Assembly: GCA_977017575.1 (NCBI GenBank)
Contig: CDRNVI010000035.1
Span: forward strand, 1 to 64,000
Length of the DNA stretch: 64,000 nucleotides
Source of the DNA: Paramoeba atlantica
Taxonomy: Eukaryota > Protista > Discosea
Direction: 5' to 3'
Position 1 is the first letter of the stretch. Every line of letters begins with the position of its first letter. Below are positions 1 to 64,000 of the stretch, piece by piece. The notes under the pieces were generated by a model. That model was not told where the DNA came from and did not search any database. It saw only the letters and a program-made list of their open reading frames with translations. A program made the translations under genes and the position numbers.

Positions 1-972
1 TATCTTTCCACAGTCGGAAAAATTCGGATCTGTCTCTCCACGCCCTGCAAGAAAACAAGGTTCAGTGTCAAACATGTTCAAAGTTGAAGTGGAAGAAACA
101 TGCCCTGAGAGCGACCTAAAATTGGACCTTGATCCGCTTCCACAAATGGCTCAAATTGACCCATCTTTCGCTGTTCATGTCGTTGCAATCTTTCGCTCCA
201 TCGTACGCGAATATCCCAAGACACAATGGAGTCCGAGAAAACAGCGATTTGGCATAAGCTCTTAAATGCTCCGCGTGATTCTTTGGCGACGGTTCGTCAA
301 AAGATACAGAGAAGTCAAAGTAGCGTAAGAAGAGTCAAGCGAAAGGGATTGGTGCCGGATGAAGAATCTCTCAGTGAAGAGCAACCGTCTGGTAGTGGAA
401 ATAGATCGCCGCTCCATAAGAAATGCACTTCAAACTGCGAAGGCAGGGAATGTAGGAAAGGCCACACGTGTGCTAGACAATGTATATCGAGATTCTTCTT
501 TACAGCCAGGAGAGAAAGCGTCAAAGCTGAAAGAGCTCCACCCGACAGGTCCCATCACCTCAGTTTCTAGAAGGCGATTTTCCGCGAACAGCTATTGTTG
601 AGCCGTCTGAACTGCGCCTTGCAACGGAGAAACTGTCGAAGGGAGCTTCACCTGGACCGACGGGTTTTAGTGAGAGTATGATGCGACTTTTGATCGACGA
701 TGAAGAGGCGTGCCTAGCACTCTGTCACATGTTTCGAGATGTCATAAATGGAGATGTGACTGAGACCGTCCGAGATCGCTTACCCGGTGTCGAATTATAG
801 CTCTTGCTAAACCAAACAATGGCATCCGACCTGTGGCCATGGGGGATACAATTCTCAAAATTTGCGGATCAATCCTCTTGGAAAGACATGGAAGCACACT
901 GAACCCCTTTTTCAACCATTGCAGCGAGGCATACTGCAGCAGAATGCATGTGAATCCATAGTGCACGAGCTC
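1..972 (+). pseudogene. Non-LTR retrotransposon family A1, N-terminal half, frameshifted duplicate copy
   Basis: Near-identical to 10218-11192 but with several 1-nt indels; ends at IVHEL like the other copies. Confidence 0.85.
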
Positions 973-1360
973 TAATAGTCCACGTTTTGAAATTTAGCCG
1001 AGGGGCTGTTATGTATTTGCCTGCTGGCCCTTCGGGCACATAGTTTCTTCGAATATGATTGTATTCAGAATTTTACATGGGATGGGGTATTTACTATTAT
1101 CTTATATATCCTTGTTAGGTTGTTATTTTACTTCGCTTTAAGTTTTGCGGCAGGTTGGCCGAGGGTTCCGGTGGGAGGGAATCCCGTTAACAACGTGACA
1201 CATGATTATTGGTTTTATGCAGGCTTTCTTTGAACTATGTTTGTGCATGTGAATTCTATCTATATATCGTATTATGTGTTCTTTGATTTTGGGACGATTT
1301 GGAAGTGTGATTATATTAGTCATAGGTATTTACTTATATTTGTTTGTTACTTATTTCATT
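973..1360 (+). mobile_element. Non-coding TAATAG element, variant Ma
   Basis: Starts TAATAGTCCACGTTTTGAAATTTAGCCGAGGGG; same as 11193 and 19089 copies. Confidence 0.6.
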
Positions 1361-1732
1361 TTCCGTGCGTTCAGTATCCTACACTTCGCTATATACGTTG
1401 ACAACGCCTGCGTAGCGAAAACTACGAAATTCAGTGAGCTTCGCAAATTGCTTCCCACTAACGACGCACAGGGGAACCCTACGCGGGGTACGGCTCAGGC
1501 CCGCTCACGCGGGCCCCTCGCCGTTTCGCGGCCGCGCGCACCCCCGCTCACGCGGGGCCCCCGCGCGGCCAAAATGGGTACTAAAATTTGTTATCAAGGT
1601 AGTTGGGCTTCGCAAATTGCTTCCCACGAATGGGTACTAAAATTTGTTATCAAGGTAGTTGGTCAAGATTATCAAGTAGTTATCAGTTGGGCCTTTCTTC
1701 CTCCTCCGTGGATTTCTGTACCTTGTTGTTTC

Positions 1733-2791
1733 GGGTAGGGGGGACCTTCGATGAAGCTTCATCGAAAGTGTACAACTTTCGATGAAGCACATTGAAAGTT
1801 GTACACTTTCGATGAATCTTCATCGAAGGTGTTTTTGACTTTTTTTTTATTTTCAAATCTTCACGCAAACGTTTTTCGCGGATCCATATAGACATTTTGA
1901 CTTTTTGGTGCATCATCGAAGTGTTTTGTGAGGGTTCGTAGAGGAATTTCACCGTTTCTTCAGTTTATCTTCATCGAAGCGTTTTTGACTGATCCATATA
2001 CATATTTGAGCGACAATCCTGCGGAAGGGGTAAACACAGGATTTTCGTTGAGTACTCAACGAAGTGCGGATTTTCGTTGATTACTCAACGAACGGAAATT
2101 CACGGTGGAAATCAAGGACTTTTGCATAAGTCAAGGACTTTTGTGGAACATCCAAGAATTTTTTTTTGATTTCATTTTCCGTGCGTTCAGTATCCTACAC
2201 TTCGCTATATACGTTGACAACGGCCTGCGTAGCGAAAACTACGAAATTCAGTGAGCTTCGCAAATTGCTTCCCACTAACGACGCACAGGGGAACCCTACG
2301 CGGGGTACGGCTCAGGCCCGCTCACGCGGGCCCTCGCCGTTTCGCGGCCGCGCGCACCCCCGCTCACGCGGGGGCCCCCGCGCGGCCAAAATGGGTACTA
2401 AAATTTGTTATCAAGGTAGTTGGGCTTCGCAAATTGCTTCCCACGAATGGGTACTAAAATTTGTTATCAAGGTAGTTGGTCAAGATTATCAAGTAGTTAT
2501 CAGTTGGGCCTTTCTTCCTCCTCCCTCTAAGGTCCTGCAGATTTTTTACGGTCACAGGGTACGTTCGTTGAGAATCACGAACGTACCCCCAAGCCAAAAT
2601 GTGAAAGAAAACGGAAAGTCAGAATTCAGACAAAAAAACAAAAAATTATTGAAATTAAAATGAAATTATATGTTTCATGCAACGTGTTTTCAACAGCCAA
2701 TGGAAAAATTCGTTCAAAAACAAAAAGTTAAAAAAGTCAAAAAAAGTCAAAAACACCTTCGATGAAGATTCATCGAAGGTCCCCCCTAGCC
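1733..2791. mobile_element. Non-autonomous TIR element T1 (Merlin-type MITE), copy 1
   Basis: TIR GG(G/C)TAGGGGGGACCTTCGATGAA at both ends, flanked by GTTGTTTC 8-bp duplication. Confidence 0.8.
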
Positions 2792-2843
2792 GTTGTTTCT
2801 GTACCTTGTTGATTTCATTATATCTATTCTATTCAAAAACCGA

Positions 2844-3321
2844 ATGTTCACGCGTCAATTCACCTGCAGAGAACGCGACTACGAAGACCAGAATGTTGAT
2901 TTCACCAGAGAAGCTAACAGGCATGAACTCGGATCATGGAACCAATTTGCCGCTAACGAAAAACTCACGAACAACAAGCCAAGTACATACAACGATTTGC
3001 TTTATACAACAGGCATACCCGCACACACATCGAAAGAGTGGAACGAGAAACTAACACGCGTCGTGGAAGAGATAGGTGTAGACACAACGCGGATCAAGGA
3101 CACGATAAGCATCGAGACGAAGAGGACAGGTATTCCAGTGTGACAGCCTCTAAAACGCAGGAACCTCCAGTCATAAAGAAGCTTTCAAACGGAATGCAGC
3201 TGCGACCCAGAGCTTCTCCCAATTCAAGTCAGACACAAGAAGCTATTCGAATCAAATCTAGCCCACACTCGGGGTCAAAACACGAGAGAAAACTTAAACC
3301 ACCACCATCAAAGCAGATAAA
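2844..3321 (+). pseudogene. 5-prime fragment of non-LTR family A2 (LsmAD-like domain), preceded by relict SL
   Basis: Near-identical to the start of 20159-23812; carries a frameshift. Confidence 0.85.
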
Positions 3322-3677
3322 AGTCTCAGCGCTTCCTTTTTACTCAGTTCTGCTTTTCATCATGAACAATAACAACAACAATCAGCAGGATCCTGACGCT
3401 ATTCTCAGAGTTTCATTTCTCTTCTCGAGGCTGCCACGTACCGAGAACACCGGCGAGGACCTTTAGGAGATGGCCCGGCCAGTACTTCCTGACCCACGTT
3501 ACCTTATAGTTCACGTTTTGAAATTAGCCGAGGGGCGGCTATATATTTGCCTGCTGGCCCTTCGGGGCACATATTTTCTCAAATTATGATGTAGTATTCT
3601 CTAATTGCATGGAGGGGGGTGTTTACTCGTTTGTTATATTCTTGTTAGGTTGTTATTTTGTTACGTTAAAGTTTTGT

Positions 3678-3713
3678 CTTTAACGATAAAGATACAGTTT
3701 CTGTACCTTGTTG
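3678..3713 (+). other. Spliced-leader exon copy
   Basis: CTTTAACGATAAAGATACAGTTTCTGTACCTTGTTG. Confidence 0.85.
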
Positions 3714-4805
3714 GTTGTTATTTTGTTACGTTTAAAGTTTTGTATGAGATCCCAACGTTTACGGGCTCCGTCGGAGCCACGCCAGGAGCGCGATAGATCA
3801 CCGAAGCGGAATAGGGCGCCGACACCCATTCAGACCTCCTCCGTCCAAGACTATTCTAAGCGTCAGTCCCTTTCGTGCCCTCCCGTGCGCCCCCCTCTCC
3901 CCCCTCTCCCCACGCAGCCGGCTCCGCAGGTAGGTTATAGCGATTAGCGCCTTAATGTTTTTAACCGCGTCATTGTTGACACGGCCGTACACCACGCCTA
4001 GTTGCTCCACACTTCTAGGTCCCAAGTTGGTATATGGGCAGAGGTTGAAAGCGTAACCTGTGTAGCTCGTGTGAGCTTGTAAAGGGCGTGGTAATGGACT
4101 GGTCATCTATTGCTATCGTTATCCTTTGTGAGCTCTGCATATTTTGATATTTTCTATCTATTAATATTTGACTACGTGATTGGGCATTTTGCGGTTTATT
4201 GTGACGTGTGTGTGGGCAGGTTGGCCGAGGTTCCCCCGCGTGAGCGGGGGTGCGCGCGGCCAGCGAAACGGCGAGGGCCCGCGTGAGCGGGCCTGAGCCG
4301 TACCCCGCGTAGGATTCCCCTGTGCGTCGTTAGTGGGAAGCAATTTGCGAAGCTCACTGAATTTCGTAGTTTTCGCTACGCAGGCGTTGTCAACGTATAT
4401 CTTCTTATAATTTATTCTTAAAAAAAGGGTCCGTTGATTTCTTATGCATTTTTTTTACGCCATATTTTCAGCGTTCCGATATCTTTGTCCCTTCAAGGGC
4501 TTTACTTCATACTAATCTCTCTTACAATAATAATAATAATAATAATACACCACTGTGTTATAAGTGGCTAAGAGTCCTCGATTATGTCACTAAATTAATA
4601 ACCTTTCAATGCTATTCACAAATGTCGCTTGCAACACTTATGACCACACGTTCTTTTATCTTTACACGGATGTTTACACGCAATATTCACAGGCGATATG
4701 TTTGTTGGATGCTGCCCGTTCAGACGAAATTGACGGAGCCATCGATGTTTTGTGCTGCTGTGCCAGAATGATACTCCATATATTCATATAGGGGCTCCGC
4801 GACGC

Positions 4806-5953
4806 TTATAGACTCAGATGTTGCACTTTCCTTTGCAATTTGGTCCACATGTTCATTCTTGAATTACCACAATGTGCTCTGACTTTGACAACTAGAATTT
4901 CATGTTTCTTGTTTATTTCCTGTGCTAGACTGTTTATTTGAATCAACAAATCAAGTCTTACCCAATACTTAATGGTGTTGTGGACACTCTCAGCACCATT
5001 AGTATGATATCCCTTCTCGTTCACAAACTCCTTACTATGATTCACGGAGTAGTGACGACAAACTTGGTCTAAACCATTGTAAGCCCCCCAACAATCGCTG
5101 ACTACCACGGATCGCGCACTGGCAAGATGGGGAATGATGAAGCCATGGAGGGTAGGCGTATCACGACGCTTCACCAATTTCCAATGGGTCCGCCCCGTTT
5201 TACCAGTGCCACGAGACTCCGTGACAGTTGCGAACCACCATCCCCTTTTCCGCTGTCTACGGCCCTGATTATACTTCCGTTTGCCGATGAAGGTCTCATC
5301 GACCTGCACTCGACTGAATTCATAATCAGACATTGTTTCGTTACGGAGCGCTGCATCAGCAAGAGTGTGCAGGAGATCCTGAACCACCTTGCGATCAAGT
5401 CCGCGATTACGCGTTATTTGACCCGTGCACATGTTGTTCGCAATGTCTGCCCATACGAGCAAGACTTGCCTGGAGTAAGTTGCGTACGGGGAGAAATAAA
5501 TGGTGACCATTTACAAACTTTTAATCGGCAACGGTTCACCTTGCCGGGTTCTCGATGCCCACACATACTTAAATTTGGTTTCCCTGGAACGTCGGACATA
5601 AAGTGGAGCCCGTGCGAAGGACAAATGGGTGGGAAAAACAAATCATGATTCCGCATCCAGTCTTCTGCATCACGTCCTTGCGGGACATCGGTAATACCCC
5701 GCCAATGAGAAACACATGTAAAAGCGGGACAACCATGACAAAGAGGAGGAACAGGTCGTCTGCGCCAAGTAGAGAAATCGAGTTGTTCTTGTTCGGGAGG
5801 AGGTAAATCACGCAGTCCAGTAGGCGGCCGCTCGTAAGTAGCAGATTCCAGGAGAGCCATAAATCGGGCGAACATTCGCTCGCTTCGGTCTGCATCATGC
5901 TCCTGCCTGCTACGTTGATCCATAGGACAAAAACAAATCCGAAAAGTTATCAA
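4806..5953 (-). CDS. Merlin (IS1595/ISXO2-like) DDE transposase, family 1, frameshifted near 5450
   Basis: QVDETFIGKRKYNQGRR, VVSDCWGAY, HYSVNHSKEFVN..HTNGAES motifs; N-terminal Cys/His cluster in ORF 5414-5953. Confidence 0.88.
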
Positions 5954-6272
5954 AAAGCGGAAGGATTCTTAAAACTATTGCCTCATAAGTTTACAAAGAT
6001 AAAATCATAACAAATCATACGCCTGCGTAGCGAAAACTACGAAATTCAGTGAGCTTCGCAAATTGCTTCCCACTAACGACGCACAGGGGAATCCTACGCG
6101 GGGTACGGCTCAGGCCCGCTCACGCGGGCCCTCGCCGTTTCGCGGCCGCGCGCACCCCCGCTCACGCGGGGGCCCCCGCGCGGCCAAAATGGGTACTAAA
6201 ATTTGTTATCAAGGTAGTTGGGCTTCGCATATTGCTTCCCACGAATCTAGAGAGAAGCACACGTACAATAAT

Positions 6273-6308
6273 CTTTAACGATAAAGATACAGTTTCTGTA
6301 CCTTGTTG
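6273..6308 (+). other. Spliced-leader exon copy
   Basis: Full 36-nt match. Confidence 0.85.
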
Positions 6309-6391
6309 ATTATTTACTTTTTTTACCTTTCATGGGAGTGTTCACACGCTCCAAAGCAAAAGAATCAGGAGTAGCTCCTGAGATTTTGCCG

Positions 6392-6841
6392 CTTGTTCGT
6401 TGAGTACTCAACGAAAATCCGGATTTTCTCAACGAAATCAACGAACGTACCCCCAAGCCAAAATATTATTATGTCCCAGGGCTACGCTCACAGTTGGGCC
6501 TTGCTCGCAAAGGGGGGCTTTTGCCTCCAGAAGTGGGCTACGCTCACAGTTGGGCCTTGCTCGCAGACGGGGGCCTTGCTTGCACACTTGGGCTTCGCTG
6601 ACAGTTGGGCCTTGCCTCCAGACATGTAAACGAGATGGTAATGTTCAAATTCCCCCAAAAAAATCGAGACGAAAAAATCGTGCAGCAGTGCCCGTTGGAT
6701 GAATGATTCATCGAACGCACTGCCCGTTCGATGAATATTCATCGAACGGGACGCCTGGTCATCGAACGGGACGCCGTTCAATGAATATTCATCGAACGCA
6801 CCGTGCGTTCGATGAATTTTCATCGAATGCCCCCCCTGTCC
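6392..6841. mobile_element. Partial TIR element T3 with palindrome array
   Basis: Array of TTCGATGAATATTCATCGAA-type palindromes ending GCCCCCCTGTCC, which resembles the T1 terminus; abuts the Merlin-2 ORF; internal GGGCCTTGCTCGCA repeats. Confidence 0.6.
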
Positions 6842-7666
6842 GAAAGTTTGAGCCATACATTTCTTTGCGGAGCCATCTAACTCCCACCATCCTTTTACTT
6901 CTTTGGGCAGACATTGCGAATCAGCTTTGTACTGGCCAAATCTGCCACAGCCGAGGGGTGGGTAGAAAAACAGTCCAGGAAGTGTTACACTCCGCGGCCA
7001 ATGCTGCGCTTTCCCAAGAGCAGTCCGAGCAATACGAGTTTTCTCGCATCCAAGTGGACGAAACGTTCATTGGAAAGAGAAAGTATCAGCGGGAGGCGGC
7101 AGCGGAAAAGGGGATGGTGGTTTGCCACCGTCACGGAGATACGTGGACAAGAAATGGGAAGAACCCATTGGAAGTTAGTCAAGCGTCGAGACACGGAAAC
7201 GCTGCATAACTTCATCCTGCCGCACTTGACGAGTGCACGGGCTGTGGTTGTCAGTGACTGTTGGGGGGCGTATTCCACTCTGGGGGACTTTTGTCGCCAC
7301 CACGCTGTGAATCATAGCGTGGAGTTTGTGAACTCCCAAGGCTACCACACTAACACCGCTGAAGGGTCGCATCGCATCATTAAAGACTGGGTGAGGAAGC
7401 AGCATTACAACTTTGGGGCTTCTTCCTTGGAATTGATGCGAAATGTGGCCCTTCAGTGTGTGAAGTTGGGGGAAGTTCACAACGGGCGAGAGACTGCTTG
7501 GCAAACTCGACTTTCCAACCTCTTGGGGTGTTTTCTTGAGTACTACGGCTCGGACGTAGATGACTTCGACGACAGTGTGAGTTTGAGCAGCTGTCCATCA
7601 GACTATACCAGCGGCGATGATTTCGTTTCGAGTGAGTCTGAAGGTCATGCTATGCATGACGAGTGA
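6842..7666 (+). pseudogene. Merlin transposase family 2, C-terminal duplicate with frameshift
   Basis: Matches 14937-15763 apart from a small deletion near 7090. Confidence 0.85.
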
Positions 7667-7849
7667 AACAATATTTTTGTACATATCTATTCATGTAGTT
7701 TGCTGGGACTCAGGGCTAAACCTGACTGGCTAAAAAAAATGAAAAAAAATAAAAAAAAATGAAAAAAACTATAAAAAAAAGTGTTCTTTTGGGCTAGGGT
7801 GGTCAAGAATCGTCGCACCAAAGATAAAGATCCAGTTTCTGTACCCGTC

Positions 7850-8079
7850 CGAACGATATCATTCGTTGTGAAGCGCACACTGTATTACGAAATGTCAAAA
7901 ACGCTTCGATGAGTGATACCTAAAAAACCTCACAAATCGATGAGTACCAATAATAAGCGTAAATTCTCTATTAGAATCGGTCACATACGCTTCGGTGAGT
8001 AATAAAAAAAACTCGAAAATCTCTATTAGAGTCGCTCAAAAACGCTTCGATGAGTACTCATCGAAGGTCCCCCCTACCC
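7850..8079. mobile_element. Right end of TIR element T2
   Basis: TTCGATGAGTACTCATCGAAGGTCCCCCCTACCC terminus shared with T1. Confidence 0.6.
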
Positions 8080-9545
8080 GGTTTCGTCAACTTCCGGATG
8101 AGTAATCTTCGCGCTCACGGAAAGCTACGGGAAACGTGCCATGAGGACTTGTCTGCGCGAAGCGTGTTGGTTTCTTATCCGCAGGTTGTGATTTCTGGCC
8201 TCGAGCGCCCAAACCTCCTTTCAGCTCGGCTTGGTTTCGTCAACTTCCGGATGAGCAATCTTCGCGCTCACGGAAAGCTACGGGAAACGTGCCATGAGGA
8301 CTTGTCTGCGCGAAGCGTGTTGGTTTCTTATCCGCAGGTTGTGATTTCTGGCCTCGAGCGCCCAAACCTCCTTTCAGCTCGGCTGGGTTTCGTCAACTTC
8401 CGGATGAGTAATCTTCGCGCTCACGGAAAGCTACGGGAGACGTGCCATGAGGACTTGTCTGCGCGAAGCGTGTTGGTGTCTTATCCGCAGGTTGTGATTT
8501 CTGGCCTCGAGCGCCCAAACCTCCTTTCAGTTCGGCTTGGTTTCGTCAACTTCCGGATGAGTATTCTTCGCGCTCACGGAAATCTACGGGAAACGTGCCA
8601 TGAGGACTTGTCTGCGCGAAGCGTGTTGGTGTCTTATCCGCAGGTTGTGATTTCTGGCCTCGAGCGCCCAAACCTCCTTTCAGCTCGGCTTGGTTTCGTC
8701 AACTTCCGGATGAGCAATCTTCGCGCTCACGGAAAGCTACGGGAAACGTGCCATGAGGACTTGTCTGCGCGAAGCGTGTTGGTTTCTTATCCGCAGGTTG
8801 TGATTTCTGGCCTCGAGCGCCCAAACCTCCTTTCAGCTCGGCTGGGTTTCGTCAACTTCCGGATGAGTAATCTTCGCGCTCACGGAAAGCTACGGGAGAC
8901 GTGCCATGAGGACTTGTCTGCGCGAAGCGTGTTGGTGTCTTATCCGCAGGTTGTGATTTCTGGCCTCGAGCGCCCAAACCTCCTTTCAGTTCGGCTTGGT
9001 TTCGTCAACTTCCGGATGAGTATTCTTCGCGCTCACGGAAATCTACGGGAAACGTGCCATGAGGACTTGTCTGCGCGAAGCGTGTTGGTGTCTTATCCGC
9101 AGGTTGTGATTTCTGGCCTCGAGCGCCCAAACCTCCTTTCAGCTCGGCTGGGTTTCGTCAACTTCCGGATGAGTAATCTTCGCGCTCACGGAAAGCTACG
9201 GGAGACGTGCCATGAGGACTTGTCTGCGCGAAGCGTGTTGGTGTCTTATCCGCAGGTTGTGATTTCTGGCCTCGAGCGCCCAAACCTCCTTTCAGTTCGG
9301 CTTGGTTTCGTCAACTTCCGGATGAGTATTCTTCGCGCTCACGGAAATCTACGGGAAACGTGCCATGAGGACTTGTCTGCGCGAAGCGTGTTGGTGTCTT
9401 ATCCGCAGGTTGTGATTTCTGGCCTCGAGCGCCCAAACCTCCTTTCAGCTCGGCTGGGTTTCGTCAACTTCCGGATGAGTAATCTTCGCGCTCACGGAAA
9501 GCTAAGAGAAACGTGAGGACTAGTCTGCGTCCTCCCGCAAGTTGT
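8080..9545. repeat. 153-bp tandem satellite, about 9.5 units
   Basis: GTTTCGTCAACTTCCGGATG recurs at 8081, 8234 and onward with period 153. Confidence 0.97.
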
Positions 9546-9671
9546 GATGTAAAGTCGATAAGAAGTTGATGTGCGAGATGAACTTATCGAGTCACGTAAA
9601 AAAAAAAGACTTTGTATTAAGTTCGGTTCTCATTTCGTCGCAATATACATATGGTATATATAAAAAAAAAA

Positions 9672-11192
9672 AAACTTCACAGCGTTAAGCCAAAGAAGAC
9701 AGCAAGAGTAAGAGTAGCCACACACACGGATCCCACGTTATCTCCGAACTGGGCTGATCAAGGCGTACATGAGAATCCTCCTGTTGACCCTCACAATTCC
9801 AATATTATTAAGCTAAAAGGGATAAAATATAATCAGATTGGTAGGGGGCACTGTGATTCCGAGGTTGAAGCTTCGGAACAAGATATGTCGTCCGAGACTG
9901 ATTCCGAGCCGTTCTCTTTGAAAGAAGGTAGTGGCATTGATATCGACGACGCGGAAAACTCTCAGGATTCAGATATCATGTCTTTGGACGAAAGAGATGA
10001 ACAAACCAACTTTGCCAAAGCTCCTGATCGAGTATACAACATTGTGTCAGAATGGGGAAAAGGCACGACGTGCGAAATTCAATGGAGCTTCCGACGCAAC
10101 GATACAAAATTCCACTCCATAGGCGAGGTTGTGAAAAGAACGTCCCGGCGAGAAAAAGTAAAGATCCAAATTGCGTATAAACCGGAAGATGGACAGGAAG
10201 GAACGTCGGGAATACTTTATCTTCCACAGTCGGAAAAAATTCGGATCTGGTCTCTCCACGCCCTGCAAGAAAACAAGGTTTCAGTGTCAAACATGTTCAA
10301 AGTTGAAGTGGAAGAAACATGCCCTGAGAGCGACCTAAAATTGGACCTTGATCCGCTTCCACAAATGGCTCAAATTGACCCATCTTTCGCTGTTCATGTC
10401 GTTGCAATCTTTCGCTCCATCGTACGCGAATATCCCAAGACACAAATGGAGTCCGAGAAAACAGCGATTTGGCATAAGCTCTTAAATGCTCCGCGTGATT
10501 CTTTGGCGACGGTTCGTCAAAAGATACAGAGAAGTCAAAGTAGCGTAAGAAGAGTCAAGCGAAAGGAATTGGTGCCGGATGAAGAATCTCTCAGTGAAGA
10601 GCAACGTCTGGAGTTGGAAATAGATCGCCGCTCCATAAGAAATGCACTTCAAACTGCGAAGGCAGGGAATGTAGGAAAGGCCACACGTGTGCTAGACAAT
10701 GTATATCGAGATTCTTCTTTACAGCCAGGAGAGAAAGCGTCAAAGCTGAAAGAGCTCCACCCGACAGGTCCATCACCTCAGTTTCTAGAAGGCGATTTTC
10801 CGCGAACAGCTATTGTTGAGCCGTCTGAACTGCGCCTTGCAACGGAGAAACTGTCGAAGGGAGCTTCACCTGGACCGACGGGTTTTAGTGAGAGTATGAT
10901 GCGACTTTTGATCGACGATGAAGAGGCGTGCCTAGCACTCTGTCACATGTTTCGAGATGTCATAAATGGAGATGTGACTGAGACCGTCCGAGATCGCTTA
11001 ACCCGGTGTCGAATTATAGCTCTTGCTAAACCAAACAATGGCATCCGACCTGTGGCCATGGGGGATACAATTCTCAAAATTTGCGGATCAATCCTCTTGG
11101 AAAGACATGGAAGCACACTGAAACCCCTTTTTCAACCATTGCAGCGAGGCATACTGCAGCAGAATGCATGTGAATCCATAGTGCACGAGCTC
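9672..11192 (+). CDS. Non-LTR retrotransposon family A1, N-terminal half (5-prime truncated; beta-rich domain plus RT domains 0-2)
   Basis: GASPGPTGFSE, CRIIALAKPNNGIRPVAMGDTILK; collinear with A2; starts right after an A-run. Confidence 0.88.
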
Positions 11193-11580
11193 TAATAGTC
11201 CACGTTTTGAAATTTAGCCGAGGGGCTGTTATGTATTTGCCTGCTGGCCCTTCGGGGCACATAGTTTCTTCGAATTATGATTTGTATTCAGAATTTTACA
11301 TGGGATGGGTATTTACTATTATCTTATATATCCTTGTTAGGTTGTTATTTTACTTCGCTTTAAGTTTTTGCGGCAGGTTGGCCGAGGGTTCCGGTGGGAG
11401 GGAATCCCGTTAACAACGTGACACATGATTATTGGTTTTATGCAGGCTTTCTTTTGAACTATGTTTGTGCATGTGAATTCTATCTATATATCGTATTATG
11501 TGTTCTTTGATTTTGGGACGATTTGGAAGTGTGATTATATTAGTCATAGGTATTTACTTATATTTGTTTGTTACTTATTT
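11193..11580 (+). mobile_element. Non-coding TAATAG element, variant Ma
   Basis: Fixed left end; conserved cores shared with Mb copies at 13737 and 50263. Confidence 0.6.
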
Positions 11581-11589
11581 CATTTTCCG

Positions 11590-11930
11590 TGCGTTCAGTA
11601 TCCTACACTTCGCTATATACGTTGACAACGCCTGCGTAGCGAAAACTACGAAATTCAGTGAGCTTCGCAAATTGCTTCCCACTAACGACGCACAGGGGAA
11701 CCCTACGCGGGGTACGGCTCAGGCCCGCTCACGCGGGCCCTCGCCGTTTCGCGGCCGCGCGCACCCCCGCTCACGCGGGGGCCCCCGCGCGGCCAAAATG
11801 GGTACTAAAATTTGTTATCAAGGTAGTTGGGCTTCGCAAATTGCTTCCCACGAATGGGTACTAAAATTTGTTATCAAGGTAGTTGGTCAAGATTATCAAG
11901 TAGTTATCAGTTGGGCCTTTCTTCCTCCTC
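11590..11930 (+). repeat. GC-rich hairpin/direct-repeat module (G-module)
   Basis: Two CCCGCTCACGCGGG hairpins plus 21-bp and 34-bp direct repeats; full or partial copies at about 1380, 2190, 4230(rc), 6020, 12420, 19495, 24260, 46370(rc). Confidence 0.85.
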
Positions 11931-11956
11931 CGTGGATTTCTGTACCTTGTTGTTTC

Positions 11957-13022
11957 GGGTAGGGGGGACCTTCGATGAAGCTTCATCGAAAGTGTACAAC
12001 TTTCGATGAAGCACATTGAAAGTTGTACACTTTCGATGAATCTTCATCGAAGGTGTTTTTGACTTTTTTTTTATTTTTTCAAATCTTCACGCAAACGTTT
12101 TTCGCGGATCCATATAGACATTTTGACTTTTTTGGTGCATCATCGAAGTGTTTTGTGAAGGTTCGTAGAGGAATTTCACCGTTTCTTCAGTTTATCTTCA
12201 TCGAAGCGTTTTTGACTGATCCATATACATATTTTGAGCGACAATCCTGCGGAAGGGGTAAACACAGGATTTTCGTTGAGTACTCAACGAAGTGCCGGAT
12301 TTTCGTTGATTACTCAACGAACGGAAATTCACGGTGGAAATCAAGGACTTTTGCATAAGTCAAGGACTTTTGTGGAACATCCAAGAATTTTTTTTTGATT
12401 TTCATTTTCCGTGCGTTCAGTATCCTACACTTCGCTATATACGTTGACAACGCCTGCGTAGCGAAAACTACGAAATTCAGTGAGCTTCGCAAATTGCTTC
12501 CCACTAACGACGCACAGGGGAACCCTACGCGGGGTACGGCTCAGGCCCGCTCACGCGGGCCCTCGCCGTTTCGCGGCCGCGCGCACCCCCGCTCACGCGG
12601 GGGCCCCCGCGCGGCCAAAATGGGTACTAAAATTTGTTATCAAGGTAGTTGGGCTTCGCAAATTGCTTCCCACGAATGGGTACTAAAATTTGTTATCAAG
12701 GTAGTTGGTCAAGATTATCAAGTAGTTATCAGTTGGGCCTTTCTTCCTCCTCCCTCTAAGGTCCTGCAGATTTTTTACGGTCACAGGGTACGTTCGTTGA
12801 GAAATCAACGAACGTACCCCCAAGCCAAAATGTGAAAGAAAACGGAAAGTCAGAATTCAGACAAAAAAACAAAAAATTATTGAAATTAAAATGAAATTAT
12901 ATGTTTCATGCAACGTGTTTTCAACAGCCAATGGAAAAATTCGTTCAAAAACAAAAAGTTAAAAAAGTCAAAAAAAGTCAAAAACACCTTCGATGAAGAT
13001 TCATCGAAGGTCCCCCCTAGCC
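11957..13022. mobile_element. Non-autonomous TIR element T1 (Merlin-type MITE), intact copy
   Basis: GGGTAGGGGGGACC... / ...GGTCCCCCCTAGCC; GTTGTTTC at 11949-11956 and 13023-13030. Confidence 0.85.
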
Positions 13023-13074
13023 GTTGTTTCTGTACCTTGTTGATTTCATTATATCTATTCTATTCAAAAACCGA

Positions 13075-13556
13075 ATGTTCACGCGTCAATTCACCTGCAG
13101 AGAACGCGACTACGAAGACCAGAATGTTGATTTCACCAGAGAAGCTAACAGGCATGAACTCGGATCATGGAACCAATTTGCCGCTAACGAAAAACTCACG
13201 AACAACAAGCCAAGTACATACAACGATTTGCTTTATACAACAGGCATACCCGCACACACATCGAAAGAGTGGAACGAGAAACTAACACGCGTCGTGGAAG
13301 AGATAGGTGTAGACACAACGCCGGATCAAGGACACGATAAGCATCGAGACGAAGAGGACAGGTATTCCAGTGTGACAGCCTCTAAAACGCAGGAACCTCC
13401 AGTCATAAAGAAGCTTTCAAACGGAATGCAGCTGCGACCCAGAGCTTCTCCCAATTCAAGTCAGACACAAGAAGCTATTCGAATCAAATCTAGCCCACAC
13501 TCGGGGTCAAAACACGAGAGAAAACTTAAACCACCACCATCAAAGCAGATAAAAGT
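13075..13556 (+). pseudogene. 5-prime fragment of family A2 (LsmAD-like)
   Basis: Near-identical to 20159-20640, then joined to the Merlin-2 5-prime region. Confidence 0.85.
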
Positions 13557-13593
13557 CTCAGCGCTTCCTTTTTACTCAGTTCTGCTTTTCATC

Positions 13594-15763
13594 ATGAACA
13601 ATAACAACAACAATCAGCAGGATCCTGACGCTATTCTCAGAAGTTTCATTTCTCTTCTCGAGGCTGCCACGTACCGAGAACACCGGCGAGGACCTTTAGG
13701 AGATGGCCCGGCAGTACTTCCTGACCCACGTTACCTTAATAGTTCACGTTTTGAAATTTAGCCGAGGGGCGGCTATATATTTGCCTGCTGGCCCTTCGGG
13801 GCACATAATTTTCTCAAATTATGATGTAGTATTCTCTAATTGCATGGAGGGGGGTGTTTACTCGTTTGTTATATTCTTGTTAGGTTGTTATTTTGTTACG
13901 TTTAAAGTTTTGTCTTTAACGATAAAGATACAGTTTCTGTACCTTGTTGGTTGTTATTTTGTTACGTTTAAAGTTTTGTATGAGATCCCAACGTTTACGG
14001 GCTCCGTCGGAGCCACGCCAGGAGCGCGATAGATCACCGAAGCGGAATAGGGCGCCGACACCCATTCAGACCTCCTCCGTCCAAGACTATTCTAAGCGTC
14101 AGTCCCTTTCGTGCCCTCCCGTGCGCCCCCCTCTCCCCCCTCTCCCCACGCAGCCGGCTCCGCAGGTAGGTTATAGCGATTAGCGCCTTAATGTTTTTAA
14201 CCGCGTCATTGTTGACACGGCCGTACACCACGCCTAGTTGCTCCACACTTCTAGGTCCCAAGTTGGTATATGGGCAGAGGTTGAAAGCGTAACCTGTGTA
14301 GCTCGTGTGAGCTTGTAAAGGGCGTGGTAATGGACTGGTCATCTATTGCTATCGTTATCCTTTTGTGAGCTCTGCATATTTTGATATTTTCTATCTATTA
14401 ATATTTGACTACGTGATTGGGCATTTTGCGTTTATTGTGACGTGTGTGTGGGCAGGTTGGCCGAGGGTTCCGGTGGGGGGGAACCCCGTTAGCAGAGTGA
14501 CATTGATTGTGTTGTTTTATGCAGGCTTGTTTCTTTTCCATCTTTGTGCGTGTGAAATGAATGAATGATATGTTGTGTCATTTTGAATTACGATTGAGCT
14601 ATTCATAGTTGTTCATTTATTCATATATGTTATCAGTGTATATGTTTCCAGGGAGCCCCTCGGCGTGGATTTCCAACCCAACTTTATGGCGTGATGTGCC
14701 GTTGCGCCCGCTTTGTAACGGATGCCCTGCTTTTAACTGTGTCAAGCGTTGGCGCAGTATGCAAGACATTCCTCTTGGCGCGGATGCCGAAATCTGGATG
14801 AGCTGCCATGGTTTTTTGACTCCGCCATCGTGCCGAAAGCATGGAACGGAAAAGATGGCGTCCGTACCGGGGAAGAATTATATGATTTGCATGTTTAAGG
14901 AGCCTGGAATGCGGAACCCCTGTCGAATAAAGATGGGAAAGTTTGAGCCATACATTTCTTTGCGGAGCCATCTAACTCCCACCATCCTTTTACTTCTTTG
15001 GGCAGACATTGCGAATCAGCTTTGTACTGGCCAAATCTGCCACAGCCGAGGGGTGGGTAGAAAAACAGTCCAGGAAGTGTTACACTCCGCGGCCAATGCT
15101 GCGCTTTCCCAAGAGCAGTCCGAGCAATACGAGTTTTCTCGCATCCAAGTGGACGAAACGTTCATTGGAAAGAGAAAGTATCAGCGTGGGAGGCGGCAGC
15201 GGAAAAGGGGATGGTGGTTTGCCACCGTCACGGAGATACGTGGACAAGAAATGGGAAGAACCCATTGGAAGTTAGTCAAGCGTCGAGACACGGAAACGCT
15301 GCATAACTTCATCCTGCCGCACTTGACGAGTGCACGGGCTGTGGTTGTCAGTGACTGTTGGGGGGCGTATTCCACTCTGGGGGACTTTTGTCGCCACCAC
15401 GCTGTGAATCATAGCGTGGAGTTTGTGAACTCCCAAGGCTACCACACTAACACCGCTGAAGGGTCGCATCGCATCATTAAAGACTGGGTGAGGAAGCAGC
15501 ATTACAACTTTGGGGCTTCTTCCTTGGAATTGATGCGAAATGTGGCCCTTCAGTGTGTGAAGTTGGGGGAAGTTCACAACGGGCGAGAGACTGCTTGGCA
15601 AACTCGACTTTCCAACCTCTTGGGGTGTTTTCTTGAGTACTACGGCTCGGACGTAGATGACTTCGACGACAGTGTGAGTTTGAGCAGCTGTCCATCAGAC
15701 TATACCAGCGGCGATGATTTCGTTTCGAGTGAGTCTGAAGGTCATGCTATGCATGACGAGTGA
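13594..15763 (+). CDS. Merlin transposase family 2, split by a 934-bp insertion (13737-14670)
   Basis: Removing the insert restores ...PDPRYL-SNPTLWR... in frame; FISLLEAATY resembles Merlin-1 FMALLESATY; VDETFIGKRKY, SDCWGAY, HTNTAEG motifs. Confidence 0.88.
13737..14670 (+). mobile_element. Non-coding TAATAG element Mb with nested SL and YR-element fragment
   Basis: Ends TAATAGTTCACG and CCTCGGCGTGGAT match the copy at 50263-51248. Confidence 0.7.
13914..13949 (+). other. Solo SL exon flanked by a 30-bp direct duplication
   Basis: GTTGTTATTTTGTTACGTTTAAAGTTTTGT at 13884-13913 and 13950-13979. Confidence 0.85.
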
Positions 15764-16237
15764 AACAATATTTTTGTACATATCTATTCATGTAGTTTGC
15801 TGGGACTCAGGGCTAAACCTGACTGGCTAAAAAAAATGAAAAAAAATAAAAAAAAATGAAAAAAACTATAAAAAAAAGTGTTCTTTTGGGCTAGGGTGGT
15901 CAAGAATCGTCGCACCAAAGATAAAGATCCAGTTTCTGTACCCGTCCGAACGATATCATTCGTTGTGAAGCGCACACTGTATTACGAAATGTCAAAAACG
16001 CTTCGATGAGTGATACCTAAAAAACCTCACAAATCGATGAGTACCAATAATAAGCGTAAATTCTCTATTAGAATCGGTCACATACGCTTCGGTGAGTAAT
16101 AAAAAAAACTCGAAAATCTCTATTAGAGTCGCTCAAAAACGCTTCGATGAGTACTCATCGAAAGTTGTAAACTTTCGATGAGACTCACGGAAAGTTGTAG
16201 ACTTTCGATGAGTACTCATCGAAGGTCCCCCCTACCC

Positions 16238-17395
16238 GGTTTCGTCAACTTCCGGATGAGTAATCTTCGCGCTCACGGAAAGCTACGGGAAACGTGCCAT
16301 GAGGACTTGTCTGCGCGAAGCGTGTTGGTTTCTTATCCGCAGGTTGTGATTTCTGGCCTCGAGCGCCCAAACCTCCTTTCAGCTCGGCTTGGTTTCGTCA
16401 ACTTCCGGATGAGCAATCTTCGCGCTCACGGAAAGCTACGGGAAACGTGCCATGAGGACTTGTCTGCGCGAAGCGTGTTGGTTTCTTATCCGCAGGTTGT
16501 GATTTCTGGCCTCGAGCGCCCAAACCTCCTTTCAGCTCGGCTGGGTTTCGTCAACTTCCGGATGAGTAATCTTCGCGCTCACGGAAAGCTACGGGAGACG
16601 TGCCATGAGGACTTGTCTGCGCGAAGCGTGTTGGTGTCTTATCCGCAGGTTGTGATTTCTGGCCTCGAGCGCCCAAACCTCCTTTCAGTTCGGCTTGGTT
16701 TCGTCAACTTCCGGATGAGTATTCTTCGCGCTCACGGAAATCTACGGGAAACGTGCCATGAGGACTTGTCTGCGCGAAGCGTGTTGGTGTCTTATCCGCA
16801 GGTTGTGATTTCTGGCCTCGAGCGCCCAAACCTCCTTTCAGCTCGGCTTGGTTTCGTCAACTTCCGGATGAGCAATCTTCGCGCTCACGGAAAGCTACGG
16901 GAAACGTGCCATGAGGACTTGTCTGCGCGAAGCGTGTTGGTTTCTTATCCGCAGGTTGTGATTTCTGGCCTCGAGCGCCCAAACCTCCTTTCAGCTCGGC
17001 TGGGTTTCGTCAACTTCCGGATGAGTAATCTTCGCGCTCACGGAAAGCTACGGGAGACGTGCCATGAGGACTTGTCTGCGCGAAGCGTGTTGGTGTCTTA
17101 TCCGCAGGTTGTGATTTCTGGCCTCGAGCGCCCAAACCTCCTTTCAGTTCGGCTTGGTTTCGTCAACTTCCGGATGAGTATTCTTCGCGCTCACGGAAAT
17201 CTACGGGAAACGTGCCATGAGGACTTGTCTGCGCGAAGCGTGTTGGTGTCTTATCCGCAGGTTGTGATTTCTGGCCTCGAGCGCCCAAACCTCCTTTCAG
17301 CTCGGCTGGGTTTCGTCAACTTCCGGATGAGTAATCTTCGCGCTCACGGAAAGCTAAGAGAAACGTGAGGACTAGTCTGCGTCCTCCCGCAAGTT
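16238..17395. repeat. 153-bp satellite, second array, about 7.5 units
   Basis: Same unit and variant order as 8080-9545; preceded by the T2 terminus. Confidence 0.97.
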
Positions 17396-17524
17396 GTGAT
17401 GTAAAGTCGATAAGAAGTTGATGTGCGAGATGAACTTATCGAGTCACGTAAAAAAAAAAGACTTTGTATTAAGTTCGGTTCTCATTTCGTCGCAATATAC
17501 ATATGGTATATAAAAAAAAAAAAA

Positions 17525-19088
17525 ACTTCACAGCGTTAAGCCAAAGAAGACAGCAAGAGTAAGAGTAGCCACACACACGGATCCCACGTTATCTCCGAAC
17601 TGGGCTGATCAAGGCGTACATGAGAATCCTCCTGTTGACCCTCACAATTCCAATATTATTAAGCTAAAAGGGATAAAATATAATCAGATTGGTAGGGGGC
17701 ACTGTGATTCCGAGGTTGAAGCTTCGGAACAAGATATGTCGTCCGAGACTGATTCCGAGCCGTTCTCTTTGAAAGAAGGTAGTGGCATTGATATCGACGA
17801 TAAGTAGTGGCATTGATACGACGGAAAACTCTCAGGATTCAGATATCATGTCTTTGGACGAAAGAGATGAACAAACCAACTTTGCCAAAGCTCCTGATCG
17901 AGTATACAACATTGTGTCAGAATGGGGAAAAGGCACGACGTGCGAAATTCAATGGAGCTTCCGACGCAACGATACAAAATTCCACTCCATAGGCGAGGTT
18001 GTGAAAAGAACGTCCCGGCGAGAAAAAGTAAAGATCCAAATTGCGTATAAACCGGAAGATGGACAGGAAGGAACGTCGGGAATACTTTATCTTCCACAGT
18101 CGGAAAAAATTCGGATCTGGTCTCTCCACGCCCTGCAAGAAAACAAGGTTTCAGTGTCAAACATGTTCAAAGTTGAAGTGGAAGAAACATGCCCTGAGAG
18201 CGACCTAAAATTGGACCTTGATCCGCTTCCACAAATGGCTCAAATTGACCCATCTTTCGCTGTTCATGTCGTTGCAATCTTTCGCTCCATCGTACGCGAA
18301 TATCCCAAGACACAAATGGAGTCCGAGAAAACAGCGATTTGGCATAAGCTCTTAAATGCTCCGCGTGATTCTTTGGCGACGGTTCGTCAAAAGATACAGA
18401 GAAGTCAAAGTAGCGTAAGAAGAGTCAAGCGAAAGGAATTTTTTTTTTTTTTTTTGGAAAGGAATTGGTGCCGGATGAAGAATCTCTCAGTGAAGAGCAA
18501 CGTCTGGAGTTGGAAATAGATCGCCGCTCCATAAGAAATGCACTTCAAACTGCGAAGGCAGGGAATGTAGGAAAGGCCACACGTGTGCTAGACAATGTAT
18601 ATCGAGATTCTTCTTTACAGCCAGGAGAGAAAGCGTCAAAGCTGAAAGAGCTCCACCCGACAGGTCCATCACCTCAGTTTCTAGAAGGCGATTTTCCGCG
18701 AACAGCTATTGTTGAGCCGTCTGAACTGCGCCTTGCAACGGAGAAACTGTCGAAGGGAGCTTCACCTGGACCGACGGGTTTTAGTGAGAGTATGATGCGA
18801 CTTTTGATCGACGATGAAGAGGCGTGCCTAGCACTCTGTCACATGTTTCGAGATGTCATAAATGGAGATGTGACTGAGACCGTCCGAGATCGCTTAACCC
18901 GGTGTCGAATTATAGCTCTTGCTAAACCAAACAATGGCATCCGACCTGTGGCCATGGGGGATACAATTCTCAAAATTTGCGGATCAATCCTCTTGGAAAG
19001 ACATGGAAGCACACTGAAACCCCTTTTTCAACCATTGCAGCGAGGCATACTGCAGCAGAATGCATGTGAATCCATAGTGCACGAGCTC
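17525..19088 (+). pseudogene. Family A1 N-terminal half, third copy, with two small insertions
   Basis: Matches 9672-11192 apart from a short duplication near 17800 and a poly(T) insert at 18441-18456. Confidence 0.85.
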
Positions 19089-20158
19089 TAATAGTCCACG
19101 TTTTGAAATTTAGCCGAGGGGCTGTTATGTATTTGCCTGCTGGCCCTTCGGGGCACATAGTTTCTTCGAATTATGATTTGTATTCAGAATTTTACATGGG
19201 ATGGGTATTTACTATTATCTTATATATCCTTGTTAGGTTGTTATTTTACTTCGCTTTAAGTTTTTGCGGCAGGTTGGCCGAGGGTTCCGGTGGGGGGGAA
19301 TCCCGTTAACAACGTGACACATGATTATTGGTTTTATGCAGGCTTTCTTTTGAACTATGTTTGTGCATGTGAATTCTATCTATATATCGTATTATGTGTT
19401 CTTTGATTTTGGGACGATTTGGAAGTGTGATTATATTAGTCATAGGTATTTACTTATATTTGTTTGTTACTTATTTCATTTTCCGTGCGTTCAGTATCCT
19501 ACACTTCGCTATATACGTTGACAACGCCTGCGTAGCGAAAACTACGAAATTCAGTGAGCTTCGCAAATTGCTTCCCACTAACGACGCACAGGGGAACCCT
19601 ACGCGGGGTACGGCTCAGGCCCGCTCACGCGGGCCCTCGCCGTTTCGCGGCCGCGCGCACCCCCGCTCACGCGGGGGCCCCCGCGCGGCCAAAATGGGTA
19701 CTAAAATTTGTTATCAAGGTAGTTGGGCTTCGCAAATTGCTTCCCACGAATGGGTACTAAAATTTGTTATCAAGGTAGTTGGTCAAGATTATCAAGTAGT
19801 TATCAGTTGGGCCTTTCTTCCTCCTCCCTCTAAGGTCCTGCAAATTTTTTACGGTCACAGGGTACGTTCGTTGAGAAATCAACGAACGTACCCCCAAGCC
19901 AAAATGTGAAAGAAAACGGAAAGTCAGAATTCAGACAAAAAAACAAAAAATTATTGAAATTAAAATGAAATTATATGTTTCATGCAACGTGTTTTCAACA
20001 GCCAATGGAAAAATTCGTTCAAAAACAAAAAGTTAAAAAAGTCAAAAAAAGTCAAAAAAAGTCAAAAACACCTTCGATGAAGATTCATCGAAGGTCCCCC
20101 CTAGCCGTTGTTTCTGTACCTTGTTGATTTCATTATATCTATTCTATTCAAAAACCGA

Positions 20159-23100
20159 ATGTTCACGCGTCAATTCACCTGCAGAGAACGCGACTACGAA
20201 GACCAGAATGTTGATTTCACCAGAGAAGCTAACAGGCATGAACTCGGATCATGGAACCAATTTGCCGCTAACGAAAAACTCACGAACAACAAGCCAAGTA
20301 CATACAACGATTTGCTTTATACAACAGGCATACCCGCACACACATCGAAAGAGTGGAACGAGAAACTAACACGCGTCGTGGAAGAGATAGGTGTAGGCAC
20401 AACGCCGGATCAAGGACACGATAAGCATCGAGACGAAGAGGACAGGTATTCCAGTGTGACAGCCTCTAAAACGCAGGAACCTCCAGTCATAAAGAAGCTT
20501 TCAAACGGAATGCAGCTGCGACCCAGAGCTTCTCCCAATTCAAGTCAGACACAAGAAGCTATTCGAATCAAATCTAGCCCACACTCGGGGTCAAAACACG
20601 AGAGAAAACTTAAACCACCACCATCAAAGCAGATAAAATGCACTGGAAGAATCCCACAACGCAAGGAAACCGTATCTGACTCATCTGAGAATTCCGACGC
20701 CAGCACCACATCGATAGAAAGCACCATGTCGGACATGGCAACGGATAGCGAAGATCACGGGGGAGACGCAGATATGTCAGCTGACGAGAACGACACGCAC
20801 ACGGATTTTCAAAAAGCACCAGACCAAATCCACCGTACGATTCGCTCTTGGGGAAAGGGAACGAAATGCAAGGTTAATTGGAAGTTTAGGAACACAGAAA
20901 CCTTGTATCAGTCGACGGGCGAAGTGATTGCAAGATGGTCAAGAAGGGGAAATGTACGCGTAAAGGTCCAGTATGCACCAGCGAACGGGGAGGGTCCAAG
21001 CGGAATTTTGCATCTCCCATCCTCCTACAAGATCGAGATACACGACCTACGAGCAACGGAGTTAACAAGAATCCCAATGAATGCAATACACGAAATCGAG
21101 ATCCCTGACGTTCCGGAAACAGACATGGGCAACGATCTAGACCCTCTGCCGTCTCTCGCCCACATCGACCCAGGTTTCGCAGTACACGTGATAGCAATCT
21201 TTCGGGCAATCATTCGAAACTACCCCAAACTTCAGTTGACGTCGGAGAAGACAGCCATGTGGCACAAATTTTTGAACGCGCCACGCGAATCCCTAGCAAC
21301 GGTGCAACAGGCAGTCACAAGAAAACAGAGCGCCCCAAGGAAGCAGAAACTACAACACGTCGAATGGGAATCAATGTCACAAGGGGAAAAAGAAGAAATG
21401 GAGGTAGACCGCAGATCCATCCGAAATGCCTTGAAAAATGCTCGAGCCAGCAACATCAGTAAAGCGACACGCATTCTTGACAACGTATATCTAGACTCAA
21501 CCCTAAGCATGGACGAAAAAGTCAAAAAGCTAAGACAACTACACCCAGAAGGAACACCCCTCTTAGCCACAACATCCGACTTTCCTCAGATTGGCGTGGT
21601 CGAAAAACACGAGATTATATCGGCAATAAGCAAACTTGCACCAGGAGCGGCCCCGGGACCTACAGGCTTAAGCGAAAGCATGTTGCATCTCCTTGCCAGT
21701 GACGAAGAATCATCGACAGCTCTATCTCACATGATACGCGATGTAATAAACGGGGAGGTATGCGAAACAGTCCGAACGAGATTAACAAGATGCCGACTTT
21801 TGGCCCTGAACAAACCCATGAACGGAGTACGCCCAATCGCAGTAGGAGAAACGCTCTTAAAAGTGTGTGGTACGATTCTCCTCCAAAGACACGAAGAAAA
21901 GATTAAAGACTTTTTCCATCCGGTTCAATGCGGTGTCCTGCAAAGAAACGCATGCGAAGGAATAGTTCACACCATAGCAAAAGAATATGAGGAGGGATAC
22001 ACCATCCTAGCAGTTGATTACGCGAATGCCTACAACACACCTACACGACAATCAATCTACGACGCCCTGAAGAAGTACAATATCTTCAAACCCTTCATGC
22101 GACTATTTGCCCTAGAGTACGGAGCTCCATCAGATTTTCTCTTCTTTGCGAACGACACTCTACATTCTACGATAAAAAGTACCTCAGGAGTACGACAAGG
22201 ATCAGCGCTCTCATCACTGTACTTCTGCGCCCTCATCCAGGATTCCCTGAAAGACATAGAAGAGCTCTTCCCAGAAGTCAAGGTAAGAGCGTACATGGAT
22301 GATATTACACTCTCCTCCCGCGATCCAGCTACGCTCGAAGCCGCATTCCTCCACCTACGCGAAGCATCAAACGATTTGGGACTGAAGGTCAACTTCTCAA
22401 AATGTGAATGGTTCAAAAAAGCGAGCGACTCAGCATACAATCAAGAGCAAACCCCGCAGTCGCTGCAAGATCTGGGAATGAGTGCAACGCATGAAACTAT
22501 CAAAATCTTGGGCGCGTACATTGGAAACGATCAGATCGTCAGCAACCTCCTAGTTCGCAAGCTAGAAAAACACAAATGTCTGTTTCGGCGACTTTATCGT
22601 ATGGGTCCCAGCAATCTCTCCCTCGCTATTCTGCAAAAGTGTACTAACCCCAGACAAGACTACCACATCCGAGTGCATAAACCCGACGCCTCTTTGGAAC
22701 TGGCGCAACAATTTGATACAGAAATCGGCAATATAGTTTCCCATTGGTTTCAGGCAAGAGGAGATTCATTAAGGCTAGCTTCATTGCCCGAAAAACTCGG
22801 AGGACTCGGCTTAACACCATCATGCTTGAAGCACAAATACTTCTACAGTGCGTCTCGTCGATCCATTGAAGAGCAAGGAAAATCTCTTAACGCTCCGGTG
22901 GAGAAATCGAAACACACTAAGAAGATTTCAGTGCTGCCAGAAGACAAATCAACAGCAAGCAAGATGGCTACGAAAGCAATCAGGGGAGAGCAAAAAATGA
23001 TCGCCGCTGAACTGCGAAGAAACAAAAAACTGAATGATATACTCGATCGCACGACAAATTCCCACAACCATCTGCACTCCACGAGCAACTATGTGAACCC

Positions 23101-23812
23101 CTATCTCTTCAGATATAGTGTCATGATGCGCCTAGGTTGCACGCCCCCCGAAATGCCAGACCTCATTCCATGCCCTGGATGCTCAACCGAACTGTCTGCA
23201 AGCAACGCCCTGCACCACGTAGCCGGATGTACACAATGCTCTGGAGTTAATGCTACAAGAAAGCACACACATCTTATTCGGTTCCTTGGGGAATTGTGCG
23301 CGAAAGCTGGTCTGCCGCACGTGCTCGAACCAAGAGTTCATACATCATTCTACTGCACGAAATGCAAGGCCTCCATCTCGGATGAAGCAGTTGAGAACCA
23401 TCCCTGTAAAGCGCGACGCATAAGATCAGGACCTGACCTTGGGATCATGTGGCCTACCATCGGAGAGGTGCTATACGACTTAACGGTAGTACACACATGT
23501 GCGCCAAGCCACATAAAATCAACTCCTGAACAACTGATGCAGAATGCTCTGGAAAGAAAGAACAAGAAGTATGTGGTGGAAAAGGGTATTCCAACGCAGG
23601 AATTTAGTTGCCTAGCGGTTACAGAGTTCGGACAACTCCATCAAAATACCAGGCGATTGTTGGAGTGCTTAGCGAAACGGTCGGAAAGAAATGTCAATGA
23701 AGTCAAGGAAGCGTTTCAGCTAGAGATTGAAAAGATGAACGCCTACACTGTAGCTAATCAACTGAGAAAGTACATGACACCAACTCAATGGCTGGGAGAA
23801 CTCCAACAATAA
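20159..23812 (+). CDS. Intact non-LTR retrotransposon family A2 (CRE/SLACS-like): LsmAD-like domain, beta-rich domain, RT, CCHC finger, restriction-like endonuclease
   Basis: Single ORF; VDYANAYN, GVRQGSALS, AYMDDI, LGGLGL, CPGC..HHVAGC, RKH, PDLGI..YDLTVVH; relict SL at 20107-20126. Confidence 0.93.
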   Translation: MFTRQFTCRERDYEDQNVDFTREANRHELGSWNQFAANEKLTNNKPSTYNDLLYTTGIPAHTSKEWNEKLTRVVEEIGVGTTPDQGHDKHRDEEDRYSSVTASKTQEPPVIKKLSNGMQLRPRASPNSSQTQEAIRIKSSPHSGSKHERKLKPPPSKQIKCTGRIPQRKETVSDSSENSDASTTSIESTMSDMATDSEDHGGDADMSADENDTHTDFQKAPDQIHRTIRSWGKGTKCKVNWKFRNTETLYQSTGEVIARWSRRGNVRVKVQYAPANGEGPSGILHLPSSYKIEIHDLRATELTRIPMNAIHEIEIPDVPETDMGNDLDPLPSLAHIDPGFAVHVIAIFRAIIRNYPKLQLTSEKTAMWHKFLNAPRESLATVQQAVTRKQSAPRKQKLQHVEWESMSQGEKEEMEVDRRSIRNALKNARASNISKATRILDNVYLDSTLSMDEKVKKLRQLHPEGTPLLATTSDFPQIGVVEKHEIISAISKLAPGAAPGPTGLSESMLHLLASDEESSTALSHMIRDVINGEVCETVRTRLTRCRLLALNKPMNGVRPIAVGETLLKVCGTILLQRHEEKIKDFFHPVQCGVLQRNACEGIVHTIAKEYEEGYTILAVDYANAYNTPTRQSIYDALKKYNIFKPFMRLFALEYGAPSDFLFFANDTLHSTIKSTSGVRQGSALSSLYFCALIQDSLKDIEELFPEVKVRAYMDDITLSSRDPATLEAAFLHLREASNDLGLKVNFSKCEWFKKASDSAYNQEQTPQSLQDLGMSATHETIKILGAYIGNDQIVSNLLVRKLEKHKCLFRRLYRMGPSNLSLAILQKCTNPRQDYHIRVHKPDASLELAQQFDTEIGNIVSHWFQARGDSLRLASLPEKLGGLGLTPSCLKHKYFYSASRRSIEEQGKSLNAPVEKSKHTKKISVLPEDKSTASKMATKAIRGEQKMIAAELRRNKKLNDILDRTTNSHNHLHSTSNYVNPYLFRYSVMMRLGCTPPEMPDLIPCPGCSTELSASNALHHVAGCTQCSGVNATRKHTHLIRFLGELCAKAGLPHVLEPRVHTSFYCTKCKASISDEAVENHPCKARRIRSGPDLGIMWPTIGEVLYDLTVVHTCAPSHIKSTPEQLMQNALERKNKKYVVEKGIPTQEFSCLAVTEFGQLHQNTRRLLECLAKRSERNVNEVKEAFQLEIEKMNAYTVANQLRKYMTPTQWLGELQQ

Positions 23813-24292
23813 ACAAGTAGCAGCTGATTAATGCAACGAATATTAATATTACCGATCCAGCTAGCGCCTGTCCGAATACCAAACGTTTGTTTAATTCACC
23901 CCTTTTTTGTTTTTTTTTTCCAAACTCGAATACGTAAAGCAAAGATATGGAATAGCAATAACAAAAGGAAAAGGGGCTCGGTCCTTTTTGAGACTTTAAG
24001 GACAATACATCCGTTCCTCTCTTCTGTCCTTTTCTATGAGTTTACGATATGAAATTTAGGATACTATAACTGAAGTTCTTAATTTTGTGGATGGGGGGTT
24101 TTGCACGTCCTTTCCTAAGCATATTCCCCCATCCCCTGTTTATACACCCCTCGTTTATACACCCCCCATTTAAATATGTAAAGATGCATATGAACGAAAT
24201 TAGGATTATATTGTTTAATATCGTTCCAACTTTAAAACTAATACTCAAATATTTTTTTTTAGGTAGTTGGTCAAGATTATCAAGTAGTTATC

Positions 24293-26122
24293 ATGAAAGA
24301 GTACGAAGAGGGCTACACTATGCTAACGGTGGATTTTAAAAATGCTTACAACACCCCTCATCGCACCGCAATAGCAAACGCGCTCATTCAGCATCCGGTC
24401 TTCAAACACTTTATGAGGCTCTTTAACCTGGAATACGGAAAGCCGTCTGAGCTCCTCTTCTTCGCCAACAACTCTCTCCACACTATCATAGAAAGTTCGT
24501 CGGGGGTCCGCCAAGGGTCAGCGCTCTCCTCTCTGTATTTCTGTGCTTTATTGCAAGGGCCGCTAATGGAAGTAGCTAGTCTATACCCGGAAGTTCACGT
24601 CAGAGCATATCAAGATGACGTCACTATGAGCTCAATGAACCCCACGTCGCTTGAAGCAGCTTTTCTTCACTTGAGAGAACTCACGCAGGATATAAACCTC
24701 CAGATAAACTTCAACAAGTGCGAATGGTTTCAGAAGGCCACAAGTGAACATTCCGGCATCTCTGCTTTGAGCAAGATGGGGGTTACGGCTTGCGAAGGTT
24801 CAATAAAGGTGCTCGGGGGATACATCGGGGGAGATAAGATTGTCGAAACGAAACTGCTCGAAAAATTAAAGAAGCATGAATGTCTGTTTCGTAGACTGAA
24901 GCTCATGGGACCAAGCAATCTTTCACTTGCCATTCTCAAAAAGTGCACCTTACCCAGACACGACTACCACCTCAGGATTCATAGACCTGAAGCAACATTG
25001 CAACTGGCGCAGGTTTTTGATCACGAGATTGGCCAAGTTTTGAAGCTATGGTGTGGGGCGGGCAGAGAAGCTTTAAAACTTGCTGGGCTTCCCTGCAAAA
25101 TGGGCGGTCTTGGGATCACTTCGACTTTGTTAAAACATCGTTACTTTTTTGAGGCGTCACGGAAATCTATTGAAGAGCAAAATTTACTCACTAAAGCTCC
25201 GGTAGATTTCAAGAAATCTCATAAAAGCAGCAAGACTCAAGCAATCAAGGTTCGAAGCCAAGCTGCGCGAGTGCAGTTGAAGAAACAGATGGCAGGGGAG
25301 CACACTAAAGTGTTAGCGGAGTTGAACAGCATCCCTTCGTTAGAGCGGATTATAAAGCGCACAAAAGAATCCAACCTTCATTTAGACTCCATTAACAACT
25401 ACGTCAATCCTCATTTGTTTCGTTATTCCCTTATGATGCGCCTGGGCATTGAACTCCCCGACGCTCCAAGAGAAATATCATGCCCGGGTTGTGGCACGGT
25501 CGAGTCTCCAAGCGGCATAATTCCACATGTGGCAGGCTGTTCCCGGTGTTCAGGAATGAATTGCACGCGCAAACACTCTCACATAATCCGCTACTTGGCA
25601 GACTTATGCGCAAAGGCTCGACTCCCGCGTGCAATAGAACCGCGCACCCACGCTTCTTTTTACTGTACCAAGTGCAAGTGTGACATTTCTGCAGATGTGG
25701 CAGATGAACATCCGTGCCGAGCCCGTCGTATTCGCTCTGGACCCGACCTAGCTTTAATGTGGCCCAATGTGGGGGAGATTCTTTACGACGTAACGGTGGT
25801 CCATACGTGCTGTGCGAGTTATGCGAAGCAATCTAGCGCAGCTCTCCTTCAAGGAGCGATTGAAAGGAAAAACCGGAAATACGTGCAAGAGAAAGGGATG
25901 GACCCGGAATCTTTTCAATGCATCTCAATGACTGATTGCGGCCTGTTGCATGAAGAAACGAAAAGTCTCCTCAAGGCTTTGTCGAAAAGGGCGGACTGCG
26001 ATACTCAAGTAGTGCGTCAAGCCTTTCAGCTCGAAATTGAAAAATTCTCTGCTTATGCAGTTGTTTCTCAACTACGACAATACATTCCTGCCGTACAGTG
26101 GGTAGGAGGGCTTCGTTGTTGA
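24293..26122 (+). CDS. Family A1 C-terminal half (RT, thumb, REL)
   Basis: VDFKNAYN, RQGSALS, YQDD, PDLAL..YDVTVVH; continues exactly from IVHEL at 19088. Confidence 0.9.
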   Translation: MKEYEEGYTMLTVDFKNAYNTPHRTAIANALIQHPVFKHFMRLFNLEYGKPSELLFFANNSLHTIIESSSGVRQGSALSSLYFCALLQGPLMEVASLYPEVHVRAYQDDVTMSSMNPTSLEAAFLHLRELTQDINLQINFNKCEWFQKATSEHSGISALSKMGVTACEGSIKVLGGYIGGDKIVETKLLEKLKKHECLFRRLKLMGPSNLSLAILKKCTLPRHDYHLRIHRPEATLQLAQVFDHEIGQVLKLWCGAGREALKLAGLPCKMGGLGITSTLLKHRYFFEASRKSIEEQNLLTKAPVDFKKSHKSSKTQAIKVRSQAARVQLKKQMAGEHTKVLAELNSIPSLERIIKRTKESNLHLDSINNYVNPHLFRYSLMMRLGIELPDAPREISCPGCGTVESPSGIIPHVAGCSRCSGMNCTRKHSHIIRYLADLCAKARLPRAIEPRTHASFYCTKCKCDISADVADEHPCRARRIRSGPDLALMWPNVGEILYDVTVVHTCCASYAKQSSAALLQGAIERKNRKYVQEKGMDPESFQCISMTDCGLLHEETKSLLKALSKRADCDTQVVRQAFQLEIEKFSAYAVVSQLRQYIPAVQWVGGLRC

Positions 26123-26500
26123 AGCGGGGCTTTGCCTTTCTTCTGTCCGGGTCACCTTTTTCTAATGTTGGATGCCCGCCTTGAGTCTTTTGGATATTGA
26201 TTGGATTCTGGTCCTAATATAATTATTTGGTAGGTAATATTCCAATGTCCGGAAAATGAGTATGTTAAAAAAAAATGAGTATGTGCTGTTATAGAAGTCT
26301 TGAAAATTGTGAAGTATTTTCTGACATGTAATGTTATTTAAGTTATGGGCTACGTCTCTACTTCGTTGAATATTCAACGAAGCGCCGTCGGTTCGTTGAA
26401 CGATTCAACGAATGAGATTCCAAGCCGAGGCATTACGGATCAAAAGAAGACATGTCAATCAATTGAATTTTCAAATTATGACTGTCTCCAAAATAACCTC

Positions 26501-29157
26501 AACATTCGGAGCGCACACTCACGAGTGCATAAATCCACTTTGGCGCACCGCTGCGTGCTGCACGTTGTCTCAGCTTTCGGTTTTCAGAAAAAGGCATATC
26601 AAAGTTTTGCGACTTCACGACTTCAATCGCGGCGATTTGCATGTGCGCTGCCTCGGATCGCGCAACGCAAATCCATCAACATTCGGAGCGCACACTCACG
26701 AGTGCATAAATCCACGTTGGCGCGCCCCTGCGTGCTGCGCGTGGTCTCAGCTTTTGGTTTTCAGAAAAAGACGTATCAAAGTTTTCTGACTTCACGACTT
26801 CAATCGCGGCGATTTGCGTGTGCGGTGCCTCGGATCGCGCAACGCAAATCCATCAACATTCGGAGCGCGCACTCACGAGTGCATAAATCCACTTTGGCGC
26901 GCCGCTGCGTGCTGCGCGTGGTCTCAGCTTTCGGTTTTCAGAAAAAGGCATATCAAAGTTTTGTGACTTCACGACTTCAATCGCGGCAATTTGCGTGTGC
27001 GGTGCCTCGGATCGCGCAACGCAAATCCATAAACATTCGGAGCGCACACTCACGAGTGCATAAATCCACTTTGGCGCGCCCCTGCGTGCTGCGCGTGGTC
27101 TCAGCTTTCGGTTTTCAGAAAAAGGCATATCAAAGTTTTGTGACTTCACGACTTCAATCGCGGTGATTTGCGTGTGCGCTGCCTCGGATCGCGCAACGCA
27201 AATCCATAAACATTCGGAGCGCACACTCACGAGTGCATAAATCCACTTTGGCGCGCCCCTGCGTGCTGCGCGTGGTCTCAGCTTTCGGTTTTCAGAAAAA
27301 GGCATATCAAAGTTTTGTGACTTCAATCGCGGTGATTTGCGTGTGCGGTGCCTCGGATCGCGCAACGCAAATCCACAAACATTCGGAGCGCACACTCACG
27401 AGTGCATAAATCCACTTTGGCGCGCCGCTGCGTGCTGCGCGTGGTCTCAGCTTTCGGTTTTCAGAAAAAGGCATATCAAAGTTTTGTGACTTCACGACTT
27501 CAATCGCGGCGATTTGCGTGTGCGGTGCCTCGGATCGCGCAACGCAAATCCATAAACATTCGGAGCGCACACTCACGAGTGCATAAATCCACTTTGGCGC
27601 GCCGCTGCGTGCTGCGCGTGGTCTCAGCTTTCGGTTTTCAGAAAAAGGCATATCAAAGTTTTGTGACTTCACGACTTCAATCGCGGCGATTTGCGTGTGC
27701 GGTGCCTCGGATCGCGCAACGCAAATCCATCAACATTCGGAGCGCACACTCACGAGTGCATAAATCCACTTTGGCGCGCCCCTGCGTGCTGCGCGTGGTC
27801 TCAGCTTTCGGTTTTCAGAAAAAGGCATATCAAAGTTTTGTGACTTCACGACTTCAATCGCGGCGATTTGCGTGTGCGGTGCCTCGGATCGCGCAACGCA
27901 AATCCATAAACATTCGGAGCGCACACTCACGAGTGCATAAATCCACTTTGGCGCGCCCCTGCGTGCTGCGCGTGGTCTCAGCTTTCGGTTTTCAGAAAAA
28001 GGCATATCAAAGTTTTGTGACTTCACGACTTCAATCGCGGCGATTTGCGTGTGCGGTGCCTCGGATCGCGCAACGCAAATCCATAAACATTCGGAGCGCA
28101 CACTCACGAGTGCATAAATCCACTTTGGCGCGCCCCTACGTGCTGCGCGTGGTCTCAGCTTTCGGTTTTCAGAAAAAGGCATATCAAAGTTTTGTGACTT
28201 CACGACTTCAATCGCGGTGATTTGCGTGTGCGCTGCCTCGGATCGCGCAACGCAAATCCATCAACATTCGGAGCGCACACTCACGAGTGCATAAATCCAC
28301 TTTGGCGCGCCCCTGCGTGCTGCGCGTGGTCTCAGCTTTCGGTTTTCAGAAAAAGGCATATCAAAGTTTTGTGACTTCATGACTTCAATCGCGGCGATTT
28401 GCGTGTGCGGTGCCTCGGATCGCGCAACGCAAATCCACAAACATTCGGAGCGCACACTCACGAGTGCATAAATCCACTTTGGCGCGCCCTTGCGTGCTGC
28501 GCGTGGTCTCAGCTTTCGGTTTTCAGAAAAAGGCATGAAAGTATACGATAATAATTTAACGTAGTGGAAATATTAAAAGGAGGAGAATATTGATAGAATA
28601 TCGTTTTACATTATTGTTAGATTCTTACTCGTTTTATTGCTAAAGGGATATTTTGTGGGTGGGTGCCGGCGAATTCCCACTCGTAAGTTAACAAGTAATA
28701 ATTTTATTCAGATGCAACCTTTATAGGAGTACAATGCGATTTCAAGGTATAAAGTCTGTGATAGCTGTAGGTCAATATATCATATTATATTTAATTTTTG
28801 TTATTTTACTACATAAAACAGTCAAATGTCCCGGAGGAAAATTATATCAAAGTTTTGTGACTTCACGACTTCAATCGCGGCGATTTGCGTGTGCGGTGCC
28901 TCGGATCGCGCAACGCAAATCCATCAACATTCGGAGCGCACACTCACGAGTGCATAAATCCACTTTGGCGCGCCCCTGCGTGCTGCGCGTGGTCTCAGCT
29001 TTCGGTTTTCAGAAAAAGGCATATCAAAGTTTTGTGACTTCACGACTTCAATCGCGGTGATTTGCGTGTGCGGTGCCTCGGATCGCGCAACGCAAATCCA
29101 TCAACATTCGGAGCGCACACTCACGAGTGCATAAATTCACTTTGGCGCGCCGCTGCG
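26501..29157. repeat. 177-bp tandem satellite, about 13 units, interrupted at 28540-28845
   Basis: AACATTCGGAGCGCAC recurs at 26501, 26678 and onward with period 177. Confidence 0.97.
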
Positions 29158-32100
29158 TTTTTTTTTTTTTTTTTTTGAATCGCGGCATTGCCTCTATATT
29201 TTGACCCAGTAGACGAACCAAGTACATAGTAGGTCCATTGGGGGGGTATACGAGTTGAAAACAAGCAATCAAATTAGCAATTTGAAAATTTAGCTTTTTT
29301 TTTTTTTTTACTAAAAACTAGCAAACAATTCTACCCGAAATCCACCCGTAATCAAATCACTCCCGCACCAAAACTAAGACCCGTGACGGCACGTCGGTTA
29401 GTGACTTGGTACCCCCCCTTGCCCCCCTCCCTTTCGCAGAGAAACACCCTCCCCCCCCTGCGGCTGTTAAATGATTGGGGGGGACCGAATTACTCATCGT
29501 TCCCATATCCAAGGAGGGCCGTGTCAGGGACCGCCGCGGGAAGTCGGAGTACCAGCATCCGAGCCTGTGTCCGCATCAGAGTGATGTTAAGTGACGTCAC
29601 CAATTGGTGTAAGGCTTCCCCGTTCGAAAGGGTACCCCCGGAGTATGCCGCACGAGAGACGGAAACCTCCTTGAGGATCGCAAAGGCGCTTGGACTCCAC
29701 GCTCCATAAGATTCCACGACCATCGCTCCAAATCGATGGCGTGCGAACTCTGCTTCCTCTCTTTGCTTCTTTTTGTTTTCGGTGGCGTATCGTTCCGCAA
29801 AAGACCCCGCCGTCACCCAGTTAGCATCACGGACTAAGTCCGTATACTTTGGTTGCTGAACATGAGTGACGGCGAAGTCTAATACAAGAGACTGGCCTAG
29901 CCCGATTGTAGGGATGAACACGTCTCCGGGCCTGGTGAGGGCGCCCCCAGGACCCTTGTTGCCCAGACTCACTTCTCTCCGCGGGGTGAAACCGGCCTTT
30001 TTACTTCAGAAGTAAACTGTGCCGCTAGTGCGTTGTGGCGTGCGATTATACCATGCCCGCTTTTGCACCCCAGAGCGGGGTGCCTCGGGATCTAGAGGTA
30101 GCGTACATTTTTCCATAGGACAAGGCCGGGACGCTGGATAGACTGGGTCCCCTAGCCACCAGCGTGTGAGGGTGCGAAACTCCGTCGGTGTGAAAGCCAG
30201 ACCGGTTTTCTTGGAGGGGATCACAAAAGCCCATTCTGAGGCTCCTTCTCCTGTTTCTGATATCCACCTGGCCCGTGTGCGAAGGTCAGCTTTCGCAAAT
30301 GCCTCGTGAAATTCCTGGTTGGCGATGGCGTGGCTAAGGTCGCGTTGTCGGGGAATCACCAGTTCTGTTCCGGATTCCTGCGCGTCGGTATACGGAGAAT
30401 CAGTCGCCAAAGCCATACTTTTCGGAATTTTGCCGCCTTGTTGGACCACCGTCTTTCCGGCACGCCTGTTCACCTCCCGCACGGCATGGTCAAAGCCCTC
30501 AGCGTCCGCTGGGTCCCAACGGTCTTTGTCCGTTGAGAAAGCTACGGAGGCAACGTAAGCCGCACTCGAATGTTCCCCCGCCGACCGAAGGCCCAACCCC
30601 CCGTACCGCTTTTCGCGTTGCGCCTGGCGTCGCGCCCCATCACTCAAAGGACGGAAGAAGTGTTCAATAGTGCGCTGGACGGCATCATCTAAGCGTTGGC
30701 AGATATCTTGAAGTTCCGTTGTCGGGGTAGTCCTGAGCGAGTAAACCATTTTACAGAAACCAGTACAGTGGCGTATGAGGGAAAGGGCCACCTGGGGATC
30801 TTCAAGTGTAGCTATGGCCTCGAGAGATTCCTCTGCCATGTCGATTGTGTTCTTGAGAAAGAATTCGCGGCAAAATTCTGTCGAACCAATTGGACTCCCC
30901 AAAATATGAAAATTTCCTGCCGAATTCGTGTTCAGACCGGGGATGTCAGGGAAAAGTGAGCAACGATGGGAGGAAGCTGGGTGTGTTGCGATCTCGCACT
31001 TGGCCACGTTGATATGCAATCCCCATTTCGGGCCGGACATCGCGATCACGTCTAGTGCGTGCCGAACGTCGCAGGGATGGACCGGTGAGTATCCCGTCGT
31101 CTAAGTACCACAGGTTTAAAGCGAGTTTCGGAGCGGCAGTGTGGATTTGTAGGGAAACTTCTTTCATCACAAGCGAAAAGAGCAGAGGGCCCAGGGGGTC
31201 GCCTTGTTGCACCCCTTCAGATGATTCGATAAAGCGTGAGCCAAAGGTCAGAATGCTCTGAGTGTTGTAACACCACTCCACGTACGCACCCAGCTCAGGG
31301 AAATGCTGGCGTGTTAGGGCCACAAAGAAATCCCGTGAGACGTTATTGAAAGCGTTTTTGAGGTCGACTTTGCATAGCAGGAAGTCGTCATCCTCAATAT
31401 GTTCGGCGAAGGTCTTCCGACAGAGGTGGATGATGCGCTCGGCTCCAGCAGGTGTGGCTACGCCGTACTGGTGCCCTCTGAAGAGTTTTCGGGCCTTGAA
31501 TTTTGCGGAGAGGCAGGCAACTTTGCTTGCCAAGCGGCGAAGGGTTTCTCCGGCAGCAATTGGACGAACATCGTGTTCACCCTTTTTCAGAGCGCATAAC
31601 CGACCACCCGCAAAATAATCTTTGACTTCCAACGGTGCTTTTCCTGCGAGCAAGTGATTGGTAAACTTCGTAAGCGTGCCCAGAGGATCGGTGTACGCGT
31701 CGTGATGGTACTGCATCGCGGCCTGAACGTGCTCCGGCCGCATACCGAAGGCCCCTCCCGAGGACCCTCGGTGGAAAGTCGCTAGGGCCTCGGCTACTTC
31801 GTCTTCCGTTGCTTCAAGCGGTTTTGCTTCCGGCGCTGAAGGGCTTGCCACGTTGAAAGTGCTGTCAAGTCTCTGAGGATGCTTTGCCCGGAGCTTCGAG
31901 TAGGTGGCGTCGTCGTCAGGGGCAAGTGGTTCCGAAGTTAATGCTGTCATGGCGCGGGAGAGCTCCGCGTCGCGGACAAGCCGTTCTGCCCGTAAAGCCG
32001 CTTTCTTTACTTCTTCGTCTATGGTAAGCGCTTGTGGTACATTTTTCTTTTTGCGTGATACACTCGAGACAGCTTCTTTCCAAAGCGCCAGGAAATCTTT

Positions 32101-33619
32101 GTTGGACCATCTCGCGAGGCACTTCTTTACATGGGAGGCGTAAGAGGCTTTTGCGCGGTTACCTCCGCGATGAGGGGCGGGTAGGACGCATTTGGGCAGC
32201 ATGGCGAGGAGTGTCCATGCCTCGAGCGTGTTCTCTCTCGCTGCTGTGGATAAGCAACCGCAGAGTGTTTTAGCCCATTCTTGGCAACTGTTGGGGATGT
32301 CCTTGCAAGTGTTAATAAGTAGCGCACTGATAGAGGATAAACTCGGAAGGGGTGTGTCGGAGACTTTCACGTTTTCGCTTACTACGCTTTGATGAGAGGG
32401 TGTGGAAGGTGAGTTAAGGGCAGGCAGAGCATTCGAGTCCACATTGGGGCTTAGAACAGGATCGGCACTGCTCGTCGAGGGCGACGGACGGCTTTGAGGA
32501 GAGGAATGGCGGAACATGCAGATCTTGTCGTGGGTTTCCCGTTTGCCTTGATCATAATGTTTATTGCAATCATGACACCTAAAACGTCCTTCGTCTTTCC
32601 ACCACTCGTCTGGGACCTCATCACCGTGTCTGTTTGCTACGTGGTTGTGGAATGCCTGCCATTGGCCCCCGTGGGGCCCTGTTTTCCAAGTACATCCCTC
32701 GAAGGGACATTTTCGCGTATTTTCATGCGTGGTGTGTGTTTTTTCTATCGCACAGTTTTGGGTTGGGGTCGGTTCGGGGGCATTGTTCATTGTTTCAGCT
32801 TTGGGGGCGTCAGGGGAGGTAGTTTTCGACACCTGCTGGGGACGTTTACGTTTGCCTACAGCCGTTTTCGGGGTTAACTTCTTCAGGGGTGATTCAGCCG
32901 GAGAGCTGTGAACACTTGTTGACGCATCTGTGGAGTCACGGTCATCACTGTCGCCCCCAGACTCGGTGCATAACTGGGTATGTAGCTGGGAAAGTGAGAT
33001 CCCTTTAGGGCGCTTTTTCTTTTTCCTTACTTTGGTTCCACCGCTCAACGAAAAATCGAGGTCTTGAGGCGTCAGGTCGGGGAAAATTAATTTGTCGTCG
33101 TCATAATTGTATTCGGTACGAGCTATCCCCCGGTTGTGGCGCTCGCATTTCTCCTTCACAGCCTTGTTTGTAGATTTCGATTGGCTGAGTGAAGAAGGAG
33201 CGGCCCCTTCGAACTGGAAAACGGAATTCTCGGTGGGACGGACGCTGGAAAATAATTCTTCTTCCGAGCTCGTTTGCTGACGCCCTGTGTCTGGTGTCAC
33301 GCCTTCGATGGAGTTCGTAATGCTGAGGGCAATGTCTTCGGCCCGTTGTTCTAATTCTGATGAAGGATCCGGCGGAAGTGGTGTCGTATACAGCTCTTCC
33401 TTGTATGTGCTAGCGCCTTTAACCAGGTCTTTGTTTGCCTGAAACTGGTCCCATGAACCGAGCTTGTGCGCGCCCGCTTCGCGATCAAAGTTGGATTCCT
33501 GTTTTGCTTTAGAGCGAGTTAGAACCATGGAACGTGAGAAAGATTAAGAAAATAAATCAACAAGGTACAACAAGGTACAGAAACAACAAGGTACAGAAAC
33601 TGTATCTTTATCGTTAAAG
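29158..33619 (-). mobile_element. Full-length non-LTR element B: SL, 5-prime UTR, ORF, 3-prime UTR, poly(A)
   Basis: T-run at about 29158-29177 abutting the satellite; SL plus two relicts at 33558-33619. Confidence 0.9.
29490..33528 (-). CDS. Family B RT-REL polyprotein with LsmAD-like N-terminus and Zn fingers; two 1-nt frameshifts (about 31070 and 30140)
   Basis: KVDLKNAFN, GVQQGDPLGP, WYLDDG, GGLGL, RPGDVFI..LDFAVT; three ORFs collinear with intact family C. Confidence 0.9.
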
Positions 33620-34028
33620 TTTTTTTTTTTTCTTGTCTTTGTTTTTTTTTTTTTGTTTGATTCTGGTTTACAGCTGAATTTTCCGTTTTTTTTTTTTACG
33701 GGACATATGTGCGATATGTGAACACGTGTGATATAGGAAAGAATTGCCTCTTCAGGAGGTTTTCTAAAAAAAACTTTTTTTTTTTTTTGGTGAGCTCAAA
33801 ACTAGCAAATGTATGTAAAGCCCAACCAAACCGAGCAAACCCAAACCAAGCAAACCCGAAACGAGCAAACCTCAACCTGCCACCTCTCTCACTACCCCGG
33901 ACCTTATTGCCCGCAGGACCGTCAGACGCTGGCCACAACCCCCCTGCAGAACCAGGAACCAAACAAAGCAACCACGACACTTACCGCCCCACCCTTGCCC
34001 ACGAGGTTTTCCACCTCTTGGCCGCTTG

Positions 34029-37000
34029 CTACTCTTCCTTCCCGTACCCCAGGAGAGCCAGGTCGGGGCCCGTTGCGGGTAATCGCAAGACTAGCATTCG
34101 GGCCTGCGACCTCATCAGTGTTACATTCAGAGCTGTGAGAATCTGATGTAAGGCCGCCCCCTTCGATATGTCACTGCCCGATTTAGCCGCCCTAGCTACT
34201 GCGACCTCTCGGAGAACAGACATTGCGCTGGGACACCACGAGCCGTAGGATTCTACGACCATGGCTCCGAACTTAAAGTGTGCTGCAGTCGCCTCTGCGC
34301 GTTGCATGCTCTTGTTCACGGTGGCATATTGTTCCGCGAACGACCCCGCCGTCACCCAGTTAGCGTCACGGACTGTGTCCGTATACTTTTGTTGCTGGAC
34401 ATGGGTGACAGCGAAGTCGAGTACAAGGGACCGACCGAGGTGGCTGTCTATAAAGACATCTGCAGGCCTAGTGAGGGTGCCCCCCGGACCCTTGTTTCCC
34501 AGGCTGACCTCTCGTTTGGGGGCGAGCCCGGCCTTGGAACACTCCGCCGCAAACTGTGTTGCCAGAGCATTGTGTCGGGAAATGATACCATGCCCGCTTT
34601 TGCACGACATCGCGTGATCCCCCTCTGGACCAAGCGGCTGCGTGCATTTGTCCATGGGGCAAGGTCGGGTGCCGGGGTATATGTTCTCCCCAAGCCACCA
34701 GCGTACCAGCATCCGGAACTCTGTCGGGGTATATGCGTGACCGTTCTTCTTGGAAGGCAAAACAAATGCCCACTCCGACGCTCCTTCCCCCGTTTCAGAG
34801 ATCCATCGGGCCCTCGTCCGCGGGTCAGCGGTATTAAGCGCGTTGTTGTATTCCTGGGAAGAGATCGAGTGACTGAGATCCCGTTGTCTGGGAACTACCG
34901 CTTCATTTCTAGATTCGCTCGCTTCGATAGTACTAAAGAGGGAACGATCTGACACAACCATGCTCTTGGGTATTGTGCCATTTTCGCCGTCTACCAGATT
35001 TAGTCCAGCGCGATTGTTGACATCGCTCACTGCTTCTTCGAAACCTTTTGCTTCGGTGGGGGCCCAGCCATCCTTCCTTGATGCGAATGCCACGGAGGCC
35101 ACGTAAGCAGAAGAGGAATGTTCTTCTGCTGAACGGAGCCCTAGCCCTCCGAAGCGCTTGTCTCGTTGTGTCTGTCGCCGGGCGTCATCGCCAAGTGGGT
35201 GGAAAAAGTTTTCGACAGTGGACTGAACAGTGTCGTCCAGGCGTCGACAAATATCTTGCAGTGCAGATGTCGGGGTGGTACGGAGAGAGTAGACCATCTT
35301 GCAGAAGCCTGTACAATGCCGGATGAGGGAGAGAGCGATCTGGGGATCCTCGAGCAAAGTTATAGCGGTTAGGGAATCTTGGGCCAGTTCGAAGGCATTG
35401 TCCAAATGGAATTTATGACAGTATTCAGTGGATCCGACTGGGCTACCTAAAATGTTAAAATTACCCTCTAAATTTTTATTCGGGCCAGGGATGTCAGGGA
35501 AAACGGAGGCGCGAGGGGATGATGAGGGGTGTAAGGCGAGTTCACATTTAGCGGCGTTGATATGGAGTCCCCGTTGTGGTCCTTTGATTTCCAGCACGTC
35601 GAATGCGTGCCGCACATCAGCAGATGATCCAGCCAGCACCCCGTCGTCCAGATACCACAGATTCAAATCGAGCATTGGGGCTACCGCGTGAATTTCCGCC
35701 GCTACTTCTCTCAGGACCAGGGAAAAAAGGAGAGGACCTAAGGGGTCGCCTTGTTGCACTCCTTCAGAAGACGGAATGGTGCGTGTTCCGAAAGTAAGTA
35801 GGCTGTCCGAAGAGTAACACCAATCTACGTAGTGACTGAGAGCGGGAAAGTGTTCGCGAGTAAGGGCAATGATCCAGTCCCGTGAGACATGGTTAAATGC
35901 GTTTTCCAGGTCAATTTTGCATAGAATGAAGTCATTGTCGTCAACGTGAGAATCGAATGTCTGTCTGCATCGATGGATGACGCGCTCAGACCCTGCTGGA
36001 GTGGCCACACTGTATTGGTGTCCTTTGAAGAGCTTACGAGCTGTTGTTTTGGCGGAGAGACAGGCGACTTTGCTCACCAGGCGACGGAGCGTCTCTCCGG
36101 CCGCTATTGGCCGCACGTCGCGCTCCCCTTTCTTTAAAGCGCATAAGCGGCCTCCAGCGAAATAGCACTGAACTTCGAGCGGCACTTGCCCCGCGAGCAT
36201 GTGGTTCGTAAAGTCGGTCAGTGTACCCAATGGATCCGTACGGCCGTCATGGTGGTACTCTAGTGCCACTTGTACGTGTTCAGGGCGTAGCCCAAAAGCG
36301 CCACCCGATGACCCCCGGTGAAAAGTTGCAAGAGCCTGCGTTACGTCTTCCTCTGTGGCTCGAAGTGGTTTTGGTCCCATTTCCGTCGATGAACTGAGGG
36401 GTTTCACCGACGTAGCGAGTCGGGATGGATGCTTAGCTTGGAGTTTAGTGTAAGTATCATCGTCATCCGGGGCTACTGGTTCAGAGGTTAGGGCAGCCAT
36501 GGCTCGAGATAGTTCCGAGTCGCGAACGAGTCTTTCAGCTCGCATAGCAGATTTGGTTATCTCGTCCTCCGGACTCTGTGCTTGTGCGACGCGTTTTTTG
36601 TGTTGTAGGCTCGCAATTGTTTCGTTCCAAAGGGGGAGAAATTCTTTCCGTGACCACCGGGCGAGACACTTCCGAACGTGCGAGGCGTACGATAGTTTTG
36701 CCCTGCTCCCCCCACGATGAGGTGCCGGTAGTACGCATTTCGGTAGCATGGCGAGAAAAGTCCAGGCCTCAACTGTATTGTCTCGTACAGCGGAAGAGAG
36801 ACACTCACAGAAGACTTTCGCCCACCCCTGGCGACAGCTGTTGGGAATGTCTTTGCATGTGTTGAGAGGTGTCGAACAGATTGACGCCAGGGAGGGAAGG
36901 GGTTCGGCGACGGCTTGTGCGGCAAAAAATGCAGGGTTGTCCCTCGGGTCGCCCCCTGTCTGTGTAGGTTCGGAGATAGGTGGGGGAGAAGAGCAGCGGA

Positions 37001-38018
37001 AAGCGCAGTTTTCGGCATGGGTGACCTGTTTGCTTAGGTTGTAGTGCCTGTTGCAATCCCTGCATCGGAAACGTCCCTCCTCGTTCCACCAGGTATCAGG
37101 CACCTCGTCCCCGTGTCTGTGGGATACATGGTTATAAAAGGATTGCCATTGGCCCCCGTGAGGCACAGTTTGCCATGCACATCCCTGAGAAGGACATTTC
37201 CGCGTGTTTCCATTGACTGTAGGTGGCTTTTCTGGAGTGGTATTGGGGGGTTGATTGAGCCTTTCGGTATCTGAGGAATCGCGTGGCCCTGATTTCGACA
37301 CCTGCACGTGACGTTTACGCTTACCCGTGGGGGTGTTAGTGTTCTGTTCCTTTTGGGACAATTTGATAGACGGGCTGTCCATGACTCCGGTGGCATGAGT
37401 GCGTGGCCCGGGTGAATTCGCGCTGGACTCTATATTGTCGCGTTCCTCGCTGTCGGCCCCGGACACTGCACCCAGCTGAGAAAGATTGATGCCCTTCGGG
37501 CGTTTCTTCTTTTTACGGCCTTTACTGCTACCCTTTACTGAGAAGCGAAGATCAGGAGGCGTGAGATCGGGAAAAACTAGCCTGTTATCAGCATAGTCAT
37601 ATTCGGCACAGCCTTCCCTGCGGTTATGGCGCTCGTACTTCTCCTTCACAGCCTTGCTAGAGGACTTTAATTGGCTGAGTGAAGAGGAATTGGCTCCTTC
37701 GAATTGGAACTCGAGGCTTTCCGTCGGGCGGACACTGGAGAACAGTTCTTCTTCGGTGGTAGCATTCTGGTGTCCTGTGTCTGGCGTTTCGCCTTCTGTG
37801 GAGTTCTTAATGTCGCAGGCAATCTTGTCAGCGCGCTCCAATAATTCAGATGAGGGATCAGGTGGAAGTGGCGTGGTATAAAGACTCTCCTCGAATGTAC
37901 TCACCCCTTCGACTAGATCTTTATTGGCTTCAAATTGATCCCAAGAGCCAAGCTTGTGCGCGCTAGCTTCGTGCTGGAAGTCGGTACCCTGCTTAGCTTT
38001 GGACCGGGTTGTCACCAT
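34029..38018 (-). CDS. Intact family C RT-REL polyprotein with LsmAD-like N-terminus and Zn fingers
   Basis: Single ORF starting MVTTRSKAK; CPSQGC..H..H and CRDC..H..C fingers, IDLENAFN, QGDPLGP, YLDD, RHN, RPADV..LDFAVT; SL at 38052-38081, A-rich tail at 33620-33790. Confidence 0.93.
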   Translation of the reverse strand: MVTTRSKAKQGTDFQHEASAHKLGSWDQFEANKDLVEGVSTFEESLYTTPLPPDPSSELLERADKIACDIKNSTEGETPDTGHQNATTEEELFSSVRPTESLEFQFEGANSSSLSQLKSSSKAVKEKYERHNRREGCAEYDYADNRLVFPDLTPPDLRFSVKGSSKGRKKKKRPKGINLSQLGAVSGADSEERDNIESSANSPGPRTHATGVMDSPSIKLSQKEQNTNTPTGKRKRHVQVSKSGPRDSSDTERLNQPPNTTPEKPPTVNGNTRKCPSQGCAWQTVPHGGQWQSFYNHVSHRHGDEVPDTWWNEEGRFRCRDCNRHYNLSKQVTHAENCAFRCSSPPPISEPTQTGGDPRDNPAFFAAQAVAEPLPSLASICSTPLNTCKDIPNSCRQGWAKVFCECLSSAVRDNTVEAWTFLAMLPKCVLPAPHRGGSRAKLSYASHVRKCLARWSRKEFLPLWNETIASLQHKKRVAQAQSPEDEITKSAMRAERLVRDSELSRAMAALTSEPVAPDDDDTYTKLQAKHPSRLATSVKPLSSSTEMGPKPLRATEEDVTQALATFHRGSSGGAFGLRPEHVQVALEYHHDGRTDPLGTLTDFTNHMLAGQVPLEVQCYFAGGRLCALKKGERDVRPIAAGETLRRLVSKVACLSAKTTARKLFKGHQYSVATPAGSERVIHRCRQTFDSHVDDNDFILCKIDLENAFNHVSRDWIIALTREHFPALSHYVDWCYSSDSLLTFGTRTIPSSEGVQQGDPLGPLLFSLVLREVAAEIHAVAPMLDLNLWYLDDGVLAGSSADVRHAFDVLEIKGPQRGLHINAAKCELALHPSSSPRASVFPDIPGPNKNLEGNFNILGSPVGSTEYCHKFHLDNAFELAQDSLTAITLLEDPQIALSLIRHCTGFCKMVYSLRTTPTSALQDICRRLDDTVQSTVENFFHPLGDDARRQTQRDKRFGGLGLRSAEEHSSSAYVASVAFASRKDGWAPTEAKGFEEAVSDVNNRAGLNLVDGENGTIPKSMVVSDRSLFSTIEASESRNEAVVPRQRDLSHSISSQEYNNALNTADPRTRARWISETGEGASEWAFVLPSKKNGHAYTPTEFRMLVRWWLGENIYPGTRPCPMDKCTQPLGPEGDHAMSCKSGHGIISRHNALATQFAAECSKAGLAPKREVSLGNKGPGGTLTRPADVFIDSHLGRSLVLDFAVTHVQQQKYTDTVRDANWVTAGSFAEQYATVNKSMQRAEATAAHFKFGAMVVESYGSWCPSAMSVLREVAVARAAKSGSDISKGAALHQILTALNVTLMRSQARMLVLRLPATGPDLALLGYGKEE

Positions 38019-38081
38019 AGGGCGTAAGGATGATATAAAGGGAAAAGAAATCAACAAGGTACAGAAACTGTATCTTTATCG

Positions 38082-38828
38082 TTTTTTTTGTTTTTTTTTT
38101 AGTCTAATGTTTTTATGTACGTTTCGAACTTTCCACCACTTAAAACCCTTCACCCTACTTCCTTCCTTCCCCTACTTCCTTCCTTCCTTCCCCTACTTCC
38201 TTCCCCTCACCACACTCACTTCCCTTCCCCCACTTACTCCCTTCCGACTGACGCGTCCCTACTGACGGACTCGTCCGCACATGTGGCCCATGTGGTCCAG
38301 GACCTCCGCTCCCACCCCGTTAGCAGTATAAGATACTTTGTGTTGCTGTACGAGGGTGGGAGACGTGGAGGTGACCTCTGCTCCCACCCCGTTAGCAGTA
38401 TAAGATACTTTGAGTTGCTGTACGAGGGTGGGAGACTTGGAGGAGACGAAACGCATAGCCGCCGTCACGCCGAGGGCAAAAAGCGGGAAGAGGGACATGG
38501 CGGGACAGACGCGGGGACAAGGAGAAACGACGCCCGAGCCCATCGGTCTGGACCTCTGCCCCCACCCCGTGAGCAAGTATACAATACTTTGGGCTGCTGG
38601 CACGGGGGTGGGGGACGCAAGAGAGGAAAACAACAGAACGACAAGCGCGCTGACACGGAAGGTCGAGGTGGGGGGATACGGCGCAGAGGGATGATGGGAC
38701 GAGAGAAGGAGGGGGGATGCCGACAAGAAAGTGTGTATTTGAGGGGGGTGCCCTCCCATGGTCTGGAAGATGGTGTAGGGAAGAAAAAGGAAATAAATCA
38801 ACAAGGTACAGAAACTGTATCTTTATCG
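38082..38828 (-). ncRNA. Retrocopy of an SL-capped, A-tailed RNA with three repeated hairpins; no recognisable protein
   Basis: SL at 38799-38828, A-rich tail at 38082-38100, repeats at 38309, 38381 and 38559. Confidence 0.55.
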
Positions 38829-39214
38829 TTTTTTTTTAGTAAATATATGCTTTCCCATCTTACCCACTTCTCCTTACCAATCTTTCCAACTTTCCAGGGA
38901 GGGTAAGGTCTCCCTCTGCTAGGGGGGGCTTTCCCCTAACCATTCGCGCGTTCCGGACCGGGTCTTTCGACCTCTCCCAGCTTGCCTTGTGAACCCTTCT
39001 CTTGTTGTACGAGAGGGCGCAAGCAATGGGTCTGTGCCGACAGCGACACGGTCGCGAAACAGGATGCTGGCCGACGGGGAGGAGATTCACTACCCGTGTA
39101 CTACCTCACTTGGGGTACCTAGCCCTCGCGGGCTAGGCGTGAGTATAGACTCTGTCGACGCGACCAGCACCCTCAGCCTTCGAACATGCCGGGATCCGCG
39201 AGCCTTGGTTTAGG

Positions 39215-39730
39215 CTACTGCAAAACAAGTGCCGGTTGTGGATCTTCAGCCGGCATGCGTGAGACAATCATTCTCGATTGAGAACGCATCAGGGTGAGGT
39301 TAAGCTCTTGAAGCAGCTGACGGGTAGCTGCTTCTTGAGATAGAGTCCCCTGGGAACATGAGGCGCGATGCTTCCCAACCCATCTAAGGATTGATAGGGC
39401 ACTTGCACTCCAAGCACCATATGATTCTACCACCATGGCAACAAACACATGTTTTGCTTGTTCCGCCTCCTCTCTCTCTTTCACCTTGTGAGAAGCGGCG
39501 TAGTGCTCCGCAAATGATCCTGCCGCCACCCCGTTAGCGTTGCGGACTAAGTCCGTGTATTTAGGTTGCTGAACGTGGGTGACAGCAAAATCAAGCACCA
39601 GACCTTGAGCTTTCTCATAGCCCGGAATAAAGACATCGCCCGGCCTCGTGGGACAGCCGCCAGGCCCTAGGTTCCCCAGGCTTACCTCACGTGAAGGTGA
39701 TAAATTCGCCTTGGATGGTGATGAATTCGC
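39215..39730 (-). pseudogene. 5-prime-truncated REL domain of a B/C/D-type element, with its 3-prime UTR at 38830-39214
   Basis: REVSLGNLGPGGCPTRPGDVFI..LDFAVTHVQ..MVVESYGAW. Confidence 0.88.
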
Positions 39731-40409
39731 CTTGAATCGCGGCATTGCCTCTATATTTTGACCCATTAGACGAACCAAGTAGGTCCATTGGGGGGGGTAT
39801 ATGATTTTAAAACAAGCAATCAAATTAGCAATTTCATATTTTGGAGCCCAAAACTAGCAATTCGATCTCCCGTAAGTATAAGAACAATAAAAACAATAAC
39901 AATAAAAACAAGCAATCTATGCCCAATCCATTCGCGCGTTCCGGACCGGGTCTTTCGACCTTTTTTTTTTTTTGAGTTCTAACTTTCTATGAATGTACGG
40001 TATCACTTTCTTACTTACTTTCCTACTTACTTTACTTCGCCCTTATCAACTTCGCCCGCTTCTCTCCCTTATCTCCACCCCCCAAAGAAACCATCCGCGA
40101 CTTCCCGACTTCACCCGCTTCTTTCCCTCACTTCCCCCCCCCCCCCGAGCATCCATCCGCGCCTTTTTTTTTTGCAAATAATTGGGGGGAATAGTATTGA
40201 GTCTAACTTTTTATGTATGGAGTCCAACTTTTCCACAATTTCCACACTTACTATAAGTATACGTTTAGAAATTTAGGATGATTGATATAATGGCCCTTCG
40301 GGGCACATAATATTTATATTATGAGATATGATTTGTTTGTTTTGTTTAGAGATTTCATTTATTTAGTTTGGTATAGTGACACTCCTTCTCTAACCTTTTT
40401 ATAACTGCA

Positions 40410-40641
40410 CAAAGATGACGAAACGAAGGACGCGTACTCCAAGGAAGTTGCAGAAGAAAAGCTACGGAACATGACGGTATCTAAACAATCGACGAATCGC
40501 CCGGCCTTTCTCTGCTACCGCTGCCACAAACCAGGTCATTTCCGAGCGAACTGCCCGTTAAATCAATCGTCTACTCGCTTGACCCCGGGTTTTCGCGGAG
40601 GGGTGACGAGCGGCACTTCGAGTGCAAAGAGGAGTCACTAG
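40410..40641 (+). CDS. YR retrotransposon Y1 gag C-terminus with CCHC zinc knuckle (5-prime truncated; not in ORF track)
   Basis: Translates to ...AFLCYRCHKPGHFRANCPL...GFRGG...SH-stop. Confidence 0.8.
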
Positions 40642-40644
40642 GTA

Positions 40645-41793
40645 GTGCTCCCCACCCCTTACATCGCTCGTGCCTGTCCGCTGAAAAAGCGGCGGGTGAT
40701 TTGTCCAGGTCTATCATTCAGCTCATATTTGCACTCTGCAGGGAAGGTGCATGCCTTTGTGGCATGTCACGGAACGGGACTGCAGAAGCCACAGCATCGG
40801 GTGGCGGAAGTAAGGACGTACTCAAGGGCGGGTCAGGCCAAACGATCTCTAGCAGTATATCCCGCCGGAAACAAAATCAGGAAACTGGACGTGCAGTCTG
40901 CCCAGGACAAGCTAACATGCACAATTTTGAATCTACCAAGTACGAGCCCGCTAGCACACCAAATGAGAACCGCGATAAATCCCATGTGGACGAATGCTAC
41001 TTGGCTCTCAAGGGCACGACTGTGGGGAAGGCTCGAACTTTTTTGTCGGGAAAGAGGGGTACCACCAGATCCAATACACGCCTTTTTGTTCCTTCAGCAA
41101 AAGGATCTGGCACCCGCGACACTGTTGAGCTACACTCGCAATCTTCAAACCGTATTTCAGCTGAGTCAAACCGATCCTACCCCTCTCAAAATGTTTGCAA
41201 AAGCTCTACAGGCAAGAGGCGCTCTCGAACCAACGCGTCAGATGGAGCCAATCACTCCGTGGCAACTACGCCGGCTAAGGACAAAATTATCGTTAAGCGA
41301 AGGGATCGCCGCGTTGATCTGTTGGAAGGCCGCAGCCAGATGGACAGAAGTCGCAGAACTAACCCTCGAAAGATTCGTGCGAAATCAACCGAACGAAGTC
41401 ATAGTCTATTGGGGACGGAACGCCAAATCGACTCGTCTCAACCCGTACCGCTTATCGATGTGCACAGCCATACAAGGGGAAGGAACTCTAGAGATTGCGG
41501 AATACGTCCGGTTTATGAGGAAGGGTCAGCAGGTGACAAGCACAACGGTTCGGGAAATGGACGTGAAAATGAAGAAAATTCTGGGCCCCGGCTACGGGAC
41601 ACACTCCCTGAAGCGGGGCGCGATAACGTATCTCTTCAACGAGGTGGCGCTCGGACGCGTCGCTCTCTCAGACGTGCAAAACATAGCCAAACATCAATGC
41701 ATCAACTCCCTATTACGATACAACGGGAACCTGATAACAACGGCAAAGGCGCTCGGTACGCAGCGAGCTTCGGTTCTCCTACCAACCCTATAA
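40645..41793 (+). CDS. Y1 tyrosine recombinase (TATE/VIPER-like)
   Basis: WKAAARWTE (R), KSTR (K), THSLKRG, AKH, LLRY catalytic set; collinear with 48725-49909. Confidence 0.88.
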   Translation: MLPTPYIARACPLKKRRVICPGLSFSSYLHSAGKVHAFVACHGTGLQKPQHRVAEVRTYSRAGQAKRSLAVYPAGNKIRKLDVQSAQDKLTCTILNLPSTSPLAHQMRTAINPMWTNATWLSRARLWGRLELFCRERGVPPDPIHAFLFLQQKDLAPATLLSYTRNLQTVFQLSQTDPTPLKMFAKALQARGALEPTRQMEPITPWQLRRLRTKLSLSEGIAALICWKAAARWTEVAELTLERFVRNQPNEVIVYWGRNAKSTRLNPYRLSMCTAIQGEGTLEIAEYVRFMRKGQQVTSTTVREMDVKMKKILGPGYGTHSLKRGAITYLFNEVALGRVALSDVQNIAKHQCINSLLRYNGNLITTAKALGTQRASVLLPTL

Positions 41794-42432
41794 CTCAAGA
41801 GGATGTCAACCTTTGTTTCGATCAAATACCGCACGTTAGGCGATACAGTGTTATTTGCGCGCGGCGCACTTCCCGTCTTGCACGTCCCGAAGACATGAAC
41901 CTCCCCCTACACGTTAAGGCTGGAATACCCGTAATGGACGTGCAGAAAGTGAAGACTTGGATGTCCCCTGGTGCGCTTCACCGCCTGGAAACCGTGATGA
42001 GACACTTATTTGACACGCGACTTGCAGCGCAGACCGAACCAGCAATCAAAGGTAATCTTTCGGAAGCTGATGTCGTTGGTTTGCTTGACGCTGGAGTGAT
42101 TGAAACAGTCGAACAGAAAGAACTCCATCAGCATCCGACTTTACAATACGTTATTCCTTTTACCGTAGTTGAATCCGATGAGGAGGGGAACGCCCGGCGC
42201 CGATTCATATCCTGGACCAAGGACGACAATATCAGATTAAAGGACTATAAGCCCGACGTTCCTTTATTGCACCCTTCTTGGTATCTGCATAAGGCTGAGG
42301 AAGAAGCAGGCGTTAAGCGCGACTTACGTTGCGGGTTCTACCAAATCGGAGTTCCGCGCGCGGGCACGTGCCAAATTTCGTTTTCGTGACCAAGATGGAG
42401 TCTTGCACCAGATGAAAGTTATGCCCATGGGG
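40701..42432 (+). CDS. Y1 reverse transcriptase with a long N-terminal extension overlapping YR; truncated at the PMG motif
   Basis: LPLHVK, FTVVE..RRRFISW, KRDLRCGFYQ, then after a frameshift FRFRD..KVMPMGH. Confidence 0.85.
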
Positions 42433-42433
42433 C

Positions 42434-44986
42434 ACCGAGGCCGAATCCCCCGTGACGTTTGTGTCTTTGTATTTGGTCCTTGGCATTAGCATCGAGGGGA
42501 AAGAGTGCAATTTCGACAGCCTCTGTTAAGTGTTTGTCGAGCTCTTGAGGCAGTTCTCCGAGGGCTTGCGGGGGAGTAGTCCTTAGAGCGTAAACCATCT
42601 GGCAAAAGCCGGCACATTGTCGTATTAAGGAGAGGGCGACTTGGGGATCTTCTATCAGCGTTGTGGCCCCTAGGGTTTCGCTGGCTGGATCGATGGCATG
42701 GGTCCTAAGGAAGTCCGTACAGTGTTCTGCCGAGCCAACTGGGGTACCTAGGATCTCAAAATTGCCGTTGTACCGTATCTTTTCGCTTGGTATGTCCGGA
42801 AATAAAGTCGACGTATGTGCTGACGCTGGGGGTGTGATAATCTCGCACTTGGAGAGGTTTAGAAAAAGTCCCCACTTTGGACCGACCTCTGCTAGAATGT
42901 CCAAAGCTTTTCTGACTTCCTGGGGTTCCCCTATTAGCACCCCGTCGTCGAGGTACCAAAGCTGATTTAGAAGATGGGACCGGGATGCTATGTCCTCCGT
43001 TACCTCTGCCAATACCAACGAAAATAATAGGGGGCCCAGGGGATCTCCTTGCTGTACTCCCTCCGCTGAGGGGATAAAGGAATTATCAAAGGTAAGGCAG
43101 CTGGGGTTTGCGTAGCACCACTCCACCCATGGTGACAGCTCGGGAAAATGCTTACGTGTAAGGAAAATAAAAGCTGGTCTGCTCACGTTATTGAATGCGT
43201 TTCGGAGGTCTACTTTGCAGAAAGTTATATTGTCGTTTTCCAGATTGTTGAACATTAGTCGGCGGCAGAGATGAATGACTCGCTCTGATCCGGCAGCCGC
43301 TGCAACCCCGTACTGCCTGCGACCGAAGAAGGATCCCGCCTTTTCTTTTGCGGAGAAGCAGGCTGCTTTGCTCACCATCCGTCGAAGGGTTTCTCCTGCT
43401 GCAATAGGTCTCACGTCGTCCTCTCCCTTTTCTAGTGCGCAAAGTCTGGCTCCTGCGAAGAAAGGGTGTGCTTCGTCAGGAGCTTTACCCGCCAGGAGAT
43501 GATTCGCGAAGGAAGTGAGTGCTGAGAGGGAGTTTAAATTATGGTCCACATGTTCTAGGATAGCTGCTTGCAGATGTTCTGGTCGTAGCCCCATGGCTCC
43601 AGCTGAAGATCCGCGGCGAAAACCGTTAACAACTTTCTTTACCTCCGATTCGTCAAGTTGCAAAATGCTTTCTTCCAATGGTGGAAGCGGGCAGGTGATG
43701 GGATTCCCGTGAGGACTAGGGTGTTTTTCCTCTAGCTTTTGAAATGTTTCGGCGTTGTAAGGGGCTAGTGGCGCGGCGGTAAGTGCAGCCATTCCCCGGG
43801 AGTATTCACCTTGACGGGTTAGAATTTCTGCTCGTATGGCAGCCTTCTCCGCTTCGTTCTCATTGCTGAGAGTGTTCCCTTTGGAAGGCTTTCTTTCGTG
43901 ATCAGAGACAGCCTCGTCCCATAGGGTGGCGTGTTGTCCTGCAATCCAGAGTTCCATTCGCTTCATGACGTAAGAGGCATATGAAATGCGTCCTCCTCGG
44001 TGTGGAGCTGGAAGTACACACTTCGGGAGCATGGCAAGGAGCGTCCACGCCCTGGCCGAATTTTCATCTACCGCGGAGGAAAGGGCTGCTGTCAGTATCT
44101 TAGACCATAAGTGTCGACATCGATGCGGAACGTCCTTGCACGTGCTTATTGGGGTTGTACAAACTGTCTCCAGCGGTGGTAGGTTGCCTGTGCCCTGAAC
44201 ATCGTAAATAGCCTCGCCTAGGCACTCTGATGTTTGTGAGGGTGAAGTGGTTTGCACGGCTCGTCCTTTGCAGTGCTTCGGATGTGATGTTAACTTGTTG
44301 ACGTCGTAATGTCGGCCGCATGCGTTGCAGAGGAATCGTCCCTCTTTCTCCCACCATTCGTTGGATACGCTGTTCCCGTGTCGGTAAGCTACATGGTTGT
44401 AGTAAGACTGCCATTGTCCGCCGTGAGCTTGGGTTGTCCAGGAGCAGTTTTCTGCAGGGCATTCTCGTTGTCCAGGGTGATCTTGGGAGGGCGGTGCTTC
44501 GCTGTGGTGTGATCGATGTGGGGTTGTAGGTTCTATCGTTTCCTCTTTTCTTGGCGTAGCCTTCTCTCGCACTTTTTGATGAGATTTCGCGATTCCTCGA
44601 GTGTGCCCCTTAGCGTTTGAAGGTGTCATGCATGATTTGCGTCGGGCAAACTTTTTTGTAACGGAGTCTCCGTCGGACTGTGTCTCTTGGCCTGATCCGA
44701 GGACTCGTGAATGGATTGTTTCCTCGTCGCCGATATTTTCTTGTCCTGTGTCGGGTGTTTGTTTCTCGGCTGAAATCAGGGCCGCATTTTTATGCCATCC
44801 GTCCGGAATGTTGGTAGGGATCGGTGTTGTATAGAGCAAATCATTGTACGTACTCGGCTGCTTGATCAGGTGAGCATTTCCAGCGAATTGATCCCAGGAT
44901 CCTGTTTCGTGTGATACTTCCTCACGTAAAAACGACTCATCATCCATCGAGGGGGGTGTTTCATGTAAGGGATCGCCTCCGGACAT
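42434..44986 (-). CDS. Family D RT polyprotein with LsmAD-like N-terminus, 3-prime truncated at the junction with Y1
   Basis: GSWDQF..STYNDLLYTT, Zn fingers, KVDLRNAFN, QGDPLGP, YLDD; SL at 45035-45070. Confidence 0.9.
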
Positions 44987-46097
44987 TAAAAGGAACCGCG
45001 TACCTGGAAAAGAGATGAAATAAGGAAAATAATTCAACAAGGTACAGAAACTGTATCTTTATCGTTAAAGATCGTTTTTTTTTTCGTACATGGAGAAAAT
45101 CTTTGCCTCAACCGCCTCGACCGCCACCCGGTGTCCAACCGGCAGGCTTTTCTTGGTCGAGTGAGCTGGCCACCTTCCAGTGGCAAGATGAATGGGTGTT
45201 TCCACCCACGCACCTCAGGGGAGACACCCCATTACAGGGTAGTGCGAGACTTGCATACCAGAGTTTTGTTGAATCTCGGATTGCGTCAGAGACTCTGGTA
45301 GCTCACTCGCTAAAAACTCCACTGCTCCGGATTGTTAGTCCAGGAGCGCTCCTAGCGTGGAGAAACGAAGGACCTAGCCTAGAAAAAAGGATCTAGTCCC
45401 TTCGCTTCTCCGGGAGATGGGGAGGGATAAAACCTCAGCTAGCACCAATGCCGTTCCACCTCCACCGAGGGGGTAGGGTTAGCGCGCTCGCTAACGACAT
45501 ACATGCCTCGGCGACGGGATGCTACCCCGTCTATGCCCCGGAACGCGGTTAACGACGCCGCGAACAAGGGTTGAACAGGAATAGGAACGGACACATTCCC
45601 TCCTGCTAGCTCGGAAACCCTTACGTCGGAAGGCTGGAGGTCGCCACGCCCCATAAACGACAACGGTCCAATGCCGGGCTCCTGACCTTATCTTCCCCTG
45701 CTGACGCACCCAAAAGGATATGCCGTGGCAATGGCGATCCAGTTATAATTGCGGCGGCTCTATGGCTCCGGCACACGGGCATACGTACCTTGTTTCAATT
45801 GGAAAATGTATGATAACTTTATTTGATATGACAAGGTATACAGTAACCAGGACTACAGTGGGATTATAATATAAATTTATATGCTATGATAAAGTAACGT
45901 ATGACTGTAGACTTGCTCTATAAGTATTTTTCCTTAATTAGGCCTTGGTGACATCGCGCGGGCCCTCACTATTTCATTTAAAAGTTTACGGTAAGCAATT
46001 TAGGCGAGGGCTATTTACTTACGTGGCCGGCGGGCATTGTACGCGCTGTATTTTAAGCTTTTATATGATTACATTTCAATCAACAGTTCAATCAAAA

Positions 46098-47168
46098 GTT
46101 GTACACTTTCGATGAATCTTCATCGAAGGTGTTTTTGACTTTTTTTGACTTTTTTAACTTTTTGTTTTTGAACGAATTTTTCCATTGGCTGTTGAAAACA
46201 CGTTGCATGAAACATATAATTTCATTTTAATTTCAATAATTTTTTGTTTTTTTGTCTGAATTCTGACTTTCCGTTTTCTTTCACATTTTGGCTTGGGGGT
46301 ACGTTCGTTGATTTCTCAACGAACGTACCCTGTGACCGTAAAAAATCTGCAGGACCTTAGAGGGAGGAGGAAGAAAGGCCCAACTGATAACTACTTGGTA
46401 ATCTTGATAATCTTGACCAACTACCTTGATAACAAATTTTAGTACCCATTCGTGGGAAGCAATTTGCGAAGCCCAACTACCTTGATAACAAATTTTAGTA
46501 CCCATTTTGGCCGCGCGGGGGCCCCCGCGTGAGCGGGGGCGCGCGCGGCCGCGAAACGGCGAGGGCCCGCGTGAGCGGGCCTGAGCCGTACCCCGCGTAG
46601 GGTTCCCCTGTGCGTCGTTAGTGGGAAGCAATTTGCGAAGCTCACTGAATTTCGTAGTTTTCGCTACGCAGGCGTTGTCAACGTATATAGCGAAGTATAG
46701 GATACTGAACGCACGGAAAATGAAAATCAAAAAAAAATTCTTGGATGTTCCACAAAAGTCCTTGACTTATGCAAAAGTCCTTGATTTCCACCGTGAATTT
46801 CCGTTCGTTGAGTACTCAACGAAAATCCGGCACTTCGTTGAGTACTCAACGAAAGTCCTGTGTTTACCCCTTCCGCAGGATTGTCGCTCAAAATATGTAT
46901 ATGGATCAGTCAAAAACGCTTCGATGAAGATAAACTGAAGAAACGGTGAAATTCCTCTACGAGCCTTCACAAAACACTTCGATGATGCACCAAAAAAGTC
47001 AAAATGTCTATATGGATCCGCGAAAAACGTTTGCGTGAAGATTTGAAAAAATAAAAAAAAAGTCAAAAACACCTTCGATGAAGATTCATCGAAAGTGTAC
47101 AACTTTCAATGTGCTTCATCGAAAGTTGTACACTTTCGATGAAGCTTCATCGAAGGTCCCCCCTACCC
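46098..47168. mobile_element. T1 MITE, inverted copy with one terminus missing
   Basis: Reverse complement of 11957-13000; ends GGTCCCCCCTACCC. Confidence 0.8.
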
Positions 47169-47253
47169 GTATTCTCTAATTGCATGGAGGGGGGTGTTTA
47201 CTCGTTTGTTATATTCTTGTTAGGTTGTTATTTTGTTACGTTTAAAGTTTTGT

Positions 47254-47289
47254 CTTTAACGATAAAGATACAGTTTCTGTACCTTGTTG
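47254..47289 (+). other. SL exon copy with the same 30-bp duplication as at 13914
   Basis: Full 36-nt match. Confidence 0.85.
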
Positions 47290-47319
47290 GTTGTTATTTT
47301 GTTACGTTTAAAGTTTTGT

Positions 47320-48721
47320 ATGAGATCCCAACGTTTACGGGCTCCGTCGGAGCCACGCCAGGAGCGCGATAGATCACCGAAGCGGAATAGGGCGCCGACA
47401 CCCATTCAGACCTCCTCCGTCCAAGACCATTCTAAGCGTGAGTCCCTTTCGTGCCCTCCCGTGCGCCCCCCTCTCCCCCCTCTCCCCACGCAGCCGGCTC
47501 CGCAGGTATCCGCGCGACCTCCTCCGATTCCCCCTACTCCTGTCCCAGCGCGCCGAAAGGTACGCCCTTCTGGTAGAGCACTCAGCCCCGCCCGCGAACC
47601 GCCTAGCCCTCTCCCTTCCAACCTTCCCAGTTTGCCTGCGAGCTCCCTCCCTAGCCCCTACCCTTTTCCGCTGGAGGCTCCCGAGCCTATATGCGACGAA
47701 GAGGAACCCTTAACCCCGACCAGGTTGAGGATTCTCGCTCGCCGCGCCGTTACGAGGCCCTTGACATTGACCACGTCGAGTTGCCGCAGCGTTCACGCTG
47801 TGATGCGCGTGGGATCATGACACAATCCAGCAAAGAAGAGTTCATCACGAAAGTGATTGAGCTTCTGCGCAAGGACTACGAGGTCACCGTCGAGGCTGTA
47901 TGGTCCCTTCCCCGTGACGGCCTACGGCAGACGGTTATAGGGTTGGTGCATATGACGCATCCTAAGGACCCTAACTCAACTGAGTTGTTCGCCGAGTGGG
48001 ATGGGGACAAGAACACTGCCTATCGTTTTCCCCATCCCGAGATCAACTACCACTCTTTGGAACTGGCCCATGTTCGGGCGCAGATGCCGGGTGGGAAACC
48101 AGTTGAAGATCTGATCCCCACGTTTGAACGCGTCCGTATTACGGACCCGAAAGGCTTCTCCCCCTACGATCCGGTTACTTGGCAACCGTGGATCGACACG
48201 GATGATTTGTTCAAGCCACGTGAACTCATCCGTGAGCTGCGCGAAGCTCCGCAGCTTGGGGTACGCTTCAACCCTCCGCCACAGCCTGAGCGCCTGTTCA
48301 AGATGTTAACTGAATGGGTGTACGCTGCGTGCAATACGGAGGGATGGCTAGAGAAGCTAACCTCGCCGTAGCCCTTCTCATCATCGAAGAGCTTCGCAAC
48401 CATTATTGGGCTGCGGCGGGCGTTGCTGTCGAGCGTGTGCAACAGCGGTTGCACCGTGACGACGACCCTCAGGACCGCTACGGTCAGCTTGTGGTTGACG
48501 AGCAACTGAGGGGCCGGACTGCGCAGCGTGCTCCTCGTCGACGCAGCCAAGGACCTTTCTGTTTTGGCTGTCATCAGCCAGGCCACCTCCGATCGAACTG
48601 CCCCCAAGCGTCCCAACAGCAGGGGGGGCAGTTCCGTACCACACGCGCCCCGCAACTGGATTTTCGCGGCGGGATGGTGGGCAGCGCCAACCGTTACGGC
48701 GCAACACGGGCTTTCCACTAG
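47320..48721 (+). CDS. YR retrotransposon Y2 gag-like ORF with CCHC knuckle (two frameshifts)
   Basis: Pro/Arg-rich start, central domain in ORF 47691-48371, CFGCHQPGHLRSNC in 48314-48721. Confidence 0.75.
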
Positions 48722-48724
48722 GAA

Positions 48725-49909
48725 ATGCCCCCCACCCCAATTACTGCTCGTGCCCGTCGTCCCAGGCGACGACGGGTGGATATTCTTACCCCTGTTTCCT
48801 CCCCGTCTCTCCGCCAGCGCGAAAGACGGCCACGCGTGCGTGGCACTACTCCTCCTCCCCGCCCTCTCTCCCCGTTACGTCTAAGGCGCAGAAGCGTCTC
48901 CCTCCCAATCCGTCCTCTACCCCGGCTTCCCGTTCCCGTTTACACCGCCGCCAAGACCGCCGCCGCCAAAACCGCTGCCGTCGTAACCGCCGACGCCGCA
49001 CAGCCTCCAGGAGGACGCCGCCAGGAGCTGCTGAGGGCGATTCTTCGAATGCCCCCCGAGGACCCGCGCGCCACCCAGATGAACGAGGCGCTCAGACCCA
49101 TGTGGGCGACGGCCACGTGGGCCACAAGGGAGCGATTGTGGTTCCGCCTGCGCGAGTATTGCCAGGCGAAGGGAATCACCGCGAATCCTGCAAACGCGGT
49201 GCTCTTCCTAGAGACTCTGCCTCTCGCTACCTCGACGCGCATGGGGTACGCAGGGGCATTGAGGACTCTGTTCGAGCTCATGGGAATCGAAGGTACCCCA
49301 TTGAGTCTCTACGTAAAGGCCCTGCAGGCGCAGGGGGGGCTAGAACCCACGCGGCAGATGCTTCCAATCACGCCACTTCTTCTAAAGAAGCTGAGACGTC
49401 ATCTCGACGTAAAGGAGAGCATGTGTTGCCTCCTGTGTTGGAAAGCCGCTGCGAGATGGACCGAGACCGCCGACCTGAGGCGGGAGCAGTTCGTGAGTGT
49501 GGCCAGTCACGAGGTAATCATCTATTGGGGCAGGGGGACCAAGACAACCCGTCTGAATCCTTACCGGCCGTACCTCTACGCGATAGTGACTGGACCGGGG
49601 ACACCCGAACTGGCTCAGTTTGTGGGAAGTTTGAGACCAGGCCAACGCCTGTGTTACACGACGGTCCGGGAGATGGACCACAGGATGAATCAACTTCTCG
49701 GTCCCGGGTATGGAACACATTCCATAAAAGGAGGTACAATTACTTACCTATTCCACGAGATCTCCCTCGGGAATCTCAGGATGGAGGACGTCCAGAACCT
49801 CACGAAACACCTCAACGTCGAATCACTGTTGCGCTACAACGCAAGCAGTATTACAACGGCAAGGGCTCTCGGGACGCAGAGAGTCTCAGCCCGTCTCCCA
49901 GTGCTGTAA
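48725..49909 (+). CDS. Y2 tyrosine recombinase
   Basis: WKAAARWTE, KTTR, THSIKGG, TKH, LLRY. Confidence 0.88.
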   Translation: MPPTPITARARRPRRRRVDILTPVSSPSLRQRERRPRVRGTTPPPRPLSPLRLRRRSVSLPIRPLPRLPVPVYTAAKTAAAKTAAVVTADAAQPPGGRRQELLRAILRMPPEDPRATQMNEALRPMWATATWATRERLWFRLREYCQAKGITANPANAVLFLETLPLATSTRMGYAGALRTLFELMGIEGTPLSLYVKALQAQGGLEPTRQMLPITPLLLKKLRRHLDVKESMCCLLCWKAAARWTETADLRREQFVSVASHEVIIYWGRGTKTTRLNPYRPYLYAIVTGPGTPELAQFVGSLRPGQRLCYTTVREMDHRMNQLLGPGYGTHSIKGGTITYLFHEISLGNLRMEDVQNLTKHLNVESLLRYNASSITTARALGTQRVSARLPVL

Positions 49910-50262
49910 CCTCGGAGCACGTGGCAAAGTGCTTCGAGGAAGTGCCTTACCTTCGCAGGCACTCCGTTGTTTGTGCACGCCGCTCTTCACGGCTAGCCAA
50001 GGCACACGACGCTCACCTACCTTTGCACGTTAAGAAGTCGATACCTGTTATCCATTTGGATCAGGTTAAGGAGTGGATGAGTATGTCAGCTGCCACTCGT
50101 TTTCGCAAGGTAGTGGATGAATTATTATGGGTACCTAAAGCCCCGTACCCCGAACCTAGTGTGAAAGGTTCATTGCCTGAGGCGGACGTCCGATTGTTGG
50201 AGGACGCAGGCATAATCTCTAAGGTCCCGGCGCAGGAGTTGAGAAAGCGCCCATCGATGCAG
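49102..50262 (+). CDS. Y2 RT frame (extension overlapping YR plus RT N-terminus), truncated by the Mb insertion
   Basis: LPLHVKKSIP..KGSLPEAD homologous to the Y1 RT start. Confidence 0.8.
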
Positions 50263-51248
50263 TAATAGTTCACGTTTTGAAATTTAGCCGAGGGGTGGCT
50301 ATATATTTGCCTGCTGGCCCTTCGGGGCACATAATTTTCTCAAATTATGATGTAGTATTCTCTAATTGCATGGAGGGGGGTGTTTACTCGTTTGTTATAT
50401 TCTTGTTAGGTTGTTATTTTGTTACGTTTAAAGTTTTGTAAAATATAAAGGCAACATCGACAAATACAGCGATAATCAGCATCATCATATTGGTAAGCTA
50501 GACAGTCATATTGAAGGAAAACCCTAGGGGACAGGATCACCAAATACAAAAAAAAAAGACAAGAAAAAAAGAAAAAAAACAAAGACAAAAAAAAAAAAAA
50601 AGAGCGGACGGGGTCCTGGGGTTTGGAGGTTGTCCCTATAATTTTGGAAGGTTATGGATGTTAATCGGTTGACAAACTTTATCCTCACGCCTTGGTTTTC
50701 GAAAACAAGGTTCCCCAATGTGAGATAAAGGTGAGTAAAGTTTTCTTTACTCTGCGATTAGCGCCTTAATGTTTTTAACCGCGTCATTGTTGACACGGCC
50801 GTACACCACGCCTAGTTGCTCCACACTTCTAGGTCCCAAGTTGGTATATGGGCAGAGGTTGAAAGCGTAACCTGTGTAGCTCGTGTGAGCTTGTAAAGGG
50901 CGTGGTAATGGACTGGTCATCTATTGCTATCGTTATCCTTTTGTGAGCTCTGCATATTTTGATATTTTCTATCTATTAATATTTGACTACGTGATTGGGC
51001 ATTTTGCGTTTATTGTGACGTGTGTGTGGGCAGGTTGGCCGAGGGTTCCGGTGGGGGGGAACCCCGTTAACAGAGTGACATTGATTGTGTTGTTTTATGC
51101 AGGCTTGTTTCTTTTCCATCTTTGTGCGTGTGAAATGAATGAATGATATGTTGTGTCATTTTGAATTACGATTGAGCTATTCATAGTTGTTCATTTATTC
51201 ATATATGTTATCAGTGTATATGTTTCCAGGGAGCCCCTCGGCGTGGAT
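50263..51248 (+). mobile_element. Non-coding TAATAG element Mb
   Basis: Same two termini as 13737-14670, different interior. Confidence 0.7.
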
Positions 51249-51699
51249 TTCTGTATTATCTTCCTTCTTTTTAAGTAACTTGCATGAATTGTTTTTGAAT
51301 TGTTTTGACTTAGATTTAAATTTATTATCTTTGTTGAAATATTTTCTGGTGACTGGCTTTTTGCCCGGGGGCGGACTTCTTCTAGTCACTTCCCGCCAGA
51401 CCCCCGCAGCTGAAAATCCGGACGCGAGTTTCCGGTTTGGTCTGGTTGTTGTCGATTCGGGTAATTTCTTCGTGATCTTCGACGAACAAAGAATTGGCCT
51501 CGAGATTTGTTGAAGTTAATACTGCTCTCCAACATATTGCCCAGCTCGTCGGTAGGATCTTGTTGCGCTGTGTAATGTGTCTCCTTTAAGAATAGCTAAT
51601 TTGATGCGCATTCGGTCTAGTAACATTTGGCCATCTTTGTATGCCTTTTGTCAGTGTTATCTAGCCCGCCGTTGTTTTGGGCTAGCGTAATCCATTGGT

Positions 51700-54330
51700 G
51701 CACGAGATCCCATAAGTATTGCAGCTCCGGGCTCATCGTGGAACCCAAGTGCAGTCCTACGCGCAAACGATTTTCCAGAACGTCGTAATCTTTTGTTGGC
51801 TTTCAAAGGGCTTCCCAAGTGGAGACGTCGTGAAGGAGGAACTCCTTAGGAGGCATGTATTCCGCTTGCGTTTCGGTATCGATGGGAGTCTTCCCGATTA
51901 TCTCAATCTCAAGCCAACGCCTAAGCGACGTCGATCCCGTGATCTTTCCATATTGTGTATTCCACCTTCTTCATAACATTCGGACGTGCAACTTCTATTT
52001 GCCACGCTGCCACCCGCTTTGGTGTGGCATCCACGGCAAAGAAGATAGGTTCTTGCCGCGCAGCCGACAAATGTGTTTTTCGATGTGAATACCGTGGGAT
52101 TAATTGGAATAAGATTTTTATCGCGTCAGTCAAAGGTTCCTCAAGACAACTGAAGCATTTGTCCCAGTTCTCAACGACTCCGAGTTCACTTTGAACTTTA
52201 GTCAGACGTCCTAAGTGTCGCCGGTGAATGTTCAAAACAGGTAGCGCAAAGCGTAAGAACCCTAATATGCTGAAAAAGCTTCTAGGGGAGTTCGGAGGAC
52301 GTTTTTGCATCCGATGTTTCCAATATTCAATGGAAGCCGTATCGATCGACCAAGATACACCGCACGGATCCCCTCTTATCGACACCCCACAAAAGGTACA
52401 ACTCTTGGGTTCCAGTGTCAGATACTTGAGTGTAATTTTCGCTTTCTTAAAGATACAATACAAGTGGGCACGCCACATATCAATCAGTGTTGAAGGAGCG
52501 AGAACTAATACCGAGTCATATACTAAGAATATGATACCACCGTTTGTAAGGTGCAAGAAGCCTGGAGCGATGTGACTATCAGACAAGCAGTCTGGAATTC
52601 CAAGATCTCTGAGCACAGTTTCCTGTCCGTGGAGTATCATCCCCCAAACAAGCGCTTGGCATACGCCACACGCATACCGTTACCCCCCCCCCCTTACTTC
52701 ACCACATTTAGTCGCTGGACGTGTGGTGAAGTAAGGGGGGTGTCGGATTTTTCTCAGACAACTTACCACCTCTTTACACAGCCGGAGGGGTGCAACCGAC
52801 CGTTGCATCGGGGTAAGGCGAGGCAGAGCCAAGCCCAGTTGTCTTCAAGGAGGGACACAGTTGGCGCACAAACATCGATGAACAAAGGTTCTTGGTGCAC
52901 ACGTCGGTGAGGATGACGCCGTCATACCAGGATTTTAAACCACAGTCCGCTTTAACGTTCCGGGGTGAAATGATAACGGTTACAGGAATGCTACGTAGCT
53001 GCAGGAATGACTTTTGAAGATTGTCTTGGGTTTACCGTACGATTCGTCGACGCAACGGGTTGGTAGCAGCACGTTGTTGCCGCCTTGTACTAACGAAAAC
53101 AGGTAGAGGACTTCGGCCTCGAAACTTTCAAATCTATCGAAGTTAAAGTTAGTTACCGATCGGAGCTATCCGGAATGATTTAGTATGTTGAACCATTTCT
53201 AATTCAGAACGATTTTCTTCCATGTCAGTTTCATCATCATGTCAGTTTGATCATAAAGTTGCGCCACAGCGTTTTGTAATTCTAAAATTTAAATTGGTGT
53301 TCAATGGGTTATGTTCTGCGACATCATTTAAATTTCACGATGTAAGATATTTTCATGGGGGGAAAGTTAAAAGCCCATGGGACATTGTAGACAAGCTAAA
53401 CGAAACATAAAATATAGAATGTGGAACACGAGGTATTACAACACTCAAGAAAAGGAAATTACGCCCAATGTCGATCGCCTAGTGCACTTCAATAATTTGA
53501 GGATTTTCGAGAGAACTATAAATTGATCGAACTTTGAATCATTTATTCACCCCCCTTACTTCACCACCCCCTTTACTTCACCACAAAGTACGGGTCTTGG
53601 GCCAAAAAGTCGGGGCTAAGTAAGGGGGGGGTAACGGTACTTCCACCCCATGGGCAAGACTCTGAGTCTGTAGGTAGTTCCATGCATGTATACACAGCAT
53701 TGCTGTCTTAGATCATTTTCGATCGTGATGGTAGTATGCGTTCTTAATATCGCAGTGTACTATTCGCAACCTTAACCTTGTGACTAAGAGCTCTCGAAGA
53801 AGAGAGATCAGTGTTCCTGCACTTACTAAAGAAAACTGTATCCCTGTTCCCGGGCAGTGTTTGTTCAAAAATCTGAGGTCAAAAATTGCCTGAGCCTTAT
53901 TTTCATCTTTCAATACGGCGGCGTATCGACCATAGATAGGACTCTTATCAAGGCTTAAAGTCTGTGCAACATTTCTCCAAAACCCCGACCTTTATTAAAT
54001 AAAGAATATGGCGGCTCCAGCGATCCGTATTCCACTCGCTCGGATTTTGACCTTCCATTGTTAAGCCTTGGACAGCGGCTGTAGAAATTAGATGTAATGC
54101 CTTCTTTACAAAGGGGACATTTGCCAATGTTTCACCAAGAATCAATCTAGCGCCCCCCACATTAACCAATTCTTTAAGAGGGTCCGTCGGGATTGCCCAC
54201 TGACCTTTTCGAGCCGTTTGATCGTAGTCACCCAAATTTATTCCGTTCCCCGTTGGTAAAGAACTAAAATAGATACCTGCACTACGTAGCATGAGTATCC
54301 ATCCGTTTAAATCAGCAGTGTTGTAGGAAC
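51700..54330 (-). pseudogene. YR retrotransposon Y4 RT/RNase H, degenerate, split by a MITE
   Basis: AIFDLRFLN, HCDIKNAYY, RVLPMGWK|YACGVCQ, IFLVYDSVLV, FFAVDAT. Confidence 0.82.
52677..53637. mobile_element. Tc1/mariner/pogo-type MITE with TA TSD
   Basis: TIR CCGTTACCCCCCC(n)TTACTT; TA at 52675-76 and 53638-39; removing it restores the RT frame WKYACG. Confidence 0.88.
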
Positions 54331-54612
54331 TGCGCGAAGTCTGGTTCTGTATATTGTGTTAAAAAAGTAGTGCCTAAACTAATGTCAAAGTACAGTTGTG
54401 TCGCTTTTCATGCGAGACTGAGTCGCATGGTGAAGGTTCTATCCTTGTACACGTACTTTCCGAATACTCTTATACTTATCAGTTGTATCAGAGCCGCACT
54501 AAATCGAATACAAGTGTACCATACATAGCACGTATAGTACAGTAACATACATAGTACATGTATGTATCTCCTATACTGTGTGTCAAATTCTGCTACAAGC
54601 TTACATTTTCGT

Positions 54613-55611
54613 TCAGTTTAATCTGGCGGCATTAGAGCGCGTATAATGCCGAAAAGTCGAAACCGTAGTATCAGACACAAACGCGCCTATCAGATCACTT
54701 ACCTGATTTTTTCGAGCGCTATGCCCAGTGTGGCGCAAGCAATGTACAGAAAACGTAAGTGATTCAGGCCAGCTAAAATGCTTTTTCGCCCCTGCTAACA
54801 CCTTGGACAAGTGCATCCGTATACACTTCGGAAAAACAAAACACTCGTCATATTTTGGCAAATTTTTCATCCGATCAAGCACAATTTGTAACTTAATTGT
54901 GCTACCACCGTTCTTTGTTTTTGTGCGTGGCAAGTAAAGTTCTGAATCTGATAGCTGGATATGATCCCACTTTATATTTTGCAAATTCTCAGGCCGAATA
55001 GGGCAATCAATGAAAAGCATTATTGCTGTTGTAAGAATATCCCGCAGACCCTGTTTCTAACAAATCCCTTTTTGGTTACAACTCATACACGTTGTGGGGA
55101 GAACAACTCTATTTTCAATATAGTTACATAATTCACGAAGCATTTCACATGTAAGAACGCCTTTTTCATTTCTTTCGCCATTCACACCGGCTCCCTTAAC
55201 TAACTTTTGAATTTCTCGTGTGTGTAGCCAAGCTTCGCGCTTAGCCGCTTGAAGCTTGAAGTGAGCCAAGGCGGCATGATACAAGCGTGGCGAAGCCAAA
55301 CCTTGCCGCTTCCAATTTACTAGAAATGCTACAAGCTCACTTTCTTCGAAGCTTGTAATATCGACTGGTGCGGTATCCGGAAGGTTACGGTATGTGCGCA
55401 AAAAATTTCTCAATGTATTTGCGCACGAATGATATTTCCTGGATGTAGAGCATCGCACCGGACTTTCCACTAATTCACTGTACGCTTCAGTACTTATCAC
55501 CCGAACTATATTAGTCGACTTAAAACCTGTTCGACTCTTGTTTTTTCGGTACATAAAGTTTATCTTGAGTTGACTAATAACCAAATATACTGTACGTGTC
55601 AGGATAACCAA
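54613..55611 (-). pseudogene. Y4 tyrosine recombinase with one in-frame TAG (55057-55059)
   Basis: SAM-like N-terminus, CPIRPENL (R), TKTK, VHCLRHTG, FRHY; both ORFs are in one frame. Confidence 0.85.
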
Positions 55612-56229
55612 AACAGACTAAAAAAATCTAAACAATACGCTGGTACACCGCGCACTGCCAACTCAAACTACGTACCCCTGAGTATTGCGTACCCCCATAT
55701 GTCCTTCCGACTTATCATGCTAACGGTAGCTCAATTATAGGCTAAGGGTAGTTCAATTATTATACGGACTGCTGCACTGAAAATACCAAAGACAGCAGAA
55801 AACAAAATATACAAAACATTGTCCACCACGTAAAATACTTATTTACTACATTGAATGTGCATTCAATGTCTATTTACTGTACAAATAAAATGACATCATA
55901 CTGTATAAGGAGTTACATACCATTTGAGCATTACTATAAAAGTCAAAGTACGCCCTTAGCTTTAATAAGCCTTCCATTCCAGAAAAGAAATCTTTAGTTA
56001 ATGTTTGTCTCTAAGTTGCAATCAACAACATACACGTACGTTTAGATAAAATATTTTCATGTTTTAGATACATACACAGCCTTTACGCGCCTCCATACAG
56101 CCTTCCCATGTATCAGAAAGCAAAAAAGTGCTACTTCCATCACAGAGTAAGTTAATGTCCTAAAAGATATCTTCGTCTACACTACGTTATCCTGTTCCAC
56201 ACTTCAGTACGTTTTATGGCGCGTACTTT

Positions 56230-57193
56230 TCAGTTGAGTGATTTGTTTGGTTCCTCAGTCGCACGGCTGCTCGCCGATGGGCACCACATATTTTTGTGCC
56301 CATTTCCACCGCAAGAGCGACACTTCCACTTTGCGAGATGTGGACGCCAAGCTGGACACGCTCCCCCTTCTCTAGCTTGGTGTCCATTACCCCCACATCC
56401 CGAACAGCTTGGCGGCGACACTGCACCGTAAAATGAATGTCGGGAAGAGCGGAAGGACTGACCAAGAGGTCGAAAATGATTAGAAGAACTTTTTGTAACA
56501 TTATACGTGCATGCAGCTGATGTGTTCACGAAAGCAGACATTTCTTCCACTGAGTCCATTTTTTCGTATACTTTTTTCGCAAGAATCCGCTCACCTAAAG
56601 GGGAAGGTGTACTTTTCTTAAAATTTTCTTTTCCCACATACGCCGCTCGGGCTGCCGAAGAAATTACGGTGGCGTAATACATCGCATCAGGGCATTGAAA
56701 GCTTAGCCCGTTCGGTAAAGCATGCAGCTGTAGAACAACAGCAATTTCCAAAAGGACGGAATAAGTTTAGCTTTGTCCGTCGCATGCATAGAGGGCCAGA
56801 ATCTCATACCTGCTTTGTCTGCGACAAAATCCTCAAAATTGATATGTAATACTCGTCGCCCTTTATGAAGCTAATTCTGCTTTCCAGGGCTTCCTTATTG
56901 TCCTTGTCGCAGGTACCCTGACGACACTTGATAAATACTTCTTCTAGCTTCACGCGGAATACATCTGAAACTTCGGCCTTTGGAATGGCCGCGGTTCCAA
57001 CCCATTCATGCACCTCAGACACTATCGCGCCACATAAATCATTCTTATGCATGCAACGACTCGTGTCAGAAGAATGGGAAATCGCTTTTGATATCTCTCG
57101 AAAAACTGTGTTTACCACATTCGAATCAGAACCTTCTAATGTAGTCCTAGGTTCTTTCACGGGAGTACGCTTTCGCTTAGAGCTCATAAGCAC
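56230..57193 (-). CDS. Y4 gag-like region with two Zn knuckles (interrupted)
   Basis: CSGCGGNGHQAREGGAC and CRSCGGNGHKNMWC upstream of YR on the same strand. Confidence 0.65.
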
Positions 57194-57989
57194 GAAATAT
57201 ACAAATTTTATATAGAATGTAGTTCGCTATAAAACTAAACAGTGATACAGAATTTCTAGATCTATCCTTTAGGTGGAGAATCTCTAAAAACAGTCCCAAC
57301 AAACTTAGGTCAAATATCACGTAGGAACGCGTGTGAGATCTTGCTACGTTAAATAGATGGAAGCGCGACATTCCAACTCTTGCTACTGGTACTATTTTGA
57401 TAACTTTCCTCCTCAATAGTGTACTTAATTCCTTCCTATATACAACATGTATATATACATCCCAGGCTTGGGACTGGGTAATGCGGAGTTACGGAGCGGC
57501 CCTCGACCAGTGAATAAACCTCAGCGATCATATTCGCGGCCTGCAAGCGGACGTTTGTTTCGGCGGGTGAGCATGCCTCCCGTACCTCGGTAAACGGGGC
57601 AAGGACTGCGACCTCTGTCTGTTGGATGGTCCGCTACGCCGAGCGGGGTAAATCGGTACAGGTTCCGGTGTTTCACTTCCGACAGGGTTTTGCTGAGTAG
57701 CCTCGCGCGCAGCAGCGGCTTGGGCTCGCGTGAGTGGCATAAAACAAAATGACACAGGTAAATGATAATATCAAAGAAAGTGAACTAGTTCGAATATCAT
57801 ACAATTATAAGCTATGTTCGCCTACTCTTTATTACCCACTTATGCCGAAGTACTCACGCAAGCTCCCAAAAGACTGTCGATGTGGGAGACGCCCGCGTCC
57901 ACCCATTCGCCAGTGCCCTATCGCCAAGTCCCGTATCGATTGCCACTCCATGCGTCCGCCATGTTCTCCTTTGTGGCAACGCGCTCAGG

Positions 57990-59369
57990 TATAATATGTA
58001 ACTCGTACTGCGAAAATATTTACAGTATCCGACCTAGAACTTGCGATATTTGTTCGGAGTCTGCCCATTTCTTCCGAATAGCCGCTTCGACGCTTGTGTT
58101 ATCTATCATGAGACGTATATGTTTTATCGTATTCCAAAACCGAGTAAATGCGTGAAAAGCATACTCAACCGCTAGTGCCTCTGCTTTGTTAATTTCAACT
58201 CGAACATTCCATTGAGCTCCAGTGGCAAAAACTTCGCTGTGCGGGGTTATCAGCACTGCCCCCCAACCTTCTTTCGACACATCGGTAAACATTACTGCCT
58301 GCGGCGAATTCGATATCGGCCTGATATCGCGCCAATTATTCTTCCTAACTTGTTTTGATGTTCATGCGCTCGTTGGCGCAGAGATACAGCCCTTGATGCG
58401 ACAGCCGATATCATCGGCACAATCCGTAATGACGGATGTCGCACCAAGGGGGTTTAGCTCGGTCCCAGTCGGTAGAGGTGGTCCAGGCAACTCACCACCT
58501 CTTTACGCATTGCAACCGACCGCTGCCTCGCGATTAGACGAGGCAGAGCCACGCCCAGTGGTGCTCAAGGGAGGCCACCATGGCGCATGGCTCCCCGGGA
58601 AGGAAAGGGCGCGAAGGGAAGAAAGCCGGGATGGGAAGAAAACCCACTCAAAGAGTGAGCCGGGGAGGGGTGATGGGGTGGAAGCGCGTCCCCTACGTCG
58701 CCGAGAAAGAGGGACAGTTTCGGCCTTAGTGCCGGCCGGCAAAGGGCATATAACAGTAAGACTATGCCCGTTGCCGGGGAAAGAAAAGATGAACTAAAGG
58801 AAAGTGTACCAACAAGGTACAGAAACTGTATCTTTATAGCTAGCCATCGTTCCATTTGACTAGAAATACTTTGAGCTAAAATGATTTCTGTCGTGTCTCG
58901 AATAATTCCTTTGTTCAATTGCGATAATTTCCGGCGCATAAATTTGGTAGACCAGTAGAACTGCGGTAAGTAAATCCCTAGTACTGTAGATGCGTATATC
59001 AGCCTCGCAATTAACGATTCGTATTCATGTAAAGGGGCATTCGGGGGAATATAACTAGGTAGCTTGCGGATCGATCGTTGGGATAAACGGCATCTTTTTT
59101 CCGAGTGATCGTAATCTACGCCGAGGAATGTATATTGCTGCCTTTTGATTGAGTCTGATGTCTTGAATGTAAGTCCCAAGTAACGTGCCCGATTTTCTAT
59201 CCACTTCTCAAAGTTTGTGCATTCATAAGTTGATCCCGCAAATCGCAATCCGTCTAAGTAAATATCTATGTCCCCTTTAAACCTGCAGGCTGTTTTACAG
59301 TAATCTTGTAGCCCTGCTGCCACAGCTGTCAATGTGTGCATGATTTCTGGTGCACATTTATGTCCCATT
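57990..59369 (-). pseudogene. YR retrotransposon Y3 RT C-half and RNase H, split by an SL-capped insert
   Basis: PMGHKCAPE, IYLDG, FLG, MFTDVSKEGWGA..INKAEALAV..IDN. Confidence 0.88.
58353..58837 (-). other. 485-bp SL-initiated insert, structured, no TSD
   Basis: SL at 58810-58837; removing it restores WLA-QVRKNN in frame. Confidence 0.8.
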
Positions 59370-59577
59370 GGACCCAATGCAGTCCCCGGGTGGCCCGTAG
59401 TGGACTAAGTGGCACAAGACGACCCACAGTGGCCCATAGTGGCCCACGGTGGCCCCAAAAATCGAGCGTCGCCGGAGAATCGTGACGACATAGAGGCAAG
59501 TGATTCTCTGATAAGTAGCGTACCTAGTACTAAGTATAGTGAGGAGGGGTAACTGTATATGAGCGTAGAGTGTATGA

Positions 59578-60759
59578 TCATAGGGGGTTATTGGTTGAGT
59601 GCTGGTGGGGGGATTGTTGTTCACGAAAAAAAACATACGCATCAAGATTTTTAGGATACATGTATTTGTCCATCGGACCTGTGATAGTAGAACTGTCAGA
59701 TACTCCATATCTGGAAGATTGTCCTTTGTGTTCTATTATCTTCTTTTTAACTGCTTCCACTTTCTCAGGGGTAAGAGGTGGATATCTTCCTTGAGGTCCA
59801 TGTTTATGAAACACTTCCATGTTATGAACCATGAGAGCGCACGAAAAAGCATAGTAAAGAAAATCTGGACTATGAGTCCACTGCTTAAAAGCCAGCCATT
59901 TGCCACAGCACGAACGAGAAAAAATGTGTTCGACCCGCGATCTAAAGTGAGCCAACTTTTCATTGAAGCACATTTTACCCTCTGCTTCTGAATCATGAAG
60001 TTTCTGCATAGACTTAGATTTTGGGCGCTTCGAACACCAAATTTTGGCTTTAGAATGGGGTACTATTAATCTATCAGTAAGACCATCGTAAAATCTCCCG
60101 TCAGCAAGAGCGCGAACACGATTGTGTGCCAGAAAATCCAGAATACCACTACAGTCCTGAATAACGGCGTCGGATGAGGCTCCACAGTACAATGTGTCTG
60201 CTGTGAAGCAAACATACCCAGACATTGTAGATGCTACGAGCGCTTTCACGACGTGTGTAGCATATTTGGGTTGATAGCAGTGAGGCAAGCTATCAACGTA
60301 CAGTGGCACTGTGCTCATCACCACCTTTATGTCCTTATCCCAAAAAGGAAGAACTGCGTTTGATTCATGGTGCAAAATATCAGAATCCAAACAAAGCCAT
60401 GTATCCTTCATATCGGAATGCAGTTTTTTAAAAAACGCGGGTATCTTGTCAGAACAAGAACGTTCAGACCAACCGGTTCCGAATTTCAAGGATATGAGTT
60501 CTGATACAATGTCGTAGCTACCCCCACACCGCAAAAAAAGAAAGCTCGCAAAAATTTCTTCAAAGGGATAAAATTGTTTTAGAAAGGTGAGAGCGCGATG
60601 AGTTAAACCGCATAAAGACAACTCTGAATATTTATTTTCGTAGGGAGCATCAGGTTCAGGTGCATCGCGGGATGTATCAGGTGGTGCGTCACGGGTTTCA
60701 GATATATTAACGGGTGTGTCATATTCCGGGGTGTCAATACGGCCAAGCATCAGTATCAA
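59578..60759 (-). CDS. Harbinger-type DDE transposase (DDE_Tnp_4-like)
   Basis: K..H..K..GYVCF..Y.GASSD, LADGRFY, FNEKLAHFRSRVEHIF, VHN. Confidence 0.8.
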   Translation of the reverse strand: MILMLGRIDTPEYDTPVNISETRDAPPDTSRDAPEPDAPYENKYSELSLCGLTHRALTFLKQFYPFEEIFASFLFLRCGGSYDIVSELISLKFGTGWSERSCSDKIPAFFKKLHSDMKDTWLCLDSDILHHESNAVLPFWDKDIKVVMSTVPLYVDSLPHCYQPKYATHVVKALVASTMSGYVCFTADTLYCGASSDAVIQDCSGILDFLAHNRVRALADGRFYDGLTDRLIVPHSKAKIWCSKRPKSKSMQKLHDSEAEGKMCFNEKLAHFRSRVEHIFSRSCCGKWLAFKQWTHSPDFLYYAFSCALMVHNMEVFHKHGPQGRYPPLTPEKVEAVKKKIIEHKGQSSRYGVSDSSTITGPMDKYMYPKNLDAYVFFREQQSPHQHSTNNPL

Positions 60760-60931
60760 GTAGAGGAAAGATTATTATGATTTTATTAGAGGAAAGAAAG
60801 ATTCTATATTAAATAAAATTCATTGATTTACGATTTTTTTTCGAATTCCTTACTTCCAAATTCCTTACTTGCAACTTTTTCACTTACAACATAACCGCTT
60901 AAAACTTACTTGCGATTTACAGGCCTACAAC

Positions 60932-61825
60932 TTACTTACGACTTTTAAAATGCAAAGTGTTCGAAGTTGAAGTTGAAGCAATGCGGGAAACGCGTTGCCG
61001 CTTCGGATTGCTGACCAGGTTTTCATCGTTCCGAACTTCAACTATCTCAACTTCCTGATCTGCGGCAGTCAAAGCTTGACGAGGAGGTCGGGCAACGTGA
61101 ATAAGATGAGCATTCGAAGTCTTTCCCTTCTTGAGAATCCGCAGTTGAACAAGGTCGTCCCGGATAGAAAGAAGTTCAGTAGGATCATTCTCCTCCATTG
61201 AATTGCCAAGTTTGTCCATAATCTCACCCTGAACTTGGTGAACAAACTTTTGATCAATTTCAAATGTTGAGTCACCTAGAACCGACAAAAAACTTGCTAC
61301 CAACGCAGTCTTTGTGTCTCTCAGAACCTTCTTTTCATTGGCGCGCTTGCCCTCATACAAGTTCCAGAGGTTTCGCAAAAACTCCTGCAGAGAGCCCCGC
61401 TCCTCTGGATGCAACGCATGGTTAAAATACGAGCAAACTGCTTCGGCCGAACGCGGGATATATCTTTTTATAGAAACATCTTTTGCCCTTTTGATAAGAA
61501 TAAGGACGTGGGCCACATGTCCGAACGCAAGCTTCGTACCGCAGAGCCACGTACTCAGCACATGCGTTAAGAACATTTTCTTCCTTCAGACCACGAGCAT
61601 AAATGTGGTCTAAGTTGTTGGCGGGAAGTCGTTCTCCATCTTGAGGGGAATTGCACAACGGACAGTTGGTCGGTTTGAACCTATGAGAACTGAAACCCTG
61701 TGACACTGAATACAGGGGTCCTTTACATCGCATTCGATGGGACAGGCACACATTACACACCTTCGGGGTTCTCCAAGACTTACGTTACGGTCTGCTTTGC
61801 AGCGTGGACAATACATTTTTTCCAT
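60932..61825 (-). CDS. Accessory ORF of the Harbinger-like element with Cys-rich N-terminus (two frames)
   Basis: CPRC..CVMC..CIQC cluster; second ORF in the usual PIF position. Confidence 0.5.
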
Positions 61826-62088
61826 TTTAGTAGCTTTATTACTGTGAAACAGACGTTTAATTCTAGATGTACATAGTTACTTCATTTCGTTCTATTTTAC
61901 AACTGCTGTACGTGGTCGACCAAAAATACATGAAAACGAAATCCTTACGAACTCAATATACGCAACTTAAAAGCAATCAAAAGGCACAACTTAAACTTTG
62001 AAGTGTCCAATCGTGGCACCGATTGTCCCATAGTGGCCCATAGTGGCCCACAGTGGCCCCAGAAATGTACCGAAGTTGCTGGGGGTCC

Positions 62089-63417
62089 ATTGGCATGCGG
62101 TTGAGTTCATAGATTTTTCCATAATGCGCAAACCGATAGTACGCTCGTGTCTGCTTGGAGAGTTCCACTTGAAAGAAGATCCGCAACTAGAGTTCCACTT
62201 GAAGAAAATCCGCAGCTAAGGTCTTGTTTCACTGCTTCCTCATGAGTCAACCTACTCGTATATTCGATTGGTTGATCTACCGGGACAAAGGTGTGATAAG
62301 TTTCTTCGATGCCTCGGTTATGCTCTTCCGGCCATGTAATAAAACGCCGCTGTTTTCCATCATCCCGTTCCTCTACAGTAAAAAAGACGATAATTATGCC
62401 TCTAGTTGGATAGCGTTGCAGATGCTCCCCATTGACCTCTGAAAGAATGTTCGCTTGCAGCAACTGGCATAGGTCAGCCTTGGGCAGTGATCCTTTCGCG
62501 ATTGGTAAAATATGGCCTACCTCAGGTATGTCCGGCTGGTCCATCAAGGACCACACGTAATCGAAGCGTTCGCGCGTTGGGGCGTTCATCAATTCCCGAA
62601 GTTTCCAAAGTTTTAACGACGGTACGGCCTTGGCATGCAGAGGCAGCTGATTTCTGTCGTCTTGTGTTGCCATTACAGTTTTCCTCCGAAGTCTAGTAAT
62701 CGTATGTCGACCCGTGTATATTGGGTAATCTTCACTGCACATCGCACTTGCGCTTCCTATTTTGGTCACAACATTCGTGTAATTCGGTGTGTACCGAGGG
62801 CCATCGCCGTGTTCTCGTTCATCCCGGCATACCTCAGAAACGTGCTCTGCTGTTTGTGCTGGGCCACCCGCATAGCTTGCTCCATAGTCACCTTGCCCTG
62901 GGCCATAAGAGGTACCATCTTGTGTACCGAGTTTCATAGAGTGGGTACCGTAGCCTGGCCCCAATACAGTTCGGATACGGTTGTTCAAAGTATGGATGGG
63001 AGTATCGCTGATGCGTTGCTTGGATGTGAGCCCCCGTAGGTAGTTGTAATGCTCCCGTGTCTCCTGGCCCTCGATAACCACCAGCGAGTCCGGGCGAAAC
63101 GGTTGCACTTTGGTTGATTCGGTTTTGATACCCCGGTTCAAGACAATCCGCGACGGACGCAGGGTGACAAAATCCTTCCTGGTAAATCGTGCCACCTCCC
63201 CAGCGCGTGATGCCGTTTTGTAGGCAAGGACCATAACCGCCCGACTGCTGGGAGATAAGTGGCGCTTCATTCTGTTGAGATGTTCTGACTGTATAGGGCG
63301 CGCTTGACGCTGCGGTACCAACGCTCCTTTCCGAATGAGTGTTTTGACATAAAGCGTACAATGGCGGGTAGAATGATGAATACGTTTCAGGAGCGCTATA
63401 AAATGTTTGATGTACAC
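62089..63417 (-). pseudogene. Y3 tyrosine recombinase C-half and RT N-half (overlapping frames)
   Basis: YKTASRAGE, GYGTHSMK, then AQH..LRY in the alternative frame; LPLHAK, RRFITW, KQDLSCGF, YRF..RMPM. Confidence 0.85.
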
Positions 63418-63619
63418 GAGCTTTGTCTGAAAAATATCTTTTTTTTTTAATTTTTTTTTACTGTATATATTTTTGAGCCCAAAACTAGCAATTGTATATT
63501 ATTATTATTATTTCCCCTCAAAGCTAGCAATCGATCCTACCATCCAGAAATAATAATTTCAAAACTAGCAAACAATCCCCCCCGAAATCCATCCCTAACC
63601 AAATCACCCACGCACCAAA

Positions 63620-64000
63620 ACTAAGACCCGTAACTAAGGAGACGAGAAGGTGATGCAATACCTCTCCTTTTGGCAGGGTGTATCCTCCGTGGGCCGCCCT
63701 ATCTGCGGCTACCTTCCGAAGGACTGCCATGGCGCTGGGACTCCACGAGCCGTAGGACTCCACGACCATCGCGGTAAATTTCATTTTCGCTGCCTCGGCC
63801 TCTTCACGTTGCTTCACCTTGTTAGTGGTAGCGTACTGCTCCGCAAACGACCCCGCCGTCACCCAGTTAGCGTCACGGACTGTGTCCGTATATTTTTGTT
63901 GCTGGACATGGGTGACGGCGAAGTCGAGTACGAGAGGATGACCTGAACCACTGTTCTTAATGAAGACATCTCCGGGCCTAGTGAGGGTGCCCCCCGGGCC
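63620..64000 (-). pseudogene. REL domain of a further B/C-type element, running off the window end
   Basis: TRPGDVFIK..LVLDFAVTHVQ..MVVESYGSW; joined to a B-type 3-prime UTR. Confidence 0.85.

What the first reader, a model, noticed from the sequence alone, without database searches (positions are those of the whole stretch)
20246..44902. Non-LTR retrotransposons carrying an ataxin-2/Pbp1 LsmAD-like domain at the N-terminus of the RT-REL protein
Seen: four diverged elements start with the same ~70-aa block (A2 20246-20458, B 33241-33459, C 37731-37949, D 44702-44902). In C it reads GSWDQFEANKDLVEGVSTFEESLYTTPL..ERADKIACDIK..TEEELFSSV. Established, recalled from memory: the LsmAD domain (Pfam PF06741) of yeast Pbp1/ataxin-2 has the pattern WDQF..NE..FGV.ST[FY].E.LYTT...A.RIA.EI...DEE.LYS.V. 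All three sub-blocks are matched in order and spacing. I know of no CRE/SLACS/R2/NeSL element with this domain. Inference: a host mRNP-granule domain (LSm/LsmAD is reported to interact with DDX6) was captured and kept under selection across families. It might tether the RT to its own poly(A) RNA, route the RNP to granules, or compete with host ataxin-2.
Basis: partly seen in the sequence, partly recalled or inferred. Interest (0 to 1): 0.93.

Follow-up and report, generated by a model that had tools for sequence, protein, structure and literature searches.

The report
Retrotransposons carrying a host LsmAD domain
Many families of jumping genes in this spliced-leader protist begin their protein with a real, selectively maintained copy of the LsmAD domain, so far treated as the hallmark of the host mRNA regulator ataxin-2/PBP1; I found this fusion nowhere else, and it could help show what LsmAD does.

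Summary
The window holds six such blocks, not four. Pfam LsmAD (PF06741) matches C (35.8 bits), B (31.2), A2 (24, borderline) and D (16.4, partial); the cut-off is 25. A profile-profile comparison with 28 ataxin-2 LsmADs gives probability 99.8%, E 7e-30.

The block sits 20-50 residues into a single ORF, followed by a linker, a zinc finger in the C-type only, the RT, and an R2-like CCHC/restriction-like endonuclease. There is no Lsm domain and no PAM2 motif.

At least 150 loci in the 45.7-Mb genome carry it. At least 15 families are involved, from two RT lineages only about 23% identical. dN/dS between families is 0.05-0.14, like the RT.

A strongly supported branch (100/95) groups the element domains with the host's own PBP1 LsmAD, apart from all other LsmADs sampled. 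Close relatives of the elements without LsmAD exist in metagenomes.

I found no LsmAD-RT fusion in 1.84 billion representative proteins, in 47 metagenome LsmAD loci, or in the literature.

The mechanism is inferred: most likely a fold-on-binding adaptor to partners of host PBP1. Whether there was one capture or several stays unresolved.

The scan holds 33 first-reader notes of the same thing elsewhere in this genome.

The parts
2901..3163 (+). A-type copy A0: LsmAD block split by a frameshift (5' remnant)
   Evidence: Element-LsmAD profile, 80.8 + 17.5 bits in two frames; 96-98% identical to A2
13132..13395 (+). A-type copy A1: LsmAD block in an open frame of only 246 aa (5' fragment)
   Evidence: Profile 113.6 bits; 97% identical to A2 over 144 aa
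20110..20126 (+). Spliced-leader 3' remnant directly upstream of the A2 5'UTR
   Evidence: Sequence read; identical to the 3' end of the full leader seen
20159..23812 (+). Element A2 ORF (A-type lineage), uninterrupted: LsmAD, linker, RT, CCHC/REL; no zinc finger
   Evidence: only 23% identical to C in the RT
20216..20479 (+). A2 LsmAD domain
   Evidence: Pfam PF06741, 24.0 bits for the block alone, E 5.4e-5; element profile 111 bits
21809..22513 (+). A2 reverse transcriptase (RVT_1)
   Evidence: Pfam 75.3 bits, residues 568-802 of the frame that starts at 20108
23171..23494 (+). A2 CCHC motif plus restriction-like endonuclease core
   Evidence: Aligned with the C-type C-terminal domain; C, P, H, C, R and D columns are invariant
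29493..33528 (-). Element B (C-type), full length with a frameshift near 30.9-31.07 kb
   Evidence: tblastn with C: residues 1-845 at 33489-30898 and 788-1316 at 31070-29493; ORF
33214..33489 (-). B LsmAD domain
   Evidence: Pfam 31.2 bits (34.4 for the block alone)
33558..33700 (-). A-runs, a near-full-length (37-nt) spliced-leader copy, then two shortened leader 3' pieces, directly upstream of the B 5'UTR
   Evidence: Sequence; A-runs
34029..38018 (-). Element C ORF (C-type), uninterrupted, 1329 aa: LsmAD, linker with NLS-like KKKKRPK, zinc finger, RT, CCHC/REL
37704..37979 (-). C LsmAD domain
   Evidence: Pfam 35.8 bits, E 1.1e-8, model positions 5-71 of 72; 41% identical to the host PBP1 LsmAD over 85 aa
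37005..37193 (-). C-type zinc-finger region (CP..GC.W ... H...H motifs)
   Evidence: Conserved block, 0.52-0.65 mean pairwise identity; dN/dS 0.07-0.11
35532..36134 (-). C reverse transcriptase (RVT_1)
   Evidence: Pfam 59.8 bits; best solved relatives are R2 proteins 8gh6, 8ibw and 9nl2
34365..34667 (-). C CCHC motif plus restriction-like endonuclease core
   Evidence: AF2 model of the last 290 aa (pLDDT 79.5) matches R2 proteins 9dou_A, 9nl3_A and 8gh6_A at Foldseek E 2e-5 to 2e-4, followed by PD-(D/E)xK nucleases
38052..38081 (-). 30-nt spliced-leader remnant after an A-rich tract, directly upstream of the C 5'UTR
   Evidence: Sequence
42419..44987 (-). Element D (C-type, another family): ORF that ends within the region after the RT
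   Evidence: 46% identical to C over residues 179-948
44681..44932 (-). D LsmAD domain (short-middle variant)
   Evidence: Pfam matches only positions 5-22, 16.4 bits; element profile 111 bits
45035..45070 (-). Near-full spliced leader after an A-run, directly upstream of the D 5'UTR
   Evidence: Sequence

Best explanation
What it is. The blocks are genuine LsmAD domains (PF06741). Each forms the N-terminal module of the single protein of an R2-like (restriction-like-endonuclease) non-LTR retrotransposon. The order is LsmAD, a linker (NLS-like in the C-type), a zinc finger (C-type only), the reverse transcriptase, then CCHC plus a PD-(D/E)xK nuclease.

Where it came from. The domain shares exclusive ancestry with the LsmAD of the host's own PBP1/ataxin-2. 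It was most likely captured from that lineage. It has since been kept by purifying selection in at least 15 families of two very distant RT lineages, at 150 or more loci.

How it works (inferred). Isolated LsmAD does not bind RNA and folds poorly on its own. The elements carry it without the Lsm domain and without PAM2. I therefore read it as a fold-on-binding protein adaptor. It would connect the newly made element protein, still on its own trans-spliced and polyadenylated mRNA, to whatever host factors normally dock on the PBP1 LsmAD. In kinetoplastids the PBP1 complex (MKT1, LSM12, XAC1, PABP) stabilises the mRNAs it is tethered to and activates their translation. In flies, Lsm/LsmAD is sufficient for association with polysomes. 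The gain for the element would be a better-expressed RNA and/or a protein that stays with its own RNA.

Likelihoods: domain identity at least 0.95; host-lineage origin about 0.8; selection about 0.9; this particular mechanism about 0.45.
For: Shown:
- Domain identity: Pfam hits above the cut-off; hhalign probability 99.8%, E 7e-30; reciprocal profile search.
- Architecture: same frame as RVT_1. The C-terminal fold matches R2 proteins.
- Abundance: at least 102 PF06741 matches in the genome, 37 of them in open frames of 1190 aa or more. At least 150 matches with the A2 N-terminus.
- Selection: LsmAD dN/dS 0.05-0.14, against RT 0.05-0.12 and linker 0.15-0.32. Mean pairwise identity is 0.5-0.6, against 0.18-0.27 in the least conserved linker stretches.
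- Origin: the host PBP1 (SM-ATX + LsmAD) scores 79.9 bits with the element profile, against <= 62 for ordinary ataxin-2 proteins. It is 63% identical over 51 aa to family L054. A 100/95 branch unites 19 element domains with host PBP1, host P0042-like and two metagenome proteins, against 37 other LsmADs. The YTTx(I/L)P motif is shared with the host-lineage proteins (PBP1, P0033, P0042-like; not META_L071), where others have YTTxLD.
- Relatives without the domain: P0006 and P0007 (31% identical to C over 965 aa, same layout) have no LsmAD.
- Template RNA: every copy is preceded by spliced-leader sequence, and B, C and D also by A-runs, so the template is a mature mRNA.

From papers:
[quoted passage not shown] My AF2 model has pLDDT 67.
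- Tethering PBP1, LSM12, MKT1, XAC1 or PABP to an mRNA raises its expression in T. brucei (bioRxiv 10.1101/2020.03.02.973057).
- Lsm/LsmAD is sufficient for polysome association (review PMC5485521).
- A 2026 review calls LsmAD the unique hallmark of ataxin-2, with no known partners (PMC12898128).
Against: - No partner was identified. The one complex prediction (element LsmAD with the host PBP1 Lsm domain) gave no verdict.
- The LSM12 AD domain was not detected in the genome, although that search also matched nothing in the control genomes.
- The elements have no MKT1-binding HNPY motif and no PAM2 motif.
- I obtained no RNA evidence for the elements.
- In ataxin-2, LsmAD is described mainly as a helper of the adjacent Lsm domain. 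In diplonemid proteins each LsmAD sits next to an RRM. Both facts favour the cis-helper rival.
- The direction of transfer (host to element) is inferred from distribution, not proven. The short domain cannot resolve the order of events (AU tests).
Confidence: 0.5

Rival explanations
1. Cis-acting helper. The LsmAD does not recruit host proteins. Instead it stabilises or tunes a nucleic-acid-binding part of the element's own protein (zinc finger, RT N-terminal extension), as it does for the Lsm domain in ataxin-2.
For: LsmAD modulates folding and RNA binding of the preceding Lsm domain and does not bind RNA alone (PMC11898529). In the diplonemid proteins P0017, P0030 and P0032, the LsmADs that Pfam resolves lie directly before an RRM-like stretch (borderline Pfam RRM_1 in P0017 and P0030), not an Lsm. 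This suggests LsmAD generally works beside an RNA-binding domain.
Against: In the elements the LsmAD is separated from the next folded domain by 150-250 poorly conserved residues. A-type elements lack the zinc finger yet keep LsmAD. The partner domain would have to differ between lineages that are 23% identical.
Confidence: 0.25
2. Decoy or competitor. The element LsmAD titrates partners away from host PBP1, or blocks a PBP1-dependent restriction of element RNA (for example, routing to granules). It acts as a dominant-negative mimic.
For: The element domain is close to the host's own PBP1 LsmAD. It lacks the Lsm and PAM2 parts that give PBP1 its RNA and PABP contacts. There are many copies with uninterrupted frames.
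Against: A decoy need not be fused to the RT, and a fixed N-terminal position in every family points to action in cis on the element's own RNP. The host PBP1 LsmAD shows no sign of rapid arms-race change, though this was not tested. There are no functional data.
Confidence: 0.12
3. Reverse direction. The domain is old in the elements, and some host LsmAD genes (the 360-aa P0042-like protein with a C-terminal LsmAD) derive from element 5' ends. The likeness to PBP1 would then reflect shared constraint only.
For: The host P0042-like LsmAD falls inside the element polytomy in the careful tree, on a long branch with weak support.
Against: PBP1 with SM-ATX + LsmAD is the ancestral eukaryotic architecture. 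The closest relatives of the elements outside this genome lack LsmAD. The 100/95 branch holds host PBP1 itself.
Confidence: 0.08
4. Chance motif resemblance, or an annotation artefact: read-through from a host gene fragment, or a mis-assembled chimera.
For: The domain is short (about 70-90 aa). D and A2 fall below the Pfam cut-off.
Against: hhalign gives E 7e-30. The block occupies the same position in 150 or more loci of many families, directly after spliced leader, 5'UTR and ATG. dN/dS is well below 1. The element is present in contigs of several independent runs.
Confidence: 0.02

Closest known systems
R2 and other restriction-like-endonuclease (RLE) non-LTR retrotransposons (R2, R4, NeSL, CRE/SLACS/CZAR, Hero)
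   Same: A single ORF. RVT_1 whose best solved relatives are R2 proteins. A C-terminal CCHC plus PD-(D/E)xK domain whose predicted fold matches R2Tg and R2Bm. An N-terminal zinc finger in the C-type. A-rich 3' ends.
   Different: The N-terminal LsmAD is not reported for any of them in the literature I could search. It is absent from the 100 nearest named Atlas clusters, which instead show PHD, Peptidase_C48, zf-RVT or RNase H as add-ons. The copies carry spliced-leader sequence at the 5' end and lie in element-rich DNA, not in rDNA or SL genes. The clade within the RLE group was not determined.
CRE1/CRE2, SLACS and CZAR of trypanosomatids
   Same: Euglenozoan host. RLE-type single-ORF elements that are associated with spliced-leader sequence.
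   Different: By established knowledge, those elements insert at a fixed site inside the SL RNA gene exon. Here the 3' end of the leader abuts the element's 5'UTR and follows an A-run or another element's tail. So the leader came from the mRNA template, not from the target site. No LsmAD is described for them.
Ataxin-2 / Pbp1 / kinetoplastid PBP1
   Same: The LsmAD domain itself: W-D-Q-F, N, S-T-Y, L-Y-T-T, acidic E-E ... S-x-V, over the whole Pfam model. It is closest to the host's own PBP1.
   Different: No SM-ATX Lsm domain, no PAM2, no long disordered C-terminal half. The middle of the domain is shortened and carries an element-specific T-P-D-T-G-H motif. It is fused to an RT and a nuclease.
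Other non-LTR elements with captured accessory domains (NeSL-1 Ulp1/C48 protease, PHD fingers, RNase H, esterase or RRM in ORF1 proteins)
   Same: The same evolutionary pattern: a host or foreign domain is added to the element's protein and kept by selection.
   Different: The domain is of a different kind. LsmAD has no known enzymatic or nucleic-acid-binding activity, and a 2026 review (PMC12898128) holds it to be exclusive to ataxin-2.
Diplonemid PDZ + repeated LsmAD-RRM proteins (D. papillatum KAJ9472136.1, Flectonema neradi EP01060_P028870)
   Same: LsmAD used outside ataxin-2 and without an Lsm domain, in Euglenozoa.
   Different: These are cellular multi-domain RNA-binding proteins with no RT. 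Their LsmADs form a separate, well-supported clade (100/99) away from the element and host-PBP1 group. They are absent from this genome.

Membership tests
LsmAD domain family (Pfam PF06741) | Score at or above the curated gathering cut-off (25 bits) | tested here: met
   C 35.8 and B 31.2 bits. 85 matches in the genome score over the cut-off alone, and 15 more with neighbouring matches in the frame. A2 scores 24.0 and D 16.4, below the cut-off, but both are joined to the others by the element profile at 111 bits each.
LsmAD domain family (Pfam PF06741) | Match over the whole model, with the conserved WDQF / STY..LYTT / EE..S.V blocks in order | tested here: met
   Model positions 5-71 of 72. 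hhalign against 28 ataxin-2 LsmADs: 84 columns, probability 99.8%, E 7e-30.
LsmAD domain family (Pfam PF06741) | Same fold as ataxin-2 LsmAD | tested here: inconclusive
   The AF2 model has pLDDT 67 and pTM 0.29. The three nearest Atlas shapes are LsmAD clusters, but TM is only 0.34-0.38. No solved LsmAD structure was found by sequence. The domain is reported to be poorly folded alone (PMC11898529).
Ataxin-2 / PBP1 protein family | SM-ATX (Lsm) domain preceding the LsmAD | tested here: not met
   Only 20-50 residues precede the block. There is no PF14438 hit in any element, while the host PBP1 has one.
Ataxin-2 / PBP1 protein family | PAM2 or another PABP-binding motif | tested here: not met
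   No PF07145 hit at E <= 1. No PAM2-like pattern by regular expression.
RLE-type (R2-like) non-LTR retrotransposons | Reverse transcriptase of the non-LTR type in a single ORF | tested here: met
   RVT_1 at 46-75 bits in all four copies. The best solved relatives are R2 proteins.
RLE-type (R2-like) non-LTR retrotransposons | C-terminal CCHC motif plus PD-(D/E)xK restriction-like endonuclease | tested here: met
   Invariant C, P, H, C, R and D columns. Foldseek matches R2Tg and R2Bm at E 2e-5 to 2e-4, followed by PD-(D/E)xK nucleases. Sequence searches of the PDB found nothing.
RLE-type (R2-like) non-LTR retrotransposons | Target-primed insertion marks (3' A-tail, target-site duplication) | tested here: inconclusive
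   A-runs follow the 3'UTR of C. The copies lie head to tail with other elements, so I looked for no clean flanks or duplications.
CRE clade (CRE1/2, SLACS, CZAR) | Site-specific insertion inside the spliced-leader RNA gene exon | tested here: not met
   The leader's 3' end abuts the element 5'UTR and is preceded by A-runs or other elements. No split leader flanks the copies.
CRE clade (CRE1/2, SLACS, CZAR) | RT phylogeny groups the element with CRE reference elements | not testable with these tools
   No reference CRE, NeSL, R4 or Hero sequences could be fetched. The word-based search found only 8 relatives, none named.

The most novel reading that the evidence does not exclude
LsmAD is an autonomous, portable docking module. 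The elements use it to hijack the host's PBP1-centred mRNA-activating complex (MKT1/LSM12/XAC1/PABP in kinetoplastids), or the polysome, for their own RNA. It has moved between two unrelated retrotransposon lineages, and perhaps back into host genes. If so, these elements are a natural 'minimal LsmAD' experiment. They would make the unknown partner and function of the defining ataxin-2 domain directly testable.
Probability: 0.3. Interest if true: 0.85.

Novelty: new variant of a known kind. Interest (0 to 1): 0.72.

Why it matters
LsmAD is the signature domain of ataxin-2, a protein involved in SCA2 and ALS. A 2026 survey (PMC12898128) states that practically all LsmAD proteins are ataxin-2 orthologues and that nothing is known of LsmAD's partners or function.

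Here the domain works without Lsm and without PAM2. It has been kept under strong selection in many retrotransposon families, so it must have a function of its own.

For transposon biology, this is a new kind of host-domain capture. In an organism whose gene expression is controlled after transcription, the element appears to have taken a piece of a central post-transcriptional regulator.

It also adds to evidence, including the diplonemid LsmAD-RRM proteins, that LsmAD is a more widely used module in Euglenozoa than is assumed.

Tried and rejected
- Word-based protein searches with the element LsmAD region and with the host PBP1 N-terminus found nothing useful. That tool's sensitivity is limited, so the blanks are not evidence.
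- No solved structure of an LsmAD was found by sequence. The endonuclease domain was not found in the PDB by sequence or profile; only the fold search found it.
- Complex prediction of the element LsmAD with the host PBP1 Lsm domain gave no verdict (score 0.02). This is neither for nor against binding.
- The LSM12 AD domain (PF09793) was not found in the genome, but that search also matched nothing in the control genomes, so it says nothing.
- The element proteins have no MKT1-binding HNPY-type motif and no PAM2-like motif.
- Sequencing runs: four runs of one study, of unrecorded library type (none on record as RNA), hold the element. The only run guessed to be RNA (17 M letters, contigs) matches just the spliced-leader part. 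Expression is therefore neither shown nor excluded.
- A literature search for the leader sequence returned nothing, and the organism stayed unnamed.
- AU tests could not decide the history of the domain. C-type monophyly with A-type outside gives p 0.41, all elements as one clade p 0.48, and A-type with host PBP1 (independent capture) p 0.15.
- I rejected my own argument that LsmAD is 'too similar' between the A- and C-types (40% against 23% in the RT). About 36-45% is the floor of identity for any pair of these domains, host PBP1 included.

Full report
**1. The observation**

- A2: 20108-23812 (+), an uninterrupted 1234-codon frame.
- B: 30946-33528 (-). It continues after a frameshift to about 29493.
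- C: 34029-38057 (-), an uninterrupted 1342-codon frame, with the ATG at 38018.
- D: 42419-45040 (-), which ends after the RT.

Each begins, 20-50 residues after its ATG, with a block of the pattern H..G-S-W-D/N-Q-F ... N ... S-T-Y/F ... L-Y-T-T-x-I/L-P ... T-P-D-x-G ... E-E ... S-x-V. A profile built from the elements places the blocks at 20216-20479, 33214-33489, 37704-37979 and 44681-44932. It finds two more A-type copies at 2901-3163 (frameshifted) and 13132-13395.

**2. Is it LsmAD?**

- Pfam PF06741 matches model positions 5-71 of 72 at 35.8 bits (C), 31.2 (B) and 24.0 (A2 block alone). In D it matches only the first third, at 16.4 bits. The cut-off is 25.
- Seventeen element blocks (alignment A1) compared by hhalign with 28 ataxin-2-type LsmADs (alignment A2) give probability 99.8%, E 7e-30, over 84 columns.
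- The A1 profile, searched against 1.84 billion representative proteins, finds 1420 proteins at E <= 1e-3. The non-element hits I inspected are SM-ATX + LsmAD + PAM2 proteins and other LsmAD proteins, apart from one bacterial Ig-repeat protein, P0031.
- The AF2 model is of low confidence (pLDDT 67, short helices). Its three nearest Atlas shapes are LsmAD clusters, at TM of only 0.34-0.38. This fits the report that isolated LsmAD has little stable structure (PMC11898529).

The homology is settled by sequence. The fold test is inconclusive.

**3. What carries it**

All four ORFs have RVT_1. The nearest solved RTs are R2 proteins. The last 290 residues hold invariant C-P...C...H...C and R-P-x-D ... 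D columns. They fold with pLDDT 79.5 into a domain that Foldseek matches to R2Tg and R2Bm (E 2e-5 to 2e-4), and next to PD-(D/E)xK nucleases.

C-type elements also have a zinc-finger region and, between LsmAD and finger, conserved 'FPDLTP' and 'KKKKRPK' motifs. A-type elements have no finger.

These are therefore single-ORF, RLE-type non-LTR retrotransposons. No element has an Lsm (SM-ATX) domain or a PAM2 motif.

Every copy is preceded directly by spliced-leader sequence. D and B have a near-full kinetoplastid-type leader after an A-run, C has 30 nt, and A2 has 17 nt. The copied template is thus a mature trans-spliced mRNA. The elements are not inserted in SL genes the way SLACS/CRE elements are.

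**4. Abundance, diversity and selection**

The window lies in a 45.7-Mb assembly of 248 contigs. A six-frame PF06741 search gives at least 102 matches, of which 37 lie in open frames of 1190 aa or more. The A2 N-terminus finds 150 scored matches out of 280 candidates.

Twenty-one full frames fall into about a dozen C-type families, 49-82% identical to each other. The A-type lineage is only 22-23% identical to them. The A-type lineage itself has several families, and at least two of them carry LsmAD.

Among 12 C-type families the LsmAD block has a mean pairwise identity of 0.5-0.6. The RT has 0.6-0.8 and the least conserved linker stretches 0.18-0.27.

For pairs that are not saturated, dN/dS in the LsmAD block is 0.09-0.14, with an overall range of 0.05-0.14. 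This compares with 0.05-0.12 in the RT, 0.07-0.11 in the zinc finger and 0.15-0.32 in the linker. The domain is under purifying selection between families.

**5. Where the domain came from**

The host PBP1/ataxin-2 gene lies on G000 contig C44, with an allele on C66. It has SM-ATX (31.5 bits) and LsmAD (49 bits).

Its LsmAD is 63% identical over 51 aa to family L054, and 41% identical over 85 aa to element C. Scored per domain with the element profile:
- host PBP1 gets 79.9 bits;
- a metagenome protein, P0033, gets 85.9;
- a second host protein with a C-terminal LsmAD (P0042-like) gets 67.7;
- every ordinary ataxin-2, and each diplonemid LsmAD, gets 62 or less.

In a careful ML tree, a 100/95 branch separates two groups. 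One holds the 19 element domains, host PBP1, P0033, metagenome protein L071 and host P0042-like. The other holds 37 other LsmADs, including a euglenid (Ploeotia) protein and the diplonemid repeats.

The element domains share Y-T-T-x-I/L-P with the host-lineage proteins PBP1, P0033 and P0042-like, where others have Y-T-T-x-L-D. They alone carry T-P-D-T-G-H in a shortened middle.

Relatives of the C-type elements from other organisms (P0006 and P0007; 31% identical over 965 aa; same finger-RT-RLE layout) have no LsmAD.

I read this as capture from the host lineage's PBP1-type LsmAD. It is an inference from distribution and tree, not a proof of direction.

**6. One capture or several?**

P0006 and P0007, which lack LsmAD, are much closer to the C-type (379 bits) than the A-type is (92 bits). 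In the domain tree the A-type nests among C-type families (96/69). That hints at transfer of the module between lineages.

However, AU tests reject none of three alternatives: vertical inheritance (p 0.41), a single element clade (p 0.48), or an independent capture by the A-type (p 0.15). The 40% identity between A- and C-type domains is simply the floor seen for any pair. The question is unresolved.

**7. Is it known?**

Full-text searches for LsmAD with retrotransposon or reverse transcriptase, and for ataxin-2 with non-LTR retrotransposon, found nothing relevant.

A 2026 survey of ataxin-2 chimeras lists many added domains, but no RT or transposon. It calls LsmAD the unique hallmark of the family, with no known partners (PMC12898128).

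In the 1.84-billion-protein library, all proteins with an element-type N-terminal LsmAD come from one ENA assembly. That set contains proteins identical to genes of this genome, so it is the same organism.

None of the 100 nearest named Atlas clusters combines RVT_1 with LsmAD. None of 47 metagenome LsmAD loci has an RT within its flanks.

The limits of this search are as follows. Only the best 150 library hits are listed. Eukaryotic element ORFs are often not annotated. Repbase could not be consulted.

**8. How it probably works (inferred)**

Isolated LsmAD does not bind RNA (PMC11898529). The elements lack Lsm and PAM2. A direct poly(A) or RNA tether through this domain is therefore unlikely.

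The most economical reading is a protein adaptor that folds on binding. It would link the nascent element protein and its mRNA to the factors that normally dock on the PBP1 LsmAD. In kinetoplastids, tethering any member of the PBP1 complex raises mRNA expression (bioRxiv 10.1101/2020.03.02.973057). Lsm/LsmAD suffices for polysome association in flies (PMC5485521).

Rivals are a cis-helper role for an RNA-binding part of the ORF, suggested by the diplonemid LsmAD-RRM units, and a decoy of host PBP1.

My one binding test gave no verdict. No RNA data were obtained.

**9. Verdict**

The mechanism is open. This is a new variant of a known kind of element, so far seen only in this genome.

The scan holds 33 first-reader notes of the same feature on other pieces of the same genome. 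These are not independent evidence.

Noticed in passing
window 33558-33700 (-), 38052-38100 (-), 45035-45085 (-), 20110-20126 (+): Each element copy is preceded by spliced-leader sequence. In B, C and D the leader follows A-runs. Upstream of B, a near-full-length (37-nt) leader copy is followed by two shortened leader 3' pieces. This implies reverse transcription of mature trans-spliced mRNAs and head-to-tail joining of different RNAs.
   Followed up: partly
window 74-916, 9882-11192, 17794-19088, 24287-26116 (+); 39224-39715 and 63623-64000 (-): Further 5'-truncated pieces of A-type elements (41-58% identical to A2) and C-type elements (60-72% identical to C). The window is largely retrotransposon DNA.
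   Followed up: partly
L061:1390-2472 (-) = G000 C48 about 75.4-76.5 kb; allele on C90: A host gene of 360 aa with a C-terminal LsmAD (Pfam 26.4 bits), no Lsm and no RT, next to ordinary genes. On a long branch it falls with the element domains in the tree. It may be an old paralogue or a domesticated element 5' end.
   Followed up: partly
G000 C21:2268-11630 and C22:111510-155647: Tandem units spaced about 2.28 kb apart. Each has an LsmAD-bearing open frame of only 168-224 aa. They may be amplified element 5' fragments or a tandem host gene family.
   Followed up: no
P0017 (Diplonema papillatum KAJ9472136.1), P0030 (Flectonema neradi), P0032: Diplonemid proteins with a PDZ domain (Pfam hit only in P0017, just under the cut-off) and two or three LsmAD-RRM units, and no Lsm domain. 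This is a second non-ataxin-2 use of LsmAD. It is absent from this genome.
   Followed up: partly
L071:2112-2598 and L072:1293-1711 (JGI metagenome contigs): A protein with LsmAD about 55-65 residues from its start, carrying the element-like 'VDF..E...H..GSWNQF' lead-in. The contigs end 215 aa in, so what follows is unknown. There is no spliced-leader sequence in the DNA upstream.
   Followed up: partly
L070:429-1481 (P0033, JGI metagenome): A 350-aa protein whose C-terminal LsmAD is the best non-element match to the element profile (85.9 bits). Its N-terminal 250 residues have no counterpart in this genome.
   Followed up: partly
L033:3650-4642 (-) = G000 C163 about 168.6-169.6 kb: A canonical LsmAD (WDQF..N.ELFGV) split by an intron-like gap, on an AT-rich contig. 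It may be a second paralogue or DNA of another organism.
   Followed up: no
window 37200-37700 (-) and the same region of other C-type families: Conserved linear motifs 'FPDLTPxDLxFS' and 'GRKKKKRPK' (NLS-like) lie between the LsmAD and the zinc finger in the C-like subgroup of C-type families (C, L038, L040, L044, L045, L052, L054, L056); they are absent from families L041, L047, L051 and L057 and from A2.
   Followed up: no

What the first reader, a model, noticed from the sequence alone, without database searches (positions are those of the whole stretch)
29158..40000. 11-kb head-to-tail chain of poly(A)-SL junctions joining different element RNAs
Reading along the plus strand from the satellite: T-run, element B, SL, T-run, element C, SL, T-run, hairpin RNA, SL, T-run, REL fragment, B-type 3-prime end, T-run. 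D also has A-run/SL at 45035-45085. Model 1: one target-primed RT event with serial template jumps from a 5-prime SL end to the next poly(A); template jumping is established for R2 RT. Model 2: serial SL-targeted insertions as for CRE/SLACS/CZAR, each duplicating ~30 nt of SL; two junctions start identically at CGATAAAG. The 3-prime-most element ends in satellite rather than SL, which favours model 1.
Basis: partly seen in the sequence, partly recalled or inferred. Interest (0 to 1): 0.8.

Follow-up and report, generated by a model that had tools for sequence, protein, structure and literature searches.

The report
Head-to-tail chain of retrocopied spliced-leader RNAs
In a trans-splicing protist genome, R2-like retrotransposons and passenger RNAs lie joined tail-to-head for about 11 kb, most likely because the element's reverse transcriptase hops from the end of one RNA onto the poly(A) tail of the next, not because it targets the spliced leader.

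Summary
On the minus strand, from a 177-bp satellite at 29158 to about 40250, at least ten poly(A)-ended RNA copies lie head to tail. They include two R2-type (RLE) retrotransposons, B (broken) and C (intact 1,329 aa). There is also a hairpin RNA (H) and several 10-230-nt 3'UTR scraps.

A genuine SL RNA gene on a metagenome contig sets the numbering. Junctions fall after A1A2 (full-length SL) or after A7A8 (CGATAAAG). Eleven independent poly(A)-SL junctions were found in the window and in nine related loci, and four carry 2-4 extra bases.

SL targeting of the CRE/SLACS/CZAR kind is not supported:
- Poly(A) tails abut 5'-truncated coding sequence about as often as they abut SL.
- The five SL heads of other element types have no poly(A) upstream.
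- Chain ends lie in satellite or unique DNA.

One related chain has a single 165-bp target duplication, and its 5' end is a bare poly(A).

Best reading is serial template switching (0.55). The main rival is repeated insertion at existing tails (0.3). No reads bridged the junctions. Earlier first-stage notes recorded similar junctions elsewhere in this genome.

The parts
26499..29157 (.). 177-bp satellite array (interrupted at 28537-28843); DNA flanking the 3' end of the chain
   Evidence: Self-BLAST offsets of 177 bp at 95-99% identity. No copy lies right of 29158.
29158..29176 (-). Poly(A) (T19 on +) joining the chain to the satellite. The first T could belong to the satellite.
29177..29294 (-). 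E: terminal module of an RLE-element 3'UTR, present as a separate poly(A)-ended piece
   Evidence: 87% identical to 39732-39842. Contiguous inside the 3'UTR of the L004-type element.
29295..29309 (-). Poly(A) of B (T15)
29310..33583 (-). Element B: R2-type (RLE) non-LTR retrotransposon. Its reading frame is interrupted near 31000 and near 29990. It carries LsmAD, RT and REL regions, and the region of the conserved hairpin at 29795-29885.
   Evidence: ORFs 30946-33528, 30006-31049 and 29490-29972; Pfam; tblastn
33584..33621 (-). Full-length 38-nt SL at the 5' end of B. Partial SL repeats (nt 23-38 and nt 29-38) lie at 33558-33583.
   Evidence: numbering from the SL RNA gene in L003
33620..33788 (-). 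Four poly(A) runs (T12, T13, T12, T14) separating scraps of 10 nt (CAAAGACAAG, the 3' end of a recurrent RNA), 31 nt and 77 nt
33789..38051 (-). Element C: intact RLE retrotransposon. The ORF is 34032-38018 (1,329 aa from the ATG): LsmAD, zinc fingers, RT, CCHC plus REL nuclease. The hairpin region is at 34333-34423.
38052..38081 (-). SL nt 9-38 at the 5' end of C (starts CGATAAAG)
38082..38100 (-). Poly(A) of H, interrupted (A10-C-A8 in sense)
38101..38798 (-). H: non-coding, SL-headed, poly(A)-ended RNA copy. It has three hairpins (regions 38296-38380, 38368-38452, 38545-38625) that resemble the hairpin in the REL-coding region. Probably a SINE-like passenger.
   Evidence: H-like pieces also in L008 and L009
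38799..38828 (-). SL nt 9-38 at the 5' end of H
38829..38837 (-). Poly(A) of F (T9)
38838..39731 (-). F: 5'-truncated RLE element (REL-coding part plus 3'UTR), with a 19-nt stutter at its truncated end
   Evidence: tblastn aa 92-254 of the REL query; 90% identical to L006 17014-17638
39732..39960 (-). 3'UTR fragment of an L004-type RLE element, joined to the interior of F without a poly(A)
   Evidence: 91% identical to L004 12567-12797
39961..40250 (-). T13, a 190-nt RLE 3'UTR tail fragment, T10 (40164-40173) and a further tail fragment. At about 40250 the chain is cut by a + strand tyrosine-recombinase-type element.
42419..45084 (-). Element D (3'-truncated RLE element). SL nt 3-38 at 45035-45070, extra CGAT at 45071-45074, then the poly(A) (T10, 45075-45084) of an unidentified upstream RNA copy.

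Best explanation
The chain is a concatemer of cDNAs of processed RNAs. These RNAs were trans-spliced at the 5' end and polyadenylated at the 3' end. The cDNAs were written by the reverse transcriptase of R2-type (RLE) non-LTR retrotransposons that carry an N-terminal LsmAD domain.

Proposed sequence of steps:
1. Target-primed reverse transcription starts at a nick. In the window the nick is in the satellite.
2. The enzyme reaches the 5' end of a template, which is the SL, or stalls inside it.
3. It then continues on the poly(A) tail of another RNA, or sometimes at an internal site. The switch often follows AA in the SL, and sometimes 1-4 extra bases are added.
4. Repeating this gives tail-to-head strings of full-length elements, passenger RNAs and very short scraps.

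On this reading the SL is only the natural 5' end of full-length templates. It is not a DNA target.

Shown here: the anatomy, the RNA origin of the parts, the junction positions, and the lack of SL specificity.
Inferred: the switching itself, how many integration events built the window's 11-kb chain, and any role of LsmAD or the conserved hairpin in choosing templates.
For: 1. Every part is a processed RNA. Each has an SL followed by its own 5'UTR and ends in poly(A). The SL RNA gene in L003 gives AACTTTAACGATAAAGATACAGTTTCTGTACCTTGTTG|GTATGAGAAGC.

2. Eleven independent poly(A)-SL junctions were found in the window and in L001, L004, L006-L009 and L012. Three start at nt 1-3 with no extra bases, two at nt 9, one at nt 8 and one at nt 34. 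Extra bases are CGAT, GCAG, CT and TAG. Two junctions are messy composites of partial SLs.

3. In a partial census of seven loci (L001, L002, L004-L008) plus the window, poly(A) runs are followed by 5'-truncated RLE coding sequence at six places. Many more are followed by 3'UTR fragments of 8-282 nt.

4. Some fragments lack a natural 3' end. In L009 two internal 3'UTR pieces of 21 and 12 nt share the same 5' stop. In the window, the interior of F is joined to a 3'UTR end at 39731/39732 with a stutter.

5. A copy of the SL-RNA intron half sits inside a chain at L006 7418-7490.

6. The L005 chain (13002-15488) has five or six members and is flanked by one 165-bp direct repeat of unique sequence (99.4% over the 180-nt alignment). 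Its 5' end is a bare A14-G-A10.

7. All RLE pieces within a locus share one orientation.

8. The enzyme is of the R2 type. RVT_1 scores 4e-16, and R2 proteins are the best PDB matches by sequence. The C-terminal domain model matches R2 proteins as its top six hits, at E 4.5e-5 to 3.4e-3.

Established knowledge, from memory: R2 RT performs end-to-end template jumps with non-templated additions (Bibillo and Eickbush).
Against: - No read or contig bridges any junction of the window chain.
- No TSD or second satellite copy closes the window chain. A single event is therefore unproven, and it would have to exceed 11 kb.
- B is broken while C is intact. This fits different ages, although B could equally be a copy of an already defective transcript.
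- In L005 the priming nick lies exactly at the end of a pre-existing poly(A) tract. Occupied tails are therefore re-used at least once, which is what the serial-insertion rival predicts.
- L012 and L002 are tandem arrays with identical junctions. That points to DNA-level amplification of a unit rather than repeated jumps.
Confidence: 0.55

Rival explanations
1. Serial independent insertions. Each new RLE-driven insertion is primed at or inside the poly(A) tract of a resident copy, or at the same re-cleavable site. Chains then grow over time, as in nested or tail-directed clusters. The scraps would be extremely 5'-truncated insertions.
For: - In L005 the nick that primed a TSD-flanked chain lies at the 3' end of an older A20 tract. 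The second TSD copy is preceded by A10-TAAAA.
- It explains the shared orientation and the poly(A)-to-poly(A) spacing.
- B is broken and C is intact.
Against: - The founder would have to be the 5'-most member, yet the L005 chain starts with a bare A14-G-A10.
- Fragments of 8-21 nt without natural 3' ends, and internal-to-internal joins, are not complete insertions.
- The three chain ends that could be read lie at non-A-rich sites: GCTGCG in the satellite, ATATC and TAATTCG. A-tracts are therefore not required.
Confidence: 0.3
2. SL-targeted insertion. The endonuclease recognises the SL sequence carried at the 5' end of resident copies, as CRE/SLACS/CZAR recognise SL genes, and each insertion re-creates a target.
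For: - The enzyme belongs to the RLE group, many of whose members are site-specific.
- Two window junctions and one in L009 start at nt 8/9.
- Both junction classes follow AA|C.
Against: - Poly(A) abuts non-SL sequence at least as often as it abuts SL.
- None of the five SL heads of non-RLE elements in the window has poly(A) upstream, against all of the RLE or H heads.
- No SL nt 1-8 remnant lies at the 5' end of F.
- No SL intron follows any chain SL.
- The only SL RNA gene seen is uninterrupted.
- Chain 3' ends lie in satellite and in unique DNA.
Confidence: 0.05
3. Terminal additions to a broken or natural chromosome end (HeT-A/TART-like or Zepp-like healing), with 5' erosion between additions. 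The array would later have become internal.
For: - Poly(A) tails face the satellite and 5' ends face away from it.
- The window chain has no closing TSD.
- Many members are 5'-truncated.
Against: - The same architecture occurs at many internal loci.
- One chain is flanked on both sides by a TSD of unique DNA.
- No telomere repeats were seen.
- Internal fragments without 3' ends are not explained.
Confidence: 0.05
4. Assembly artefact or cDNA contamination.
For: No read bridges a junction, and the junctions are made of high-copy words.
Against: - Junctions of the same type occur in an independent ENA assembly, at nine loci on contigs of 18-185 kb. There they are embedded between satellites, DNA transposons and ordinary genes.
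- TSD-flanked insertion into unique DNA is a genomic signature.
Confidence: 0.03

Closest known systems
R2 reverse transcriptase template jumping, and R2-type (RLE) non-LTR retrotransposons
   Same: - RT plus a C-terminal CCHC/PD-(D/E)xK nuclease. R2 structures are the best matches by sequence and by fold.
- End-to-end continuation onto a new template with a few extra bases is the behaviour described for R2 RT in vitro (from memory).
   Different: - These elements carry poly(A) tails, are trans-spliced, have an N-terminal LsmAD domain and are not specific for 28S.
- In vivo strings of ten or more templates are not, to my knowledge, described for R2.
L1-mediated chimeric retrocopies (U6/snRNA-L1/mRNA chimeras)
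   Same: - Parts are head to tail in one orientation.
- Junctions lie at RNA ends.
- There is one TSD around the whole chimera (seen here in L005).
- Template choice depends on poly(A).
   Different: - L1 chimeras usually have two or three parts and use an APE nuclease.
- Here the chains hold up to ten or more parts, the 5' ends are marked by a spliced leader, and the nuclease is an RLE.
CRE1/CRE2, SLACS and CZAR of trypanosomatids; NeSL-1 of nematodes
   Same: - RLE-bearing elements in a trans-splicing host, physically associated with SL sequence.
   Different: - Those elements insert at one fixed position inside SL RNA genes with an SL-gene TSD (from memory).
- Here the SL is the RNA's own 5' end, the junction position varies, and targets include satellite and unique DNA.
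Relict SLs from mRNA retroposition
   Same: - Dinoflagellates are the classic case (from memory).
- The Diplonema papillatum genome paper (PMC10161547, supplement section 4) reports hundreds of dispersed SL exon fragments and attributes them to reverse transcription of mRNAs.
   Different: - Those reports do not describe poly(A)-SL junction chains or link the fragments to a particular RT family.
- The SL here differs from that of D. papillatum.
Zepp clusters of Chlorella/Coccomyxa and HeT-A/TART arrays of Drosophila
   Same: - Clusters of non-LTR elements in one orientation, with poly(A) next to the neighbour (PMC3446292 for nested Zepp clusters; the rest from memory).
   Different: - Those are built by successive insertions or terminal additions of one or a few families.
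- Here many RNA species and tiny scraps are mixed, and one chain is internal and flanked by a TSD.

Membership tests
R2-superfamily (RLE) non-LTR retrotransposon | Reverse transcriptase domain of the non-LTR type | tested here: met
   RVT_1 scores E 4e-16 (C), 5e-12 (B) and 6e-17 (D). The best PDB sequence matches are R2 proteins.
R2-superfamily (RLE) non-LTR retrotransposon | C-terminal CCHC motif plus restriction-like (PD-(D/E)xK) endonuclease | tested here: met
   The CCHC, RHN, RPAD and LDFAV motifs are visible in the translation. The top six PDB hits of the AF2 model (pLDDT 65, pTM 0.70) are R2 proteins at E 4.5e-5 to 3.4e-3, followed by MspJI and FokI.
R2-superfamily (RLE) non-LTR retrotransposon | Target-primed insertion signature (3' tail at the target, target-site duplication) | tested here: inconclusive
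   A 165-bp TSD flanks one related chain in L005. None was found for the window chain.
CRE/SLACS/CZAR-type SL-gene-specific elements | Insertion at one fixed position of the SL exon inside SL RNA genes, with the SL intron downstream | tested here: not met
   Each SL is followed by the element's own 5'UTR. Junctions lie at nt 1-3, 8, 9 and 34. The only SL RNA gene seen (L003) is uninterrupted.
CRE/SLACS/CZAR-type SL-gene-specific elements | 3' flank of the element is always SL sequence | tested here: not met
   Tails abut satellite, unique DNA, truncated coding sequence and UTR fragments.
CRE/SLACS/CZAR-type SL-gene-specific elements | Phylogenetic placement in the CRE clade | not tested
   No reference sequences were available. 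The top 120 homologues carry no trypanosomatid names.
Template-switch chimeric retrocopies | Parts from different RNAs, in one orientation, joined 5' end to 3' end | tested here: met
Template-switch chimeric retrocopies | Microhomology or extra bases at junctions, and abortive short copies | tested here: met
   Junctions follow AA in the SL. Extra bases are CGAT, GCAG, CT and TAG. Scraps are 8-40 nt.
Template-switch chimeric retrocopies | One TSD around the whole chimera; all parts inserted together | tested here: inconclusive
   Met for the L005 chain. Not found for the window chain. Co-insertion is not testable without alleles.
Tail-directed or terminal retrotransposon arrays (Zepp, HeT-A/TART) | New copies primed in resident poly(A) tracts or at chromosome ends | tested here: inconclusive
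   One nick lies at the end of an A20 tract. Other chain ends are at non-A sites. There are no telomere repeats, and one chain is internal with a TSD.

The most novel reading that the evidence does not exclude
Each chain is written in a single integration event. The R2-type enzyme routinely runs off the capped SL end of one polyadenylated RNA onto the tail of the next. Its LsmAD (poly(A)-machinery-linked) N-terminus and a conserved hairpin in its own RNA guide this. If so, chains of 11 kb or more and ten or more templates would be snapshots of the RNAs in one retrotransposition particle. They would be the longest natural template-jump concatemers known, and a major route of genome growth in this lineage.
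Probability: 0.3. Interest if true: 0.75.

Novelty: new variant of a known kind. Interest (0 to 1): 0.6.

Why it matters
- Template jumping by R2-type enzymes is known mainly from the test tube. Here the spliced leader marks true RNA 5' ends in genomic DNA, so each junction records where the enzyme left one RNA and where it landed on the next.
- That makes the frequency, the position rules (after AA, with 0-4 added bases) and the template choice of an RLE reverse transcriptase readable genome-wide.
- It also offers a mechanism for the dispersed SL fragments and the repeat-rich genomes reported for diplonemid-like protists.
- It is relevant to R2-based gene-insertion tools, where concatemer formation is a practical concern.

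Tried and rejected
- An Rfam scan of the window found no family, including no SL RNA.
- An exact look-up of the C protein in public assemblies found nothing.
- Logan contigs of four runs all break at the SL and T-run repeats, so they neither confirm nor refute the junctions. Their full-depth differences from the window suggest another strain, another copy or consensus errors.
- A metagenome scan with the SL gave a single contig, which did however supply the SL RNA gene.
- An attempt to name the organism through a CDP-alcohol phosphatidyltransferase gene in L001 found no close homologue. The ESM Atlas search was uninformative.
- The organism is not D. papillatum, because the SL differs.
- A search for a satellite TSD right of the chain, and for a TSD around the L001 chain, found none.
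- phmmer of the REL domain against the PDB found nothing, so a fold search was needed.
- The identity of adjacent same-family copies in L008 (99.3%, against 98.3% to a copy in L005) is too weak to date events.
- The idea that an extra G (a cap copy) marks the junctions does not generalise. The extra bases found were CGAT, GCAG, CT and TAG.
- Literature searches found no description of poly(A)-SL chains.

Full report
**What is there.**
The window comes from a trans-splicing euglenozoan. The conserved SL core ACAGTTTCTGTACC occurs 11 times against 0.39 expected.

A JGI metagenome contig (L003) carries an uninterrupted SL RNA gene. Its sequence is ...gtagtAACTTTAACGATAAAGATACAGTTTCTGTACCTTGTTG|GTATGAGAAGCTTCGAAC. 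This fixes a 38-nt SL and its numbering: A1 A2 C3 ... A7 A8 C9.

An attempt to place it through a housekeeping gene failed.

**Anatomy of the chain.**
All parts lie on the minus strand. The order on the + strand is the order in which a first-strand cDNA would be made:
- A 177-bp satellite ends at 29157, followed by T19.
- E follows, a 118-nt terminal 3'UTR module, and then T15.
- B spans 29310-33583. Its frame is interrupted near 31000 and near 29990.
- A full SL lies at 33584-33621, with partial SL repeats beside it, followed by T12.
- Three scraps of 10, 31 and 77 nt come next, each followed by a T-run.
- C spans 33789-38051 and has an intact 1,329-aa ORF.
- SL nt 9-38 lies at 38052-38081, followed by T8-G-T10.
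- H spans 38101-38798.
- SL nt 9-38 lies at 38799-38828, followed by T9.
- F is a 5'-truncated element ending at 39731.
- A 229-nt 3'UTR fragment follows, joined to F without any poly(A), and then T13.
- A 190-nt 3'UTR tail fragment follows, then T10, then another tail fragment.
- At about 40250 a + strand element cuts the chain.

D (42419-45070) has SL nt 3-38, four extra bases (CGAT) and the T10 of yet another RNA copy.

**The enzyme.**
B, C and D encode RVT_1. B and C also encode an N-terminal LsmAD domain above Pfam's threshold.

R2 proteins are the only PDB sequence matches. The C-terminal 260 residues show CCHC, RHN, RPAD and LDFAV motifs. Their AF2 model (pLDDT 65, pTM 0.70) matches R2 proteins as the six best hits at E 4.5e-5 to 3.4e-3, followed by PD-(D/E)xK nucleases.

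These are R2-type (RLE) non-LTR elements. Relatives at 51-67% identity sit in one ENA assembly. More distant relatives carry a PABC domain.

**Related loci.**
Eleven loci from nine contigs of that assembly were fetched, and nine were analysed. They hold the same SL and the same architecture.

Together with the window they give eleven independent poly(A)-SL junctions:
- Full-length SL, where A1A2 merge into the tail: W 33620, L001, L004.
- Starting at nt 9: W 38081 and W 38828.
- Starting at nt 8, after the extra bases TAG: L009.
- Starting at nt 3, after the extra bases CGAT (W 45074), GCAG (L006) or CT (L008).
- A messy junction with a partial SL: L007. The L004 junction also continues into a second, partial SL copy.
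- Starting at nt 34: a tandem array in L012.

Both clean junction classes follow AA in the SL. That allows two bases of pairing between the cDNA end and a poly(A) acceptor.

**Is the SL a target?**
The evidence says no:
- In a partial census of seven of those loci plus the window, A-runs of 10 or more in element sense are followed by SL at seven places (an eighth, at W 38829-38837, has only nine A's). They are followed by 5'-truncated RLE coding sequence at six places. At many more they are followed by 3'UTR fragments.
- The five SL heads of other element types in the window (3689, 13925, 47265, 6284, 58834) have no poly(A) upstream.
- No SL nt 1-8 remnant lies at the 5' end of F.
- Each SL is followed by a 5'UTR, never by the SL intron.
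- Chain 3' ends lie in satellite, at ...AAATATC (W 63438), and at TAATTCG... (L001).

The defining features of CRE/SLACS/CZAR-type insertion were therefore tested and not met.

**Evidence for template switching.**
- Scraps are too short, or lack natural 3' ends, to be ordinary insertions:
  - A8-TGAGAAGC-A11 in L006.
  - A13-CAAAGACAAG-A12 in the window.
  - Two internal 3'UTR pieces of 21 and 12 nt in L009, which share the same 5' stop.
- The interior of F is joined to a 3'UTR end with a 19-nt stutter and no tail.
- A copy of the SL-RNA intron half, ending in A7, lies inside a chain in L006.
- 5' truncation points cluster near a GGTC-GAAA-GACC hairpin in the 3'UTR.
- The most telling case is the L005 chain at 13002-15488. 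It has five or six members and is bracketed by a 165-bp direct repeat of otherwise unique sequence (99.4% over the 180-nt alignment). Its 5' end, next to the upstream repeat, is a bare A14-G-A10. An orphan tail at the 5' end is what a last jump onto a poly(A) followed by termination would leave. A founder-plus-later-insertions history would need a founder with no body.

**What remains open.**
The same L005 case shows that the priming nick lay at the very end of an older A20 tract. Resident tails are therefore re-used at least sometimes.

The window chain has no closing TSD within 35 kb. B is broken while C is intact. No contig of four public runs bridges a junction.

The mechanism (switching) is therefore better supported than the claim that all 11 kb were written at once. 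L012, L002 and L010 are tandem arrays with identical junctions that assembled as circular contigs. They point to additional DNA-level amplification.

**A side result bearing on template choice.**
All RLE copies contain an 80-nt hairpin in the REL-coding region. On 16 sequences, 96.8% of cells are paired, seven pairs change on both sides, and one pair shows five pair types. No shuffle out of 500 reaches the observed covariation score. Slid controls pair 30-42% of cells.

H carries three hairpins with the same loop motifs (CAGCAAC ... AAAGTAT ... GCTAAC) on different stems. H-like pieces recur in other chains. H is plausibly a non-autonomous passenger that mimics a recognition element. This is inference.

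**Comparison and novelty.**
Dispersed SL fragments were noted in the D. papillatum genome paper and ascribed to reverse transcription of mRNAs (PMC10161547 supplement). Nested one-family clusters are known for Zepp (PMC3446292). R2 template jumping and L1 chimeras are established (from memory).

No paper found here describes long poly(A)-SL chains.

I rate this a new variant of a known kind. It is of real interest to people who work on retrotransposition mechanisms. The key step has not been proven.

Noticed in passing
window 34333-34423, 29795-29885, 39507-39597, 63840-63930 (minus strand); H units 38296-38380, 38368-38452, 38545-38625: There is a conserved 80-nt hairpin inside the REL-coding region of every RLE copy, with strong covariation. 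The non-coding H RNA carries three look-alike hairpins. This may be an RT recognition element and a mimic of it.
   Followed up: yes
window 37700-38018 (C N-terminus) and 33240-33410 (B): The RLE ORFs carry an N-terminal LsmAD (ataxin-2/Pbp1-type) domain above Pfam's threshold. More distant relatives (P0018, P0021) carry a PABC domain. Both suggest a link to the poly(A) machinery.
   Followed up: partly
window 33558-33621: A full SL is followed by partial copies (nt 23-38, then nt 29-38). The first follows the internal CAG, which fits re-trans-splicing of a retrocopy. The second follows TG, which fits RT stutter better.
   Followed up: partly
L005 12837-13001 and 15489-15653: A 165-bp target-site duplication of unique sequence brackets a 2.5-kb chain of five or six members. 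The priming nick sits at the end of an older A20 tract.
   Followed up: yes
L006 7399-7490 and 6861-6900: Retrocopies of the SL RNA intron half (GTATGAGAAGCTTCGAAC... plus the 3' stem-loop) are embedded in chains. One ends in A7.
   Followed up: partly
L012 (ctg3673c), L002 (ctg3706c), L010/L011 (ctg3700c): Tandem arrays of identical RLE units or composite units (periods of about 3,994, 4,476 and 10,550 bp) assembled as circular contigs. In L012 every unit starts with SL nt 34-38 directly after the previous tail.
   Followed up: partly
window 3660-3750, 13900-13990, 47235-47330: An SL (from C3) lies between two copies of a 30-nt direct repeat at the 5' end of a + strand repeated element. It has no poly(A) upstream. 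This looks like a different way of capturing an SL.
   Followed up: no
window 28537-28843: A 307-bp AT-rich insert interrupts the 177-bp satellite array.
   Followed up: no
window 40251-42432 and 42419-45034: A + strand tyrosine-recombinase-type element fragment abuts the truncated 3' side of minus-strand element D. It also abuts the 5' side of the chain. The history of this join was not resolved.
   Followed up: no
window 38946-39030, L005 15301, L006 7056, L008 13688, L009 13397-13433: The 5' truncation points of 3'UTR fragments cluster within about 60 nt around a GGTC-GAAA-GACC hairpin. This suggests a stall site for the RT.
   Followed up: partly
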